A stretch of DNA of 64,000 nucleotides from Bacteroidales bacterium (GTDB taxonomy: Bacteria; Bacteroidota; Bacteroidia; Bacteroidales; UBA3663). Location of the stretch: the NCBI GenBank assembly GCA_017548545.1, contig JAFYZW010000127.1, positions 24,201-88,200 of the forward strand, written 5' to 3'. Positions 1 through 64,000 of the stretch are shown here, piece by piece. Position 1 is the stretch's first letter, and the number at the start of each line of letters is the position of its first letter. Made by a program: the position numbers and the translations under genes. A model generated the notes under the pieces. The model worked only from the letters and a program-made list of their open reading frames with translations, did no database searches and had not been told where the DNA came from.

Positions 1-613
1 GTTCAGGGTTAATATCTTGATTCATTTGGTTGGCACCGTAGTAACTCTCATTGTGTGGTAATTTGACGGGCCCCACAACGTCGAAGCGAGGAGTAAAATC
101 CCCATAGGATTGGCCGATGAAGTAATCGCGTGCTGATCCTGTAGCACCATCATCGGAAAAGTCCACCTCATTTAGTTGGCGTGTGTAACGCAGGCTGTCG
201 TGCCCTTCTTGAAACTTGATGTCTTCAAAATCCACGAGGATGACGAGTCCTCGTACCTCGCCTATGGTAGGGAAGTTGGTGATGCGGCCTGAATCATCAT
301 TGTTGGAAAGTAAATGTGGTGGTATCGCACGCTTGCCGAAGGCCTCGGCTCTGGATTGGCTTCTCTGTTGTTGCCGTACTTCTATGTCAGCATCAGAGAG
401 CCATTGCCATTGGCCTTTTGCATCGAGATCGAGAGCCCTACCATCAGTGGTGATGAACCAATGTCCATATTCATCACCAACCAACCGGCATGTCACTTCG
501 GCACCATCGGCAAGGGTGATTTTCTGAAGACCTGGATAGGCGGGGATGGCGGATACTGAGAGTGAGCAGCTCAGGAGGAAAGCGGTTAACGATGTTTTAT
601 GGAAAATTTTCAT
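1..613 (-). CDS. M6-family (immune inhibitor A-like) metalloprotease, N-terminal part; the 3' end runs off the window
   Basis: Not in the ORF track because it is open at the window edge. Hand translation of the reverse strand from the ATG at 613-611 is uninterrupted to base 1. It reads MKIFHKTSLTAFLLSCSLSVSA (signal peptide) ... GEVRGLVILVDFEDIKF ... GSARDYFIGQSYGDFTPRFDVVGPVKLPHNESYYG, which fits my recollection of the start of the M6 metalloprotease domain. The + ORFs 216..527 and 314..559 are antisense shadows. Confidence 0.6.
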   Translation of the reverse strand, partial: MKIFHKTSLTAFLLSCSLSVSAIPAYPGLQKITLADGAEVTCRLVGDEYGHWFITTDGRALDLDAKGQWQWLSDADIEVRQQQRSQSRAEAFGKRAIPPHLLSNNDDSGRITNFPTIGEVRGLVILVDFEDIKFQEGHDSLRYTRQLNEVDFSDDGATGSARDYFIGQSYGDFTPRFDVVGPVKLPHNESYYGANQMNQDINPE

Positions 614-634
614 ACTAGATGAATTGACAATAGA

Positions 635-2359
635 TTATCTTATGGCGCGGATGAATGGCTGACCTGTTGCAGGGTGGGTGATGCGTCGTCCGCTGAGGTC
701 AAAGAGATATGTGTTCTTTGCCTGCTGTGGCAAGTCGTTGGAAATCTGCTCTATGCTTGCAGGGATTTCTCCGCTAGGCCAAACGTTCAGTCCGTTTTGG
801 ATATAGCCTGTTCTAGGGTCGATAACTATGCCAACGACGTGGAGTTGCTTCTTGTCGAGCACTGTTGTAGGTAGCGGAAGTATATAGTCAAAAGAGTATT
901 CCCGCATGGCCTCCATATCTCCTTCATAGAGTGTGACACCATCAAACGAGGGGAAGCATCCACGTGCTATGTCCATAAAAATAACGTCTGTGGTGATGTA
1001 GGCTTTGTCTTCCCATCCGTAGAAGGGGCCCGAGTAGTTTTGTGAACTGCTGGAATAATAATTGGTTTGATAATACCCATGTCCTGTGATGCTGTCTTCA
1101 ACAAGCACGAATGCGGCATTGTAATGTGCTCCACTGAGGTTCTGGTCACTCAAGATTGTAGCATGGCATAGGATGGCCGAAGCATCATCATTCCATTCGG
1201 CTGTCATGCTGTATGCGATGTGGTTCTCGGCAGTGGTCTCCAATTGGTAGAGGGTTTCAATGTCGTAGAAGGGATCGCCTTGCAGACGTCGACCGACCGT
1301 ACAGCTTGGAGCCCCAGTGAAACGACTAATGAGTGGTGCATAAGTGTAAGTGCTGTCGGAAGAAATCTCAAGCGCATCACCCCCATGCACAGCAATAGCA
1401 ACGAATCGATTAGGGTGAGCCTCTTTCATGAGCTCCATGCCTACCATGCCTCGTGGACAAAAACCGCACCAGAAACCCGAATACTCTTCACAGATTACGC
1501 GACGGGTAAAACGCTCATCGGGTACGGTGAAAGAACATGAAGCGGTGTTGTTGCCGGTATATTCATCGGGCACGCCATTGACAGATTCAATGCTTATGCT
1601 GAGGGTATGCTGACCGAAGCCGTAGTCGGCAGGGATAACAAGTTCAAAAGTGTCTCGTCCGTTGACTGGAATTGTGTGATCATATCTAATGGTCTCAGTA
1701 TCGCCATTGTCAATACTCCACTGCAAGGTGTACCGTTCGACTTCTGTAATTCCCATGTTTCGTACGGTAGTCGAGAAACTGATGCTTTCGGCTTCCGGGT
1801 CAACACGTTGGTTAGGCAACGTGCCGATAGCCAGTTCGTGCTTTGGCATGTGTTCTCCTTCGACCATAGCCTTGATGCAAAGCGAGCCCCCGCAAGAGGT
1901 CCACTTGGAACTCTGGTTGATCAGGATTTGATCGGCAAGCGAGTTCTTGGCGTCGCTGAATCCAAAGGCGTTACTTTCGGCGCCACGGAATCGGCATCCG
2001 ATGGCGAGGTCTTTCCCTTGCGTAATCTCGAAGGGAGTGTCAAGATTGATGACATTCCAACCTTCGGTTAAGCCGTCCGAGATAGTCTGTCGATAGAGAG
2101 GATTGGCATCGTGTGGATTGTTCTTGATGTATATAGTGACATTGGTCGCACTTGATTTCATTCCGATGAGCACCTGGGTGATGCTGTTGCCTATGTAGGG
2201 GGTCAGGTCTTCAGCTACGAACTGAACATAAGGGGTATAGATTACGCCAGCCTCGCCGAAACCATGGTCGATATCCTCGCAGTATGCAAGCTCTACCTGG
2301 GCCTGCAAGATACCTATACTGCAGAGCATGAGAAGCAAAAGGAGTGAAAGATGCTTCAT
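635..2359 (-). CDS. T9SS-secreted protein with a thioredoxin-like CxxC segment
   Basis: Signal peptide MKHLSLLLLLMLCSIGILQAQ. Central EEYSGFWCGFCPRGMVGME resembles a thioredoxin-fold WCxxC active site. The C-terminus NTYLFDLSGRRITHPATGQPFIRAIR resembles a T9SS C-terminal sorting domain. The architecture is reminiscent of P. gingivalis HBP35, from memory. Confidence 0.6.
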   Translation of the reverse strand: MKHLSLLLLLMLCSIGILQAQVELAYCEDIDHGFGEAGVIYTPYVQFVAEDLTPYIGNSITQVLIGMKSSATNVTIYIKNNPHDANPLYRQTISDGLTEGWNVINLDTPFEITQGKDLAIGCRFRGAESNAFGFSDAKNSLADQILINQSSKWTSCGGSLCIKAMVEGEHMPKHELAIGTLPNQRVDPEAESISFSTTVRNMGITEVERYTLQWSIDNGDTETIRYDHTIPVNGRDTFELVIPADYGFGQHTLSISIESVNGVPDEYTGNNTASCSFTVPDERFTRRVICEEYSGFWCGFCPRGMVGMELMKEAHPNRFVAIAVHGGDALEISSDSTYTYAPLISRFTGAPSCTVGRRLQGDPFYDIETLYQLETTAENHIAYSMTAEWNDDASAILCHATILSDQNLSGAHYNAAFVLVEDSITGHGYYQTNYYSSSSQNYSGPFYGWEDKAYITTDVIFMDIARGCFPSFDGVTLYEGDMEAMREYSFDYILPLPTTVLDKKQLHVVGIVIDPRTGYIQNGLNVWPSGEIPASIEQISNDLPQQAKNTYLFDLSGRRITHPATGQPFIRAIR

Positions 2360-2383
2360 TTCTTAATTATTGATAAAAGACAC

Positions 2384-2408
2384 CTGCACGGGAGCGGTTG
2401 CCGTGCAG
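2384..2408 (-). terminator. Hairpin between the 1495-aa and 574-aa genes (possible weak terminator or processing site)
   Basis: CTGCACGG-N9-CCGTGCAG, an 8-bp perfect stem. On the minus strand it is followed by GTGTCTTTTAT. Confidence 0.35.
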
Positions 2409-2433
2409 ATGTCTGATGATGTGGATAAATGGA

Positions 2434-5400
2434 TTACTTGATAATTACCTTGGCCGTCTTTTCGCCCTGACGAAGCAGATAAATACCGGGTTCAACCTTG
2501 CTTTCGATGCGGCGTCCGTCGATTGAGAAGATTTCGACTGGTTCGTTGCTCATCCAGATTTCACCGATATTGGTAATCACTTCAATCTCTATGACGTTGG
2601 TGGCGTTCGATTCGCCTTCTGCCCATAAAGCGGTGACGAAGTATTCGTGTTCGCCCACACTGGACTCATCGCAGAAAGTGGTCTCCTGTACCTTTTCGGC
2701 AATAAGCTGGCCATCCCGGTAGACGTTGTATCCTAGGAAGGTGAGCTTCGTAGTGGCACCATAGAGCGGTGTGTATTCGATGTCGTCGATGAAGGCTACC
2801 GTGGTAGCGTTACCATCGTTCCAGTTGCGGATAGCGAAATACTTGGCATCCTCAGGTAGTGTGTATTCGAGTTTTACCCAAGCCGTGGTGCCTACAATCT
2901 GGTCGCCATCGACATGCTGGAAGCTCTCAACTTGCTGATCGGTGTTGGAGTAGAGGAGCTCGACGTTCTGTGGGTCGGAACCTTCGTTGGGGACGCGGTA
3001 GTAGAAATTCACGTCACTGCCGCCCTGCACATCGCTCGAAATCAACCAGTCGTCGGTAGGCATGGTGGTTGAAACGCCATCCGATGCTGTCCAAGAAGCG
3101 ATGTACTTCGAGCCGGAGTGTGGCGTGAGCACGTCAAAACGCTCCAAACTGAAGCCGGCTTCCTCAGGAGCCCATACCTGCCATGCTTTGGCATCGAAAT
3201 TGTTGGGGATGCTAGGTCCGCCGAAATAAACAGTAATAGCTCCATCGCCGTCGTAGGTCTTCCAGTCACCGATACCGTCGATGATGAATGATTCATAGTC
3301 ATCAAAGCCATCAACTACCGGATCGACGATTTCGTCGGTCGCGGGGGCTGTCCAGCTCAGATTGATGCCCTTGTCATCTTGTGTGGCCTCAAGGTCAGAG
3401 GCTGCTGGCAGGTTGCTCCCCTTGACGTAGAACTGGTAATCGGCAGTATTGTTGGCATCATTTGTGTCGCCATCGGCCTGTACAACTGCATTGACGGCAT
3501 AGGTCTTGCCTGCGCATGCCTTATTGAGAACGATATCGTAGTTGAGTATGCCAATCTCGCCAGCATTAAGGGCGTGCGTACCTATCACTTCTTCATCGGT
3601 GGTGTTCTCGCCATCAGAAAGGGTGATGGCAACCTTGTAGTCGCTCAGTTCGTTCATGCCATAGTTGGCCACGGTAAAGGTGAGAGTCTGAGTCTCGCCG
3701 GCAGAGATACGCTTGTTGCCACTGATACCTATGAGGGCTGCATCAACTTCCACACCATCGGCAATGGCAATCTTGTCGATGAAAAGCGAGGCAGATGGGA
3801 CGGTAGTAATGCCTCGGAAGGCGATTTGGACGTTGCTGGGAGAAAATCCTTCTGGTGCGGCAGGGGTATCGAGTGCGAACGAACTGCGTGTCCACCCTGT
3901 GGCTCCATTGTTGTAGTCCACTGTGCCAATCTTCTGCCATTCACCGTCATTGTAGCTTGCCAAAACCTCGAGCACCACGTCTTCGGGGTCAGCCTCCATG
4001 CCATGATACATGAAGAAGCTGAGTTCTGCCTTCGTCAGGGTACTAAGGGCTACGCGCGGACCCTGCATGATCTGGCTGTTGCTATCTTCTGCCTTGTAAG
4101 TGTAGTAAAGCATGCCGCCATCTTCGTCGTAGGGCTTCACAGCGAGACTTGCGCCGTTGCTGATGCTCCAAGCGTAGTCATAGCTCGAAGCGAAAAGTGT
4201 CCAGGGCCCTTGGTTGGCAAATGCCCATGCAAAACTCTCTTGGTATGGAGTCTCCCAAGGTGTGCCAAGGGTAATGCTGAACTGTGTGCCTTCGCTCGTG
4301 CCAGCTTCATTGGTGGCAAACAGGGCATAGGTCACCAAGTCTTGGCCCCAGTAGCTGAAGAAGGTTTCATCGATGGTACTGAGATCGGTGGTTGTTGCCA
4401 CTTGCTCCCAGTGATTTTCCCAGTTGTACTCATTGTACTTGCAGAGGGTGTAAGTTACCTTTTCGGGAGCCACATAGCCACCATGTGCACCGGTTGCGGG
4501 TACTGCACTCCAACTAACCGATGGTTTGATGTCGGCAGTCTGGTGGTATTCTGTGATGACAGGAGCGACAGGAGTATCGAGACCTACCCAGATGGTGACG
4601 GAGGCAGGGGCGCCTTGACCAACAGCATTGAAGCAAGTAATGGTATAGGCGGCTTCGCCATTGCTCACCGTTGTGTCTTCGTAGGTAAGGGTCTCGCCTG
4701 GCTTGCCTTCGAGAGTGGCTATCCGTTGCCCGTTGCGGCAGATTTCTACTGAAGAGATTTCGTTGAGGGCATCACCCTTGAAGGTTGTGGTGGGCAGCGT
4801 GAACGTCAGCGTGCTGCTGAGTGCGCCACCTGCACCAGGTATGGCACTAACATTGCTTGAAGCTGCAGGGGCGTCGAAGAATGAGTAAACCTCGATGCCA
4901 ATATTGTCGAGAGCGTAGTTGGAACTGTAAACAGGTGCGCAACTGTGGAAGGCTATGTTCCAGAGTCCGTCGGCTGGGACGCTGAAGTCGGTGACTTGTC
5001 GCAAGTTGTCGTTGCGGTAGTCGAAGTCATATTTGGCAAGGGTTGTTGTCATTGCTTCGATGGTGTTGCCTTGACCGAGATAGACGTTAAGGTATTCGTG
5101 CGTCAGACCCACATCGATGGCATCGAACGTAAGACGATACTGCACGTCCTTCTTGAGTTGGATAGATGGAGTGATGAGATAGTCATCCATGCCCTTGCCA
5201 CCACCGGGATTATAGTCAGGATCATACATGCCGTTGGCCATGAGGTAGGCTGTCTGTTGTGATTCCTGATACTTCCAGCCAGCTCCGTCGGCGTTGTTGT
5301 CGATAACGGTGAAGAGGTTCCAATCGTCCTGTGAAAGGAACTCCTCGGAATAATCGGGTACCCAGATGCTGCCCGAGACAATGTCGTTGGATGTAACAGA

Positions 5401-6921
5401 AACGTTGTTGTCGGTCATTTCGCTTACGAACGATGTTACCTCCCAGGTGTAATGATTGTGGGCGGAGGGAAGTTCGTCGGTAAGTGTGGTCTCTGCGGTG
5501 GCTTCAGTTAAGACTTTTTCGTCGGGATGACGAATTACATAGTACCTCACATCGGCATCGTCGAAAGCCCCACCATTGATTGAAGCTGTTGGCGCGGTCC
5601 ATGTCAAGGTGACGGTGTTGCCATCGAGGGTTGCAGTGAGATTCTCAACTCCCGTGGGTTGGTCAATACCGAGGTAGCCTTCCCAAATGCGTTCGGGGCC
5701 AATGCCCCCCTCGCCTTCGAGAGTTATGATTACCTCATGATCTCCATCGGCTAGGTTTAGAGGCACTTCAGCTTCTGCGCCTGGTTCAAGGGAGAGAGTC
5801 TGTTCTGTGCCATCGACCACAATGTGTGTTGTTAGTGAGCCTGTGAGAGCTTCTCCCGTAGTGTATGTGGTGGTGGGAGCGGTAAAGCAGAGTTTGCCGG
5901 CCTCATAGCTGATGCCTGTAGCTGCAGCAGGTGCTGCTGCAGGCGCATACTTGATGAATGCTCCCTGAAGGTGTTCGTCGTTGGGCATATCGCTTACGAA
6001 TGTACACTCGCATGTCTGACAGTCAATGGTATAGATATACGACTCTGCAGCGTATCCGTTGCCCGGCACGCGAGGAACAATCCAGTACGTGGTTCCTGTG
6101 GCGGGGTCAGTGACGGCAGTTTCGGAGTTTGGATAACGACCAAACGGGATGTCAAGCTCTCCCACCAACTCATAGCTTCCATCGGTCTTGCTGATTCGGT
6201 AGAGCTCCTTGGTGTTGTAGGGGATGCCGTAGAGTTGGCCTTTGTTATCGAAGAAGAGGGTTTGGACAAAGATTTGGTCAATCATACCTACCTCGACTGC
6301 TGTCTTGGTGTCGAGGTCGATCTCCATGAGTGGACGTGCAGTGCGATAGGTGTTCCAGTCGAGTTGGCCCCAGAAGACGAAGTAAGCTTTGCCGGTGGTC
6401 TCGTCGAAGGCTGCAACTTGGCGCAAGTAGTCGTCGCGTTCGCAGATGACGTCGGTGCTTTCAAGTTCCCAGGTCGAGGCGTCGTAGGTCTTCATGATAC
6501 ATTGGGTACTCTCCATTTCGAGGGTATAGAACTTGCCACGTGCATAGAAGGCGGTGGAGCCTCCTAGTTCGGGGCTGACATCGCGCTTGGTTGTTTGGGG
6601 TGCGGCATGGAAACGGATGACGTTGTAGGGGCCGCCTGACACATCGTTGTATCCGCTGTCCTGGTGCTTGAGGCCATAGAGGACGGGATAGTCGGCTTGG
6701 TTGGGTCGCGCACTAACGTGGCGTTTTTCCGACGAAAGGGAGGGGATTCCCAGACGGATGACGGGTGCTGAGTTTGTGCGAACAACCTGAAGTTCACGCG
6801 TGTTTGTGCCCTGATGGGAGGCGGGAAGGGCATTGGAAAAGTTAGTGCGGAGCGTTTGGGCTGCTGCGCCTACACCGATGGCTGCTGCCATCATGAGGGG
6901 TAGGAAACGGATTGCTTTCAT
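2434..6921 (-). CDS. Large T9SS-secreted adhesin-like surface protein with repeated Ig/Fn3-like and choice-of-anchor-J/cleaved-adhesin-like modules
   Basis: Signal peptide MKAIRFLPLMMAAAIGVGAAAQ. There are repeated modules with W..D.DGDG/NADGAGW motifs (VIDNNADGAGWKY, WKTYDGDGAI). The C-terminus EIFSIDGRRIESKVEPGIYLLRQGEKTAKVIIK is a typical T9SS sorting domain. Confidence 0.65.
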   Translation of the reverse strand: MKAIRFLPLMMAAAIGVGAAAQTLRTNFSNALPASHQGTNTRELQVVRTNSAPVIRLGIPSLSSEKRHVSARPNQADYPVLYGLKHQDSGYNDVSGGPYNVIRFHAAPQTTKRDVSPELGGSTAFYARGKFYTLEMESTQCIMKTYDASTWELESTDVICERDDYLRQVAAFDETTGKAYFVFWGQLDWNTYRTARPLMEIDLDTKTAVEVGMIDQIFVQTLFFDNKGQLYGIPYNTKELYRISKTDGSYELVGELDIPFGRYPNSETAVTDPATGTTYWIVPRVPGNGYAAESYIYTIDCQTCECTFVSDMPNDEHLQGAFIKYAPAAAPAAATGISYEAGKLCFTAPTTTYTTGEALTGSLTTHIVVDGTEQTLSLEPGAEAEVPLNLADGDHEVIITLEGEGGIGPERIWEGYLGIDQPTGVENLTATLDGNTVTLTWTAPTASINGGAFDDADVRYYVIRHPDEKVLTEATAETTLTDELPSAHNHYTWEVTSFVSEMTDNNVSVTSNDIVSGSIWVPDYSEEFLSQDDWNLFTVIDNNADGAGWKYQESQQTAYLMANGMYDPDYNPGGGKGMDDYLITPSIQLKKDVQYRLTFDAIDVGLTHEYLNVYLGQGNTIEAMTTTLAKYDFDYRNDNLRQVTDFSVPADGLWNIAFHSCAPVYSSNYALDNIGIEVYSFFDAPAASSNVSAIPGAGGALSSTLTFTLPTTTFKGDALNEISSVEICRNGQRIATLEGKPGETLTYEDTTVSNGEAAYTITCFNAVGQGAPASVTIWVGLDTPVAPVITEYHQTADIKPSVSWSAVPATGAHGGYVAPEKVTYTLCKYNEYNWENHWEQVATTTDLSTIDETFFSYWGQDLVTYALFATNEAGTSEGTQFSITLGTPWETPYQESFAWAFANQGPWTLFASSYDYAWSISNGASLAVKPYDEDGGMLYYTYKAEDSNSQIMQGPRVALSTLTKAELSFFMYHGMEADPEDVVLEVLASYNDGEWQKIGTVDYNNGATGWTRSSFALDTPAAPEGFSPSNVQIAFRGITTVPSASLFIDKIAIADGVEVDAALIGISGNKRISAGETQTLTFTVANYGMNELSDYKVAITLSDGENTTDEEVIGTHALNAGEIGILNYDIVLNKACAGKTYAVNAVVQADGDTNDANNTADYQFYVKGSNLPAASDLEATQDDKGINLSWTAPATDEIVDPVVDGFDDYESFIIDGIGDWKTYDGDGAITVYFGGPSIPNNFDAKAWQVWAPEEAGFSLERFDVLTPHSGSKYIASWTASDGVSTTMPTDDWLISSDVQGGSDVNFYYRVPNEGSDPQNVELLYSNTDQQVESFQHVDGDQIVGTTAWVKLEYTLPEDAKYFAIRNWNDGNATTVAFIDDIEYTPLYGATTKLTFLGYNVYRDGQLIAEKVQETTFCDESSVGEHEYFVTALWAEGESNATNVIEIEVITNIGEIWMSNEPVEIFSIDGRRIESKVEPGIYLLRQGEKTAKVIIK

Positions 6922-6999
6922 AAGATTGTTTTTTTTATGGTTAAAACTCTAGGAATAGGAAGTATGCGTAAGGGGAAAGGCGTTGCGTGGACTGCCGTG

Positions 7000-8028
7000 T
7001 CATTTGATCCAGGGGAGGATGGCGAGAATGATACCGACGAGTTGGATGATGAGTATCCACCATTCGACAAGGGGATGATGAGCATTGGCTTGATGGATGG
7101 TGAGCAGTAGGGCAAGCAACAAGGCGAGGGTGACAAGGTGAATGGAGAGGTGGGAAGCATCGAGGATGAGCAGTACAATGAAGGCAATGCTGATTATAGA
7201 GAGCATCATGATCGACGCTTCGGCTCGCACGCTTTGTCCCAAATCGACGGCAAGGCTGGTGAGTGTGTGAATGAGTAGGAGCAGAACCACATAAACCAAT
7301 AGGGCGAGTTGCCAAGGGGAAAAAAGGGTTTGAGTGGTATGATGAGCTTGAGGGGGTTGAAAGGTTGGAAGTGGCGCGCTTAGGAGACGATATGGGCTAT
7401 AGGCTATGATCATCTGGTCGGCAGCTTCAATGCCCCCCTCTTTACTTCCCAATAATGGGAGGATGCAGAGGATGAGATAGATGATCCAGATACCGAGCAC
7501 GGTGCCGGTGATGGCACTGAGCAGGTTTCGGGGACTAAGACAACGCATATAATATCCCGCGATAGGCAGCAGAAGTACGAGGAGGATGAGGTGGGGATGT
7601 AGGGTGGAGATAAGGCCGATGATGAGACCGAGCAACAAATGCTTGATGATGGCTATACGCCGCTGCCAAAGGCTCATCTGGAGCGAGATGATGGTGATGA
7701 TAGCGAGCTGCTGCAAAAGGGGAGTTAAGGGGGTTGAGAGGGTTGAAGGGTTTGAGAGGTTTGAGGGGAAGAGACAGATGACCGAGCATTGCACTACGGT
7801 GAGTAGAGGCCAACCGATGGCGAAGGCCTTGACACTGGCTCCTCCGTCGAGTCGGAAACGTGCGACAATATGTCGGATGCCTAAAGTGAGCAGTCCGGCA
7901 ATGATCCAACCGAGGATGAGTGTTCGTGGTGGAGCAGTGTCCAACAGCATGAGCGCCACAACAAGCCCTAGGCTCAAGAAGATGAGCAAGGGGGTGATGT
8001 GGCGATATGTGGTCAGGGGAGCATACAT
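7000..8028 (-). CDS. Hypothetical polytopic inner-membrane protein
   Basis: 342 aa, almost entirely hydrophobic helices, with no motif I recognise. It starts 2 nt after the purD stop. It carries an in-frame 9-bp repeat insert encoding PSNLSNPSTLSTPLTPL. Confidence 0.5.
   Translation of the reverse strand: MYAPLTTYRHITPLLIFLSLGLVVALMLLDTAPPRTLILGWIIAGLLTLGIRHIVARFRLDGGASVKAFAIGWPLLTVVQCSVICLFPSNLSNPSTLSTPLTPLLQQLAIITIISLQMSLWQRRIAIIKHLLLGLIIGLISTLHPHLILLVLLLPIAGYYMRCLSPRNLLSAITGTVLGIWIIYLILCILPLLGSKEGGIEAADQMIIAYSPYRLLSAPLPTFQPPQAHHTTQTLFSPWQLALLVYVVLLLLIHTLTSLAVDLGQSVRAEASIMMLSIISIAFIVLLILDASHLSIHLVTLALLLALLLTIHQANAHHPLVEWWILIIQLVGIILAILPWIK
7721..7774 (-). repeat. 9-bp-periodic repeat array, locus A, inside the membrane-protein CDS
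   Basis: The plus strand reads ggagttaag ggggttgag agggttgaa gggtttgag aggtttgag gggaagaga. The reverse complement gives CTCAAACCT/CTCAAACCC/TTCAACCCT/CTCAACCCC units. Confidence 0.85.
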
Positions 8029-8030
8029 GG

Positions 8031-9368
8031 TCAGAGGGCGAGATCGCGGCCGATGTCGCGGCGATAGTATTTGCCTTCGAACTGGATGAGTTCGGCACCA
8101 CGCATCGATTGGGCGAGGGCTTCGGATAGTGTGGGGCCATAGGAGGTGACAGCGATGACGCGTCCGCCTGCGGTGACGATGGCATCGTCCTTCCGGGCTG
8201 TGCCTGCATGGAAAAGGATGGAGCGGCGAGCCGAGTCGGCGGGGGAGACGATGCCTTGGGTGAATAGTGGGTTGTCCATCCCTGTCATTACTTTGCCCTT
8301 TTCGTACGAACCAGGATAGCCGCCGCTGACGAGCATGACGGTGACGGCGGCGCGCGGATCGACTTCGAGAGCCTTCTGGTCGAGGTCGCCATCAGCTACA
8401 CCGAGGAGGAGTTCGACAAGGTCGCTCTGGATGCGGGGCATGACAACTTCGGTCTCGGGGTCGCCCATGCGGACGTTGTACTCGATGACCATGGGATCGC
8501 CGGCATGATATTGCTGGATGTCGCGGTCGATGCGGATGAGGCCCAGGAAGATGAAGCCCTGATAGCGGAGCCCTTCTTGCCGGAGGCCTGCGATGGTGGG
8601 GCGGACGATGCGTTCCTCGACCTTGTGCATAAACTGCTCGTCGGCGAAGGGTACGGGCGAGCAGTTGCCCATGCCTCCGGTGTTGGGGCCTGTATCGCCT
8701 TCGCCTATGCGCTTGTAGTCCTTTGCGACGGGCAGGATCTTGTAGTGCAGGCCGTCGGTGAGCACGAAGACGGAGCATTCGATGCCTGAGAGGAACTCCT
8801 CGATGACGACGATGGCCGAAGCTGCGCCGAACATGCCGTCGAGCATGGCGCGGAGTTCGCGTCGGGCTTCGTCGAGGGTGGGGAGGATGAGCACGCCCTT
8901 GCCGGCTGCCAGTCCGTCGGCCTTGAGCACATAGGGTGCCTGGAGCTGCTCAAGGAAAAGGCAGGCTTCGTCGTACTGACTGGCATTGAACGAACGATAG
9001 CGGGCCGTGGGGATGGCGTGGCGCGTCATGAACCCCTTGGCGAAGTCCTTTGAGCCTTCGAGCTGGGCTGCGGCACGGCTTGGACCGATGACGCGGATGG
9101 CCTGGAGCCGAGGGTCGCCCTTGATGTAATCGTAGATTCCATTGACCAAGGGGTCTTCGGGGCCTACCACGATCATGCCGATGTTCTGTTGGAGGCAAAA
9201 TTCGCCTATCTTGTCAAATTCGCCCACCTTGATGGGGACGTTCAGGCCATAGGCTGATGTGCCTGCGTTGCCCGGGGCGATGAAGAGTTGTTCACACTTG
9301 GGGCTTTGTGCCAGTTTCCAGGCGATGGCGCATTCGCGGCCGCCACTGCCGAGTAAGAGGATGTTCAT
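8031..9368 (-). CDS. purD: Phosphoribosylamine--glycine ligase
   Basis: [19 protein letters not shown], an ATP-grasp core, and [15 protein letters not shown] are all hallmark PurD motifs. Confidence 0.95.
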
Positions 9369-11503
9369 AAGTGCTCGTCGAAATAGCGTGAGATATTATT
9401 TAAAAGGTGTACACGGTCGCGGCCTCGCACGTTGTGCTCGTGACCGATGTACATCAGATAGTCGGGGTAGGTGCCATTGGCTACCGCATTCTTGAGGAAC
9501 TGCATCGACATCTGCGGGACGACGGTGCCGTCCTGGTCGTCGTGGATGATGAGCAGGTGCCCGCGCAGCTTTTCAGTCTGGTCGATCAAGGTGGTGGCTA
9601 TATATCCCTCGGGGTTGTTGTCGGGTGTGCCCATATAGCGCTCGCCGTACATCACTTCGTAGCGACTCCAGTCGAGCACGGGACCACCGCAGACACCCAC
9701 CTTGAACGTGTCGGGGTAGTTGAGCATCATATAGGTTGTCATGAAGCCTCCGTAACTCCATCCGTAGATGCCTATGCGGTCGGGATCGACATAGGGCAGT
9801 GTCTTGAGATATCCGACACCTTGGAGCTGGTCGAGCGCCTCCTCTTGGCCGAGGTTGTGCCAGATGGCCTGCTCGAAGGCGATGCCGCGATTGTCGGAGC
9901 CGCGTCCGTCGATGGTAAAGACGACATAGCCTCGGTTGGCCATGTAGCAATCCCATCCAGGCAGACCCCACTGGAAGCCGTCGGTGACAAGCTGGGCGTG
10001 GGGGCCGTTGTAGAGATAAACGATGGTGGGATATCGTTTGCCGGGATTGTCGGCATAATCGCGGGGCTTGACCAGACGATAGTAGAGGTCGGTCACCCCA
10101 TCGGCGGCCTTGAGCGTGCCAAGTTCCACTTCGGGACGTGCCAACGCGGGGTGCTTGTCGTTCTGGAGATAAGGATTGTCGGCGGTGTAGAGCACCTTGG
10201 TCGTGGCGGGGCGGCCGTTTCGGAGGCTAATCAGCTGGCAGGTGCGTGGTGTCGCATAGTTGGTGTAGGTGTCATAGACCTGCGTGAACTGTTTGTTGAC
10301 CTTGATGCTATGACGGCCTTCCGCTTGGGTGATGCGGGTGATTTTCGGGTTATGGGTTATGGATTTTTTGGGAATGGCTACGCTGAAGAGATTGCTTTCG
10401 AGCGGACTGTCGGCGGCGGCCATGAAATAGAGGAACCTAGCGGCTGGGTCGGCACCGACGATTGAACTGATGTCGAAGTTGCCCTTGGTCAACTGGAGGC
10501 ACGTAACCTTGTCGGCAGCCATGTTGTAAAGATAAGCCTGCATGTAGCCGTCGCGCTCACTGAGCCAGACGAAGCGGTCGTTGGAACCTGGGAGGAAGTA
10601 GACGGGATGCTTCGGCTCGACGTACTTGTCGGAAGTTTCGGTGAAGAGGGTTCGGACGAACTCGCCTGTGTGGGCATCATAGACGTTCATCTCGACATAG
10701 TTCTGCAGACGGTTGACTTCGGCAATGAGGATTTGACGGCCATCGGGGCGCCATGTGATATTGGTCAGATAATGATCCGGAGCGTTGATGCCGGAAGCGG
10801 TGCGCGAGGCATCTGTCCCTGAGCACAATGGCTGGGCTTCAGGCTTCCCGTTGGTTTTGAGGAAGACCGTCTGCTGACTGTCGGGGTTGTAGATGCCGAG
10901 GGTGACCTGGTGACTCGTCATGCCCGCCATCGGATAGCGTATCCACTTGACTTCGGCTTCCTGTGGATCGGTCTGCAGCAGGGGGTATCGGCCCACCATC
11001 GACTGGTCCATGCGATAGAATGCCAGCAAGTGGCCCTTTGGACTCCAGAAGATGCCTCCGTTGATGCCGAACTCGTTGCGATGGACGGATTGTCCCCACA
11101 CGATGTCGGACTGCCCGGGGTCGGGCGAATCGCTGGCGGCGTCAGGGTCGCTGACCTGATGGCGCACGGGGGTGTCATCATCGGTGATCTGCTCCACCCA
11201 CAGGCGGTCGCCTTCGCACAAGGCTCTCCACAGGCGATCGGCACTGGGCTCACCTTTTTCGCCCATACCCTGAGGCTGGGCGCTGGCTGCATCTTCGGGC
11301 AAGGTATAATGGAACTCCCCCTGCTCATCGAAATAGGTATTGAGGAGCGAGGGGGTATAGATGTAGTCGGGATGTCCTGGCGTGAGCTGCGCCATCGTGG
11401 GCAGTTTTCCCTCGCTTTGAGGGATGATGCTCAGGATGGTTTGTGCTGAAGCGATGCCAATCATTGATGTTGCCAATATCGTGGTGAGCAGGGTTTTGAG
11501 CAT
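9365..11503 (-). CDS. S9-family serine peptidase, dipeptidyl-peptidase IV type
   Basis: Signal peptide, an N-terminal beta-propeller-like region ([16 protein letters not shown]), the catalytic GWSYGG, and C-terminal DDQDGTV / GHEHN. It has a 4-nt ATGA overlap with purD. Confidence 0.85.
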
Positions 11504-11538
11504 GGTCGGAGTGGTCGGAATGGTCGGAATACTCGGAG
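11503..11538. repeat. 9-bp tandem repeat (TGGTCGGAR x4) filling the spacer between the methyltransferase stop and the peptidase start
   Basis: tggtcggag tggtcggaa tggtcggaa tactcggag. The 36-nt spacer between the stop (11540-11542) and the ATG (11503-11501) is essentially four 9-mers. The minus-strand unit YTCCGACC is close to the main family's YTCGAACC. Confidence 0.85.
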
Positions 11539-11539
11539 G

Positions 11540-13291
11540 TTATTTGTCGTCGGGCTTCTTGGTGTAGTCGAGGACGGCCTTGCTCATGTCGAAGTCTTCG
11601 CCGAACATCGGACGGTTGGGGTCGTAGGTGCGACGTCCGCGAGGCTGGTATTCTCCGCCGCGCTCCTCGAGCTTGCCGTCTGCTCCGCGCTTGAAGTTGC
11701 CACGGCTCACCGAGATGCTGCCGTCCTTGCCGATGGTGTAGGTGCGCTTGGTGTTGCTGTCCTTACGAGGACGTTTGGGCTTGTCGTTGTCTGAAGGCTT
11801 GTGACCCCGATCGTAGGCTTTGCCGTCCTTGTCGAAGAAACGCTTCTTCTTTTCGCCGTCATCTTTCCTGCCCTCTTTCTTGAAGGGCTTGCCGTCCCTC
11901 TTGTCATCTTTTTTGAAAGACTTGCCTTTCTTCCCGTTGCCTTTGCGGATACGTTCGAAATGGTCGTTGTCCTGCTTCTGGTCGGCGCTTAGCTTATCGA
12001 GCTCGTTGCCATCCTTGCGGAACTCGTCGTACCTGCCGCTGAAAAGCTCGTATTTGCGGAGCTGGCAGGGGATGCCTCCGTTGTTGAGTTCGATCTTGAG
12101 CGAAGGCTTGAGGCCGACGAAGTCGAATGGGGTGCCTTCCTTACGGAAGCCTGTTTGCGGGTCGTTATAAACGAAAGTGGCGTTCGGGTCATCGCTTGAG
12201 ATGATCCAAGCCTCCGAGCCTTGGAAGTATTTCTTGAGCACGTTACCCACCATTCGGTAGAATGAGGGAACGTCGGTATAGAGGCGCTTGCCATAGGGCG
12301 GATTCATCACGACAATACCACCGAGTGGCTGTTCGCCTTCGGCCAATGCTTCGGCTTGGGCTTGAGCCCAAGGTGCAGTATCGACTTCTTCAAAATCCTT
12401 TACGGCGAGAGAGATGTATTTCTGTAATCCTGCTTTGCGGACATTCTCGGTGGTGACATCGATGGCGACTTTTGAGAGGTCGGAACCGTAAATGTGGTGT
12501 AGGAAAACCTTTTCCTGTGAATCGTCGTCATATAGTTCCTGCCAAAGGTCGTCGTCGTATGCAAGCTCACCCACAGTCCAACGCTGGAAGCCGAAGCCCT
12601 TGCGATAGAGGCCGGCGGGTGTGTTGGTGGCAATGAGGGCTGCTTCGATGAGGAAGGTTCCCGAGCCGCACATCGGGTCGTAGAGGTCACGCGTCCCGTC
12701 GTAGCCGGCTTTGAGCAGGATTCCGGCGGCAAGCACTTCGCTGATGGGCGCATCGGTGAGTTGTTCTTTGTAGCCGCGCTTGTAAAGTGGGTCACCGCTG
12801 GAGTCGAGACTGAGGGTACATGTCGAACCGACAGAGCTGCTTTCGGCAGTATCGGAAATATGCAGGTTGAACTGCACGTCGGCAGAGCCCACAGCTACCT
12901 TGGGACGTTTCATGCCGTTCTCAATGAAATAGTCGCAGATGGCATCCTTGGTGCGATAGATGGCGAAACGCGAGTTGCGGAAATTCTCCGAGAAGATGGT
13001 GTTGTCGATGGCGATGGTCTGTCCTTCGGCTACATATTGGCTCCAGTTGATAGCCTTCACCTTGGCGTAGAGTTCGTCAGGGTCGGCAGCTGTGAACTGC
13101 TCGATAGGCTTGAGCACACGCAGCGCGGTGCGGAGCCAGAGGTTAGACTTGTAAAGCAACTGCTTGTCGCCAAGATAGCTTACCATGCGGTTGCCGATGG
13201 TGATGTTTTCACCACCCAGCTGTTCAATTTCCTTGGCCAGTATCTCTTCGAGACCGGCGAGGGTTTTAGTGATGATCTTGAATTTTTCCAT
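11540..13291 (-). CDS. THUMP-domain class I SAM-dependent RNA methyltransferase with a long basic C-terminal tail
   Basis: MEKFKIITKTLAGLEEILAKEI (THUMP start), DPMCGSGTFLIEAAL (SAM motif I) and VMNPPYGKRL (motif IV). I trimmed the start to the Met at 13291, because the ORF-track start at 13459 overlaps cysE. The Met at 13312 is an alternative. Confidence 0.8.
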   Translation of the reverse strand: MEKFKIITKTLAGLEEILAKEIEQLGGENITIGNRMVSYLGDKQLLYKSNLWLRTALRVLKPIEQFTAADPDELYAKVKAINWSQYVAEGQTIAIDNTIFSENFRNSRFAIYRTKDAICDYFIENGMKRPKVAVGSADVQFNLHISDTAESSSVGSTCTLSLDSSGDPLYKRGYKEQLTDAPISEVLAAGILLKAGYDGTRDLYDPMCGSGTFLIEAALIATNTPAGLYRKGFGFQRWTVGELAYDDDLWQELYDDDSQEKVFLHHIYGSDLSKVAIDVTTENVRKAGLQKYISLAVKDFEEVDTAPWAQAQAEALAEGEQPLGGIVVMNPPYGKRLYTDVPSFYRMVGNVLKKYFQGSEAWIISSDDPNATFVYNDPQTGFRKEGTPFDFVGLKPSLKIELNNGGIPCQLRKYELFSGRYDEFRKDGNELDKLSADQKQDNDHFERIRKGNGKKGKSFKKDDKRDGKPFKKEGRKDDGEKKKRFFDKDGKAYDRGHKPSDNDKPKRPRKDSNTKRTYTIGKDGSISVSRGNFKRGADGKLEERGGEYQPRGRRTYDPNRPMFGEDFDMSKAVLDYTKKPDDK

Positions 13292-13328
13292 GTAATGGTA
13301 ACCGACAGGCATCTTTGTGCCTGTCTTG

Positions 13329-14195
13329 TCATTGAGCGTTGTAAAATAGCTTAGTGTTGGCAGGTACGTCGTGGGTAACCCAAAGGTTGCCGCCAATTGT
13401 AGTGTTGTCACCGATATGAACACGCCCCAGAATAGTAGCGTTGGCATAAACCACCACATTGTTGCCGAGAATGGGGTGACGTGCTATGCCTTTGACAAGT
13501 GAACCATCGGGCTCCTGCGGGAAGTTCTTGGCACCAAGTGTTACACCCTGATAAAGGGTGACATGATGACCCAGAATGGCTGTGGCGCCGATAACGACAC
13601 CCGTACCATGGTCGATGGCAAACGAAGGGCCAATGGTCGCTCCAGGATGGATGTCGATACCCGTCTCGCTGTGGGCCAACTCGGTGATCATGCGAGGGAT
13701 GAGCGGTACGTCAAGCTCGTAGATAGCATGGGCAATGCGATAATTGGTGACGGCATGCATGCCGGGATAGCAGAGGATGACTTCACCCAAGTTGTTGGCT
13801 GCGGGGTCGTTGCGGTACATTGCTACGACATCGGTGGCCAGTATCTCGCGGAGTTTGGGAAGGGCCTCGACAAACGTCTTGGCTCGGCGCTTGGCAGCAT
13901 CGCGTACTACCTCGCGTTCCACGAAGTCTTCGCCCTGTGCAAAGGCAATGCCTGCCATGAACTGCTTGCTGATTTTTTCGTAGAGATGCTCCACGCCAAC
14001 GCCGATATGGTACTGCAAGCCGCCTGTCACCACGTTTTTGCCGTAATAGCCAGGGAAGAGCACTGAGCGGCAAATATCGACAAATTCACGCAGTTCCGGC
14101 ACCGAAGGGAAAGGAATCCCCTCGATGCCGAAGTGGTGAAGTTCGCTTTGAGAAATATCGCTCAAAGCGAAGATGGTTCGGTCGAAACTGTGCAT
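13329..14195 (-). CDS. cysE: Serine O-acetyltransferase
   Basis: Hexapeptide-repeat region GATIGPSFAIDHGTGVVIGATAILGHHVTLYQGVTLG plus an N-terminal SATase helical domain. Confidence 0.85.
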   Translation of the reverse strand: MHSFDRTIFALSDISQSELHHFGIEGIPFPSVPELREFVDICRSVLFPGYYGKNVVTGGLQYHIGVGVEHLYEKISKQFMAGIAFAQGEDFVEREVVRDAAKRRAKTFVEALPKLREILATDVVAMYRNDPAANNLGEVILCYPGMHAVTNYRIAHAIYELDVPLIPRMITELAHSETGIDIHPGATIGPSFAIDHGTGVVIGATAILGHHVTLYQGVTLGAKNFPQEPDGSLVKGIARHPILGNNVVVYANATILGRVHIGDNTTIGGNLWVTHDVPANTKLFYNAQ

Positions 14196-14198
14196 TGA

Positions 14199-15425
14199 TC
14201 AGATGCCGTATTTGGCACGAATGGCCTTCGAAATGGCATTCTTGTTGACGACGTAGTTGAGGGTTTTGGCACGAACAAACTCAGGTGTCATATACCAGAT
14301 GCCGTCATATTTGCCGGTGATGCCCCAACTGTTCTTGATTAAGTAGTAAAGATTTCCCTCCTGATCCTTGGCAGTGCCAAAGAGGTGCATGCCGTGGTCG
14401 TCGCCCGTCTCAAAGTTGTCGTAACCACGCTGACGCTCCTCGGCGGTCACCTTCTTCTGTGGCAGAGGTTTCTCAGATAGTTCCTTGCCCTTGGCGCTGC
14501 GGTCAAGACGCAGCCAACGTGCCTGGTCGGCACCTGGAGCATCGGGAGCCTTCATGTCGGGATAGACGGCAAGGCCATCGCGGGTGAAGCCGTCCTCACT
14601 GACGTCACCGCCCCAAAGCACGGTGTAGCCTGCCTTGATGGCATCGTCGATGACTTGCATAAAGTCATCAAGTTCAAGGTTCAAGCTTTCACCCCAGCGC
14701 CAGTTGTCCTGCACTTCGATGACAAAGCCTTTGCCCTTGTTGGCGCCCGTAGAGTATGGGTGATGGGTGAACGAGGTAATCGAGACATAGTCGTCAGGAT
14801 TGAGTCCCGTGCTGGCAGCAAATGTCATGGGCGTATAGGTCTTGCCTTCGTAGGTGAATGTCTCGGGTGCCTTTCCGAGATAGACTTCATGTACTGCACG
14901 CAGACTTTTTTTCCATAAGGGTTCGCCATCGGGGCTGAACTGAAGAGTACGGGCACTGGCTGCGGCCTTGACGATTGGGTTTGTCATGGCGCTGAGTTCG
15001 CTGTGATTGCTGAGCGTGTCGCCATACATCGCACCGGCTGGCATTTCGCTGTCGGGGATGAGTCCGTAGTTGCGTAGGCAATAGAACACATCAACGAACG
15101 AGCCGCCTTGGGCGAAACTGACATCACCATGTGTGCGCACCGATTTCTCAGCACGATCCAGATAAGTTTTCTGAATGACATACATCTCCGAGAAGTCATA
15201 GATCTTACCGGTCTTCTTGAGTATCTCGCTCTCAAGGAAGCTGAGGCCAGAGTAGCTCCAGCAGGTGCCAGCATTCTTCTGGTTCTTGACTGGAGTGATA
15301 GCCAATGAATCAATTGTGGTAAATTGAAATCCCTTGACAGAGTCGTTCTTTGCTTCATCTTGTGCAATGGCAGCGCACGAGAGGATGGCGGCAACGCCGC
15401 AGAGCATGATTTTCTTCATTTTCAT
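14199..15425 (-). CDS. pepC: Aminopeptidase C / bleomycin-hydrolase-type C1 cysteine peptidase
   Basis: NQKNAGTCWSYSGLSFLESE (active-site Cys context) and a C-terminal HGMHLFG...IKNSWG (His/Asn region). An N-terminal signal peptide is present. Confidence 0.8.
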   Translation of the reverse strand: MKMKKIMLCGVAAILSCAAIAQDEAKNDSVKGFQFTTIDSLAITPVKNQKNAGTCWSYSGLSFLESEILKKTGKIYDFSEMYVIQKTYLDRAEKSVRTHGDVSFAQGGSFVDVFYCLRNYGLIPDSEMPAGAMYGDTLSNHSELSAMTNPIVKAAASARTLQFSPDGEPLWKKSLRAVHEVYLGKAPETFTYEGKTYTPMTFAASTGLNPDDYVSITSFTHHPYSTGANKGKGFVIEVQDNWRWGESLNLELDDFMQVIDDAIKAGYTVLWGGDVSEDGFTRDGLAVYPDMKAPDAPGADQARWLRLDRSAKGKELSEKPLPQKKVTAEERQRGYDNFETGDDHGMHLFGTAKDQEGNLYYLIKNSWGITGKYDGIWYMTPEFVRAKTLNYVVNKNAISKAIRAKYGI

Positions 15426-17053
15426 TTCTTTTTATTGTCCTTATTCTTCTTGTTTGTCGATTGCAGGATGTCGCTGTATCGCTTTTGGTCGGCGACAAGT
15501 TGGGCTGCCTTCTTCACGAGGGTATCCTGAAGCAGGCTGTGTTCCGATTGTCCCCGCTGATAGTAGTAGCGCAGAATAATCTCGTTGGCCACTTCCTCCT
15601 TGATCTCGTCGCGCAGCGAATCGAGGTCGTGTTTCATATCGAAGACCTTCAGTAAAGTCAGGATGCTGTCCTTCTTATGTGCGAGGGCTTCCTTGCAGAA
15701 AGCATCATACTCCTCGTCCGAGAGTTTGAACTCGCGGATGGGGGCAATGGTTTCGTGCTGTTGGCGATAGCGTGTCGCATAGTTGAAGGTGAGATATTCG
15801 CGATCGAGGTAATAGGCCAGTCCAGACATTTGCTGTGGCTTCTCTTCAACATCGGGTTTGATTCCGCGACCATCGCGCACCTCGCGGCCATTGGCGGTGT
15901 AGAACACATGGGTGAGTGAATCGGGGATTTGTTCAGCCTCGCCTAACTTGTAATTGATGACTTGAATGCATCGTCCCGAAGGGATGTAGTATTTGGCTGT
16001 CGTGAATTTCATCAGCGTGTTGTAGGGTAGTGGACGCGTACTTTGAACCAGACCCTTACCAAACGAACGCTCACCCATAATGACGGCACGATCCAGATCC
16101 TGCAACGATCCACTCAAAATCTCTGCAGCCGATGCGGTGTTCCGGTCGATAAGGCAGACAATGGGGAGGTTGGGCTCGATGGGTACGGTGTTGGTGCGAT
16201 AGGCACTATTCCATTCAGGGCGTTTGGCTTTTGTCTCGACTACTGGACTGCCTTTTGGTACAAACATTCCGACAATCTTAACGGCCTCCTCGAGCAGTCC
16301 GCCTCCGTTTTGACGCAAGTCGAAGATGAGGCCCTTGAGCGAATGTTGCTGGTCGGCACGTAATTTGACGAGTGCATCCTGCACCTCCTGTCCAGCCTTA
16401 TCGGTGAACTGCGAAAGGAAGATGTAGGCCACACTGTCGTTGAGCCAGCCGTAATATGGCACTGCATCGAGCACGATTTTCCGGCGATGAATCTCAAAGT
16501 CGATAGGCTCATCGATGTAAGGTCGCTTCACGCGAAGGTTGAACGTCGTTCCTGCTTGTCCGCGCAACTTCTCGCTTACTTCGGAAGTGTTCTTCTTGAG
16601 CATACTCTCGCCGTCGATGCTGAGGATGGCATCACCCACACGGACACCGGCTTCCATGGCAGGTCGGCCTTCGTAAGGGTTTGCGATGATTACCGTGTCG
16701 CCACGCTGTTGTATCAGTGCACCTATGCCACCGTATTCGCCAGTAGTCATGGTCTTGAAGTCCGACTGATCGTCCTCGCTGTAGAATTCGCAGTAAGGGT
16801 CGAGTTCGGTCAGCATAGCTTTTACGCCTGTTGCCAGCGCTTTCCCCCAGTCGATGGTGTCAACATACTGACCCTGCAAAGTGGTGATGGCCGATCCCAA
16901 GATCTCCATGTATTGTTGAACGTCGAGATGTAGATCCTCTACTTTCTTCTTGTTATGGCTGTCTGACGACTGTGCGAAGGTCTGCATGGGGCAAGTCGGG
17001 CAGAGTGTCAGGCAAACGATGAGGCCAACGAGGCCAAACATCCTTTTCATCAT
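15422..17053 (-). CDS. S41 carboxyl-terminal processing peptidase (PDZ plus S41 domains)
   Basis: PDZ segment GRPAMEAGVRVGDAILSIDG and S41 core DLRQNGGGLLEEAV ... NTASAAEILSG. I trimmed the start to MMKRMFGLVGLIV (17053), which lies 24 nt downstream of a TACATTTG box. Confidence 0.85.
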   Translation of the reverse strand: MMKRMFGLVGLIVCLTLCPTCPMQTFAQSSDSHNKKKVEDLHLDVQQYMEILGSAITTLQGQYVDTIDWGKALATGVKAMLTELDPYCEFYSEDDQSDFKTMTTGEYGGIGALIQQRGDTVIIANPYEGRPAMEAGVRVGDAILSIDGESMLKKNTSEVSEKLRGQAGTTFNLRVKRPYIDEPIDFEIHRRKIVLDAVPYYGWLNDSVAYIFLSQFTDKAGQEVQDALVKLRADQQHSLKGLIFDLRQNGGGLLEEAVKIVGMFVPKGSPVVETKAKRPEWNSAYRTNTVPIEPNLPIVCLIDRNTASAAEILSGSLQDLDRAVIMGERSFGKGLVQSTRPLPYNTLMKFTTAKYYIPSGRCIQVINYKLGEAEQIPDSLTHVFYTANGREVRDGRGIKPDVEEKPQQMSGLAYYLDREYLTFNYATRYRQQHETIAPIREFKLSDEEYDAFCKEALAHKKDSILTLLKVFDMKHDLDSLRDEIKEEVANEIILRYYYQRGQSEHSLLQDTLVKKAAQLVADQKRYSDILQSTNKKNKDNKKK

Positions 17054-17076
17054 GTTATAAAAGTTAAAAATTTGGG

Positions 17077-17084
17077 CAAATGTA
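17077..17084 (-). promoter_or_regulatory. Bacteroidota -7 box (TACATTTG) for the S41 peptidase / pepC transcription unit
   Basis: Matches the TAnnTTTG consensus known for Bacteroides sigma-A promoters. It lies 24 nt upstream of the ATG. Confidence 0.55.
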
Positions 17085-17168
17085 ACGATTTTTTTTTGAT
17101 TAACCAAAAAATGACTGTGTTTTTTGTTTTTTTTCGGGCAATCTTTGGGAAAAGTGGGCAAAATGCCT

Positions 17169-17176
17169 TATCTTTG
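17169..17176 (+). promoter_or_regulatory. -7 box TATCTTTG for the OMP / parC transcription unit
   Basis: TAnnTTTG match 29 nt upstream of the ATG at 17205. Confidence 0.6.
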
Positions 17177-17204
17177 CAGCAAATTATTCTGTTTATATTA
17201 CACA

Positions 17205-17885
17205 ATGCGTACATTTTTGAAGAGAATTGGTCTCCTTTTGGTATATGCTTTGCTCTCGTTGGACAGTGTATATGCCGAGAGTGACATCTTCCGTTGGGGC
17301 ATCACTGCGGGTGGTAATATTTCCAAGGTGGACGGCACTGGAACGGGCTTCATGAATACAGGATGGCATTACGACAGTTCGGGTGGATATTATGCTGGCA
17401 TCACAGCACGACTGTCTTTGCCAATTTTGAATTTCGGTCTCGATGCTTCTTTCGTCTATTCTCAAGAAATGGCCGACATCGAATCGAATGGAGCCAGCAT
17501 CATGGATAAACTGCGTTATTTCAGTGTCCCTGTCCATGTGCGTTACGATCTTGAGCTCCCGTTCCTTTCCGACCTCATCATCCCCTATCTATTTGGAGGA
17601 CCCCAATGTAATTTCGCGCTGAACGATTTTGACTTGTATGAATTCTTCAGGCAAGATCCCGAATCGGCAAAGCGCCTCTATGAAGTCGATTCGGAATATC
17701 GCACCAGCACGCGCGTTTGGAAACTTGACCTCGGTGTAGGTGTCATCCTTGTCGATCATGTCCAGGTGTCATATTTTTACGCCATTCCGTTCGAAAGCAG
17801 CTTTCGCTTCAAGACCATCTATGATGATTCGAAGAGCCACTTCAAGATGGGTACCCACCGCATTGGCTTGACTTATTATTTTTAA
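17205..17885 (+). CDS. Outer-membrane beta-barrel (porin-family / OmpW-like) protein
   Basis: Signal peptide MRTFLKRIGLLLVYALLSLDSVYA, alternating amphipathic strands, and a terminal ...RIGLTYYF aromatic residue. I trimmed the start from the track's 17124. Confidence 0.65.
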   Translation: MRTFLKRIGLLLVYALLSLDSVYAESDIFRWGITAGGNISKVDGTGTGFMNTGWHYDSSGGYYAGITARLSLPILNFGLDASFVYSQEMADIESNGASIMDKLRYFSVPVHVRYDLELPFLSDLIIPYLFGGPQCNFALNDFDLYEFFRQDPESAKRLYEVDSEYRTSTRVWKLDLGVGVILVDHVQVSYFYAIPFESSFRFKTIYDDSKSHFKMGTHRIGLTYYF

Positions 17886-17909
17886 CATCCTTACATCTTA
17901 AATATTCCT

Positions 17910-20705
17910 ATGATCGACGACGAGAAGAACGACGAACAGGAACTCAATCCCGATGAGGCCACTTATGCTGCCGATGGAGATGAAGAGACCGTCGAAGAAA
18001 CTTTGACGGGGGGCAATGGCTACAAGCCGCACAACGACGACGATATCTCCGACGACAAGATACATCATTTGGGTGGCATGTACCAAAATTGGTTCCTCGA
18101 CTATGCGAGCTACGTTATCCTGGAGCGTGCAGTCCCGCATCTTGTCGATGGCCTTAAACCCGTACAGCGCCGCATCCTGCATGCAATGAAGGTGATCGAT
18201 GATGGACGCTACAACAAGGTGGCTAACATTGTCGGACAGACCATGCAATACCATCCGCATGGCGATGCCAGCATTGGTGATGCCTTGGTGCAACTTGGAC
18301 AGAAGGAACTGCTAATCGACTGTCAGGGCAACTGGGGCAACATCCTCACGGGTGACTCTGCTGCTGCGCCCCGTTATATCGAGGCACGTCTTTCGAAGTT
18401 CGCCCTTGAAGTGGTGTTCAACAACAAGATTACCCCATGGCAGCTGTCGTACGATGGACGCAAGAAAGAGCCCATTAACCTGCCGATCAAGTTTCCGCTG
18501 CTCCTCGCTCAAGGTGTGGAAGGTATTGCCGTAGGCCTATCGTCAAAGATTCTGCCTCATAACTTCAACGAACTGCTCGATGCATCGATAGCCTGCCTTA
18601 AGGGCGAGCCTTTCGAACTTTATCCCGACTTCCCGACAGGTGGTCTCATCGATGTCTCGAAATATCACGATGGTGCGCGTGGAGGCGTGGTCAAGGTGCG
18701 TAGCCGCATTGAGAAGATCGACCAGAAGTCGCTCCGCATCACCGATGTGCCGTTTGGCAAAACCACCGATTCGCTCATCGAGTCGATACGCAAGGCCATC
18801 GAAAAGGGCAAGATCAAGATCAAGAGCTTCGATGACTTCACCAGCGACCATGCCGAGATTGTCGTTCACTTGATGCCCGGCGTGTCGAGTGATAGGACCA
18901 TCGATGCACTTTATGCCTTTACCGACTGCGAAATCTCCATCTCGCCCAACTGCTGCGTCATTTACGACAAGAAGCCCCATTTCCTTACTGTCAGTGAGGT
19001 GCTTCGCCGTTCGGCAGAAAACACCAAGGAACTGCTACGTCAGGAACTGGAGGTCAGCAAGGGAGAGTTGCTGGAGCATCTCATGACGTGTTCGCTCGAG
19101 AAGATCTTTATCGAGGAACGAATCTACAAGGGTGAGGAGTACGAACAGGCTAAGGACCTCGATACGGCTCTCGCCTATATCGACATGCGACTTGAACCGT
19201 TCAAGAAGGACTTTGTTCGTGAAGTGACACGCGACGACCTGCTGCGCCTTGAGGATATCAAGATGGCTCGTATCCATAAGTTCAACAGTCAGAAGGCCGA
19301 GGAGGACATTCTCCAAACCAAGAAGAAGATACGTGAAGTCGAGAGGAACCTCAAGCATCTTACCAATTATACCATCAAGTGGTTTGAGCATCTCAAGGAG
19401 AAGTATGGTGCCGACCATCCGCGTATGACCGAGATACGCAACTTTGATTCGGTTGATGCCACCAAGGTCATCGAGTCGAATATGAAGCTTTGGTTCAACA
19501 AAGCTGAGGGATTTATGGGTACAGGTCTCAAGCAGTCTGAATCCGAGTTCATCTGCAACTGCTCTGAGATTGACGAGATATTGGTTATCTATAAGAATGG
19601 CCAGTATAAGATATTGAAGGTCGATCAGAAGATCTTTATCGGCAAGGATGTGCTCTATCTCAACGTCTATCGCAAGAACGACAACCGAACCATCTATAAC
19701 GTCGTTTATCGCGACGGCAAGGGCGGCCCGCACATGATCAAGCGTTTTGCCATCACTTCGGTGATGCGCGACAAGACGTACGACATCACCCAGGGCAAAG
19801 ATGGCTCCCGCATCGTTTATTTCAGCGCCAACCAGAACGGCGAGGCTGAGGTCATCAGGGTGTTCATCAAGTCGAAGCTCCGCAATTCAAAGGTCGTCAA
19901 TTTCGAGCGAGACTTCGCCGAGACACCCATCAAGGGTCGTGGCGTGAAGGGCAACCTGCTCACCAAGGCCGATGTCCAGAAGATTCTGCTTGTCTCGAAG
20001 GGCGGATCGACACTCGGCGGACGTCCCGTTTGGTGGGATCCCGATGTTCAGCGCATCAATTACAACAAGCAAGGACAGTATCTTGGTGAGTTCCTCAGTG
20101 AGGACCGTGTGTTGGTCATCCTCGATAACTGGGAATACTATATCACTACTTTCGAAGAGACTGTCCATTTCGAGTCGAATGTGCTTCGCGTTGAGAAATA
20201 TGACCCGCGTAAGGTATGGACTTTCATCCTTTGGGACAAGGAAATGAAGTGCTACAACTTGAAGCGCTCATTGCTTGATGCTCGTCCTAGTAAACAGAAT
20301 ATGTTGGGTGACCCCAAGCGTTTCAAGATTGCCATGGGATTACATTATATACCTGAGGTTGCGGCTCCCGTTTCCGAAGAGGATGAGGAAGTCGAAAAGA
20401 CAGCCGTTGAAACTGCACCTGTCGAGCCTCAAAAACCACAACCTTTGGTCATCGATACCCCTTACCCGCGTTTCCGCATCACGATGGGCAAGCCCGACCA
20501 GTTCCGTCCTGCCATCGAGGTCGATGCCGATGAGTTTATACCCATTCGCAGTATCAACACCAAGGGTAAGCGTATAACCCCATATAAGGTGGCAAGCATT
20601 GAGGAAATCCAGCCATACCGTTTCCCTGATACTAATGAGGCTCCAGATGATGCAGAAGGCGGTGAAGAACCCGAGGAGGAAGCCCCGGCTGAAACATTGT
20701 TTTGA
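17910..20705 (+). CDS. parC: DNA topoisomerase IV subunit A (type IIA topoisomerase A subunit)
   Basis: NWFLDYASYVILERAVPHLVDGLKPVQRRILH, HPHGDASI, and AAAPRYIEARL (catalytic Tyr context). The size and sequence match the Bacteroidota ParC type rather than GyrA. Confidence 0.85.
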   Translation: MIDDEKNDEQELNPDEATYAADGDEETVEETLTGGNGYKPHNDDDISDDKIHHLGGMYQNWFLDYASYVILERAVPHLVDGLKPVQRRILHAMKVIDDGRYNKVANIVGQTMQYHPHGDASIGDALVQLGQKELLIDCQGNWGNILTGDSAAAPRYIEARLSKFALEVVFNNKITPWQLSYDGRKKEPINLPIKFPLLLAQGVEGIAVGLSSKILPHNFNELLDASIACLKGEPFELYPDFPTGGLIDVSKYHDGARGGVVKVRSRIEKIDQKSLRITDVPFGKTTDSLIESIRKAIEKGKIKIKSFDDFTSDHAEIVVHLMPGVSSDRTIDALYAFTDCEISISPNCCVIYDKKPHFLTVSEVLRRSAENTKELLRQELEVSKGELLEHLMTCSLEKIFIEERIYKGEEYEQAKDLDTALAYIDMRLEPFKKDFVREVTRDDLLRLEDIKMARIHKFNSQKAEEDILQTKKKIREVERNLKHLTNYTIKWFEHLKEKYGADHPRMTEIRNFDSVDATKVIESNMKLWFNKAEGFMGTGLKQSESEFICNCSEIDEILVIYKNGQYKILKVDQKIFIGKDVLYLNVYRKNDNRTIYNVVYRDGKGGPHMIKRFAITSVMRDKTYDITQGKDGSRIVYFSANQNGEAEVIRVFIKSKLRNSKVVNFERDFAETPIKGRGVKGNLLTKADVQKILLVSKGGSTLGGRPVWWDPDVQRINYNKQGQYLGEFLSEDRVLVILDNWEYYITTFEETVHFESNVLRVEKYDPRKVWTFILWDKEMKCYNLKRSLLDARPSKQNMLGDPKRFKIAMGLHYIPEVAAPVSEEDEEVEKTAVETAPVEPQKPQPLVIDTPYPRFRITMGKPDQFRPAIEVDADEFIPIRSINTKGKRITPYKVASIEEIQPYRFPDTNEAPDDAEGGEEPEEEAPAETLF

Positions 20706-20711
20706 TAAGCG

Positions 20712-21617
20712 ATGAAAAGAATTTTCTTATTGACATGGGTGATATTGCTCATCCCTGTGTATCTTTTGGCGCAGGATGAACTGCCGCGTCCCGTTACCAA
20801 TATCCTTTCTCTACGTTTGGGTCAGGGCAAGATGCGCGACACCTATCTGACTCCTCTGCTTTATACTGGTAGCAATATCAGCCTCGAAGGGCAACGCTGG
20901 CGCATGCATCGCAATCTCGATTGGACCAGCTGGCAGCAGGCCGACATCATGTTTTCGACTGGCGAAGATTATGGACACGACAGCGAGGCATGGACAGGAC
21001 GTCTGCGTTACTGTTATGGTATCCTCCGTCGTTGGTCCGACTGTCTCGACCCCACCACCCTTGACGTTCGCAGCGAGAGCTCCTCATGGTCATTTTATCT
21101 GGGACCATACGCAGGCATAGACCTCGGCTTCGACTACAACCTCAAGCTGGCATCGTCCAACAATCCTGCCACCGCACGTGTCACCACCAACCTCGGCGCT
21201 GCTGGTGCAGTGTGCTATCGGTTCCAGACACCAGCAGCGCAAGGCATGAGAGTAATGCTACAGGCACATGCCCCATTGCTTGGCATGGGATTCTGCCCGG
21301 AGTACGGAGCCAGCTATTATGAGACGTTCTACCTCGACTCGTCCTCCGACACTTTCCATTTTACATCGTTGCACAACCAGCAGGATTTCGATGTGCAGCT
21401 TGCCGTCGATTTCCCAATGGCTATTATCCCGTGGTTCCGCAGATTTGATTCCGTGGTGCGTCTGGGTGGTTCGTATCACATCGAGACGATGGATATAAAT
21501 CATATTACCACACGTTACAGTAGCCTTGAGTTCGTTATCGGCTGGGTCTATCAGTACCTGCCCTTCAGTCGCCGTAAGGCAGGTCTCTTAAAACGTTCGC
21601 CCTACAATGCATATTGA
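20712..21617 (+). CDS. Hypothetical secreted / outer-membrane protein
   Basis: Signal peptide MKRIFLLTWVILLIPVYLLAQ, rich in aromatic and Gly residues as beta-barrel proteins are. No motif I can name with confidence. Confidence 0.45.
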   Translation: MKRIFLLTWVILLIPVYLLAQDELPRPVTNILSLRLGQGKMRDTYLTPLLYTGSNISLEGQRWRMHRNLDWTSWQQADIMFSTGEDYGHDSEAWTGRLRYCYGILRRWSDCLDPTTLDVRSESSSWSFYLGPYAGIDLGFDYNLKLASSNNPATARVTTNLGAAGAVCYRFQTPAAQGMRVMLQAHAPLLGMGFCPEYGASYYETFYLDSSSDTFHFTSLHNQQDFDVQLAVDFPMAIIPWFRRFDSVVRLGGSYHIETMDINHITTRYSSLEFVIGWVYQYLPFSRRKAGLLKRSPYNAY

Positions 21618-22758
21618 TTTTTCAACCATAATCTTGTCCCGTCTGACGCGTCTGGCTGTCGCCAGTTGCCTGCTATTTGTGGCTGGCTGCTTCTCTGGTT
21701 GTCTTGACGACGACGAGTTGGAGCAGGATGACAGTCTGCGTGGCAATTTCGAGGCGTTCTGGCAGACGCTCGATGAACATTATTGTTTCTTTGACGAGAA
21801 AGGTATCGATTGGGAGGGTATTCATCGAAAATATGCACCTCTTTTCGATGATTCCATCAAGACGCAGTTCGAACTCTTCAATGTCCTCGATGAGATGATT
21901 GATACGTTGCGCGATGGTCATATCAATGTCTATGCACCCTTCAATATTGCGCGTTATTGGTCATGGTATGAGGATTATCCCACCAACTACGACGACAACC
22001 TCGTGCACGATTATTATCTTGGCACGAACTATTGGTACACGGCTGGTATGCAGTATGTGATGTATCGTCGCGACTCGGTGGCATACGTTCGCTACAGTTC
22101 GTTTAATAGTGCTATCGGTGCCACCAATCTCGACTATATCCTTGCCCTCATCCGCAATGCCAATGGTTTGATCCTCGACATTCGCAACAATGGAGGAGGC
22201 TCGCTGACCAATGCCGTCACGTTGGCGGAACGTTTTGCGACCGAGAAGACATTGAGCGGTTACATTCGTCACAAGACTGGGCGAGGTCACAACGATTTCT
22301 CCAAAGCCGAACCACTCTATATCGAGCCTGCTGACGATCGGATGATGTGGGATGCTTCGGTGCGCCCTGTGGTGATTTTGACCAATCGCCATTGTTTTAG
22401 CGCTGCCAACAACTTCGTGCAATTGATGCGTGCGCTTGATGGCACGATGACGCCTGATTCGCTCGGGATTCTTTTCCCCAAAATGATCAAGATATGTGGC
22501 GACCGTACAGGTGGCGGTTCGGGCTTGCCTTTCGAGAGTGTGTTGCCCAATGGTTGGCCTATACGTTTCTCGGCCTGCCCCATGACCGATCCTGATGGAA
22601 ATAGCACCGAGTCGGGCATCGACCCGTCGCCAGGGCTCAAAGTCGATATGGATAGCGTGTCAACATTCCAGAATCACCGCGATAACATCATCGAAGCGGC
22701 ACGTCAATATATCATGCTGAATACCCGAGCACCGCGAGATACGGCCAAAAGTGAATAA
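21607..22758 (+). CDS. S41-family peptidase lipoprotein (tail-specific-protease-like, no PDZ seen)
   Basis: Lipobox LLFVAGCFSGC and S41 core LILDIRNNGGGSLTNAV ... CFSAANNF. Confidence 0.7.
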   Translation: MHIDFSTIILSRLTRLAVASCLLFVAGCFSGCLDDDELEQDDSLRGNFEAFWQTLDEHYCFFDEKGIDWEGIHRKYAPLFDDSIKTQFELFNVLDEMIDTLRDGHINVYAPFNIARYWSWYEDYPTNYDDNLVHDYYLGTNYWYTAGMQYVMYRRDSVAYVRYSSFNSAIGATNLDYILALIRNANGLILDIRNNGGGSLTNAVTLAERFATEKTLSGYIRHKTGRGHNDFSKAEPLYIEPADDRMMWDASVRPVVILTNRHCFSAANNFVQLMRALDGTMTPDSLGILFPKMIKICGDRTGGGSGLPFESVLPNGWPIRFSACPMTDPDGNSTESGIDPSPGLKVDMDSVSTFQNHRDNIIEAARQYIMLNTRAPRDTAKSE

Positions 22759-22795
22759 TTTTTCGAAATTATTTGGAAGTTCCGATTTTTTGTTG

Positions 22796-22803
22796 TATCT
22801 TTG
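22796..22803 (+). promoter_or_regulatory. -7 box TATCTTTG for tRNA-Leu
   Basis: TAnnTTTG match 19 nt upstream of the mature tRNA 5' end. Confidence 0.6.
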
Positions 22804-22821
22804 CGCCCGCAAATTCGATAG

Positions 22822-22903
22822 GCGGGTATGCTGAAATTGGTAGACAGGCCAGACTTAGGATCTGGTGTCGCGAGGCGTGTGGGTTCGAGTCCCACTACCC
22901 GTA
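22822..22903 (+). tRNA. tRNA-Leu (anticodon UAG), class II with a long variable arm, no encoded CCA
   Basis: Folded by hand. The acceptor stem is GCGGGTA/TACCCGT, with G1-U72. The D-loop is GAAATTGGTAGAC. The anticodon stem CCAGA/TCTGG carries loop CTTAGGA. The T-arm is GTGGG-TTCGAGT-CCCAC, with discriminator A. Confidence 0.9.
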
Positions 22904-22917
22904 CTTCCCCTCTGTTG

Positions 22918-22960
22918 GGCTCCATTTACAGATGTAAGTGGAGCCTAACGCTCGTTTTTT
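22918..22960 (+). terminator. Hairpin downstream of tRNA-Leu
   Basis: GGCTCCATTTAC-AGAT-GTAAGTGGAGCC, a 12-bp stem with one G-U pair. A T6 run follows 9 nt later. Confidence 0.45.
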
Positions 22961-22963
22961 GCT

Positions 22964-23002
22964 ACAAAAAATATCCCTCAATACTTTTTGGAGTACTGAG
23001 GG
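22964..23002 (-). terminator. Rho-independent-type terminator of the 303-aa T9SS cargo gene
   Basis: The minus strand reads CCCTCAGTACT-CCAAAA-AGTATTGAGGG (11-bp stem, 1 mismatch) followed by ATATTTTTTG. Confidence 0.6.
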
Positions 23003-23037
23003 ACTGAAATAAGAAAAGAATTTTTTTTGTAAGTTTG

Positions 23038-23949
23038 TTACTTCACCATGATAAGTTTGCCATTCACCACGCAGAGACCCTTAGCAGCATTGAGCTTTTG
23101 ACCAGCAATGTTGTAGATAACGTGATTGATGGCAGGTGCAGCCTCCACTTCGTTGATGGCTGTTTCTCCGCTCTTCACAAGCACTACCTTGGTAACCTTG
23201 GCATCGATACCTTGGAGGACAAGACCATAGTTGTTGAGCTCATAAACCATGTTGGAGGTGTAGGGATCAAGGTTGTAGGGCTCGACGGTGATATCAGTGT
23301 CAGTGATGGCCACTGTATAAGTGTCAGCTTGGTTGACGTTGATAGTGGGAGCAATAGCGCCCCAACCATCGGCGAGAGACTTGACAAAGACCTGGCTGCC
23401 CCATTCCCAGCTTACAGCTTGTACTGGTTCGGCAGTAATCATAAGTTTGTCGCCAGCATTGACATTGAGTTTGCCTATGCTTACCGAACCGCTCCAGCTC
23501 TCGTCGAAGGTATAATCGCCTTCCCACAGGGTCTGTTCAGTGACTGGTGCTATATCGCCTACAAGCGTCACATGATCGACAGCGCAGTCGTTGTAGATGT
23601 TGATGGTGATGCCTACGTCGTGCCATTGGCCAGGGGTGGTGCCAGCCACTTCCTTGATTTTAGCCACGGTGTACTCGTAAGTCCAGCTATTACCAGCTTG
23701 GCCAACCCACTCAACAATTGGTGACCAGTTGTCGGAATTGGCAAAACCGCCAATACCCCAACCTTCGCGGCTTGCACCTGAGTTGTTGTTGATGTAGAAG
23801 CGCACGATGTCGGTGTCGGCAGCACCAAGACCATCGATTTCGGAAACGAGAAGGGTGTGACCTTCCACGAGGGTGAGATTGGTTTCGGTCTCAGCAAAAG
23901 CGATGGTAGCGCCAAGAGCCAAAACGGAAGTAAGTAGAACCTGTTTCAT
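23038..23949 (-). CDS. Secreted T9SS cargo protein of unknown function
   Basis: Signal peptide MKQVLLTSVLALGATIAFA. The C-terminus INHVIYNIAGQKLNAAKGLCVVNGKLIMVK is a typical T9SS sorting domain. The body is beta-rich with no catalytic motif I recognise. Confidence 0.6.
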   Translation of the reverse strand: MKQVLLTSVLALGATIAFAETETNLTLVEGHTLLVSEIDGLGAADTDIVRFYINNNSGASREGWGIGGFANSDNWSPIVEWVGQAGNSWTYEYTVAKIKEVAGTTPGQWHDVGITINIYNDCAVDHVTLVGDIAPVTEQTLWEGDYTFDESWSGSVSIGKLNVNAGDKLMITAEPVQAVSWEWGSQVFVKSLADGWGAIAPTINVNQADTYTVAITDTDITVEPYNLDPYTSNMVYELNNYGLVLQGIDAKVTKVVLVKSGETAINEVEAAPAINHVIYNIAGQKLNAAKGLCVVNGKLIMVK

Positions 23950-24024
23950 AAGCTTTAGATTGTTTGAGTATAGTATTGAGTTTTAAAATATAAAGTGTCA
24001 GCAGAAACTCTGATTATGGCGGTG

Positions 24025-24032
24025 CAAAGGTA
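24025..24032 (-). promoter_or_regulatory. -7 box (TACCTTTG) for the 303-aa T9SS cargo gene
   Basis: The reverse complement of caaaggta matches TAnnTTTG, about 76 nt upstream of the ATG at 23949. Confidence 0.5.
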
Positions 24033-24157
24033 AGACTTTTTGTCAAAAATTCCAAATTATTACGCAAATTGATGAACGAAACGACAATAAATTGATAAAT
24101 GGCGCAAAAAAAGCAGTGGTTTATCGCCCATTATTTGCTTGTTTCTCCAAAATATAC

Positions 24158-24165
24158 TATCTTTG
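24158..24165 (+). promoter_or_regulatory. -7 box TATCTTTG for the pectin-type PUL
   Basis: TAnnTTTG match (TATCTTTGCACC) 21 nt upstream of the ATG at 24186. Confidence 0.6.
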
Positions 24166-24185
24166 CACCGTTAATCGAAAAACCA

Positions 24186-25442
24186 ATGAAATATTACTTA
24201 ATTCTTATCACCTTTTTATTCGGCTGTTCCTTTTTGTATGCCGAAGATTATTCCGAATTGACCGTTGACTTTCCCAAGGTGGCATCCTATAGCGAGGCCA
24301 CGGGCTATGGCTACGATCTGAATACTTCTTGGGATGGACGTGCCACCACACCTTTCTTCTTCAGCGTCAATGTGCCCGATGGCAACTATCGCGTCACCGT
24401 AACCATAGGCAGCAAACGGCGTGCGGCTGTCACTACCATCCGTTGCGAGAGCCGTCGTCTCTTTGTCGAAAACCTCGCCACAAAAAAAGGAGAACTGGTG
24501 ACGCGCACTTTTGTGGTCAACAAGCGCGACTCCCTTTTCACCGATGACAAAGGCAAGGTCGACAAGGTAAGACTTAAGCCGGGCGAGGAGGGAAAGTTGC
24601 ATTGGGACAGCAAACTAACTTTCGAAATCAATGGCGACGCTCCAGCCATCCAGAGTATCGAGATCGAGCGCGACGAACAGATTCCCACATTGTATCTATT
24701 GGGCAACAGCACTGTGGTCGACCAGAGCAACGAGCCATGGGCCAGCTGGGGGCAGATGATTCCACGATTCCTCAACGAGGGTCTCGCCGTGGCTAATTAT
24801 GCCGAGAGCGGATTGGCTGTAGCCACGCTTATCGGCCAGAATCGCTGGGCCAAGGTCCATAGCCTCCTTCGCGAAGGTGATTACGTGATTCTCGAATTCG
24901 GCCACAACGACCAGAAGACCGACGACCGCCCCGGCAACGGTGCCTATTATGCCTTCAGCCATCAGGTGAAATTGATTCTGGACCAATGTCGTGCCAAGGG
25001 AGCCACCCTTATCCTTTGCACGCCCACGATGCGTCGCAGTTTCAAGGACGGAGTGAACCAGAATACTCATAAGGACTATCCCGAAGCTATCCGTGCCATC
25101 GCCGAGCGCGAAGATCTGCTCTGCATCGACTTGCAGGAAATGACAGGCAAGTTCTACGAAGCGATGGGAGAGGAGGGCTCGAAACGTGCCTTTGTGCATT
25201 ATCCTGCCGCTACGTGGCCCAATCAGGAGAAGGCCCTGGCCGACAATACGCATTTCAATCCCTACGGCGCCTACGAGATTGCCAAGATGGTCGCAGCCGC
25301 TCTTGCTCAATCCGAAATGCCCATCGGCGGGTTTGTCCTCCCCGAATTCAGCCATTTCGATCCGTCGCATCCCGACGACATCGAGACCTTCCATTGGAAC
25401 AACTGCCCCTTTGTGGATATGACCAAGCCTGACGGAAATTAA
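24186..25442 (+). CDS. Rhamnogalacturonan acetylesterase-like SGNH hydrolase (CE12 type) with an N-terminal beta-sandwich domain
   Basis: SGNH block I LYLLGNSTVVDQ, block III EFGHNDQK, and block V DNTHFNPYGA. I trimmed the start to MKYYLILITFLFGC (24186). Confidence 0.75.
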   Translation: MKYYLILITFLFGCSFLYAEDYSELTVDFPKVASYSEATGYGYDLNTSWDGRATTPFFFSVNVPDGNYRVTVTIGSKRRAAVTTIRCESRRLFVENLATKKGELVTRTFVVNKRDSLFTDDKGKVDKVRLKPGEEGKLHWDSKLTFEINGDAPAIQSIEIERDEQIPTLYLLGNSTVVDQSNEPWASWGQMIPRFLNEGLAVANYAESGLAVATLIGQNRWAKVHSLLREGDYVILEFGHNDQKTDDRPGNGAYYAFSHQVKLILDQCRAKGATLILCTPTMRRSFKDGVNQNTHKDYPEAIRAIAEREDLLCIDLQEMTGKFYEAMGEEGSKRAFVHYPAATWPNQEKALADNTHFNPYGAYEIAKMVAAALAQSEMPIGGFVLPEFSHFDPSHPDDIETFHWNNCPFVDMTKPDGN

Positions 25443-25457
25443 TAAACAACACACACT

Positions 25458-27086
25458 ATGAAACGAAACCTTTTCACCCTCGCTCTCCTGTCCATCGCGT
25501 TTGTTGGAGGAGCCCAAGTCAAGGATGCCAACGGCATCAACGATACCACGGTCGATAACTACAAGCAGTCGGAGGATGCCGATTCGAAATATGCACGCCC
25601 TGTGCCCGGTTCCAGCCGCAAGGGCAATAATCCCGTGCTCTTCCTCGTCGGCAACAGCACGATGCGCACCGGTACCAAGGGCAATGGCAACAACGGCCAG
25701 TGGGGTTGGGGTGCCTTCGCTGCACAATATTTCGACGAAGAGCGTATCACGGTTGAAAACCATGCCCTCGGTGGAACGTCGAGCCGCACCTTCTACAACC
25801 AGCTTTGGCCCGATGTGCTCAAAGGGGTACAGGCTGGCGACTATGTTCTTATCGAACTCGGCCACAACGACAACGGCCCCCTCGACACCTGGACAGCCCG
25901 CAACAGCATCGCCGGTATCGACCCCGACACCTGCGTCACGGTGACGCTGCACGATTGCCGCTCGAAGGACTGGAACGGACGTGTCGAGACCGTCTTTAGT
26001 TACGGCCAGTACCTGCGCATGTTCATCAGCGACGTACGTGCCAAAGGCGCTCATCCGCTCATCGCTTCGCTCACCCCACGAAACTCGTGGGACAACGAGA
26101 CCACCATTACCCGCAAGTGGAACTCCTTCACACCATGGGGCAAGGCGGTGGCCGAAGAGATGAATGTGCCGTGGATTGACCTCGAAGGCGTCAGCGCTTC
26201 GCGCCTCGAAAAGTTCGGCCATTGGAAGACTGAATACATGTTCTACTACGTCGATAAGATCCACACTTCGCGCTTCGGTGCAGAGAACAATGCCTATAGC
26301 GCAGCCCTTGCTATCCAGCAGTGTGAGAATTGCCCTCTTAAGGAATATCTCAAGGATCTAACACCCGTTCATGTCGATGTGAATCGTGTGCAAAGCAAGA
26401 CCGTGGTATGGCTTTGTGGTGACTCCACCTGTAAGAACTCTGACAACGACCCCAACGGCATGTGGGGCTGGGGTAGCCAGGCTTACACCGTTTTCGATAC
26501 GGCTACTGTCATCTTCTGCAACCAGGCCATGGCCGGCCGTTCCTGCCGCACCTATCTCAACGAACGGCGCTGGGAGAAGGTCTATAACTCGTTGCAACCA
26601 AGCGACATCGTTTTCCTGCAATTCGGGCACAACGACGTGGGAGATATTGAAAAAGGCAAAGCACGTGGCGAAATAGCCCTGGGCACCGATTCGACCAAGG
26701 TTTTCAAGCTCGAAGCCTCGGGCGAATACGAGGCGGTCTATAGTTTCGGTTGGTATCTGAAGAAGATGATACAGGATGCTCGTGAGAAAGGCGCTATCCC
26801 CATTTTGCTCAGCCTCACCCCACGCAACGAGTGGCCTGATGGTCGCATCGAGCGGCGCAACGACACTTATGGTCACTGGTATCGCCAGGTGGTCGAAGCC
26901 ACAGGCGTACCCTTCATCGACGTGCACAACATCACAGCTGACTTCCTCGACAGCATCGGGCAAGAGGCTGCCAAGGCATATTTCAATCACGACCACACTC
27001 ATACCAGCCTACTCGGAGCACAACAAAACGCCAAGAGCGTAGCCCAAGGCATGCGAACCCTCGGGTATGACCGACTTTTGAAGTAA
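25458..27086 (+). CDS. Tandem SGNH/CE12 esterase (two rhamnogalacturonan-acetylesterase-like domains)
   Basis: Two complete SGNH sets. The first is LFLVGNSTMRTG ... ELGHNDN ... DKIHTS. The second is VWLCGDSTCKNS ... QFGHNDV ... DHTHTS. Confidence 0.75.
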   Translation: MKRNLFTLALLSIAFVGGAQVKDANGINDTTVDNYKQSEDADSKYARPVPGSSRKGNNPVLFLVGNSTMRTGTKGNGNNGQWGWGAFAAQYFDEERITVENHALGGTSSRTFYNQLWPDVLKGVQAGDYVLIELGHNDNGPLDTWTARNSIAGIDPDTCVTVTLHDCRSKDWNGRVETVFSYGQYLRMFISDVRAKGAHPLIASLTPRNSWDNETTITRKWNSFTPWGKAVAEEMNVPWIDLEGVSASRLEKFGHWKTEYMFYYVDKIHTSRFGAENNAYSAALAIQQCENCPLKEYLKDLTPVHVDVNRVQSKTVVWLCGDSTCKNSDNDPNGMWGWGSQAYTVFDTATVIFCNQAMAGRSCRTYLNERRWEKVYNSLQPSDIVFLQFGHNDVGDIEKGKARGEIALGTDSTKVFKLEASGEYEAVYSFGWYLKKMIQDAREKGAIPILLSLTPRNEWPDGRIERRNDTYGHWYRQVVEATGVPFIDVHNITADFLDSIGQEAAKAYFNHDHTHTSLLGAQQNAKSVAQGMRTLGYDRLLK

Positions 27087-27092
27087 AATAAT

Positions 27093-28553
27093 ATGAAACA
27101 TATACTATCTATCGGCAGTTGCTTTGCAGGCGCTGTTGCCTCGCTTTCCAGCTGTAGCAGCGGAACGAAACCCAATGACCCTCCTCGTCCCAACATCATC
27201 TACATCCTTGCCGACGATCTGGGCATCGGCGATATCGAGCCTTACGGGCAGAAATTGATTCGAACACCCAATCTCAATCGTCTTCAGGAACAAGGTATGT
27301 TATTCACTCAAGCCTATGCCGGCACCGCCGTTTCGGCACCTTCACGTTGTTCGCTGATGACTGGCCTTCACACGGGTCATGCTTTCGTGCGCGGTAACAA
27401 AGGTGTCGATCCCGAAGGTCAGGTGGCCATGCCCGAAGGCACATTTACCATGGCATCGATGTTCAAGCAGCAAGGCTATGCTACCGGATGCTTTGGGAAA
27501 TGGGGCCTTGGCTTCCCTGGCTCCGTTTCCGATCCTACGAAGGTGGGCTTCGACCAGTTCTTCGGCTACAACTGTCAGACGCTGGCACACGACTATTACC
27601 CCGATCATCTGTGGAACAACGAGCTTCGCATCGACATGCCGCAGAACTACGAGCAGCGTGAGGTTACATATTCGGCTGATACTATTCACCAGCAGGCACT
27701 GCAGTTCATTCGTGAACATGCCAATGCCCCATTCTTCACATTTTTGTCCTATACGTTGCCTCATGCCGAACTCATCCTGCCCCACGACAGTGTTTACGAC
27801 ATGTATTGTCGTGTGATTCCAGAGGCCGACGAGGTTCCATTCGCGCCCAAAGATCCCAATCGGCGTGGTGCCTATGGCCCGACAGTTCGTCCGTTGGCTT
27901 CCTTTGCCGCTATGGTGACCCGCTTTGACCGTTATGTGGGCGAGGTGATGCAGTTACTCGACTCGTTGGGCATTGCCGAGAATACCGTGCTCATCTTCAC
28001 TTCCGATAATGGCCCGCATCGAGAAGGCGGTGCCAATCCTGACTACTTCGACAGCTATGGACCCTATCGTGGTATCAAGCGCGATCTCTACGAAGGTGGT
28101 ATCCGTATGCCTTTCCTAATCAGTTATCCCGGTCATATTAAGGCGGGAACCACCAACGACCATATTATCGCCTTCTGGGACATGCTACCCACCTTTGCCG
28201 AGCTGGCTGGTTACGACAAGCCGCTCCAGACTGATGGTATCTCTTTCGTGCCCACACTGATGGGCAAAGAAGGCCAGCAGACCCACGAGAGCCTTTATTG
28301 GGAGTTCCACGAGCAGAACGGTAAGCAGGCTGTACGCCGTGGTCGGTGGAAGGGCGTGCGTCTCAATGTGGGCACCGACAAGCCCGTCTTCGAACTCTAT
28401 GACCTCAGTACTGACATCCACGAGGATCACAACGTAGCCGTCGAGCATCCCGACATCGCTGCCGAGCTCAATGCACTTATTGACAGCTGCCACACTGAGT
28501 CCGAGCTCTTCGACTTCGGCCGTGAAAAGGAGTCCAACGATATCACACACTGA
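27093..28553 (+). CDS. S1-family sulfatase (arylsulfatase-like), Ser-type formylglycine motif
   Basis: NIIYILADDLGIGD metal-binding start and signature SAPSRCSLMTGLHTGH (S-x-P-x-R instead of C-x-P-x-R). Lipoprotein signal LSSCSS. Confidence 0.85.
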   Translation: MKHILSIGSCFAGAVASLSSCSSGTKPNDPPRPNIIYILADDLGIGDIEPYGQKLIRTPNLNRLQEQGMLFTQAYAGTAVSAPSRCSLMTGLHTGHAFVRGNKGVDPEGQVAMPEGTFTMASMFKQQGYATGCFGKWGLGFPGSVSDPTKVGFDQFFGYNCQTLAHDYYPDHLWNNELRIDMPQNYEQREVTYSADTIHQQALQFIREHANAPFFTFLSYTLPHAELILPHDSVYDMYCRVIPEADEVPFAPKDPNRRGAYGPTVRPLASFAAMVTRFDRYVGEVMQLLDSLGIAENTVLIFTSDNGPHREGGANPDYFDSYGPYRGIKRDLYEGGIRMPFLISYPGHIKAGTTNDHIIAFWDMLPTFAELAGYDKPLQTDGISFVPTLMGKEGQQTHESLYWEFHEQNGKQAVRRGRWKGVRLNVGTDKPVFELYDLSTDIHEDHNVAVEHPDIAAELNALIDSCHTESELFDFGREKESNDITH

Positions 28554-28564
28554 TATATTTTAAT

Positions 28565-31500
28565 ATGCGCCGCAAATTCCTTGCCTTTCTAGCTCTCTCG
28601 TTCTTTATTCAGTTTGGCTCGATGTCATCGTGCCCTTCTCTTTTCGCTGCTCCCGTCACCATTGCCAAGAAGACCACTCAGCAGCGTTTCCCCGACGGAA
28701 CAGTCATCGACCCCTGGTTTCTTGATGTTACAACCCCGCAGCTCGCCGATCTTGGGGCGCAGTATCGATTGGACGACTATGGCCTCATCAGTTCGCCCTA
28801 TTTGGTGCAGACCGAGGCCATCCAGCAGCTCATCGATCGTGCATCGGCCGATGGCGGCGGTGTCATCGTTGTGCCAGAAGGAATCTACAAGTCGGGCGCT
28901 TTGCATTTTCGACAGGGCGTGAACCTCTACCTTTCGCGCGGGGCTGTTCTCTTGGGCAGCGAAGATATTTATGACTTCCCAATCCAGATGACGCGCATCG
29001 AAGGCGAATGGTGCAAGTATTTCCCCGCCTTGATCAATGTAGAGAGCACCGATGGCTTTACGCTCTGCGGCGAGGGCACGGTAGATGGCAATGGTTCGAC
29101 TTATTGGCGCAATTTCCGTCTGCGCAGAGAATGGAATCCCAAATGCACTAACAAGGACGAGCAGCGTCCTCGCCTGTTTTATGCCGAGTTTTCGACCAAT
29201 GTCACCATTGCGGGTGTTACGCTTCAGAATTCGCCGTTCTGGACCAGTCATTTCTACAAGTGCGACCACGTCAAGATCTTGGGTGTCCGTTATTTTAGTC
29301 CTAATCACCCGATTGCCTCGGCAAGTACCGATGGCATCGACCTCGATGCCACCTCTTACGTCCTCGTTAAGGGATGCAGCATCACGGTCAATGATGATGC
29401 CATTTGCTTCAAGGGAGGAAAATATCCTGATGCGCCCGAACTGGAGGCCAATGGCCCTTGTGAGAATATCCTCGTAGAAGAGACGTCGTGGAACAGCAGC
29501 ATCACCTGTGGCAGCGAATGTCTGGGAGCGCGAAACATTCTGGTACGCAACTGCACGGTTGATGGTTCGAGCCATTTGCTACAGCTCAAAATGCGTCCCG
29601 ACACACCTCAGCACTATCACTACATAACTTATGACAATGTCAACGGCTACACACGCGACGTGCTTCGTATAGCTTCATGGCGGCAGTTCTTCGACCTCAA
29701 GGGTCGCACCGAGTTACCGCGTTCATATGCTGACCATATCACTTTCCGCAATTGTAACCTTGAAGCTAATCGTTTCACCAATGTTGTTGCCATGCCTGAG
29801 GAATATGACCTTGCGGATTTTACCTTCAGCAATTTTACAATCACCTCTCCCGATACAACACTTAATCGTGCGGCCTTCAAGTCTGGACTTGTTGAGCAGA
29901 ATGTAACGTATATTGTGGTTCCGCGCATGGCATGGCCAGAGGTGACACGTCAAACTAAACCGTGGACACGTTGGTGGTGGCTAGGAGCGGCATACGATAC
30001 AGAGGATGTACGTGTCGCCCTGCAGCAATATGCCGAGGTAGGACTTGGAGGACTCGAAGTGACCAATATCTATGGTGTGCAGGGCGAAGAGATGCGCTTC
30101 AAGGAATTCCTTTCACCCGAATGGGTCGATCTTTTTTGCTATACACTCGACGAAGCTAAGCGCCATGATCTTGGCATTGATTTGGCCAATGCCTCCGGCT
30201 GGCCTTTCGGTGGTCCATGGATTTATGGAGATCTTGCCTGCAAGACGAAGGTGCCGCGCGTTTGGCATGTGAAGTCAGGAGAAAGGCTCGCCGAGAAGGT
30301 GAAGTACCATCAGGAACCGATGATAAAAGGGTACAATGTCCCCGACATCAACGAGGTGCAGTTTCCCTTGTACAAAAATACGCAACTTCAGCAGTGGGGT
30401 CTCGAACAGATTCGTGCTGAGAAGGATTTGCCTCTTATCATTCTTACTGCCAATGGTCCCGATGGTCAGGTCATCGACTTGACATCGCAGGTTCAGACTG
30501 ATGGTACGCTCGATTGGGTGGCTCCCTCCGTTGCTTCGAATACGAATACCGATACGTCGGCACAAGACGACTGGATCCTCACAGCACTTTTCCTCGGCGA
30601 CCATGGCAAATTAGTCGAGCGTGCAGGCCCCGGTGGCGAGGGTGATGTGATGGACCATTTTTCTCGCGAGGCCTGTCTGACATTCCTCTCGAAGTTCGAC
30701 GAGGCCTTTCGTGGACGTGATATCAGTTACTTGCGCTATTATTTCAATGATTCATACGAGGTTGATGATGCTCGTGGCATGAGCGACTGGACGACAAAGA
30801 TGTTCGATGAGTTCGAGCAACGCATGGGCTACGACTTACGCCAGCACTTGCCCGCTCTGTTGGGACAAGATACGCCCGCCATGAACAACCGCGTGACCTA
30901 CGACTTCCGTCAGGTCATCGAGGCACTCGTCCTCGAAAAATACACCATGACATGGAGCCAATGGGCCAAGGAGCACGGCAAGGGAATACGCAACCAAGCC
31001 CATGGTTCGCCGGCCAACATCCTCGACCTCTACGCGGTGGCCGACGTGCCCGAAATCGAGGGACGCGATCTTATCAGCATCAAGGCTGCACCTTCGGCAG
31101 CCCATCTTACCGGCAAGCAACTGGTAAGCTGCGAGGGTTGCACCTGGCTCAACGAGCATTTCCTCGGCACCTTGGGCGATGCCAAGCAGGCCATCGACCT
31201 TTTCTTCCTCGGAGGCGTCAATCATGTCTTTTATCACGGCACTTGCTTCTCGCCCGTCCGTGCCCAATGGCCAGGATGGATGTTCTATGCTGCTGCCCAT
31301 TTCGAGCCGAATAATCCATGGTGGGGTGACTTCCGTCATCTGAATGAATATGTTACACGCACTCAGTCGTGGTTGCAACAGGGTAGGGCTGACACCGACG
31401 TGCTGGTCTATTACAATATCACCGACATGCAGGCTGCCTACGATGAGCGTCGTCCCTTGCGCCATTATGCCGGTCTCGATCGCGAGATGCAGGAGAGCAA

Positions 31501-32761
31501 CACCCGTCGCTGCATCGAGCAGCTCGACCGTCTGGGTTTCTGTTGGGATATGGTGAGCGATCGCCAGATACAACAATTTACCGTCGATTCCAAGGGTAAC
31601 CTTTGTTCGAATACTCTGAGTACTCCGAAAACTCCGATTATCTACAAAGCCATCCTTGTTCCCTATTCCCGTCAATTGCCCTACGAGACAATCTGTCAAC
31701 TCTATCGTCTGGCTGAGGCGGGTGCCAAGGTGATCTTCGAACGTCAGTTGCCCAATGATGTGGTAGGCCTGAAAGATTATGCTCAGCGCAATGCAGAACT
31801 CCATGACTTGGCACAGAAACATGCTGAACGTGTGACCGTGCTCACCGATATTTCAAAACTTTCTATCGACAACGTCCGCCCCGAGACGAGCCTTTACTCT
31901 CAGCAGCTGCTCTGTCATCGTCGCATCCTTGATGATGGCAGCGAGGTCTATTTCATCGCCAATCGTAGTGGCCGCGACTTTGCAGGGACCGTTGGGCTGG
32001 CACCAGCCCATCTGCACGATTATGCTGCCATCTTCCATCCTATGACGGGAGCTTTCGGCAAGACCAACGTGAAGCGTACAACCCATACCAACACCCTCTT
32101 CCTGCAGCTGGCACAGGGTGAGTCTCTCATCGTCGTGCTTCATGATCAGCGTTATCTGGGTGCTCCCACATACACCTTTTATGCGCCCAAGACCAATGCT
32201 TCACAGCGCATCGAAGGACCTTGGCAACTCACTTTCATCGAAGGTGGCCCCGAGTTGCCCGCTTCGCGTACTCTTTCTCGCCTTGTCTCATGGACTGAAC
32301 TGGAAGATTCCGATTGCCGTGCGTTCTCAGGTGTAGCCGAGTACGTCACCACCTTGCCCGCTGTTGATAAGTCGGGGCGTGCCGTGCGTCTCTCACTTGG
32401 CCGTGTCTGCAACAATGCTTCGGTCTATCTCAATGGCAGTTACGTGGGTACCGTCCTGCCCGTCGGTGCTGACGCTATGCAAGCCGACGACGATACATCG
32501 TCGGCCAATAGTCTCATCATACCCAATGATCTCTTCCGAGGCAACGATGTCCTCACCATTCGCGTGGCCAATGGCATGGGTAATCGTATTGCCGACCTTG
32601 AGCGAAAAGGCGGACGTTGGCAGAAGTTTTACAATATCAACGTTAGCCCGCGTCGTCCTGAGAATCGCAGGAATGGAGTGTTCAGTGCCATCGATTGGGA
32701 GCCGCAACCTTCGGGACTGTTGGGTCCTGTGACCATCACACCCATGAAAATCGTACAATAA
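28565..32761 (+). CDS. Fusion glycoside hydrolase: N-terminal GH28 (pectinase fold) plus a C-terminal GH106-like alpha-L-rhamnosidase-type module
   Basis: The N-terminal roughly 450 aa carry the GH28 motifs STDGIDL and VNDDAICFKGG within a parallel beta-helix. From about aa 455, KPWTRWWWLGAAYDTEDV... and the C-terminal LGRVCNNASVYLNGSYVGTV sugar-binding-like domain match my recollection of GH106 proteins. The GH106 assignment is less certain than the GH28 one. Confidence 0.65.
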   Translation: MRRKFLAFLALSFFIQFGSMSSCPSLFAAPVTIAKKTTQQRFPDGTVIDPWFLDVTTPQLADLGAQYRLDDYGLISSPYLVQTEAIQQLIDRASADGGGVIVVPEGIYKSGALHFRQGVNLYLSRGAVLLGSEDIYDFPIQMTRIEGEWCKYFPALINVESTDGFTLCGEGTVDGNGSTYWRNFRLRREWNPKCTNKDEQRPRLFYAEFSTNVTIAGVTLQNSPFWTSHFYKCDHVKILGVRYFSPNHPIASASTDGIDLDATSYVLVKGCSITVNDDAICFKGGKYPDAPELEANGPCENILVEETSWNSSITCGSECLGARNILVRNCTVDGSSHLLQLKMRPDTPQHYHYITYDNVNGYTRDVLRIASWRQFFDLKGRTELPRSYADHITFRNCNLEANRFTNVVAMPEEYDLADFTFSNFTITSPDTTLNRAAFKSGLVEQNVTYIVVPRMAWPEVTRQTKPWTRWWWLGAAYDTEDVRVALQQYAEVGLGGLEVTNIYGVQGEEMRFKEFLSPEWVDLFCYTLDEAKRHDLGIDLANASGWPFGGPWIYGDLACKTKVPRVWHVKSGERLAEKVKYHQEPMIKGYNVPDINEVQFPLYKNTQLQQWGLEQIRAEKDLPLIILTANGPDGQVIDLTSQVQTDGTLDWVAPSVASNTNTDTSAQDDWILTALFLGDHGKLVERAGPGGEGDVMDHFSREACLTFLSKFDEAFRGRDISYLRYYFNDSYEVDDARGMSDWTTKMFDEFEQRMGYDLRQHLPALLGQDTPAMNNRVTYDFRQVIEALVLEKYTMTWSQWAKEHGKGIRNQAHGSPANILDLYAVADVPEIEGRDLISIKAAPSAAHLTGKQLVSCEGCTWLNEHFLGTLGDAKQAIDLFFLGGVNHVFYHGTCFSPVRAQWPGWMFYAAAHFEPNNPWWGDFRHLNEYVTRTQSWLQQGRADTDVLVYYNITDMQAAYDERRPLRHYAGLDREMQESNTRRCIEQLDRLGFCWDMVSDRQIQQFTVDSKGNLCSNTLSTPKTPIIYKAILVPYSRQLPYETICQLYRLAEAGAKVIFERQLPNDVVGLKDYAQRNAELHDLAQKHAERVTVLTDISKLSIDNVRPETSLYSQQLLCHRRILDDGSEVYFIANRSGRDFAGTVGLAPAHLHDYAAIFHPMTGAFGKTNVKRTTHTNTLFLQLAQGESLIVVLHDQRYLGAPTYTFYAPKTNASQRIEGPWQLTFIEGGPELPASRTLSRLVSWTELEDSDCRAFSGVAEYVTTLPAVDKSGRAVRLSLGRVCNNASVYLNGSYVGTVLPVGADAMQADDDTSSANSLIIPNDLFRGNDVLTIRVANGMGNRIADLERKGGRWQKFYNINVSPRRPENRRNGVFSAIDWEPQPSGLLGPVTITPMKIVQ

Positions 32762-32838
32762 CACATAAAATTTCGTTCAAAATAACGCGATTTCGTTTTT
32801 TTTCTTCCTAAAAATTTCTCCATTCAAAAATTATTGAC

Positions 32839-32846
32839 TATCTTTG
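32839..32846 (+). promoter_or_regulatory. -7 box TATCTTTG upstream of SusC (pectin-type PUL)
   Basis: TATCTTTGCACC, 75 nt upstream of the ATG at 32921. Confidence 0.6.
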
Positions 32847-32920
32847 CACCCGAAAATCACGGCATTTGCGATTTCCGCACACGTACATTTTATATATTAT
32901 AAACTTAACACACAATTCTG

Positions 32921-35900
32921 ATGAAAATCAAAGTTTGGCAAATGTGGTCACGCCTGGCCACTATGCTCTTTGTGATGTTCTGTCTTTCAGCCGCAGCGTT
33001 TGCGCAAAAGACAGTGACTGGTACTGTGGTTGATGACTTGGGAGAACCGCTCCCTGGTGTCAACGTTGTTGTCAAAGGCACGACGATTGGTGCTACCACC
33101 GATCTCGATGGCAATTTCTCCATCGCGAATGTGGCAGACAATTCGGTGCTTGTCGTTTCTTTTATTGGCTACACCACGCAGGAGATTCCCGTGGCTGGTC
33201 GTAGCACTTTCCAAGTGAAGTTGGCCGAAGATGCCGAGATGCTCGAAGAAGTCGTAGCCATCGGTTACGGTACGGCTAAGAAAGGTTCTCTCACCGGTGC
33301 CGTTGCGAAAGTAAATTCCGAGAAGCTCGGAGATCGTCCCATCACCGACGTAGCCACCGCCCTGCAAGGTCAGATGGCAGGTGTCGAGATTCGTTCAACC
33401 TCGGGTCAGCCTGGTCAGGACACCCAAATACGTGTCCGTGGTGCTGCCTCTATTCACGCCAATTCCGACCCGCTCTATGTTGTCGATGGTGTGGCTACCG
33501 ACAACATCAACTCCATCAACCCCAATGACATCGAATCAATCGAAGTCCTCAAGGACGCCTCTTCGTCGGCTATCTACGGTTCGCGTGGTGCCAACGGCGT
33601 AGTCCTCATTACCACCAAGCATGGCAAGAGTGGCAAGCCGCGCCTTGAGTTCCAAGGCATTTGGGGCTGGCAGCAGATGGAGCGCAAGGTCGATCTGGCT
33701 TCGGCAGAAGAGTGGATTTGGATGAAGAAATTTGCAATTAACCGCAATTATATCCAGAAGTTCGGTAGCAAGGGTGCTACTGTAAACGACGATTATTTCA
33801 CACGTTTGGCCATGAATGGCGGCGTGTTCAGCAACCAGTACATGTATGACCCCCGTTGGAACAATGGCGGCAAAGGTCTGTCGGCTTCCGATGCACTCAA
33901 ATATGCTGAGTCCTATACAGCCAGTGATCTTACTACTGACCTTATGTATGTCGATTGGCAGGACGAGTTCTTCCGCACAGCTCCCACCCAGAGCTACGAA
34001 CTGGCCGTGAGTGGTGGTGTCGATAACACCAGCTATCGCATCAGTGCCGGTTGGAACGATCAGGAAGGTATCGCTGTCAACACGGGATACAAGCGTCTCA
34101 CCCTTCGCGCCAACGTCGATTCGGAGGTTAACAAATGGATAAAGTACGGCATCTCGGTGGCTCCTACCATCTCTTGGCAGCGCTTGGGAGGTGGCGTCGA
34201 TAACAAGGACTCCGAGACCCACCATGCCCTTTCGATGGTGCCCGTAGTCGAGTCGGTTGGCGGTTTGGCATCGGGTTCCAATCCTTATCCCATCTATACA
34301 TGGGCCAACTCCACTGTTTCGCCTGTCGAGAAGATGAAGCAGTCGGATAACAACAAGGACGTGATTCGCATCCTCAGCTCGGCTTATTTGAAGTTCGATC
34401 TCACCCATGGTTTCTCAGCCAGCGTGACGGGTTCTTGGAACTTCTACGACTCTGAGCAGCGCAACTTCATTCCTTCCGATGTTGTCAATTCTTCGACTTG
34501 GAAGACCAACCCCGAAGGCTCCAACTCGGTAAATACCCGTACCGATGCACGCACCAACAAGTTCGCCATCGAGTCCCTCCTCAACTACCACGGCGAGTTC
34601 GGCAAGCACGACATCCAGGGCATGCTCGGTTGGGGTGATGAGGAACAGCGCGGCTGGACCACTACAGTCAAGGCAACGGGCTTCCCGAACAATGCCCTTG
34701 AGACTTTCAATACTTCAACAGCTACGACCATCAATACGGCCACGGCCGATATCTCTACCACCACACGTCTCGTCTCGTTCTTCGGTCGTGCGCAGTACGA
34801 TTATGACAGCCGCTATCTACTCACCGCATCATTGCGTCGCGACGGTTCGTCGCTCTTCGGCAAGAACGCCAAGTGGGGTTGGTTCCCCGCTGTCAGTGGC
34901 GCTTGGCGCATCAGCAACGAGGCTTTCTGGCCAAAGGACTTTGTGATGAACAACCTGAAGCTGCGTGCCAGCTGGGGCATGAATGGTAACAACTCCATCG
35001 CCTCCACTGCAGCTTTGGCCACTCTTGGTGTAGCCAACTATTCGTGGGCGGGTACTTCCTCGTCAGGTTACGCTGCCACGGCAGGTGCCAATCCTGACCT
35101 TGGTTGGGAGAAGACCAACTCGTGGAACATTGCCATCGACATGGGCTTCCTCGACAACCGTATCAACCTCTCACTCGATTACTACCAGAAGAAGACCACC
35201 GACCTCCTCTACCAGGTGCAGGTGCCTGTGGTGATGGGTTATTCGAGCGCCTGGGACAACATCGGAACCATTTCGAACAAGGGTCTTGAGATCGAGTTGA
35301 ACTCGACCAACATTCGCACCCGCGACTTCCAGTGGAATACCATCTTGAACCTCGGCTTCAACAGCAACGAGGTTACCGAGCTGGCCGAAGGTCAGTCGGT
35401 ATATACCGGTTTCTCTTCGACACAGATCCTCGAGGAAGGCCAGCCCATTAACGCCTTCTATCTTTACAAGACCATTGGCGTGTTCACCTCGCAGGAGGAC
35501 TTCGACAAGTATCCTCACTTGAGCAATCAGATCATCGGTGACTATATCTTCGAAGATTACAACGGTGACGGCAAGATCAATAGCGACGACCGCCAGATTT
35601 GCGGCTCGCCTTCGCCAAAGATGACATGGGGTCTCACCAATACGCTGAAGTACAAGAATCTCGATTTCTCGATGCTCATCACCGGACAGGCTGGCGGCAA
35701 GATCTACGGCCTCTTGGGTCGCGCCATCGACCGCACGGGCATGGGTCCAGCTGGTAACGTGCTGAAGCGTTGGGTGAACGCTTACTATGAAGAGGAGTAC
35801 CTCGACGCCCAGATGAAGAGCACCTACACTTGGGACGGCAAGACGCCTCTGCTCGTAGGCGGCACCAATTCGACCACCTACTACACCACCGATTGGCTCT

Positions 35901-36151
35901 ACAGCTCGGATTTCGTGAAGATCAAGAACATTACGCTGGGGTACAACGTTCCTGCTTCGAAGCTTCACCTCCAGAACCTCCGCATCTATGCTTCCATCGA
36001 GAACGTCTTCTCGTGGGATAGTTACGATTACTTCTCGGTCGAGTCGTCCAACTCGAGCACAAGCTCTACCAATGGCATCAAGGGTAACTACGACTACGGC
36101 GCTTACCCCTCGGCTCGTGTATATTCCCTCGGCGTTAATGTGACATTCTAA
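32921..36151 (+). CDS. SusC/RagA-family TonB-dependent outer-membrane transporter
   Basis: Carboxypeptidase-regulatory-like N-terminus TVTGTVVDDLGEPLPGVNVVVKGTTIGATTDLDGNFSI, plug IESIEVLKDASSSAIYGSRGANGVVLITTK, and terminal ...SLGVNVTF. Confidence 0.95.
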   Translation: MKIKVWQMWSRLATMLFVMFCLSAAAFAQKTVTGTVVDDLGEPLPGVNVVVKGTTIGATTDLDGNFSIANVADNSVLVVSFIGYTTQEIPVAGRSTFQVKLAEDAEMLEEVVAIGYGTAKKGSLTGAVAKVNSEKLGDRPITDVATALQGQMAGVEIRSTSGQPGQDTQIRVRGAASIHANSDPLYVVDGVATDNINSINPNDIESIEVLKDASSSAIYGSRGANGVVLITTKHGKSGKPRLEFQGIWGWQQMERKVDLASAEEWIWMKKFAINRNYIQKFGSKGATVNDDYFTRLAMNGGVFSNQYMYDPRWNNGGKGLSASDALKYAESYTASDLTTDLMYVDWQDEFFRTAPTQSYELAVSGGVDNTSYRISAGWNDQEGIAVNTGYKRLTLRANVDSEVNKWIKYGISVAPTISWQRLGGGVDNKDSETHHALSMVPVVESVGGLASGSNPYPIYTWANSTVSPVEKMKQSDNNKDVIRILSSAYLKFDLTHGFSASVTGSWNFYDSEQRNFIPSDVVNSSTWKTNPEGSNSVNTRTDARTNKFAIESLLNYHGEFGKHDIQGMLGWGDEEQRGWTTTVKATGFPNNALETFNTSTATTINTATADISTTTRLVSFFGRAQYDYDSRYLLTASLRRDGSSLFGKNAKWGWFPAVSGAWRISNEAFWPKDFVMNNLKLRASWGMNGNNSIASTAALATLGVANYSWAGTSSSGYAATAGANPDLGWEKTNSWNIAIDMGFLDNRINLSLDYYQKKTTDLLYQVQVPVVMGYSSAWDNIGTISNKGLEIELNSTNIRTRDFQWNTILNLGFNSNEVTELAEGQSVYTGFSSTQILEEGQPINAFYLYKTIGVFTSQEDFDKYPHLSNQIIGDYIFEDYNGDGKINSDDRQICGSPSPKMTWGLTNTLKYKNLDFSMLITGQAGGKIYGLLGRAIDRTGMGPAGNVLKRWVNAYYEEEYLDAQMKSTYTWDGKTPLLVGGTNSTTYYTTDWLYSSDFVKIKNITLGYNVPASKLHLQNLRIYASIENVFSWDSYDYFSVESSNSSTSSTNGIKGNYDYGAYPSARVYSLGVNVTF

Positions 36152-36163
36152 TAAAAGACAATT

Positions 36164-37795
36164 ATGAAAAAATATATCCTGGCATTGCCACTTGCAGCAG
36201 CTCTGGCACTGACTGCCTGCGAAGATTACCTTGATGTGGCTCCGTCGAACACCCTCACCACCGATTCGTTCTGGGGCTCGCCCTATCAGGCCGAGCAGGG
36301 CTTGAACGGCGTCTATCACGACTTGGTGCCTATGGCTTATCACACCTATTATTTGGCCGACATCCCCTCGGACGAGACCTACGGCGAGTGGGACACCGAG
36401 CGCACCTGGTCCACCCTCTGCGTACACGATCATAACATCACCGCTCTCGACGAGCTCAATGGCGCATGGACCGACTATTACGAGGCCATTGCTCATGCCA
36501 ACACCTTCCTTGAGAAGGTTCCCGACATCACCGGTTTCACCAGCGATGCCATCAAGAACCAGATGCTCGGCGAAGCCCACTTCATTCGTGCTTATTGCTA
36601 TTTCGACCTCGTACGCTTCTTCGGCAATATCCCCCTGTTTGACCACACTTTGAGCCTCAACGAGGCATTGGAGCTGGGCCAAAGCGCACCCACCGAAGTC
36701 TATAAGCTCATCGTCAGCGACCTCGAACAGGCCGAATCGTTGCTCAACAATGCACCTACCGACTTCCGTGGCAACGCTGTGGCCGGCAAGCCCACCCAGA
36801 TTGCAGCCAAGGCCATGCTCGGCCGCGTCTATCTCACCATGGCTACCCATCCCGACGTGAACGGCGGCGACAGCTACAAGCAGCTCGCCAAGGGCAAGTT
36901 CGCCGAAGTGCTCGCCTACGTAGGTATTCCCGAGGGCAACACCACCGGCACTCCTACGAAGTATTGGGCAGCAGATGCCAGAGAGTGGGCAGGCATGTTC
37001 CTCCACGAGAATGACAACAAGTACTTCATCTGGGAGCTCCAGTATGCCACCGATGCAGCCAAGACGCTGGGCAACAATGCCATCTTCGAGATGCAGCCTG
37101 AGGTGCGTTGCGATGCCTTCTATCCCGTGCGTATCTTCGGCAACAAGCTCTATGCTGCTGCCGATATCCTCGAGATGTATGGCCACGACGGCACATCGAG
37201 CTTCGGTTCGGAGGGCAACCACAACAAGGACAAGCGTGCCGACTGGACCGTCTGCTACCTCACCGGCAATGACCTCACGAACGCCACTTCCGGCACGGGT
37301 TATTCGGGCGAACCATTCTACACCAAGTTCCTCGAGACCACACCCAAGCGCGAGGCTTACGGCTACGAGGCTCTCAATCTCGGCTACAACGACTACTACA
37401 AGGACGAGATCAATTTCCCCATCATCCGTCTTGAGGATGTGATGCTCATGTACTGCGAAGTGGCCGGCTACAGCGCTTACACGCTCCATTTGCTCAATCT
37501 CATCCGCGAACGTGCTACCGATGGTGTGACAGCCGCCGAGGCACAGGCCGATTGGGCGGGCGTCGTAAAGCGCGAACGTCGTCTGGAGTTCACACAGGAG
37601 GGCATCCGTTGGCATGATATGGTACGCAATGGTCAGATTGAGGAATACAAGGCCATGCTCCAGAAATATTATACCACCGACTACGCACAGACCGCCATTG
37701 CCAACATCAGCAGCAAATACTATCGTTACGCTATCCCCCAGGATCAGATCAACGTGAAGGACGGTCTCTACGTCCAGAACCCTGAGTACAAGTAA
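36164..37795 (+). CDS. SusD/RagB-family outer-membrane lipoprotein
   Basis: Lipobox LALTAC and the typical EAHFIRAYCYFDLVRFFGNIPL and RRLEFTQEGIRWHDMVR segments. Confidence 0.95.
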   Translation: MKKYILALPLAAALALTACEDYLDVAPSNTLTTDSFWGSPYQAEQGLNGVYHDLVPMAYHTYYLADIPSDETYGEWDTERTWSTLCVHDHNITALDELNGAWTDYYEAIAHANTFLEKVPDITGFTSDAIKNQMLGEAHFIRAYCYFDLVRFFGNIPLFDHTLSLNEALELGQSAPTEVYKLIVSDLEQAESLLNNAPTDFRGNAVAGKPTQIAAKAMLGRVYLTMATHPDVNGGDSYKQLAKGKFAEVLAYVGIPEGNTTGTPTKYWAADAREWAGMFLHENDNKYFIWELQYATDAAKTLGNNAIFEMQPEVRCDAFYPVRIFGNKLYAAADILEMYGHDGTSSFGSEGNHNKDKRADWTVCYLTGNDLTNATSGTGYSGEPFYTKFLETTPKREAYGYEALNLGYNDYYKDEINFPIIRLEDVMLMYCEVAGYSAYTLHLLNLIRERATDGVTAAEAQADWAGVVKRERRLEFTQEGIRWHDMVRNGQIEEYKAMLQKYYTTDYAQTAIANISSKYYRYAIPQDQINVKDGLYVQNPEYK

Positions 37796-37845
37796 AGATA
37801 AGTGTGAATCAGACTTGTTCTGAAAGTTCAGTAATCCAATAATAT

Positions 37846-37881
37846 ACAGGAAGCACAGTTCGAAAGTGCTTCCTGTTTTTG
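37846..37881 (+). terminator. Strong rho-independent terminator ending the pectin-type PUL
   Basis: ACAGGAAGCAC-AGTTCGAAA-GTGCTTCCTGT (11-bp perfect stem) followed by TTTTTG. Confidence 0.8.
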
Positions 37882-38003
37882 TCTCTATCTTTCTATGCAG
37901 GCAATTGTTTGTCGATTACCCCTCTTTGCCTTCATAACCTCCAAAAAACATCACGCCCCGCGAAATATTCGCTCGAAAATTTGCCATTCTCCCAAAAACT
38001 ACC

Positions 38004-38011
38004 TATCTTTG
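38004..38011 (+). promoter_or_regulatory. -7 box TATCTTTG for manC-argB
   Basis: TAnnTTTG match 72 nt upstream of the ATG at 38084. The leader is extremely AT-rich, with reiterated TTAATTGTTA. Confidence 0.55.
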
Positions 38012-38083
38012 CCGCGTCCATTCCAATTGTTTTTTTTAATAATGGATAATTGTTATTTGTTAATTATTAATTGTTAATTATAT

Positions 38084-39148
38084 ATGATTCATCTCGTCAT
38101 CATGGCCGGCGGCATTGGCAGCCGCTTCTGGCCCATGTCAACACCCCAGTGCCCTAAACAGTTCCTCGACATCATGGGAACGGGTCGTACCATGATTCAG
38201 CAGACTTACGATCGTTTCCGTGGACTTATCGACTTGCAGCGCGTATGGGTTGTCACTTCGAAGAATTTCGCCCAGCTCACCAGCGATCAGCTAGGGGGCA
38301 TCAATCCCCATCATATCCTGCTGGAGCCTTGTATGCGAAATACAGCTCCCTGTGTGGCTTACGTAAGTTGGAAGATTCTCGCCGAAGACCCCGAAGCTAC
38401 CATTGTCGTCGCAGCATCAGACCACATCGTCACTGGGGTCGATGAGTTTCGACGCGTGATTGCCCAGGGCATCGACTTCGTGGAGGCCGGCGACCGCATC
38501 CTCACTCTCGGTATGCAGCCCACACGTCCCGAGACCGGCTATGGATATATTGAGCAAGGGGAACCGACTTCCCTCAACCCCCTCAAACCTCTCGAACCCC
38601 TCGAACCCATCTTTAAGGTTGCCAGCTTCCGTGAGAAGCCCGATTTCGCTACGGCAGAAGAGTACCTCGCGTCGGGCAATTTCACCTGGAACTCCGGCAT
38701 GTTCCTTTGGAAGGCAGCCACCATCGTCGCCGAGCTTCGCAAGTACCAGCCGGAGATCAGCGACATCATGGATCGCCTCGCACCCCATTTCTTCACGGTG
38801 CGCGAACAGTCGATGGTCGATCAGCTCTATGCCACATGTCCGAAGATTTCAATCGACTACGCCGTGATGGAGAAGACACAGATAGCTTACGTCATGCCCG
38901 CCGAATTCGGATGGAGCGACCTTGGCACATGGGGCAGTCTCCACACCCTTACCCCACAGGACGACGACCGCAATGCCATCATTGGAGATGGTGTCAAACT
39001 CATCGATTGCGAGGGTTGCATGGTGCGTATGCCCCAGGGCAAGCAGGTCGTCATCCAAGGCTTGAAGGATTGTATTGTCGCCGAGCACAACGGCACCCTC
39101 CTCATCTGCCGTCTTGATTCCGAACAGCACATCAAGGATTGGCACTAG
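38084..39148 (+). CDS. manC: Mannose-1-phosphate guanylyltransferase
   Basis: VIMAGGIGSRFWPMS, LEPCMRNTAPCVAY, PETGYGYIEQG and FREKPD are nucleotidyltransferase hallmarks of this family. It carries an in-frame 36-bp repeat insert (SLNPLKPLEPLEP). Confidence 0.85.
   Translation: MIHLVIMAGGIGSRFWPMSTPQCPKQFLDIMGTGRTMIQQTYDRFRGLIDLQRVWVVTSKNFAQLTSDQLGGINPHHILLEPCMRNTAPCVAYVSWKILAEDPEATIVVAASDHIVTGVDEFRRVIAQGIDFVEAGDRILTLGMQPTRPETGYGYIEQGEPTSLNPLKPLEPLEPIFKVASFREKPDFATAEEYLASGNFTWNSGMFLWKAATIVAELRKYQPEISDIMDRLAPHFFTVREQSMVDQLYATCPKISIDYAVMEKTQIAYVMPAEFGWSDLGTWGSLHTLTPQDDDRNAIIGDGVKLIDCEGCMVRMPQGKQVVIQGLKDCIVAEHNGTLLICRLDSEQHIKDWH
38572..38607 (+). repeat. 9-bp-periodic repeat array, locus B, in frame inside manC
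   Basis: cctcaaccc cctcaaacc tctcgaacc cctcgaacc. Confidence 0.85.
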
Positions 39149-39149
39149 G

Positions 39150-39178
39150 GGGAGGTTAAGAAAGGTTCGAAAGGTTAT
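39150..39178 (-). repeat. 9-bp-periodic repeat array, locus C, in the manC|argB spacer (G-rich strand on +)
   Basis: gaggttaag aaaggttcg aaaggttat. It fills the 28-nt spacer between the manC stop and the argB ATG. Confidence 0.75.
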
Positions 39179-39977
39179 GAATCTAACTGTAGTAAAGGTA
39201 GGTGGTGCTATCGTTGAGGACGCCGATTCGCTCCGTTCCCTCCTCGACAAGTTCGCAAACATCCCGGGCCACAAGGTCCTGGTGCATGGCGGTGGGCGAA
39301 GTGCCACCCGCATCGCCGAGCAGCTGGGTCTGCCGCAGCAGATGGTGGCGGGGCGTCGTGTCACCGACGCCCAGACGCTTCGTGTTGTCACCATGGTCTA
39401 TGCCGGACTCGTCAACAAGAATATTGTTGCTCAGCTGCAAGCCCGTGGCATCAATTCCCTTGGTCTCTCGGGTGCCGACATGAATGTGATCCAAAGCCAT
39501 CGCCGCCCACCAAAGAATGTTCGGATGGACGATGGAGATACCCAACTTGTTGATTACGGTTTCGTGGGCGACATCGACCATGTCAATGCTGACCTGTTGG
39601 CCGACCTCATCGCCAAGGGCGTGGTGCCCGTGGTGAGTCCCATCGGACATGATGCTCATGGTACACTCCTCAACACTAATGCCGACACCATCGCTGCCGA
39701 AGTAGCCAAGGCGCTTGCCTCTGCGTTCGATGTCACGCTCGTCTTCTGTTTCGAAAAGCGTGGCGTGCTCCGCGATGCCGGCGATGACGACTCGGTCATC
39801 CCTCTCATCACACAGGACCTGTTCCCCGCACTTGTCGCCGAAGGTGTGGTGTCGGGAGGTATGTTGCCCAAGCTCGAGAATGCCTTCAGCGCCATCCATG
39901 ACGGAGTACATGAGGTCATCATCACGCAGGCCGAAGCCATCGATAATCCCAATGCTGGCACAAGGTTAAGGTTATGA
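39177..39977 (+). CDS. argB: Acetylglutamate kinase
   Basis: MNLTVVKVGGAIVED ... VLVHGGG ... amino-acid kinase fold. I trimmed the start from the track's 39075, which overlaps manC. Confidence 0.85.
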   Translation: MNLTVVKVGGAIVEDADSLRSLLDKFANIPGHKVLVHGGGRSATRIAEQLGLPQQMVAGRRVTDAQTLRVVTMVYAGLVNKNIVAQLQARGINSLGLSGADMNVIQSHRRPPKNVRMDDGDTQLVDYGFVGDIDHVNADLLADLIAKGVVPVVSPIGHDAHGTLLNTNADTIAAEVAKALASAFDVTLVFCFEKRGVLRDAGDDDSVIPLITQDLFPALVAEGVVSGGMLPKLENAFSAIHDGVHEVIITQAEAIDNPNAGTRLRL

Positions 39978-41140
39978 GGAATCGTTTTTCGCCCGAGACA
40001 ACATTCTATATTGTCGTTTGGGGCATCTTATTGCTTATCCCTGCTTTTGCAGAACTTTATGACTATCTGGTCGATATCACCGACCATTTTGATTGGCGCG
40101 GTTTGTGCTTCGTTTACGTTCGCTTCCTGCCTTACCTGCTCCTCTTTCTACTTTGCAAACTCGTCTTGGAGCCTAAATTGTTCTTCAAGCAAAAGCAGCC
40201 GGCATTCTTCATCATCTCTTTCATTGCGGCGGTAGTACTGCTTCTCGTTTCGGGATATTTTATACCCCCAAGAAGCCATCGATCTTGGATATTCGTCGAG
40301 CAGAAAAATGACACGCATTTGCCCCGACAGTCCACCGACATTCAGTTCATCGATGGAGAGCCTGTGGGCAATCGCGAGATTGTACAGAATCTTAACTTCA
40401 AATCATATCTGCGAGGACCTTTCTTCCCCAGGTTGCTCATGGCATTGCTCATGAATGGTTCCAGTCTTGCCTGTGCTGCCCTCTTCCGGTCGAGCAAGGA
40501 TAAGCTTATGCTCAAGGAACAGCAGGCTGCTCAGCTTCAGTCTGAACTCACTCATTTGAAGTATCAAATCAATCCGCATTTCTTCATGAATACACTCAAT
40601 AATATTCATGCCCTTGTGGATATCGATAGCGAACTGGCCAAGCAGACCATTATAGAGTTGTCGCACCTCATGCGCTACATTCTTTATGAAAGCGACCATC
40701 CCACTGTGCCCTTGCGGCGCGAGCTTGACTTCATTCGTCAATGCATCAATCTTATTAGATTACGGTGCGATGAGTCAGTCTCCCTCACCTTCACTGAACC
40801 TGAAACCAATACTCCAGGCCTCGATTCCTACATACCACCCTTGCTTCTCATTCCATTCATAGGAAATGCCTTCAAACACGGCATCTCGTACCGCGAACCA
40901 TCGTTCATCGACGTCAATATCGCCATCGAAGGACGAACGCTTCACTTCCACTGCGCCAACAGCAACTATAGTCGCAACAGCATGCCCAAACAGCCGGGTG
41001 GCATAGGTCTCGACAATGTCCGTAAGCGCCTTGAGTTCATCTATCCTGGCAGCTATACCCTCGACATCGTCCCCACTGAGAAAGACTTCACCGTTGACCT
41101 GTGGCTGCCCCTCACTTCAACCCCCCAGCCCCCCTCTTAA
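39974..41140 (+). CDS. LytS/YehU-type sensor histidine kinase (membrane-bound)
   Basis: N-terminal TM helices, then LKYQINPHFFMNTLNNIHALV (His_kinase PF06580 signature) and an HATPase segment IPFIGNAFKHG ... GGIGLDNVRKRL. ATGA overlap with argB. Confidence 0.85.
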   Translation: MRNRFSPETTFYIVVWGILLLIPAFAELYDYLVDITDHFDWRGLCFVYVRFLPYLLLFLLCKLVLEPKLFFKQKQPAFFIISFIAAVVLLLVSGYFIPPRSHRSWIFVEQKNDTHLPRQSTDIQFIDGEPVGNREIVQNLNFKSYLRGPFFPRLLMALLMNGSSLACAALFRSSKDKLMLKEQQAAQLQSELTHLKYQINPHFFMNTLNNIHALVDIDSELAKQTIIELSHLMRYILYESDHPTVPLRRELDFIRQCINLIRLRCDESVSLTFTEPETNTPGLDSYIPPLLLIPFIGNAFKHGISYREPSFIDVNIAIEGRTLHFHCANSNYSRNSMPKQPGGIGLDNVRKRLEFIYPGSYTLDIVPTEKDFTVDLWLPLTSTPQPPS

Positions 41141-41210
41141 CCTTTCGAACCTTCGAACCATTAGAACTCTTCGAACCCCTCCATAACCCCTAACCTCTAA
41201 CCTCTCCTCC
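41113..41210 (+). repeat. 9-bp-periodic repeat array, locus D, spanning the kinase stop codon and the whole kinase|regulator spacer
   Basis: ...cccccctcttaa cctttcgaa ccttcgaa ccattagaa ctcttcgaa cccctccataa cccctaa cctctaa cctctcctcctc ATG. The kinase TAA stop (41138-41140) lies inside a unit. Confidence 0.8.
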
Positions 41211-41212
41211 TC

Positions 41213-41944
41213 ATGCTTCGCTGTATAGCCATTGATGACGAGCCTTTGGCGCTCGCACAAATCGCATCTTACATCAACAAAGTGCCTTACCTTGAGCTCG
41301 TGGGACGCTGCCACGGTGCTCAAGAAGCGCATGAAATTCTGCAACAGACCCAGGTCGATCTGATGTTTGTCGATATCAACATGCCCGACCTCAACGGCCT
41401 TGACTTCGTGCGCTCGCTCGAATTTCCGCCCAAGGTCATCTTTACCACCGCTTATAGCGACTATGCGATCGATGGTTACAAGGTACAAGCCGTCGATTAC
41501 CTGCTCAAACCTTTTAGTTTGAAGGATCTTGAGGCCGCAGCTGAACGTGCTCGCCAGCGCATCGAGAGCGAGACCGCCGCCTATGGCTTCGTGCCTCAGC
41601 CCACTAGCGCCATCGAGCAGGATGGTTTCTTTTATGTAAAGTGTGACTATCGCATCACCCGCATCAATATCGACGACATTCACTATGTCGAAAGCATGGG
41701 TGAATACATACGTATTTTCGTAGAAGGTCAGAGCCGCCCCTACATGCCCCTCCTTTCTTTGAAGCGTATCGAGGAGATCCTCCCTACCGATCACTTCATG
41801 CGCGTCCATCGTTCCTACATCGTCAACCTCCGCCGTGTCACCGAAATCAGCCGACAGCGAATCATTTTCGGCGATGTCCAAATCCCCATAGGCGATAGTT
41901 ACAAACAGACTCTACTCGACCACGTCAACGCACGATTGCTATAA
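41213..41944 (+). CDS. LytR/AlgR-family response regulator (REC plus LytTR DNA-binding domain)
   Basis: REC domain: LRCIAIDDEPLAL ... DLMFVDINMPDLNG ... LLKPF. LytTR domain: IHYVESMGEYIRIF ... FMRVHRSYIVNL. Confidence 0.9.
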   Translation: MLRCIAIDDEPLALAQIASYINKVPYLELVGRCHGAQEAHEILQQTQVDLMFVDINMPDLNGLDFVRSLEFPPKVIFTTAYSDYAIDGYKVQAVDYLLKPFSLKDLEAAAERARQRIESETAAYGFVPQPTSAIEQDGFFYVKCDYRITRINIDDIHYVESMGEYIRIFVEGQSRPYMPLLSLKRIEEILPTDHFMRVHRSYIVNLRRVTEISRQRIIFGDVQIPIGDSYKQTLLDHVNARLL

Positions 41945-43174
41945 AATATTTTTCAGTATCACTTGTCGGATGATGGGTGAGGTGTAAGCATAGGGGATGA
42001 AGGCGAGCGATGGTATGGGATAGGTGATAATAAGATGGGCCACCTTGCCGCGAGTGATGCTGCCGTATTCTTGGCTCAGACCCATGGCATAGGCGGCGTT
42101 GATGGTGACAGCATTGAAGGCTTCTTCGGGCAGGAGTCGCAACTTGATGCAGCCCAACGAGAAGACGAACTTCATGTCGCCCGATGGAGTAGATCCCGGG
42201 TTATAGTCGGAGGCGAGGGCGATGCCGAGTCCTCTATCTATCATGCGGCGTGCGTGAGCATAGGGCATATTGAGGAAGAACGATGTACCGGGGAGACAGG
42301 TCGGCATGGTTGCCGTACCGAGCAGAAGGTCGATCTCGTCATCGGGCATGCTTTCAAGATGATCAACCGAAAGCGCATTGTGCTCCACTGCAACACGCAC
42401 GCCCCCCGAGGGAGCAAGTTCGTCGGCATGTATTTTGGGACGCATACCATAGCGTGCACCCGCTTCGAGGATTCGGGCCGTCTCTTCGGGAGTGAAGAAA
42501 CCTTGGTCACAAAAGACGTCGATGTAGTCGGCCAGTTGCTCACGACCCACAGTAGGTATCATCTCGTCGATGACAAGACGGACATAATCACCCTGTCGTC
42601 CACGATAGTTGCGGCTCACGGCATGAGCACCAAGGAAGGTGGAGACGACCTTGACACGTGACGACTGACCAATTTGACGGATAACGCGTAAGATTTTCAA
42701 CTCGTCCTCGGTGGAGAGTCCGTAGCCGCTCTTGATTTCGATGCAGCCTGTTCCCTTGGCTTCAATCTCTTCCATTCGTCGCATGGCTTGCTCGAAGAGC
42801 TCCTCCTCGGAGAGACGATGCAGCAGATCGACGGAGTTGAGGATACCACCACCACGTTGCGCTATCTCGGCATAGCTCAGTCCCTGTATCTTATCGACAA
42901 ATTCCTGTTCGCGACTGCCTGCATAAACCAGATGGGTGTGCGGATCGCAGAAGCAGGGCATCAAAGTGCCTCCTTCGGCGTCAATCACCTCGTCGAACGT
43001 AGTATATGGCAGCGATGACATGGGTCCGAAGTCGATGATGCGGCCTCCTTCGATGGAGAGCCATGCATCATCGATTTTTTCGACGTGTGCCATCTCCTTG
43101 CCTTGGAGACGTTCGATGCCAGCGGGGAGTATGCCGTAGAGGTGGGCGATGTTTCGGATGAGTATTCTCTTCAT
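41939..43174 (-). CDS. hutI: Imidazolonepropionase
   Basis: CFCDPHTHLVYAGSREQEF, IHADEL and ALASDYNPGS are amidohydrolase / HutI motifs. It is the last gene of the hut operon. Confidence 0.9.
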   Translation of the reverse strand: MKRILIRNIAHLYGILPAGIERLQGKEMAHVEKIDDAWLSIEGGRIIDFGPMSSLPYTTFDEVIDAEGGTLMPCFCDPHTHLVYAGSREQEFVDKIQGLSYAEIAQRGGGILNSVDLLHRLSEEELFEQAMRRMEEIEAKGTGCIEIKSGYGLSTEDELKILRVIRQIGQSSRVKVVSTFLGAHAVSRNYRGRQGDYVRLVIDEMIPTVGREQLADYIDVFCDQGFFTPEETARILEAGARYGMRPKIHADELAPSGGVRVAVEHNALSVDHLESMPDDEIDLLLGTATMPTCLPGTSFFLNMPYAHARRMIDRGLGIALASDYNPGSTPSGDMKFVFSLGCIKLRLLPEEAFNAVTINAAYAMGLSQEYGSITRGKVAHLIITYPIPSLAFIPYAYTSPIIRQVILKNIL

Positions 43175-43183
43175 GATAAAGAA

Positions 43184-44698
43184 CTATAGTGCCTTGTAGA
43201 GGTTCTCGATCTTCGAGTTGCGGAGGAACTCGACAGATTTGGCGATGTATGGATACATCACGGTGTCGGTGTCGATGAATGGGACAACCTGACGATACTC
43301 ATTATAAAGGTTCTCGAGGATGGGCGAGGTCTTGAGGGGACGACGGAAGTCAAGGGCTTGGCACGCATTGAAGAGTTCGATGGCGAGGACACGTTCGGTG
43401 TTGAGTACCACCTGATAGAGCTTCGTACCGGCGTTAGCGCCCATGCTGACGTGGTCTTCCTGTCCTTGGCAGGTGGGGATACTATCGACGGAGCAAGGCA
43501 TGCAGAGGCTCTTGCTCTGGCTGACGATGGAGGCAGCGGCATACTGGGTGATCATAAAGCCGCTGTTGACGCCCGGATAGGCGACAAGGAAGCTGGGTAG
43601 GCCGCGTGTGCCTGAAACGAGTTTGTCGATGCGTCGCTCGGAGATGTTGGATAACTCGGACATAGCGATGGCAAGGAAGTCCATGGGCAAAGCAATGGGT
43701 TCGCCATGGAAGTTGCCTGCCGAGATGATGAGATCGTCGTCTGGGCAGACGGTGGGATTGTCGGTGGTGGCGTTGATCTCGATATCGGTGACCGTCTGGA
43801 CATAGCGAACAGTGTCCTTCACAGCGCCGTGTACCTGTGGAATGCAGCGGAAGGAGTAGGGGTCCTGTACATGTTTCTTGGGCTGCTTGATGAGTTCGCT
43901 GCCTTCGAGGATGTGAATGATGTTTTCAGCGGTATCCATCTGCCCCTTGTGCGGACGCACTATGTGGACGGCACGATGGAAGGGTTCGATGCGTCCGTCA
44001 TAGGCATCGAGCGACAGTGCACCGATGTAGTCGGCCCAGTTGCTGAGCTGTGTGGCGTGGATGATCGACCAGCAGCAGAAGGCTGCCATGTTCTGTGTGC
44101 CGTTGAGCAAAGCGAGGCCTTCCTTCGAGTCGAGTTTGATGGGTTCCCATTCCTTGAGCTTGAGTAGTTCTCGTCCGCTCATGCGACGGCCCTGATATTC
44201 CACTTCTCCAAGCCCGACAAGGGGGAGACAGAGGTGGGCGAGGGGTACGAGGTCACCCGACGAGCCTACGGAACCTTGCATATAGACGATGGGAAAGATG
44301 TCGTCGTTGAAGAAGTCGATGAGGCGTTCGACAGTGTGTAGTTGTACGCCCGAATAACCGTAACTGAGCGATTGCACCTTGAGCAGGATCATGAGCTTCA
44401 CGATGTCGTTGGGTACACGTTCGCCGCAGCCGCAGGCATGGCTCATCATGAGGTTGATCTGTAGTTGCGAGAGTTGGTCCTTGTCGATATTGATGTTGCA
44501 GAGTGAGCCAAAACCTGTGGTGACACCGTAGATGGGGTCTTTCGTGTCGGCAATCTTCTGGTCGAGGTACTCGCGGCAGCGTACAATCTTCTGTCGCGAG
44601 TCTTCGCCAAGCTGGAGTTTGTAACCTAAGCGAATGATCTCGGAAACTTTGTTCAGCGTCAGGTGTCCTGCGCTGATTTCGTGTATTTTTAAGGCCAT
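43184..44698 (-). CDS. hutH: Histidine ammonia-lyase
   Basis: QGSVGSSGDLVPLAHL (the MIO-forming X-Ser-Gly, here Ser-Ser-Gly) and NGTQNMAA. Confidence 0.9.
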   Translation of the reverse strand: MALKIHEISAGHLTLNKVSEIIRLGYKLQLGEDSRQKIVRCREYLDQKIADTKDPIYGVTTGFGSLCNINIDKDQLSQLQINLMMSHACGCGERVPNDIVKLMILLKVQSLSYGYSGVQLHTVERLIDFFNDDIFPIVYMQGSVGSSGDLVPLAHLCLPLVGLGEVEYQGRRMSGRELLKLKEWEPIKLDSKEGLALLNGTQNMAAFCCWSIIHATQLSNWADYIGALSLDAYDGRIEPFHRAVHIVRPHKGQMDTAENIIHILEGSELIKQPKKHVQDPYSFRCIPQVHGAVKDTVRYVQTVTDIEINATTDNPTVCPDDDLIISAGNFHGEPIALPMDFLAIAMSELSNISERRIDKLVSGTRGLPSFLVAYPGVNSGFMITQYAAASIVSQSKSLCMPCSVDSIPTCQGQEDHVSMGANAGTKLYQVVLNTERVLAIELFNACQALDFRRPLKTSPILENLYNEYRQVVPFIDTDTVMYPYIAKSVEFLRNSKIENLYKAL

Positions 44699-44718
44699 AG
44701 ATTATTTTGTTATTTTTC

Positions 44719-44763
44719 TAGATTTTCTAGAGGTTCTAGATTTCCTAGGGACTCTAGAGGGAA
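44719..44763. repeat. 9-bp tandem repeat built on CTAG-centred palindromic hexamers, in the hutU|hutH spacer
   Basis: tagattttc tagaggttc tagatttcc tagggactc tagagggaa. The minus strand gives TCTAGA x4 and CCTAGG x1 at exact 9-bp spacing. Confidence 0.85.
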
Positions 44764-46757
44764 GCTGAATCGATTATCTCGTCATCAACGAGGTTGGGGA
44801 GTGTGACTTTGAGGTCGGGGGTGCGTTTCATTTCGCGGCGGATGGCGTCAATGGAACCTTGGTTGCGGGCCCAGGCGCGTCGGGTGATGCCGTTGTTGAC
44901 GTCCCAGAAAAGCATTTGGCGGATATTGCGTTCAGCTTGTTCGGAGCCATCGACGACCATGCCGAAGCCACCATTGATGACTTCTCCCCAGCCTACGCCG
45001 CCACCATTGTGTATGCTGACCCAGGTGGCACCACGGAAGCTGTCGCCGATGACATTCTGGATAGCCATGTCAGCGCAGAACTGCGAGCCGTCGTAGATGT
45101 TCGATGTCTCACGGAAGGGTGAGTCAGTGCCCGACACGTCGTGATGGTCGCGACCAAGTACAACAGGAGCACTGAGTTCTCCACGACGCACGGCATCGTT
45201 AAAGGCAAGGGCGATGCGGGTACGGCCCTCACAATCGGCGTAGAGAATACGGGCTTGTGAGCCCACGACGAGGTGATTGGGACCAGCTTCGCGTATCCAG
45301 TGAATGTTGTCGTCGAGTTGTCCCGCGATGTCGGCACTGGCATGACGGCGTTCGTCCATGAGCACTTCGGTAGCGAGTCGGTCGGTGACTTCCAGATCAT
45401 GCGGGTCGCAAGAGGTGCAAACCCAACGGAACGGACCGAAACCATAGTCGAAGAACATGGGTCCCATGATGTCCTGCACGTAGGAGGGATAGCGGAAACG
45501 GCCATCGGGCAGCAGGATGTCGGCACCCGCACGACTTGACTGAAGCAGAAAAGCGTTGCCGTAGTCGAAGAAGTACATTCCGCGAGCAGTAAGACGGTTA
45601 ATGGCAGCTACTTGTCGGCGCAACGACTCCTGTACGCGCTCTTTGAAGGCGGCGGGGTCTTCGGCCATCATGCGTTTACTTTCTTCGAAAGTGAGGCCCA
45701 CAGGATAATAGCCGCCGGCCCAAGGGTTGTGGAGCGAAGTCTGGTCGGAACCGAGATTCACTTCGATATCTTCTTCAGCGAGGCGTTCCCATAGATCGAC
45801 GACGTTGCCGACGTATGCCATCGAGACAGTACGCCGTTCGGCTACTGCCTTGCGCACAGCGGGGATGAGTTCATCGAGGTTGGTGTGCAGTTCATCGACC
45901 CAGCCTTGTTCATAGCGCTTCTGTGCGGCTTTAGGATTGATTTCGGCCACGACGCTGACCACGCCTGCAATGTTGCCCGCCTTGGGCTGAGCACCACTCA
46001 TGCCACCGAGACCGGAGCTGACGAAGAGAGGTTTCTGGTCACGACCCTGCATGACACGCCGTGCCGCATTGAGCACGGTGATGGTGGTGCCATGCACGAT
46101 GCCTTGTGGTCCGATGTACATGTAGGAACCTGCGGTCATCTGTCCGTATTGGCTTACTCCGAGGGCATTGTCGCGCTCCCAGTCGTCGGGTTTCGAGTAG
46201 TTGGGAATCACCATGCCGTTGGTCACCACGACGCGAGGTGCACCAGGATGCGAGGGGAACAGACCTAGGGGATGACCGGAATACATGACGAGGGTCTGCT
46301 CGTCGGTCATCTCGCTGAGGTACTTCATCACGAGGCGATACTGTGCCCAGTTCATGAAGACCGAACCGTTGCCGCCATAGGTGATGAGCTCGTGGGGGTG
46401 CTGTGCTACACGCGGGTCGAGGTTATTCTGAATCATCAGCATGATGGCAGCAGCCTGTTCGCTGCGATGCGGATAGTCGCCGATGGGACGAGCCTTCATC
46501 TCGTAGCGCGGACGGTAGCGATACATGTAGATGCGTCCGTAGGTGCGTAGTTCCTCGGCAAACTCGGGTGCGAGCACGGCGTGAAACTTCTTGGGGAAGT
46601 AACGTAGGGCGTTGCGTAGGGCAAGGCGCTTCTGGTCGGGTGTCAATATATCCTTGCGCTTGGGCGCATGATTAATCTCAGGATCGTAAGCTTGTGGCTC
46701 GGGCAAATAGTCGGGGATGCCGGCTCGGATGTCGGCTTGGAATTCTTGGAGGGTCAT
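44754..46757 (-). CDS. hutU: Urocanate hydratase
   Basis: MTLQEFQADIRAGIPDY ... long-form urocanase with GLGGMSGAQPKA (NAD-binding) and conserved YVQDIMGP. I trimmed the start to 46757, because the track start at 46904 overlaps ftcD. Confidence 0.9.
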   Translation of the reverse strand: MTLQEFQADIRAGIPDYLPEPQAYDPEINHAPKRKDILTPDQKRLALRNALRYFPKKFHAVLAPEFAEELRTYGRIYMYRYRPRYEMKARPIGDYPHRSEQAAAIMLMIQNNLDPRVAQHPHELITYGGNGSVFMNWAQYRLVMKYLSEMTDEQTLVMYSGHPLGLFPSHPGAPRVVVTNGMVIPNYSKPDDWERDNALGVSQYGQMTAGSYMYIGPQGIVHGTTITVLNAARRVMQGRDQKPLFVSSGLGGMSGAQPKAGNIAGVVSVVAEINPKAAQKRYEQGWVDELHTNLDELIPAVRKAVAERRTVSMAYVGNVVDLWERLAEEDIEVNLGSDQTSLHNPWAGGYYPVGLTFEESKRMMAEDPAAFKERVQESLRRQVAAINRLTARGMYFFDYGNAFLLQSSRAGADILLPDGRFRYPSYVQDIMGPMFFDYGFGPFRWVCTSCDPHDLEVTDRLATEVLMDERRHASADIAGQLDDNIHWIREAGPNHLVVGSQARILYADCEGRTRIALAFNDAVRRGELSAPVVLGRDHHDVSGTDSPFRETSNIYDGSQFCADMAIQNVIGDSFRGATWVSIHNGGGVGWGEVINGGFGMVVDGSEQAERNIRQMLFWDVNNGITRRAWARNQGSIDAIRREMKRTPDLKVTLPNLVDDEIIDSASL

Positions 46758-46762
46758 AGGGG

Positions 46763-48460
46763 TTAAAGTTTTTCTTCGACGATACGGGTGATTTCGGTCT
46801 CTTCGAGGTCGGCACGGTGAGCGATATCGTTGGCTTCGGCGACGAGACGTTCGGCTGTGTCTCGGTCCTTGAGCGAGGCTGCATTGATTTTGACGTTGAG
46901 GCAAGCACCACGCACAGCTGCTCGGATGGCGAGAGCTCCTACGCCGGCATCGGATGCACTGGCGGGATTGCCGGTCAGAGCCATGGCTCGACAGATGCTG
47001 AAGCCACGGAAAGCCGTCTTCATGGTTTCGAGGGGAACCTGAGTGGCATAGAGGGTGGCATTTTGAATGGCTTCACTGCGCAAGCGTTTCTCTTCGTCGT
47101 TCGTTTTTGGCAAACCGAAGGCGCTCATCAAGCCGTTGAAGGCATCGGTGTCGCGATCGACGAGGACGAGCAGTTCGTTCATGACTTGTTGTCCCTGGTC
47201 GGCCCAGTCGCTGAACTCTTGCCAGTGTTCGTCCCAACCGCGCTTGTGGCTCGAAAGGTTGGCGACCATCGCGCCAAGGGCGGCACCGAGAGCTCCCATA
47301 TAGGCTGAGATGGAGCCACCTCCAGGTGCAGGTGATTCGCGCGAAGTCTCTTCAGCAAAACCTTTGACCGTGAGATCGACGAGGCGACGCGGACGCTTCT
47401 CGTCCTCGAGCAGGAACTCGATGACCTTCTCCCGTGGGTTGAAGGGCTTGAGGTCGTCGAGGCCCATCGAACGGATGGCGATGCGGATGATGTCGTCTTC
47501 GGGAATACCTGTCGAACGCTCCTGCTTAGCAAGGAAGTATCGGCCAGCTTCGATGAGGGTGCGCTTGGGTATGAGACCCACGATCTCGGTGCCCGTGACG
47601 CGCAGACCACGGAGGTTGGCACAGCGGCACACCTCGTCGAAGGCTACATGGAGCGGCGTGACATTGATGTCGGTGATATTCATCGACACCTGTGCGATGC
47701 CATATTCGTCGATGTACCACCCGATGGCCTTCGTGCCTTTGAGCGTACCGGGAATCATCAGGGGTTGTCCATCGGCATCCTTGAGCGGTTTGCCGGTGAG
47801 GGAACCTCCCTCGCGCTGAGGACGGCCTTTCTCGCGAACGTCGAAGGCTATGGCATTGGCACGGCGTGTCGAGGTGGTATTGAGGTTAAAGTTGACGGCA
47901 ATGAGGAAGTCACGGGCACCGACCACGGTGCATCCCGTGCATGCGATGGCTTCGTCGAAGGGACGTGCTCCGAAGTCGGGGGCAGTTTCAGGGTTGGCGA
48001 GCTTGTCGGCCAACGCCTCATACTCGCCCGCACGGCACACGGCGAGGTTCTTTCTTTCCGGACGCAGAGCAGCGGCTTCGTAACAATAGGTGGGGATTCG
48101 AAGTTCGTCGGCGATGCGCTGAGCCAATTTGCGTGCCAGGTCGGCACACTCCTGAAGGGTGATGCCCGCGACGGGAATGAGGGGCAGCACATCGGTGGCA
48201 CCCATGCGCGGATGGGCCCCGTGATGATGACGCATGTCGATGAGGCGGCCAGCCAGAGAGACGGCACGGAAAGCAGCTTCGCAAACGGCATCGGGATCTC
48301 CGACAAAGGTAACAACAGTGCGATTGGTGGCCTCGCCTGGATCTACATCGAGCAATTTCACGCCCTTGCAACCCTCGATTTCGGCCCGTATGGCACGGAT
48401 AACATTCATGTCGCGTCCCTCGCTGAAATTGGGGACACATTCGATGATGCGGTTTTCCAT
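46763..48460 (-). CDS. ftcD: Bifunctional glutamate formimidoyltransferase / formimidoyl-THF cyclodeaminase
   Basis: N-terminus IIECVPNFSEGRD (formiminotransferase). The C-terminal roughly 200 aa (FAEETSRESPAPGGGSISAYMGALGAALGAMV) is the cyclodeaminase domain. Confidence 0.85.
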   Translation of the reverse strand: MENRIIECVPNFSEGRDMNVIRAIRAEIEGCKGVKLLDVDPGEATNRTVVTFVGDPDAVCEAAFRAVSLAGRLIDMRHHHGAHPRMGATDVLPLIPVAGITLQECADLARKLAQRIADELRIPTYCYEAAALRPERKNLAVCRAGEYEALADKLANPETAPDFGARPFDEAIACTGCTVVGARDFLIAVNFNLNTTSTRRANAIAFDVREKGRPQREGGSLTGKPLKDADGQPLMIPGTLKGTKAIGWYIDEYGIAQVSMNITDINVTPLHVAFDEVCRCANLRGLRVTGTEIVGLIPKRTLIEAGRYFLAKQERSTGIPEDDIIRIAIRSMGLDDLKPFNPREKVIEFLLEDEKRPRRLVDLTVKGFAEETSRESPAPGGGSISAYMGALGAALGAMVANLSSHKRGWDEHWQEFSDWADQGQQVMNELLVLVDRDTDAFNGLMSAFGLPKTNDEEKRLRSEAIQNATLYATQVPLETMKTAFRGFSICRAMALTGNPASASDAGVGALAIRAAVRGACLNVKINAASLKDRDTAERLVAEANDIAHRADLEETEITRIVEEKL

Positions 48461-48521
48461 CTTGGTGTGTGGTCTATATTATCGGTAGTTTGACTTAAGT
48501 TAGTTTTTCAGAATAGCATGG

Positions 48522-48529
48522 CAAATTTA
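48522..48529 (-). promoter_or_regulatory. -7 box (TAAATTTG) of the hut operon, embedded in CAGAATA/TATTCTG repeats
   Basis: The reverse complement of caaattta matches TAnnTTTG, 62 nt upstream of the ftcD ATG. Confidence 0.5.
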
Positions 48530-48728
48530 ACATATTCTGCAAGAATATACAAGTTTTTTGCGCAGAATCTATGGGCGACACGTGAAATTATCAAGGAATT
48601 CTTATCTTTTGATAAGCAAAGATGGGAAAAATGACATCTATAATTACTAAAATAAGTACAAAACCACTTTTTTTGTTTATTTTTTTGGATGAAGTGGATT
48701 GAAATTTGGAGGATATGAAAAGATGCTT

Positions 48729-48736
48729 TATCTTTG
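48729..48736 (+). promoter_or_regulatory. Orphan -7 box TATCTTTG (full TATCTTTGCACC form) with no plus-strand gene downstream
   Basis: Perfect match to the strongest local promoter form. The next plus-strand CDS is 1.8 kb away, behind two minus-strand genes. Confidence 0.45.
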
Positions 48737-48834
48737 CACCAGTTGTTAGGCTATAATGGCCACAGAATCTCATTTTTTACTACAAGGTATGGTTCCTAAT
48801 AGATAAGCAAAATTAATGTTTACTACAAACGTGA

Positions 48835-48866
48835 AAACAGGTGTGACCGTGAGGCCGCACCTGTTT
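48835..48866. terminator. Hairpin downstream of the DUF4230 pair; possibly also ends a plus-strand short transcript
   Basis: AAACAGGTGTG-N10-CGCACCTGTTT (11-bp stem, one G-U pair). The flanking T runs are weak on both strands. Confidence 0.45.
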
Positions 48867-48891
48867 GCTGTTTCTACGTTTCCTATTCCCC

Positions 48892-49509
48892 TTAATTCCG
48901 TATATACACATGCACATTGTCCTGCTTGAAACCGAAGGAACAGAGCAGGCGCGACATGTATTGGCAGCCATTTGTGATGGCATCGGTCATCAGACCGTCG
49001 CGTTTGGCGTTGTGTTCCACCTTGTCGAGAGCTTCCTGATGCATCTTGTCGAGTTCTGTCTGACTCCACTTGTTGCTGTCGTGGAAGACTATCTTGTCGC
49101 TCGGATTGCAACGGCGGGTGAGGATGCCTGGAGCGGGGAGATAGACGGTGATGGCGCTGTCACCCTGTAGCGTGATATCATCGTCGGAGAGCTTGCTGAG
49201 GTCGAAGCCCGCTTCGATGGTGACGTTGTAGATGATGACGAGGTCATCGTCGGGGATAGGCCATTGGCGATCCTTGGTGTTCACGATTGGAAGTTCCTCG
49301 TAGAAGGAGGCTGTGACGAACTGCCGCATCCCTCTGATACTCTCTACAATTGGGGTGTCGGTCCAGATGGTCTGCTGTGGGACGAAGGTGGACGACATCT
49401 GACGGCCCAGTCGGCTGAAGGGGGAATCTACACCTCGTACCTTCTGAATGCCCCAGAAGAGGAAGATCGCGAGGATGATCCAGCCTATTGTTTTAAGAGT
49501 TCGTTTCAT
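48892..49509 (-). CDS. DUF4230-like membrane-anchored protein
   Basis: One N-terminal TM helix (IGWIILAIFLFWGI), about 200 aa, with IEAGFDLSKL ... ITVYLPAPGIL segments that fit my memory of DUF4230. Confidence 0.55.
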   Translation of the reverse strand: MKRTLKTIGWIILAIFLFWGIQKVRGVDSPFSRLGRQMSSTFVPQQTIWTDTPIVESIRGMRQFVTASFYEELPIVNTKDRQWPIPDDDLVIIYNVTIEAGFDLSKLSDDDITLQGDSAITVYLPAPGILTRRCNPSDKIVFHDSNKWSQTELDKMHQEALDKVEHNAKRDGLMTDAITNGCQYMSRLLCSFGFKQDNVHVYIRN

Positions 49510-49512
49510 GGC

Positions 49513-50109
49513 TTATTCGAATACAATTTTACAACGGGCAGGATTGTAACCTGTTTGCGACAACATGGCACGGAAGAATACCTCTGCCTTGGCTTCGGCC
49601 TGCGGGATGATCTCGAGCTTCCTGATGGTGGCATTCACCTGCTTCTCGCCACTTGCCAGCACCGCGTTGCGCTCGGCAGCTGTGAGGTCGTTCGAAATGC
49701 CTGTGATGCGTTCATAGACGTGGCGAACCTCGCTGTTGGGGATATCGATGTCGAACACCTGGCAGTGGGGTAGGGTGAGCACAGCGGTGCTGTCGTCGGC
49801 GATGACGAGCGCATCGGGTTGTATCCTGCGTGTATCGATGCCCGCGGTGACGTGAGCCGTAAGGCTGTAGAGCACCTCCTTGTCGCCGAGGACACGCCAT
49901 ACGGTCTGATCCTTGCTGCCGCAGATCTCCTTGAGCGTATATTCGACGAATACCAGCCGACTCTCATCCTGCAGGCGGGAGATGCGTTGCCGGGCCAATT
50001 CCTCCCGACGCTGGGCATCGTCACCCTGCATGAGGGAGCACGAGCCGAGCATTGCCAGCAAAGCGAGCACGATAAACGTGGTGAGACGATGATGTGGTTT
50101 ATGGGTCAT
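49513..50109 (-). CDS. DUF4230-like lipoprotein (paralogue of the downstream gene)
   Basis: Lipobox AMLGSC and HVTAGIDTRRI ... AVLTLPHCQVF, analogous to the neighbouring gene. Confidence 0.5.
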   Translation of the reverse strand: MTHKPHHRLTTFIVLALLAMLGSCSLMQGDDAQRREELARQRISRLQDESRLVFVEYTLKEICGSKDQTVWRVLGDKEVLYSLTAHVTAGIDTRRIQPDALVIADDSTAVLTLPHCQVFDIDIPNSEVRHVYERITGISNDLTAAERNAVLASGEKQVNATIRKLEIIPQAEAKAEVFFRAMLSQTGYNPARCKIVFE

Positions 50110-50142
50110 GGTTCAGGGTTCATGGGTTATGGGTTATGGGTT
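50101..50142. repeat. 7-bp tandem repeat (ATGGGTT x3 perfect, 6 units overall) spanning the start codon and 5' UTR of the DUF4230-like gene
   Basis: atgggtc atggttc agggttc atgggtt atgggtt atgggtt. The start codon (50109-50107) lies inside the second and third units. Confidence 0.85.
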
Positions 50143-50159
50143 ATAGAGTTTTGATGCCG

Positions 50160-50167
50160 CAAAGATA
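50160..50167 (-). promoter_or_regulatory. -7 box TATCTTTG for the DUF4230-like pair
   Basis: The reverse complement of caaagata, about 50 nt upstream of the ATG at 50109. Confidence 0.55.
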
Positions 50168-50225
50168 AACCATTTTTTCCATTCCTCCAAATTTTCGCAT
50201 AAAAAAGTTGTCGCCTGTTGCAAAC

Positions 50226-50261
50226 GAGGCAGGCACCATCCTCACGGACGATGCCTGCCTC
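50226..50261 (-). terminator. Strong hairpin downstream of the orphan minus-strand promoter
   Basis: The minus strand reads GAGGCAGGCA-N16-TGCCTGCCTC (10-bp perfect GC-rich stem, extendable). A T6 run follows 19 nt later. Confidence 0.5.
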
Positions 50262-50308
50262 ATTGTTACACACACATATACATAAATTAACTAACACTTT
50301 AACTGGTG

Positions 50309-50316
50309 CAAAGATA
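50309..50316 (-). promoter_or_regulatory. Second, orphan -7 box TATCTTTG (TATCTTTGCACCAGTT) on the minus strand
   Basis: Identical over 16 nt to the orphan box at 48729. It lies about 45 nt upstream of the 50261-50226 hairpin. Confidence 0.45.
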
Positions 50317-50371
50317 GGTGATAGTTTCGATTTCGAATAGCAATTTTCGTTCATTGAATAGAAAATACAAC

Positions 50372-50381
50372 ATTTGTTGCA
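50372..50381 (-). promoter_or_regulatory. ATTTGTTGCA motif copy upstream of the HTCS promoter (candidate HTCS operator half-site)
   Basis: The same 10-mer as at 53462-53471, and the reverse complement of 53483-53492 and 62891-62900. It lies about 65 bp upstream of the -7 box at 50443. Confidence 0.4.
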
Positions 50382-50442
50382 TCTTTTGACCAAAAATTTA
50401 TATTATTATGATGAAAAATTTGGAAAAAGCACGAAAAATAAC

Positions 50443-50450
50443 TATTTTTG
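50443..50450 (+). promoter_or_regulatory. -7 box TATTTTTG for the HTCS gene
   Basis: TAnnTTTG match 70 nt upstream of the ATG at 50520. Confidence 0.5.
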
Positions 50451-50519
50451 CACTCGTAAATCATTGATTTCTTTCAATGCATAAATGGAAATTTATTTGG
50501 CTTTAATGATTTATTAACC

Positions 50520-53399
50520 ATGAATCAACCCATATCCTTTTTTATAAGGGCCATACTTCTTTCGACAGGTATTCTGCTACTTACATCCTGCGGGGAAGAT
50601 AAGGTGGCAAGTTATCGCATCGGTGTTTCACAGTGCAGCGACGATGCTTGGCGCACCAAGCTCAATGAAGAGATGGAGCGCGAACTGCTGTTCTATCCTG
50701 GAGTGACGCTCGAAGTGCGTTCGGCCGATGACGACAACGAACGTCAGGCAAGCGATATCGACTACTTTATCGATCAGAAAGTCAATCTGCTCATCGTTTC
50801 GCCCAATCGTGCTGATTCGCTCACTCCCGCCGTATCGCGGGCCTACGATGCCGGCATCCCCGTCATTGTGGCCGACCGCAAGGTCACGGGTGACAAATAT
50901 ACCGCCTTTGTAGGAGGCGACAACTTCGAGGTGGGTCAACTGCAGGGACAGTATCTGCAAATGGTGTTGCCTGAAGGGGGTGAGGTGCTCGAGCTGCTCG
51001 GACTGATTGGCTCCACGCCCGAGGAACTTCGTCATCAAGGCTTCGAGACATCGATCGGTGAAGTTAGATCCCGCTATCAGATCTATCAGTGCATGGGAGC
51101 CTGGAATCGCCAGCAGGGCGAAGCCGAGGTTGAACGCATGCTGCGTGAACACCCCGGCATCAAGGTCATCCTTGCGCAAAACGACCAGATGGCCATCGGT
51201 GCCAGTCAGGCCGTCGCACGACTTGGCATCGACCATATCCACATCATGGGTGTCGATGGCCTCACGGGTCCCGACAACGGTATCAAAGCCATCATCGGTG
51301 GGCTCATCGACGTTTCGGCAACCTACGCCACAGGCGGCGACATTATCATCCAGACGGCCATGAAGATACTGCGTGGCGAACCATTCGAGCGCGACATCAA
51401 CCTCGAATCATATCTCATCGACCAGGGTACCGCACCACTCATTAATAATATATATAAGGAAGTCAATCATCAGACCGAGACAGTACGAATGCTGCAGGAG
51501 CGCGTCGATTACTTTTGGCAGCAGCACAACCTCGAACGTACGTTGATGGGACTATTGCTCGCCTTCCTCGCGATGTCGCTTATCTTTCTCGTCGTAGTCT
51601 GGCGCAACTATAGCCAGAAGCACCGCCTCAACGAGAGTCTCAATCGTCAAAAGGAGTTGCTTAAGGCGCAGCGCGACCAGTTGGCCGAGAGCAACGTCCA
51701 GCTCCGTAAGCTCAGCGAGCAGGTCGAGGAGGCCACACGAGCCAAGCTCAGGTTCTTCACTAACGTCAGCCACGACTTCCGCACCCCGTTGACACTCATT
51801 GCCGCCCCCCTCGAACAGATCCGTCAGAAGGTCGAAAACGGAGAGATCCGAAAGGATGGCCGTGACGAGGAGGCCAGCCAACTGCTTGGAATGGCACAGA
51901 AGAACGTCAAGGTGCTCCAACGATTGGTCAGCCAGGTGCTCGACTTCCGCAAACTCGAGAGCGGCAAGCTCGAGCTCAACACTGTACCCGTTGATTTGCG
52001 TCAGGCTATCCAGACCAGTATCCAATCCTTCAAGGGACTGGCCTACAAGAAGCATATCCACCTCGAACTCATGGTCGGTGAAGGAGATTTCAGCACCATG
52101 GCCGATGTCCAAAAGCTCGAGCGTGTCTTCTTCAACCTCATGGGCAATGCCTTCAAGTTCACTCCCGAGAATGGCCGCATCACCGCCACCCTTAACCTCG
52201 AACCTCTCGACCCCCTCAAACCTCTTGAACCCCTCAAACCCCTCGAACATATAGTCTTGCAAGTCGCCGACACCGGTCCTGGCATCAACGTGGAGCATAT
52301 TCAACGTATCTTCGAAAACTTTTATCAAGTTGATTCGGCACGTCACGAAGGGTCGGGCATCGGACTTGCAGTAGCCAAGAGCTTCGTCGAGCTTCATGGC
52401 GGCACCATCGAAGTCGAGAATCAGTCCGTTGGCACAGGAGCAATCTTCACCGTCAGGATCCCCAAGGTCGAAGTGCCTGCCGATGCCAGTGTCGCATCTC
52501 CCGAATTGCAGATCGATGCAGCTGCCGTCGATACCGAGCTCGGCGATGCCATCATCGACGAGGAAGTCCCTGCCGACGAGACCCGCCCCGTGGTACTCGT
52601 CATCGACGACAATGCCGACCTCCGCCAGTATATGCAGATGCTGCTTGGTGATCATTATCGCGTCATCACCGCCAACGATGGACAAATGGGCATTGGCAAG
52701 GCTATGCGCACAGTGCCCGATGTCATCATTTGCGACGTGATGATGCCCGTGATGGACGGTATCACCTGTTGCCACAGGTTGAAGCATGAGGTCAACACCA
52801 GCCACATCCCCGTACTGATGCTTACCGCCAATGCCATGGACGAGCAGCGTGTCGAAGGCCTGACCGAAGGCGGTGCCGATGCCTACATGTCGAAACCCTT
52901 CAATCCCGACGTACTCATGGCTCAGCTGCGCACGCTGATCGACAACCGCCACCGCGTGCGCGACTTCTTCGGTTCCTGGAGCGCCGACACCCCTTCAACC
53001 CCCTCAACCTCCTCAAACCTTTCAAACCCCTCAAACCTTTCGAACCCCTCGAACCCTCTCAGAACACCCTCCCTCGACGACAAGTTCCTCGCCAAGGTGC
53101 GCAGCATTATCGAGAAGAATCTTGCCGACTCGGACTTCGGTGTCGAACAATTGGGTGATGAGATCGGCATGAGTCGTGCCCAGCTCTATCGCAAGACCAA
53201 GGCCCTGACCAATTATTCGCCTGTCGAGCTGATTCGCAACATGCGACTCAAGCGCGCACAACAGATGCTTGCTCAGGGCGACGAGACCATCGCGCAGGTC
53301 GCCTACTCCGTCGGTTTCACCGCTCCTAGCTATTTCACCAAGTGTTACAAGGATTATTTTGGCCACATGCCCAACGAATTGGTGAAGAAAAAGGGATGA
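50520..53399 (+). CDS. Hybrid two-component system sensor/regulator with a periplasmic sugar-binding (PBP1) domain, BT1754 (fructose sensor) type
   Basis: Domain order is as follows:
- periplasmic-binding-protein-like domain: YRIGVSQCSDDAWRTKLNEEM ... PVIVADR
- a TM segment
- HisKA: FFTNVSHDFRTPLTLI
- HATPase: NLMGNAFKFT ... DTGPGI ... GSGIGLAV
- REC: VLVIDDNADLR ... DVMMPVMDG ... SKPF
- AraC HTH: QVAYSVGFTAPSYFTKCYKDYFG
Two in-frame 9-bp repeat inserts are present. Confidence 0.9.
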   Translation: MNQPISFFIRAILLSTGILLLTSCGEDKVASYRIGVSQCSDDAWRTKLNEEMERELLFYPGVTLEVRSADDDNERQASDIDYFIDQKVNLLIVSPNRADSLTPAVSRAYDAGIPVIVADRKVTGDKYTAFVGGDNFEVGQLQGQYLQMVLPEGGEVLELLGLIGSTPEELRHQGFETSIGEVRSRYQIYQCMGAWNRQQGEAEVERMLREHPGIKVILAQNDQMAIGASQAVARLGIDHIHIMGVDGLTGPDNGIKAIIGGLIDVSATYATGGDIIIQTAMKILRGEPFERDINLESYLIDQGTAPLINNIYKEVNHQTETVRMLQERVDYFWQQHNLERTLMGLLLAFLAMSLIFLVVVWRNYSQKHRLNESLNRQKELLKAQRDQLAESNVQLRKLSEQVEEATRAKLRFFTNVSHDFRTPLTLIAAPLEQIRQKVENGEIRKDGRDEEASQLLGMAQKNVKVLQRLVSQVLDFRKLESGKLELNTVPVDLRQAIQTSIQSFKGLAYKKHIHLELMVGEGDFSTMADVQKLERVFFNLMGNAFKFTPENGRITATLNLEPLDPLKPLEPLKPLEHIVLQVADTGPGINVEHIQRIFENFYQVDSARHEGSGIGLAVAKSFVELHGGTIEVENQSVGTGAIFTVRIPKVEVPADASVASPELQIDAAAVDTELGDAIIDEEVPADETRPVVLVIDDNADLRQYMQMLLGDHYRVITANDGQMGIGKAMRTVPDVIICDVMMPVMDGITCCHRLKHEVNTSHIPVLMLTANAMDEQRVEGLTEGGADAYMSKPFNPDVLMAQLRTLIDNRHRVRDFFGSWSADTPSTPSTSSNLSNPSNLSNPSNPLRTPSLDDKFLAKVRSIIEKNLADSDFGVEQLGDEIGMSRAQLYRKTKALTNYSPVELIRNMRLKRAQQMLAQGDETIAQVAYSVGFTAPSYFTKCYKDYFGHMPNELVKKKG
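52191..52250 (+). repeat. 9-bp-periodic repeat array, locus E, in frame inside the HATPase domain of the HTCS
   Basis: cttaac ctcgaacct ctcgacccc ctcaaacct cttgaaccc ctcaaaccc ctcgaacat, which translates as LN LEP LDP LKP LEP LKP LEH. Confidence 0.85.
52992..53065 (+). repeat. 9-bp-periodic repeat array, locus F, in frame in the REC-to-HTH linker of the HTCS
   Basis: ccttcaacc ccctcaacc tcctcaaacc tttcaaacc cctcaaacc tttcgaacc cctcgaacc ctctcagaac. It is read as PSTPSTSSNLSNPSNLSNPSNPLR, a different frame from locus E. Confidence 0.85.
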
Positions 53400-53458
53400 A
53401 AAGACATTTTTATCCCCAAATATTGGTTCAAAAATAACACTTTTTGCTCATTTGATAA

Positions 53459-53495
53459 AAGATTTGTTGCAGATCCTCGATTTGCAACAAATCTT
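53459..53495. promoter_or_regulatory. Perfect 13-bp inverted repeat AAGATTTGTTGCA-N11-TGCAACAAATCTT upstream of the fructan-PUL susC promoter (candidate HTCS operator)
   Basis: Seen directly in the sequence. Its centre is about 64 bp upstream of the -7 box at 53541. Confidence 0.5.
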
Positions 53496-53540
53496 CTTTT
53501 TAGTGCATCATTCGTTTCATTGTACGTAGGTAAATACCCG

Positions 53541-53548
53541 TATCTTTG
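53541..53548 (+). promoter_or_regulatory. -7 box TATCTTTG of the fructan-PUL susC operon
   Basis: TATCTTTGCACC. This predicts a roughly 95-nt leader that contains repeat locus G. Confidence 0.6.
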
Positions 53549-53567
53549 CACCGAGAAATCCGAGACC

Positions 53568-53611
53568 CCTCAAACCTTTCGAACCTTTCGAACCCCTCGA
53601 ACCCTTCGAAC
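53568..53611 (+). repeat. 9-bp-periodic repeat array, locus G, in the susC 5' leader
   Basis: cctcaaacc tttcgaacc tttcgaacc cctcgaacc cttcgaac. Confidence 0.85.
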
Positions 53612-53647
53612 TAAACAACCACATTAATAATAAAAAACCAAACGCAA

Positions 53648-56600
53648 ATGAAACGATTCCTTTCACTCGCAGTCATGGTGATCCTCACCACAGTCTTGGC
53701 CATCGGCCAGACATTGACTGTACATGGCACCGTCACCTCTAAGACCGACGGTGAGCCTATCATCGGCGCTTCGGTCTATGTGACCGGTAACTCCACTACT
53801 GGCACGATGACCGACTTCGACGGTAACTTTACCCTCGACGTACCCCAGGGCACTGAGTCAATCACAGTGTCGTACATCGGTTTCCAGACCCAGCAGCTCG
53901 CACCACAGGCACAGATGAACATCGTGCTGAGCGAAGATGCCGAGATGCTCGAAGAATTTGTAGTTGTCGGATATACCGTGCAGCGCAAGGCTGACCTCAC
54001 CGGTGCCGTATCCGTCATGGACATGAAACAGCCCACTTCGGAGGGCAACGCTTCGATGGTCAACTCGATGCAGGGCCGTCTGCCTGGTGTCAATGTCACC
54101 ACCGACGCAGCTCCTGGTGGCGGCGGCTCCACCATCCGAATCCGTGGTATGAGCACCGTCAACTCCACCGACCCACTCTACGTCATCGACGGAGTGCCCA
54201 CCACCGAGAACCTCAACTCTCTCAACCCCTCCGACATCGAAAGCATACAGGTGCTGAAGGATGCAGCCTCCGCTTCCATCTATGGTTCGCGTGCCGCCAA
54301 CGGCGTCATCATCATCACCACCAAGCGTGGCAAGGGCGACCGCCTCACCGTCAATGTGGGCTACAGCGCCTCGATGCAGACCATCGCCCAGAAGTACGAC
54401 CTTCTCGATGCAGCCCAGTGGGGCAAGGTTTATCTGCAGGCCACTTCCAACGACGGCTCCATGCCATCCATCTTGCTCTACGATGCCAGCGGTAACCTCA
54501 ATGCCACAGCCAATGGTTACACTCTGGCCAACAACGACTGGCAGGATGCCATCTACCGCACGGCTTGGACCCACAATACCAGCGCCAGCGTCAGCAACAG
54601 CGGCGAAAAGGGCACCATGATGCTCTCGCTCAACTACATCAACCAGGATGGTATTCAGAAGGAGACCTTCTACCAGCGCTTCAGCGCACGTGTCAACAGC
54701 ACCTACAACATCAACAAGTGGTTCAGCGTAGGCGAGAACCTCATGGTGGCCAAATGGATGCAGAACTACGACAGTTCGCGCGGCGACCGTGGCATCGCAT
54801 CGCTTGCCATGCTGCAGCACCCGGGCATCCCCACCTATCAGCCCGATGGAAAGTTCAGCAGCCCGATGCTCATCGCATCGTCCGACTATGCCAACCCCAT
54901 GCAGAGCCTCTGGAACGCTCGCGACAACTCCAATGAGAACTGGCGCATCTTCGGCAATGCTTACGCCGAATGGAAGCCTGTGAAGGGCCTCACCCTCAAG
55001 TCGAACATCGGTATCGAGCATATCCAGTTCAACAGCTCATCTCTCGGTCGCAAGGCCCTCGAAACCGACGAGAACTCCGTATCTCGCAGCTATGGCCAGG
55101 GTGATACCTGGACTTGGACCAACACCGCAACCTACGTAGGCAACTGGGGCAAACACAACCTCGTTGGCCTGGCAGGTGTCGAGGCTATCGGTTACAAGTA
55201 CGATGGCATGTCGGCCAACCGCAAGGGATTTGCTTTCGAGGACGTGAACTACATGGTTCTCGATGCCGGCGAAGGAACCCAGACCAATGGTGGTGGCAAG
55301 TCCGAATGGGCTCTGTTCAGCTACTTCTTCAAGGCCGACTACAATTATGCCGACCGCTACCTGGCCAGCTTCACCATCCGTCGTGATGCCACCAGCCGCC
55401 TTTACAAGGACAACAACTCGGGTATCTTCCCCGCCTTCACTGCAGCTTGGCGTCCCACTGCCGAGGCCTTCTGGCCGGAGAATGATTTCCTCTCAGACTT
55501 CAAGATCCGTTTCGGTTGGGGACAGAACGGTAACTCGGCCATCTCGAACAACTACGCCTACTGGAGCACCTACGCTTACGATGCCGGCAACTCGTCCTAC
55601 GACCTCAACGGTACCAACACCAACGTGACAACAGGTATCAAGGTGGCCACCACCGGTAACAAGGACCTCAAGTGGGAGACCACCACACAGACCAACGTCG
55701 GCGTGGATGCACAGTTCTTCCGTGGTGCCCTCAGCCTCAGCGCCGACTGGTATGTCAAGAAGACCACCGACATGATCACCATTCCTCCCGTGCTCTCGGT
55801 AGCAGGCGAGAATGCAGCCACCTACCGTAACACCGGCGATATGAAGAACAGCGGTTTCGAGCTCACCCTCGGCTACCACTCTCCCGAATATGGAGGCTTC
55901 AGCTGGGATGCTTCGCTCAACGTGGCCAAGTATAAGAATGAGGTAGTGAAGCTTTCCGACAACGTCAGCTACATCGGATCGGAAATCCGACTCATGGAAG
56001 GCGAGCCAATGGGCGTGTACTACGGCTACGTGACCGACGGCATCTTCCAGACCCAGGATGAAGTGGACAACTATGCTGTGCAGCAAGGCAAGGGCGTAGG
56101 CCGTATCAAGTATCGTGACCTCGATGGCAACGGTATCATCAACGAGTCCGACCAGTGCATCATCGGCGATCCGAATCCCGACTGGACAGGCGGTCTGAAC
56201 CTCGACTTCCACTACAAGGGACTTACGCTGAGCACCTTCTTCACAGGCGAGTTTGGCTTCGACATCTTCAACTCCAACAAGCGTCAGCTCGAATTCATGA
56301 GCTCAGGCAACACCTACACCAACCGTGGTGCCGATATCCTCGAAGCCTGGACTTCCAACAACCCATCGGCTACCATCCCAGCCGTGTCCTTCTCCGACAA
56401 CAACGACGAGAAGCGTATGTCAACCTACTTCGTCGAGGATGGTTCATACGTCAAGATGAAGTACATCAAACTGAGCTATGACCTTCAGCCCAAGCTCTGC
56501 AAGTACATCTCAGCTTCTTCCCTTAACGTCTTTGCCCAGCTCGAGAACGTGTTCACCATCACCGACTACACCGGTCTCGATCCCGAACTCAACCTCGGTG

Positions 56601-56677
56601 GCTATGGCTGCCGCGAAGACAATGGCGCTTATCCACGCTCGCGTACCTTCTCACTTGGTGTAAATGTAACCTTCTAA
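53648..56677 (+). CDS. SusC/RagA-family TonB-dependent transporter (fructan PUL)
   Basis: LTVHGTVTSKTDGEPIIGASVYVTGNSTTGTMTDFDGNFTL, plug IESIQVLKDAASASIYGSRAANGVIIITTK, and terminal SLGVNVTF. Confidence 0.95.
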   Translation: MKRFLSLAVMVILTTVLAIGQTLTVHGTVTSKTDGEPIIGASVYVTGNSTTGTMTDFDGNFTLDVPQGTESITVSYIGFQTQQLAPQAQMNIVLSEDAEMLEEFVVVGYTVQRKADLTGAVSVMDMKQPTSEGNASMVNSMQGRLPGVNVTTDAAPGGGGSTIRIRGMSTVNSTDPLYVIDGVPTTENLNSLNPSDIESIQVLKDAASASIYGSRAANGVIIITTKRGKGDRLTVNVGYSASMQTIAQKYDLLDAAQWGKVYLQATSNDGSMPSILLYDASGNLNATANGYTLANNDWQDAIYRTAWTHNTSASVSNSGEKGTMMLSLNYINQDGIQKETFYQRFSARVNSTYNINKWFSVGENLMVAKWMQNYDSSRGDRGIASLAMLQHPGIPTYQPDGKFSSPMLIASSDYANPMQSLWNARDNSNENWRIFGNAYAEWKPVKGLTLKSNIGIEHIQFNSSSLGRKALETDENSVSRSYGQGDTWTWTNTATYVGNWGKHNLVGLAGVEAIGYKYDGMSANRKGFAFEDVNYMVLDAGEGTQTNGGGKSEWALFSYFFKADYNYADRYLASFTIRRDATSRLYKDNNSGIFPAFTAAWRPTAEAFWPENDFLSDFKIRFGWGQNGNSAISNNYAYWSTYAYDAGNSSYDLNGTNTNVTTGIKVATTGNKDLKWETTTQTNVGVDAQFFRGALSLSADWYVKKTTDMITIPPVLSVAGENAATYRNTGDMKNSGFELTLGYHSPEYGGFSWDASLNVAKYKNEVVKLSDNVSYIGSEIRLMEGEPMGVYYGYVTDGIFQTQDEVDNYAVQQGKGVGRIKYRDLDGNGIINESDQCIIGDPNPDWTGGLNLDFHYKGLTLSTFFTGEFGFDIFNSNKRQLEFMSSGNTYTNRGADILEAWTSNNPSATIPAVSFSDNNDEKRMSTYFVEDGSYVKMKYIKLSYDLQPKLCKYISASSLNVFAQLENVFTITDYTGLDPELNLGGYGCREDNGAYPRSRTFSLGVNVTF

Positions 56678-56692
56678 ATAATCGTCCACATT

Positions 56693-58375
56693 ATGAAAAC
56701 TATATATAAGAATATCGCTGCAGTTCTCTTCTGCTCTGCTTCTCTTTTCCTGGTCGGCTGCGATGACATGCTCGAGACCGAGCCCTACGGACAGTTCACC
56801 GACGAACAGCTCGACGATGATGCCATCGAAGGTCTGATAGCCGCTGCTTACGCTGGCGTCGAGGCTCACTTCTTCGGCAACAACCCCGCCTTCTCCGGTC
56901 CATCCACCAACTGGATCTTCGACGTTCGTTCCGACGATGCCCTGAAGGGTGGCGGTGGTATCTCGATGGAGAGCAACATTCACCAGCTTGAGATCTCGAA
57001 CCTCACTTCGACCAACCCCTCCTGTCTTTACAAGTGGCAGAACAACTACTATGCCATCAGCCGTGTGCACACTGCCATCAATGCAGTGTCGGGCGCATCA
57101 AGCCTCAGCGAGTCAACCAAGGCAACCTACTTCGCCGAACTGAAGTTCCTCCGCGCCTTCTATTACTTCGATCTCTATCGCCTCTTCGAGCGCTTCCCCT
57201 ATTTCACCGAGGAGGATAATGCCAACGAGATTCGTTACGACCGCTACACCCGCGATGAGATGTTCCAGCTGATCGTTGCCGACCTTGAGGAGGCCTACAA
57301 CAACCTGCCTACCTCTCAGCCCGCTGCCGGTCGCGTGAACAAGTATGGCGCTGCTGCCATGTTGGCCCGCGTGAATGCTTACGAGAGCCGTTGGAGCGAG
57401 GTGGCCAATTATGCCAAGACCGTTATCGACAGCAATGTCTATTCGCTCTACGACAATTTCGGCGATATGTCGAAGATCAGTTTCAACAACACCAAGGAGT
57501 CCATCTTTGCACTCCAGTGCTCGAATGTGAACGACAATTCGCACATCAACTGGAGCAACCTTCTCAACGTCACCTACAGCGAAGGCAACCTCTACGGCAA
57601 CGGCGATGACTTCTTCCTGGCTTCGCAGAACCTGGTCAACGCCTTCCGCACCAACCCCGACACTGGTCTGCCATACCTCAACAACGATGCTCCGGCCGAG
57701 AATGTCAGCGAGAACTATTCTGGTTCTGTCGATCCCCGTCTCGACTATACTGTAGGTCGCGTGGGTTACCCATGGCGTGACAATGGTACAGGCGCCTACA
57801 TCTATGGCGATGCCTGGTGCCGTGCCAAGGATGTCTATGGCGAATACAGCGGAAAGAAGTGGTGCATCAGCCCCGACGACCCGATGTGTCTCCACACCTA
57901 TCCCTATTCTTCACCCTTGAACTTCATCTTCATCCGCTATGCCGATGTCATCCTGCTTCGTGCCGAGGCTCTCATCGAGCTGGGCGACAACAGTGGACTC
58001 AACGAGGCCCGCACCCTCATCAACCAGGTTCGTGCCAAGGCTATCCGCACTGCCGATCAGGCTGGTAGTTACACCCCCGTGGATCTCGATGTCAACAAGG
58101 CCGACTACTTCGTGCAGGAGTATCCCGCAAGCGGCTGGACACAGGATTATGCCCGCAAGGCCGTACGCATGGAGCGCCGTCTGGAGCTCGCCATGGAAGG
58201 CCAGCGCTGGTTCGACCTCTGCCGTTGGGGCAATGTGGTTGACGTGATGAACGCCTACTTCCAGTCGGAATCCAAGTTCCACAGCTATTATGGCGAAGCC
58301 TCGATGGATGCCAGCGAGAAGTTCCTCCCCATTCCTTACGATGAGGTCAACAACAGCTACGGTCTCTACGAATAA
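56693..58375 (+). CDS. SusD/RagB-family lipoprotein (fructan PUL)
   Basis: Lipobox LFLVGC, plus FLRAFYYFDLYRLFERFPY and RRLELAMEGQRWFDLCRWG. Confidence 0.95.
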   Translation: MKTIYKNIAAVLFCSASLFLVGCDDMLETEPYGQFTDEQLDDDAIEGLIAAAYAGVEAHFFGNNPAFSGPSTNWIFDVRSDDALKGGGGISMESNIHQLEISNLTSTNPSCLYKWQNNYYAISRVHTAINAVSGASSLSESTKATYFAELKFLRAFYYFDLYRLFERFPYFTEEDNANEIRYDRYTRDEMFQLIVADLEEAYNNLPTSQPAAGRVNKYGAAAMLARVNAYESRWSEVANYAKTVIDSNVYSLYDNFGDMSKISFNNTKESIFALQCSNVNDNSHINWSNLLNVTYSEGNLYGNGDDFFLASQNLVNAFRTNPDTGLPYLNNDAPAENVSENYSGSVDPRLDYTVGRVGYPWRDNGTGAYIYGDAWCRAKDVYGEYSGKKWCISPDDPMCLHTYPYSSPLNFIFIRYADVILLRAEALIELGDNSGLNEARTLINQVRAKAIRTADQAGSYTPVDLDVNKADYFVQEYPASGWTQDYARKAVRMERRLELAMEGQRWFDLCRWGNVVDVMNAYFQSESKFHSYYGEASMDASEKFLPIPYDEVNNSYGLYE

Positions 58376-58380
58376 GAATC

Positions 58381-58425
58381 TCTGTTCTTTCGAATATTCT
58401 GAATACTCTGAATACTCCGATAAAA
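58381..58425. repeat. 9-bp tandem repeat (CTGAATACT type) in the susD|lipoprotein spacer
   Basis: tctgttctt tcgaatatt ctgaatact ctgaatact ccgataaaa. Confidence 0.8.
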
Positions 58426-58452
58426 TAAATCATCCGGTAAATCCCAAAAAAA

Positions 58453-60456
58453 ATGAAAACATCATACAAGTATATCGCAGCTGCCCTCATCTCGGGTGTC
58501 GCATTCCTCACTTCCTGCAGCGATGTGGAGATTCCCGAAGCAGCCAACAAGGATCTTGGCACAGTGGCAAGTGTTTCGCAGAGCGTCGATGGCCGCGAGC
58601 TTACGCTCACCTGGTCTCCCGTGGCTGGAGCCGTTGGCTATCTCGTCTATTGCAATGGCGAACTGGTGGCTCAGACCACCGAGACGACCTATACTACCCT
58701 CTGTCCCTACGAGCAAACCTTCACCTACACCATCAAGTATATCGATGCCAATGGTCTTGTCTCTCTCGGACAAAGTATCTTCGTCGATGCCATCCCCGCT
58801 CCTCCGAAACCCCAGGGTGGTGCTACGTTGGTAGGCTATCTGCTCACCGCCGACAACTATAACGCCCTTCCTGACGACGATGAGGTGGCAGCCGCCCAGT
58901 GGTTCCAGGAGAACTATGTGGCCAAGAACGAAGGCACCTTCATCACTGTCGAGCAGCTCGGTGTCCTCAGTCCTGCCGATTGCCCGGCCCTTTGGATCCA
59001 CATCGATCGCGTGGGTATTGGCATGGGTTATGAGAACCTCCCGTTCGACGCAGCAGCCTTGTCGGCCCTCCACGATTATCTGCGCGACGGCGGCAACCTC
59101 TACCTTTCGAAGCATGCCACCCAGCTTGTCAATGGCATCGGTCGTATCTCCGACAACTACGCTCCCGGCATCTTCGGTGACGGCAATGGCGGTTCGGGTG
59201 ACGACGTTTGGTGCGTCAACAACGTCATCGGCAGCGGCCAGGCCACCAAGTACGACCACACAGCCCATGCCATCTTTGCAGGCATCGAACTCACCGACCC
59301 CAACGGTTACGGCTTCCCCAACTTCCCGCTCGAAGGCCCCGGCCTGCGTGAAGACCACAACTGCATGTGGGACCTCAACAGCTACGGATTCTCGGGCGAT
59401 CCCAACGTCGTAGCCAACTGGGAGGCAGCCACCACCTCAACCGTCCTCGCCACCTGGGGACACGTGCAGGACTACTGCTGTGCAGGCATCGTCGAGTTCC
59501 TTGGTGCAGGTGAATTCCTCGGCAAGATCGTCGCCAATGGTTTGTCAGCCTATGAGTTCAACCAAGAAGGTGGCAACATCTACCAGAACAATGTGAACCG
59601 TCTCACGGCCAATACCCTCGACTACCTGCGTGGTGCCGTTTCGACCAAGGCTGCCTACGTGCTTACAGCCAACAGTATCGACGAACTGCCCGACGACGAC
59701 GAGGTAGCTGCTGCAACCTGGTTCAAGCAGACTTACGTCGATGCAGGCAAGGGTGCCTTTGTTACCCCCGCACAGATTGCAGGTCTCGACATCAACGAGT
59801 ATCCCGTCCTTTGGGTTCAGATCGACCGCATTGGCATCGGTATCGGCTACGAAAACCTGCCATTCGACGCAGATGCACTCACCGCACTGCACAACTATAT
59901 GCGCGACGGTGGCAACCTCTACCTCTCGAAGCACGCCACCCAGCTCATCAGCGGCATCGCACGCATTGCCGACAACTATGCTCCTGGCCTCTTCGGCGAC
60001 GGTAATGGCGGTTCAGGCGACGATGTATGGTGCGTCAACAACGTCATCGGCAGCGGTCAGGCTACCAAGTACGACCATACCAGCCACGATATCTTTGCTG
60101 GCATCGAGCTCACCGACCCCAATGGTTACGGCTTCCCCAACTTCCCGCTCGAAGGCCCCGGTCTTCGCGAAGACCACAACTGCATGTGGGATCTCAACGC
60201 CTACGGTTTCACGGGCGACCCCAACGTCGTTGCCAACTGGGAGAAGGCAACCAACTCGACCGTCCTCGCCACTTGGGGACATGTGCAGGACTACTGCTGT
60301 GCAGGCATCGTCGAGTTCCATCCCGAAGGTGAGTTCCTCGGCAGCGCCATCTGCAATGGTCTGTCGGCCTACGAGTTCAATCAGGAGGGCGGCAACGTCT
60401 ATCAGGCCAATGTCGAGCTCCTCACCAAGAACACCATCGACTATCTGATGAAGTAA
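58453..60456 (+). CDS. SusE-position surface lipoprotein: an Fn3-like N-terminal domain plus two tandem copies of a roughly 265-aa domain (possibly DUF4960-like); putative surface glycan-binding protein
   Basis: Lipobox AFLTSC. LTLTWSPVAGAVGYLVY is Fn3-like. Residues about 126-392 and 399-665 are near-duplicates, for example GGNLYLSKHATQL, FGDGNGGSGDDVWCVNNVIGSGQATKYDHT and FPNFPLEGPGLREDHNCMWDLN in both. Confidence 0.6.
   Translation: MKTSYKYIAAALISGVAFLTSCSDVEIPEAANKDLGTVASVSQSVDGRELTLTWSPVAGAVGYLVYCNGELVAQTTETTYTTLCPYEQTFTYTIKYIDANGLVSLGQSIFVDAIPAPPKPQGGATLVGYLLTADNYNALPDDDEVAAAQWFQENYVAKNEGTFITVEQLGVLSPADCPALWIHIDRVGIGMGYENLPFDAAALSALHDYLRDGGNLYLSKHATQLVNGIGRISDNYAPGIFGDGNGGSGDDVWCVNNVIGSGQATKYDHTAHAIFAGIELTDPNGYGFPNFPLEGPGLREDHNCMWDLNSYGFSGDPNVVANWEAATTSTVLATWGHVQDYCCAGIVEFLGAGEFLGKIVANGLSAYEFNQEGGNIYQNNVNRLTANTLDYLRGAVSTKAAYVLTANSIDELPDDDEVAAATWFKQTYVDAGKGAFVTPAQIAGLDINEYPVLWVQIDRIGIGIGYENLPFDADALTALHNYMRDGGNLYLSKHATQLISGIARIADNYAPGLFGDGNGGSGDDVWCVNNVIGSGQATKYDHTSHDIFAGIELTDPNGYGFPNFPLEGPGLREDHNCMWDLNAYGFTGDPNVVANWEKATNSTVLATWGHVQDYCCAGIVEFHPEGEFLGSAICNGLSAYEFNQEGGNVYQANVELLTKNTIDYLMK
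58828..60447 (+). repeat. Intragenic tandem duplication (2 x about 800 bp, period 819 bp) within the surface lipoprotein gene
   Basis: The protein repeats are offset by exactly 273 aa. The DNA of the two copies is visibly similar, for example 59090-59130 against 59909-59949. Confidence 0.8.
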
Positions 60457-60465
60457 TAACCCAAA

Positions 60466-60499
60466 CTGCGGGGAGTCGCGACCCCGCAGTCTTTTTCTT
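60466..60499 (+). terminator. Rho-independent-type terminator between the surface lipoprotein gene and the first GH32 gene
   Basis: CTGCGGGG-AGTCGCGA-CCCCGCAG (8-bp GC stem) followed by TCTTTTTCTT. Confidence 0.7.
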
Positions 60500-60504
60500 A
60501 AATC

Positions 60505-62823
60505 ATGATTATGAAAAAGCTTGGAACATTCCTTTTCGTAGCTTCCCTGGGCCTGCTCACCGTGGGCCAGGCCCAGGTTCTTTCCATTCCGATGGACGAC
60601 GCTACTGGTATTACCGGAGCCCTCTCCCCGCTCATCGTGAAGGGTGTGTCGGGCGGTGCCGTTCGTTTCGACGGCTACAGCCAGTACCTGAACCAGTCGG
60701 CCGACCTTACGGCTTGCTCGTCCGATGTGACCTTCAGTCTTTGGACAGCCCTCGAGACCTATCCCATGATGAACATCGACGTCGATAAGGAGGAATACAC
60801 CAGCATCGCTGGAAACATCGACGAAAGCGCCAAGACGGGTATGGCTTTCGAAGTCAGCAACCGTGGCAGTTATCAGTTCAAATGCTACGTCAACAACTCT
60901 GTCATCGTCGTTCCCGGTGAAGGCAAGTTGCCCAAATATGCGTGGAACAACCTCGTTGCCACCATCTCGGTTCCTGAGAGTGGCCGTGGCTCGGTGGTAC
61001 TTTACCTCAATGGCCAGCAGGTCGGCACAGGCACCACAGCACGTCGTGCCACCTTCTCAAGCGGTTCGGCCGCTTTCCTCGTTGGCAAGAACACCGCCGA
61101 TGTCCGTCAGGACAAGTTCCTGCTCAACACCATCAATGGTATCGTAGATGAAATAAATGTATATAATACGTTCTGGAGCGCCGAAGAAGTGGCTTCTGCC
61201 TACAGTGCCTCACTGCCTGCCGTAGCTCCCGAACTCTCTTATCCCGCATCCTATTGGGCCGACCATCTGCTTCGTCCCAAGTTCCATGGCATGCCCAGCC
61301 ACGCCTGGACCAACGAGAGCCACGGCATGACCTACTCCGATGGCCAGTGGCATGTGTTCTTCCAGAAGAACGGCAACGGTCCCTACATGAGCCGTCTGCA
61401 TTGGGGCCACATCGTGAGCGAGAACCTCTACAACTGGACCGAGGTCAAGACGGCCATCGACCCAGCCGAAAGCTACGACATCAAGGGCTGCTGGTCGGGC
61501 TGCGTAGCTGAGGACGAGAAGATCTTCGGCCAGTATCCCGGCATCATCTACACCGGTGTCGATTACGGCAAGGCCATGATCAGTTTCGCTTCGCCCACCG
61601 ATGCCACCCTCCTCGATTGGACCAAGGCTTCGAACAACCCGCGCATCAACGGCAAGCCTGCCGGACTCTCCGACGACTTCCGCGACCCCTATTTCTTCCG
61701 CACCTCCACAGGCGCATACATCATCGTAGGTTCGAGCAAGGCCGGCATCGGCTGCTGCACCCTGCACAAGTACAACGAAAGTGCGGGTACCTGGAGCAAC
61801 GACGGCACCCTTTTCTTCCAAGGCACCAGTGCCTCGTCGCATGGCACGTTCTGGGAGATGCCTAACGTCACACCGATGGGCAACGACCTGTACCTCTTCA
61901 CCGTCACCCCGTTGGGAACCAGCCTCGGCGTGCGCACTCTCTATTGGGTGGGCAAGATTGATGCCAACGGGCAGTTCCAGCCCATCAGCGGCACCTGGCC
62001 CCGCACGGTCGAGCTCAGCGGCATGACACGCGACGGCTACGGTATGCTTTCACCCACCATCTATCAGCACGATGGCAAGACCATCGCCCTTGGTATCGTC
62101 CCCGACAAGGTGGCCTCGTCGGTCAATTACGACCTCGGCTGGGCGCACTGCTACAGCCTGCCACGCGAATGGAGTCTCGATGCCGACAATCTGCTCGTGC
62201 AGAAACCGTACAGTGGACTCACAGGTATGCGGAAGGAGGAAGGTGCCTACAGCAAGGCCAACTTCCAGCTCAATGGCACCGAGGCCATCCCGACCGTCGC
62301 AGGTCGCCAGGTCGAAGTCCTTGCCACCTTCCAGGCAGGTAACGCTGCCTTTGGCGTGAATGTGCTGAAGAATGCTACGGGTCAGGCGCAGATCAAGGTG
62401 AGCGGCTCGACGCTTACGGTCGATCTCACCAGTCTGCATCGCACGGTCAACGATGGCGCTGCATTTGCCGGCAAGTACGAGAGTGCGCTGCCCGCCAGCA
62501 TAGCTACAGGCACGGAGGTGAAGCTGCACATCTTCCTCGATGGTTCCATCCTCGATATCTTCGTGAACGACACTTACGCCACCTCCATCCGCGTCTTCTG
62601 CAACGATGCCGACGCCACGGGCGTAGAGCTCTTCACCGATGCCAACACTCAGGTTGTTTCGGCCCAGGCCTGGACACTCGACCCTTTGCAGGGACAAGGG
62701 CAGGGGATAGAGGAGGTGAGGATAGGTTCTGAAGGGTTCGAAAGGGATAAGAGGGGGGTGGTCTTTCGTATCGACGATGACCATTCCTTGCATCTCTATC
62801 GTGAAGGAATCCGCATATTTTAG
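60505..62823 (+). CDS. GH32-family protein with an N-terminal LamG/concanavalin-like domain; variant nucleophile motif
   Basis: Signal peptide and LamG-like GGAVRFDGYSQYL ... VDEINVYN. The GH32 blocks are HAWTNESHGM (in place of WMNDPNG), FRDPYFF (RDP) and FWEMPNV (EC-type acid/base). The last roughly 45 codons run through repeat locus H. Confidence 0.75.
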   Translation: MIMKKLGTFLFVASLGLLTVGQAQVLSIPMDDATGITGALSPLIVKGVSGGAVRFDGYSQYLNQSADLTACSSDVTFSLWTALETYPMMNIDVDKEEYTSIAGNIDESAKTGMAFEVSNRGSYQFKCYVNNSVIVVPGEGKLPKYAWNNLVATISVPESGRGSVVLYLNGQQVGTGTTARRATFSSGSAAFLVGKNTADVRQDKFLLNTINGIVDEINVYNTFWSAEEVASAYSASLPAVAPELSYPASYWADHLLRPKFHGMPSHAWTNESHGMTYSDGQWHVFFQKNGNGPYMSRLHWGHIVSENLYNWTEVKTAIDPAESYDIKGCWSGCVAEDEKIFGQYPGIIYTGVDYGKAMISFASPTDATLLDWTKASNNPRINGKPAGLSDDFRDPYFFRTSTGAYIIVGSSKAGIGCCTLHKYNESAGTWSNDGTLFFQGTSASSHGTFWEMPNVTPMGNDLYLFTVTPLGTSLGVRTLYWVGKIDANGQFQPISGTWPRTVELSGMTRDGYGMLSPTIYQHDGKTIALGIVPDKVASSVNYDLGWAHCYSLPREWSLDADNLLVQKPYSGLTGMRKEEGAYSKANFQLNGTEAIPTVAGRQVEVLATFQAGNAAFGVNVLKNATGQAQIKVSGSTLTVDLTSLHRTVNDGAAFAGKYESALPASIATGTEVKLHIFLDGSILDIFVNDTYATSIRVFCNDADATGVELFTDANTQVVSAQAWTLDPLQGQGQGIEEVRIGSEGFERDKRGVVFRIDDDHSLHLYREGIRIF
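62711..62760 (-). repeat. 9-bp-periodic repeat array, locus H (G-rich strand on +), at the 3' end of the GH32 ORF
   Basis: aggaggtga ggataggttctga agggttcga aagggataa gaggggggt. The reverse complement of 62734-62758, CCCCCCTCTTATCCCTTTCGAACCC, nearly equals locus D at 41129-41150. Confidence 0.7.
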
Positions 62824-62887
62824 TGGTTTTTGTTCCAGTCTTAGGATAAATGTTGCATATTATGGATGAAATGATGAGAAAAATGTG

Positions 62888-62921
62888 ATTTGCAACAAAT
62901 TTATTCCTTTTTGCAACATAA
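62888..62921 (+). promoter_or_regulatory. Two direct TTTGCAACA(A/T)AAT motifs 21 bp apart upstream of the second GH32 promoter (candidate HTCS operator)
   Basis: ATTTGCAACAAAT (62888-62900) and TTTGCAACATAAT (62910-62922 approx.). There is also an inverted TGTTGCA at 62851-62857. The -7 box is at 62949. Confidence 0.45.
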
Positions 62922-62948
62922 TTTTCGCCACAGGTCACAGAATGTCCC

Positions 62949-62956
62949 TACCTTTG
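62949..62956 (+). promoter_or_regulatory. -7 box TACCTTTG for the second GH32 gene
   Basis: TACCTTTGCACC, 51 nt upstream of the ATG at 63007. Confidence 0.55.
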
Positions 62957-63006
62957 CACCGTCGAAATCGAAGACTGAAACACAAACATCTTAAAAAATA
63001 CACGCA

Positions 63007-64000
63007 ATGAAACTTCAATCTCTTTTCACCTTGGCGACAGCAGCCATGATGCTTGCAGCTTGCAATCGCCAGCCGGCCGAACCCTCATTCACCGTCGCAC
63101 ATCAGGACGACGGCCTGACCATCGTCAATGTGACGGGTGAGTCACGTTACCTGCTTCTCCCCATCGAGGAGGACAAGGGCGAGGTACGGGTACGCGTCAA
63201 CACAGGCGATGCCGCCGACACCTGGATGGATATCCGTCTGGCTGTCGATACCGTCGATTATTATGTACCCTTGGCACTGCCTGCCGGACCGAAGGCCTGC
63301 GTCGAGGTTCGCGACCTCCCTGCCAATGCCCTCGCCTGGAGCCGTATGCAGCTCAGCGACACCTTCGACACCACCAATAGCGAATACTATCGCCCTGCCT
63401 ATCACTTCACGCCTGCCTACGGCTGGATGAACGATCCCAACGGCATGACGTGGAAGGATGGCGAATACCACCTCTTCTTCCAGTACAACCCCTACGGCAG
63501 CAAGTGGGGCAACATGCACTGGGGACACGCCGTGAGCCCCGATATGGTGCACTGGACACAGCTCCCGCCTGCCATTGATCGCGACACGCTCGGTCATATC
63601 TTCTCGGGCTCGAGCATCGTGAAGGGCGACACCATCTTCAGCTACTACACTTCTGCTTCCGACAAGTACGGACAGATACAGGCAGGCGCCTGGAGCACCG
63701 ATAACGGTCGCACCTATACCAAGTTTGCCGACAATCCGCGTATCACTCCCGCCGATGGTCGTCGCGACTTCCGCGACCCCAAGCTCTTCGCCTACGATGG
63801 TCACTACTATGTAATCATTTCGGCCGATAACGAGATGCAGTTCTTCCGCTCCGACAATCTGCACGACTGGACATACGTCAGCGCTTTCGGCGATGGTTAT
63901 GGCGTACAACCCCGTCAGTTCGAATGCCCCGACTTCTTCGAGCTTCCTGTCGAAGGGACCAACCTCAAGAAGTACGTGATGATTGTCAACGTGAACCCAG
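63007..64000 (+). CDS. GH32 beta-fructofuranosidase / fructan hydrolase lipoprotein (partial; continues past the window end)
   Basis: Not in the ORF track because it is open at the window edge. Hand translation gives MKLQSLFTLATAAMMLAAC (lipobox) ... YRPAYHFTPAYGWMNDPNGMTWKDGEYHLFFQYNP ... FRDPKLF ... FECPDFFEL, which are all the canonical GH32 blocks. The minus ORF 63142..63909 is its antisense shadow. Confidence 0.9.
   Translation, partial: MKLQSLFTLATAAMMLAACNRQPAEPSFTVAHQDDGLTIVNVTGESRYLLLPIEEDKGEVRVRVNTGDAADTWMDIRLAVDTVDYYVPLALPAGPKACVEVRDLPANALAWSRMQLSDTFDTTNSEYYRPAYHFTPAYGWMNDPNGMTWKDGEYHLFFQYNPYGSKWGNMHWGHAVSPDMVHWTQLPPAIDRDTLGHIFSGSSIVKGDTIFSYYTSASDKYGQIQAGAWSTDNGRTYTKFADNPRITPADGRRDFRDPKLFAYDGHYYVIISADNEMQFFRSDNLHDWTYVSAFGDGYGVQPRQFECPDFFELPVEGTNLKKYVMIVNVNP

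Follow-up and report, generated by a model that had tools for sequence, protein, structure and literature searches.

Dispersed tandem arrays of a 9-bp unit in leaders, spacers and protein loops of rumen Bacteroidales

Introduction

Cyanobacterial STRR are short tandem repeats with 7-bp units (CCCCAGT and similar). The Rickettsia palindromic element (RPE), by comparison, is a selfish repeat, a single palindromic element of roughly 100–150 bp, found both in non-coding DNA and in frame within unrelated genes at insertion-tolerant sites. STRR are dispersed in operon spacers and promoter regions of heterocyst-forming cyanobacteria, are hairpin-capable and have no known function (PMC2670836). A functional gene, that for RNase P RNA, also contains them (Vioque 1997, cited in PMC2858038).

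Here, we describe a family of 9-bp tandem units, YYTCRAACC (F1), with a TTCGAA palindrome inside, which occupies 9 loci in 64 kb of a rumen Bacteroidales genome (hereafter the window, the whole 64,000-nucleotide stretch that was analyzed). As with STRR, the units are short, dispersed and mostly located between genes, including operon spacers and promoter regions, the arrays can form hairpins, and 7-mer families are also present in the window. Unlike STRR, F1 has a unit of 9 bp, occurs in another phylum, lacks similarity to the published STRR units, and has many copies that are translated in protein genes in several frames. A sequence-only reading of the same DNA had proposed the RPE as the nearest analogy. 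This holds for the tolerated in-frame insertion but not otherwise, as F1 consists of tandem 9-mers, whereas the RPE is a single palindrome that shows no length variation in steps of a whole unit; STRR are the closer analogue.

Other known systems are more distant. REP/BIME elements are extragenic imperfect palindromes of 20–40 bp with an associated RAYT gene. They have a conserved tetranucleotide tag, GTAG or CGTC (PMC3733652). A 27-nt insert found in arrays of relatives resembles REP elements in being short, dispersed and hairpin-capable, whereas F1 has only a 6-bp palindromic core, no such tag and many copies in genes, unlike REP/BIME. Porphyromonas gingivalis, also of the Bacteroidota, has a minisatellite-bearing MITE (PMC4596501). 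This MITE and the BOX element of Streptococcus pneumoniae are like F1 in being dispersed, modular and variable in repeat number, but they have longer units and defined ends or terminal inverted repeats, whereas F1 is without conserved flanks. Contingency-locus SSRs and VNTRs likewise consist of tandem units in promoters, leaders and ORFs with slippage-altered number; F1 differs in that one unit family is common to many loci, and it does not act as an on/off switch because gain or loss of 9 bp leaves the reading frame intact. No published description of the F1 family was found in the literature.

Results

F1 arrays in the window

Arrays were called as chains of at least 3 units scored by a position weight matrix. 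The window contains 6 such chains, against a mean of 0.02 and a maximum of 2 in 200 dinucleotide-preserving shuffles, and F1 is its largest direct-repeat family (D1). All eight loci of the sequence-only reading hold the described units on re-inspection, and a ninth, weak locus that it did not list lies at 7345–7371 on the minus strand. The arrays span 27–100 bp of tandem 9-mers without a long inverted repeat. Five are strong (38572–38607, 4 units; 52196–52249, 6; 52992–53055, 7; 53568–53612, 5; 7731–7766(-), 4), while those at 39149–39178, 41113–41212, 62711–62760 and 7345–7371 are weak or irregular. The F1 arrays and one related remnant are as follows.

7345–7371, minus strand: F1, 3 degenerate units CTTCCAACC TTTCAACCC CCTCAAGCT (position-weight-matrix chain scan, translation), within the polytopic membrane-protein ORF 7000–8028(-); sense reading PTFQPPQA
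7721–7774, minus strand: F1, 4–5 units between hydrophobic segments of the same ORF 7000–8028(-) (translation, scan); translates as PSNLSNPSTLSTP, i.e., SNL/SNP/STL/STP
21075–21115, plus strand: degenerate remnant TCTCGACCC CACCACCCT... in ORF 20712–21617
38572–38607, plus strand: F1, 4 units inside manC, read LNPLKPLEPLEP (translation, structure comparison)
39149–39178, minus strand: short F1, about 2–3 units, ATAACC TTTCGAACC TTTCTTAACC TCCCC (repeat I21), occupying the entire 28-bp spacer between manC and an amino-acid-kinase gene; the sense strand is G-rich
41113–41212, plus strand: irregular F1 with spacings of 8–10 bp, then TAACCYC 7-mers, covering the final 9 codons of a LytS-type kinase and the entire 72-bp spacer to the start codon of a LytTR regulator
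52191–52250, plus strand: F1, 6 units in the hairpin loop between the N box and DxGxG box of the HTCS HATPase_c domain; translates as NLEPLDPLKPLEPLKPLE (LEP/LDP/LKP)
52992–53065, plus strand: F1, 7–8 units in the HTCS linker between receiver and AraC domains; translates as STPSTSSNLSNPSNLSNPSN (SNP/SNL/STP)
53568–53612, plus strand: F1, 5 units in the susC 5' leader, between a conserved promoter region (GTATCTTTGCACCGAGAAATC) and a conserved A-rich stretch preceding the ATG
62711–62760, minus strand: degenerate F1, 3–4 units in a GH32 loop that lies some 20 aa short of the C-terminus; the antisense strand is the one translated, as GSEGFERDKR

Outside the arrays, a single solitary F1 unit is seen where 5.1 ± 2.4 are expected. 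F1 is a tandem unit and is not dispersed singly; single units are not over-represented, and a DNA uptake sequence or Chi-like oriented motif was rejected on this count. At the gathering score, the only Rfam 15 match in the window is a tRNA (22822–22903), with none to the arrays. The arrays are not an assembly artefact. Relatives have arrays at corresponding sites, and six ENA and Logan assemblies, made independently, match the window at 100% identity over up to 20.9 kb, covering three arrays. Unit number is not polymorphic among these six assemblies of the window strain, and their identity implies that arrays do not turn over rapidly within a population.

The conserved entity is DNA

The reading frames given earlier for manC, both HTCS arrays, the membrane protein and GH32 were reproduced by translation. 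Overall, the F1 unit is used in four frames or left untranslated, with LEP/LKP, SNP/SNL and antisense FEG among the readings, and its host proteins are unrelated (manC, HTCS, GH32, DPP-IV, GH2, M1 peptidase and activase). The HTCS kinase loop is the most direct case. At this site, the window, L123 and L124 read LEP (3–5 units in the close relatives), whereas L126 and L026, relatives at 74% identity, read the identical DNA unit as SNP, and distant homologues have only a short loop. The earlier proposal that DNA rather than peptide is conserved is therefore supported by different frames at one site and by untranslated spacers, and the peptide segments are absent from distant orthologues.

Within genes, arrays are found in loops, linkers and tails. 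Alignment to solved structures 2x5s and 7z8n places the manC and HTCS insertion sites in loops, with the manC array adding about 10 aa relative to 2x5s, which bears out the suggestion that in-gene copies are filtered to permissive sites. The in-gene arrays of related loci use the frames SNP (25), PQT (16), GLK (7) and LKP (3), with zero uses of the frame containing a TGA stop. Collagen-like Gly-X-Y repeats were rejected as an identity for the arrays, the frame GGT TYG ARR, with Gly as every third residue, being used in 0 window arrays and in 7 of the 51 in-gene arrays of related loci; judging from their sequence, some matches in Citrobacter and in the viral collection may be collagen-like repeats.

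Arrays in leaders and spacers, and companion families

Non-coding arrays lie in 5' leaders downstream of the promoter and in short within-operon spacers, a placement that the sequence-only reading had overlooked. Across Bacteroidota loci, about 60% of 129 arrays have no long spanning ORF. Sense strands are usually the C-rich ones, a further point missing from that reading: in related loci, sense outnumber antisense arrays 45:9 in genes and 36:13 upstream of start codons, with the 36 sense-oriented arrays ending 0–105 nt upstream of the start codon (median near 20 nt).

Several 7-bp and 9-bp tandem families, of which F1 is one, are present in the window and had likewise gone unremarked. F1, F2 and F3 share a period of 9 bp and are accompanied by separate 7-mer families (GGGTTAT, AATTGTT); the remaining spacers hold other 7-bp and 9-bp families.

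10347–10362, plus strand: (GGGTTAT)x2.3 inside the DPP-IV gene 9365–11503(-)
11504–11539, minus strand: F2, sense strand TCCGAGTAT TCCGACCAT TCCGACCAC TCCGACC, the complete 36-bp spacer between an RlmL-like gene and the DPP-IV gene
38036–38081, plus strand: array of the 7-mer AATTGTT, between a TAnnTTTG promoter box and the ATG in the 5' leader of manC
44714–44758, minus strand: F3, sense strand TCTAGAGTC CCTAGGAAA TCTAGAACC TCTAGAAAA TCTAGAAAA, in the hutU-hutH spacer
50095–50144, minus strand: 7-mer array ATAACCC / ATGAACC (sense) in the 5' leader and start of a DUF4230 gene
58392–58417, plus strand: F2 GAATATTCT GAATACTCT GAATACTC, within the spacer that separates susD from a levan-binding protein gene

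The AATTGTT unit is found again in 8 related loci, and the hutU-hutH spacer carries an F3 array at the same site in L123 and L124; all four TCTAGA sites of the window lie within its F3 array. Two canonical G-quadruplex motifs, (G3+ N1-7) x4, occur in the window, both in arrays: 50116–50140, and 7719–7750, which is the G-rich plus strand of the membrane-protein F1 array. The other F1 arrays miss this rule.

Length change between relatives

When the window is compared with L123 (92% identical over 22 kb), all nine indels of at least 6 bp fall in tandem arrays, four of them measuring 9 or 18 bp. Length differences between close relatives are concentrated in arrays, which explain almost all of them; most gains and losses measure 9, 18 or 27 bp. 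In related loci, the commonest repeat periods are 9 (220 arrays) and 7 (74 arrays). Among manC orthologues at 94% identity or above, with lengths of 354, 357, 363 or 366 aa, the array is the sole site of length difference and has 4 to 8 F1 units. The GH32 array, inside which synteny between the window and L123 breaks off, has 6–7 units (FEG) in L124, 5 in L125 and none in L126, while the F2 array at 58392–58417 goes from 2.9 copies in the window to 4.8 in L123 and 10.7 in L124. Variation in F1 unit number is seen only between relatives at about 90–97% identity.

The family itself can also change at a site. The susC leader has F1 in the window and F2 in L124 and L125, and the DUF4230 leader array has a different copy number in every relative, with F1 arrays in this region of RUG465. 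The degenerate site at 21075–21115 corresponds to 7 F1 units in L046 and 6 in L058, read SNP, and the GGGTTAT site in DPP-IV is occupied by seven F1 units in opposite orientation in the reindeer-rumen relative L111.

A 27-nt insert copied between loci

Arrays of relatives contain a 27-nt insert, absent from the 64-kb window, that splits one F1 unit at TTCG^AACC. Rumen metagenomes contain it in 44 distinct contexts, and taking it out restores an exact YYTCG|AACC unit in 30 of them. It occurs in relatives in the manC array (ASLGRDQREQ), in HTCS linkers (SDATKGSN) and in the susC leader. Because the insert recurs at many unrelated loci, sequence is copied between loci. It also appears where there is no array, for example in an RHS gene, a pattern that resembles transposition rather more than conversion, as well as within a roughly 240-bp repeat with 4 copies in one contig and in tandem copies spaced 36, 45 and 54 bp apart.

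Copying from a common source had been proposed earlier from a longer head (CCCCCCTCTTAWCC..TTTCGAACC) shared by two window arrays. The head is present at both sites, but YYTCTTAACC is a frequent variant unit in related genomes, and the head is therefore no specific element terminus; the proposal stands in substance through the 27-nt insert, not through the head.

Distribution

F1-bearing hosts include rumen Bacteroidales, other Bacteroidota and Acidobacteriota; Prevotella sp. P3-122 is a cultured carrier. Multi-locus array families are also present, patchily across phyla, in genomes of Saprospiraceae, Chitinophagales, Lentimicrobiaceae and Acidobacteriota. In the viral collection, F1 is no more frequent than control 9-mers of matched composition, and part of the cross-phylum signal may thus be background.

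Discussion

We favor, with a probability of roughly 0.6, the explanation that F1 is a dispersed minisatellite family of neutral or selfish DNA, similar to STRR, that is kept only where it is harmless. Arrays would grow and shrink by replication slippage or unequal exchange, possibly aided by pairing of the palindromic cores of neighboring units, while other arrays would be the source, through gene conversion or template switching, for seeding new arrays and homogenizing existing ones. Selection would purge harmful copies and leave in genes only periods that are multiples of 3, which would account for the near-restriction of 7-mers to non-coding DNA. A C-rich sense strand would be favored because the encoded SNP, PQT and LEP peptides and a G-poor RNA are better tolerated. 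Slippage alone fails to explain the dominance of one unit at many unrelated loci, or the similar multi-locus families in other phyla. Also against this explanation stand the 27-nt insert at sites without an array, the identity of the six assemblies, and the retention of leader or spacer position through a change of unit family, with which a hot spot and a selected function are both compatible.

It is unlikely, in our judgment, that the arrays are instead functional cis-elements of mRNA, in which leader length, stability and processing, or the initiation of translation, depend on G-poor 9-mer leaders and spacers in a lineage not using Shine-Dalgarno sites, copy number tunes expression, and in-gene copies are by-products. 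Such a role would fit arrays that sit exactly between the TAnnTTTG box or transcription start region and the pre-ATG A-rich stretch, the short distance of sense arrays to start codons, the bias to the sense strand, and a leader position kept in five relatives despite a changed unit family; STRR in cyanobacterial operon spacers have also been proposed to act in transcript stability or translational coupling (PMC2670836). However, about 40% of arrays are in genes, where several frames and both orientations occur, close relatives differ in unit sequence and copy number, and the spacer array at 39149 is antisense. The leaders are also structured (in the susC leader, -10.6 kcal/mol and z = -5.6, with UUCGAA cores paired), no Rfam family matches, and leaders and spacers are the sole free DNA of a compact genome. 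Still harder to sustain is a protein-level origin, with S-, N- and P-rich low-complexity linkers selected for flexibility and non-coding copies as coding remnants. Although SNP and PQT frames dominate long ORFs and array sites are linkers and loops, this highly improbable reading is already contradicted by the frame change at a single site, codon usage fixed to the unit, the share of arrays without a spanning ORF, antisense readings such as that in GH32, and array-filled leaders and spacers that stay non-coding in all relatives.

A dedicated, sequence-specific copy-and-paste process is a rather doubtful but consequential alternative to the minisatellite explanation. Arrays and the 27-nt hairpin insert would both belong to it, the arrays as serial products or preferred targets, and a RAYT or IS200-type single-strand transposase or reverse-transcriptase-templated insertion would be candidate machinery. 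The fixed sequence of the insert and its fixed insertion point in 30/44 contexts point in this direction, as do its occurrence alone in an RHS gene and in the four-copy repeat, its tandem copies, the patchy distribution of multi-locus families, and orthologous sites that hold arrays of opposite orientation or another family. Yet neither a transposase, RAYT nor reverse transcriptase gene is found in the 64-kb window, which also lacks the insert; neither target-site duplications nor defined ends can be seen, the flanks of F1 arrays are not conserved, and the control 9-mers equal or exceed F1 in the viral collection. That such a process is active in several phyla, writing in-frame loop peptides and rebuilding mRNA leaders, would be a long shot. 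Chance low-complexity sequence or assembly error, for which nothing speaks beyond three weak loci (39149, 41113, 62711), has a next to negligible probability and is already refuted by the excess over shuffled sequence, the six identical assemblies, and same-site arrays in relatives, long-read MAGs and a cultured isolate.

If copy-and-paste were true, the arrays and the insert would represent a novel class of bacterial mobile DNA of very small size. A question posed by the similar families at multiple loci in other phyla is what determines the unit sequence, and experiments can be done in the cultured carrier, Prevotella sp. P3-122. If the description given here holds, F1-like arrays are the chief source of length variation among closely related rumen Bacteroidales, extending and shortening loops of enzymes, sensors and glycoside hydrolases; they would be a natural map of insertion tolerance in proteins. 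Gene calling, orthologue alignment and MAG assembly are likely to be affected. Leaders of polysaccharide-utilization genes are altered as well, which could affect expression. Finally, as 7-bp and 9-bp families share the same spacers and only the 9-bp families persist in genes, these genomes offer a clean test of selection on selfish repeats.

The 9-bp arrays and their genomic setting

The sequence-only reading had described eight loci of degenerate 9-bp repeats, and we find the described repeats at 8/8, with translations of the intragenic copies that agree with those it gave. Period 9 is called at 7731, 38571, 41139, 52196, 52989 and 53565 (Tandem Repeats Finder); the loci at 39149, 41113 and 62711 are irregular or short, yet clearly akin to the main unit, YYTCRAACC (F1). 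A position weight matrix chain scan resolves six arrays with at least three units in the window, including a new one at 7345-7371, and this density is well above that of shuffled sequence (mean 0.02, maximum 2 in 200 dinucleotide-preserving shuffles). Judged by eye, the arrays have no consistent gradient that would indicate a direction of growth.

At 53% G+C, the window has the appearance of core chromosome from an uncultured Bacteroidales bacterium. It contains purD, DPP-IV, an RlmL-like methyltransferase, parC/gyrA, the hut operon, manC and a LytS/LytTR pair, along with a fructan utilisation locus comprising a BT1754-type hybrid sensor, susC, susD, a levan-binding protein and GH32. Unchanged copies of the manC protein are found on 12 contigs from ruminant gut metagenomes, and across up to 20.9 kb, six loci that we retrieved match the window at 100% identity. 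The closest named relatives, rumen 'Bacteroidales bacterium' MAGs and the 'Prevotellaceae' RUG465, have 75-85% nucleotide identity. Other features of the window are:

22822-22903 (+), a single tRNA gene, the sole Rfam match in the window
22796-22815, 32839-32858, 50443-50462 and 53541-53560, four copies of the promoter/start-site motif TATCTTTGCACCCGAAAATC, which includes the Bacteroidetes -7 box TAnnTTTG
58977-59276 and 59796-60095, a 300-bp direct repeat (79% identity) within the gene for the levan-binding protein, where two DUF4960-type stretches occur
63046-64000 (+), an open frame from the ATG at 63046 that continues past the window end

From synteny with the loci of three relatives (L124-L126), this last frame encodes a second GH32 bearing a DUF4980 domain, and the listed minus-strand ORF at 63142-63909 is probably spurious. 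The protein collection holds no exact match to the sensor protein (50520-53399), though proteins of its same-contig neighbours are present; the source gene call for the sensor may use another start codon.

Placement in leaders and spacers

The non-coding arrays are not randomly placed: by the gene models, each occupies a 5' leader or a short within-operon spacer. Four further tandem families occupy the window's remaining spacers and leaders. The arrays concerned are:

F1, susC leader, between the Bacteroidetes TAnnTTTG promoter box and a conserved A-rich stretch preceding the ATG
F1, spacer between the LytS-type kinase and the LytTR regulator
F1, spacer between manC and an amino-acid-kinase gene
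11504-11539 and 58392-58417, F2 (TCCGANNAY)
44714-44758, F3 (TCTAGAANN)
38036-38081, 7-mer AATTGTT
50095-50144, 7-mer ATAACCC

Because its period is 9 bp, F1 can live inside genes, as the 7-mers cannot. F2 (TCCGA), F3 (TCTAGA) and the AATTGTT 7-mer are also found in relatives' genomes; the window's four TCTAGA sites are all contained in one array. F2 may have arisen through local duplication of leader sequence, since its unit resembles the start-site-proximal AAATCCGAGA.

Arrays can substitute for one another at one site. At the susC leader, the window has F1, the relative's locus L123 has F1 together with an insert, L125 has eight F2 units, and the array in L126 is irregular. In a loop of DPP-IV, the window's GGGTTAT 7-mers are replaced in a reindeer-rumen MAG by seven F1 units that run the other way.

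The conserved entity is DNA rather than peptide

The hybrid sensor carries F1 arrays both in a hairpin of its HATPase_c domain and in the linker between its receiver and AraC domains. In an alignment of 120 homologues, the hairpin holds five LEP-type units in the window, four in a 93%-identical relative and three in an 83% relative. Relatives that are ~74% identical have SNP/STP/SNL units at this site, other relatives have an unrelated A-rich segment, and homologues at or below 63% identity have just a 5-6 residue turn. At the DNA level, the LEP and SNP versions align as one 9-bp repeat entered in different frames, and the array in the receiver-AraC linker behaves in the same way. That one repeat is read in different frames among relatives at a single sensor site bears out the proposal that the conserved entity is DNA rather than a peptide.

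Solved structures place the insertion sites in loops. The HATPase_c array falls between the N-box strand and the DxGxG box of a solved histidine kinase, and the manC array adds ~10 residues in a loop relative to structure 2x5s.

Length change and exchange among relatives

The arrays change in whole units. Orthologues of manC that are 94-97% identical are 354, 357, 363 or 366 aa long, with the whole length difference at the array, and the GH32 array, read antisense, varies in four relatives from 6-7 units through 5 and a degenerate 3-4 to none. A decayed remnant within the ORF at 20712-21617 corresponds to 7 and 6 units in two relatives. Across 22 kb at 92% identity between L123 and the window, all nine indels of at least 6 bp lie in tandem arrays, and four of the nine are 9 or 18 bp. 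We observe no variation among six assemblies of the window strain. In the kinase-LytTR spacer, L123:576-711 (window 41141-41212) has a further ~70 bp inserted inside the array, with paired palindromes CCCCCTGCTTAGGGGG ... CCCCCTAAGCAGGGGG.

Larger differences also lie at or near arrays. Synteny between the window and L123 stops within the GH32 array (window 62745, L123:22232 onward), and the L123 GH32 gene (792 aa) differs from that of the window in its C-terminus and in the genes that follow it; this array may therefore be a rearrangement breakpoint. In RUG465 (L026:5509-5663, compared with window 53504-62841), the sensor gene directly adjoins sequence that in the window comes after GH32; thus, only one of the two lineages has the susC-to-GH32 genes (~9.3 kb). 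Arrays lie within ~60-80 bp of the junctions.

In relatives, the arrays also exchange sequence between loci. A fixed 27-nt sequence, CTTCYCTCGGACGCGACCAAMGGGAGC, is found within arrays at unrelated loci (for example L123:13040-13075, L124:12410-12445 and metagenome loci L275-L318), where it splits the F1 unit at TTCG^AACC. Its sites include the manC array (ASLGRDQREQ), the susC leader and sensor linkers (SDATKGSN), in two reading frames. In metagenomes, there are 54 copies in 44 distinct contexts, every one of them apparently from a rumen-type sample, and deleting the 27 nt gives back an exact YYTCG|AACC unit in 30 of these. Tandem copies are spaced by 36, 45 and 54 bp, and the insert also occurs as a solitary copy in an RHS-type gene. 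It is absent from the window. The sequence-only reading had argued for copying on the basis of a longer 'head' shared by two arrays. Copying itself stands on the 27-nt insert, which is the stronger evidence of inter-array exchange, whereas the head is a common variant unit.

The 27-nt sequence also begins a ~240-bp intergenic repeat found at four places within 12 kb of L302, a contig from a rumen metagenome (1422-1660, 3552-3790, 7722-7960 and, inverted, ~10336-10600). This repeat has no Rfam match; it may have given rise to the insert, or it may be a larger mobile element.

Distribution in other genomes

A scan for three consecutive exact units, with one genome per species, returned more than 116 loci, with many genomes having several loci each. 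Among the matches listed, the multi-locus carriers are ~20 rumen or gut Bacteroidales MAGs, Saprospiraceae, one Chitinophagales MAG, Lentimicrobiaceae, Paludibacter, several long-read-assembled Acidobacteriota MAGs and one cultured isolate, Prevotella sp. P3-122. Genomes with a single match (Streptomyces, Kitasatospora, Thermopolyspora, Providencia, Bifidobacterium) are treated as background. A viral collection gave only 4 F1 matches versus 17, 8 and >120 for composition-matched permuted 9-mers; one of these controls (AARCCYTYC) overlaps F1 and another picks up apparent collagen-like Gly-X-Y repeats. Very large collections thus commonly contain three-unit arrays of whatever 9-mer is sought. 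Because the permuted 9-mers equal or exceed F1 there, evidence is drawn only from genomes with several loci.

Among the Bacteroidota loci in the matches listed, ~60% of 129 arrays have no long spanning ORF. The intragenic frames are SNP (25), PQT (16), LKP (3) and antisense GLK (7), and the host proteins are mutually unrelated. On crude gene calls, the C-rich strand is the sense strand in 45/54 intragenic arrays, and arrays within 150 bp upstream of a start codon are sense-oriented in 36 cases versus antisense in 13.

Nature of the repeat family

Several other readings fit the arrays poorly. A tRNA T-loop origin (GGTTCGA) is rejected on sequence alone because the T variant GGTTTGA misfits the T-loop. 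Only two arrays satisfy the G-quadruplex rule, so a G-quadruplex or i-motif is unlikely to be a common property, and the arrays fold modestly via palindromic cores rather than keeping leaders unstructured. Restriction-site avoidance is not seen, with TTCGAA (34 versus 34.4 expected) and TCGA (603 versus 605 expected) at expectation outside the arrays. Solitary units are not enriched (1 versus 5.1 expected), and the unit therefore does not qualify as an uptake, Chi-like or binding-site motif. Collagen-like genes would require a different frame, one that is rare here. Rfam searches of the window and L302 matched no family to the repeats, and among the papers covered by our searches on nonamer repeats, Bacteroidetes minisatellites and the literal unit strings, none describes the unit.

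Two less likely explanations are that the leader arrays have a functional role and that the arrays are made by a dedicated insertion activity. The best-supported reading is that the arrays are a dispersed minisatellite family akin to the cyanobacterial STRR repeats, as both read as dispersed short tandem repeat families. From the biases in location, frame and strand, the arrays would survive just where they are harmless.
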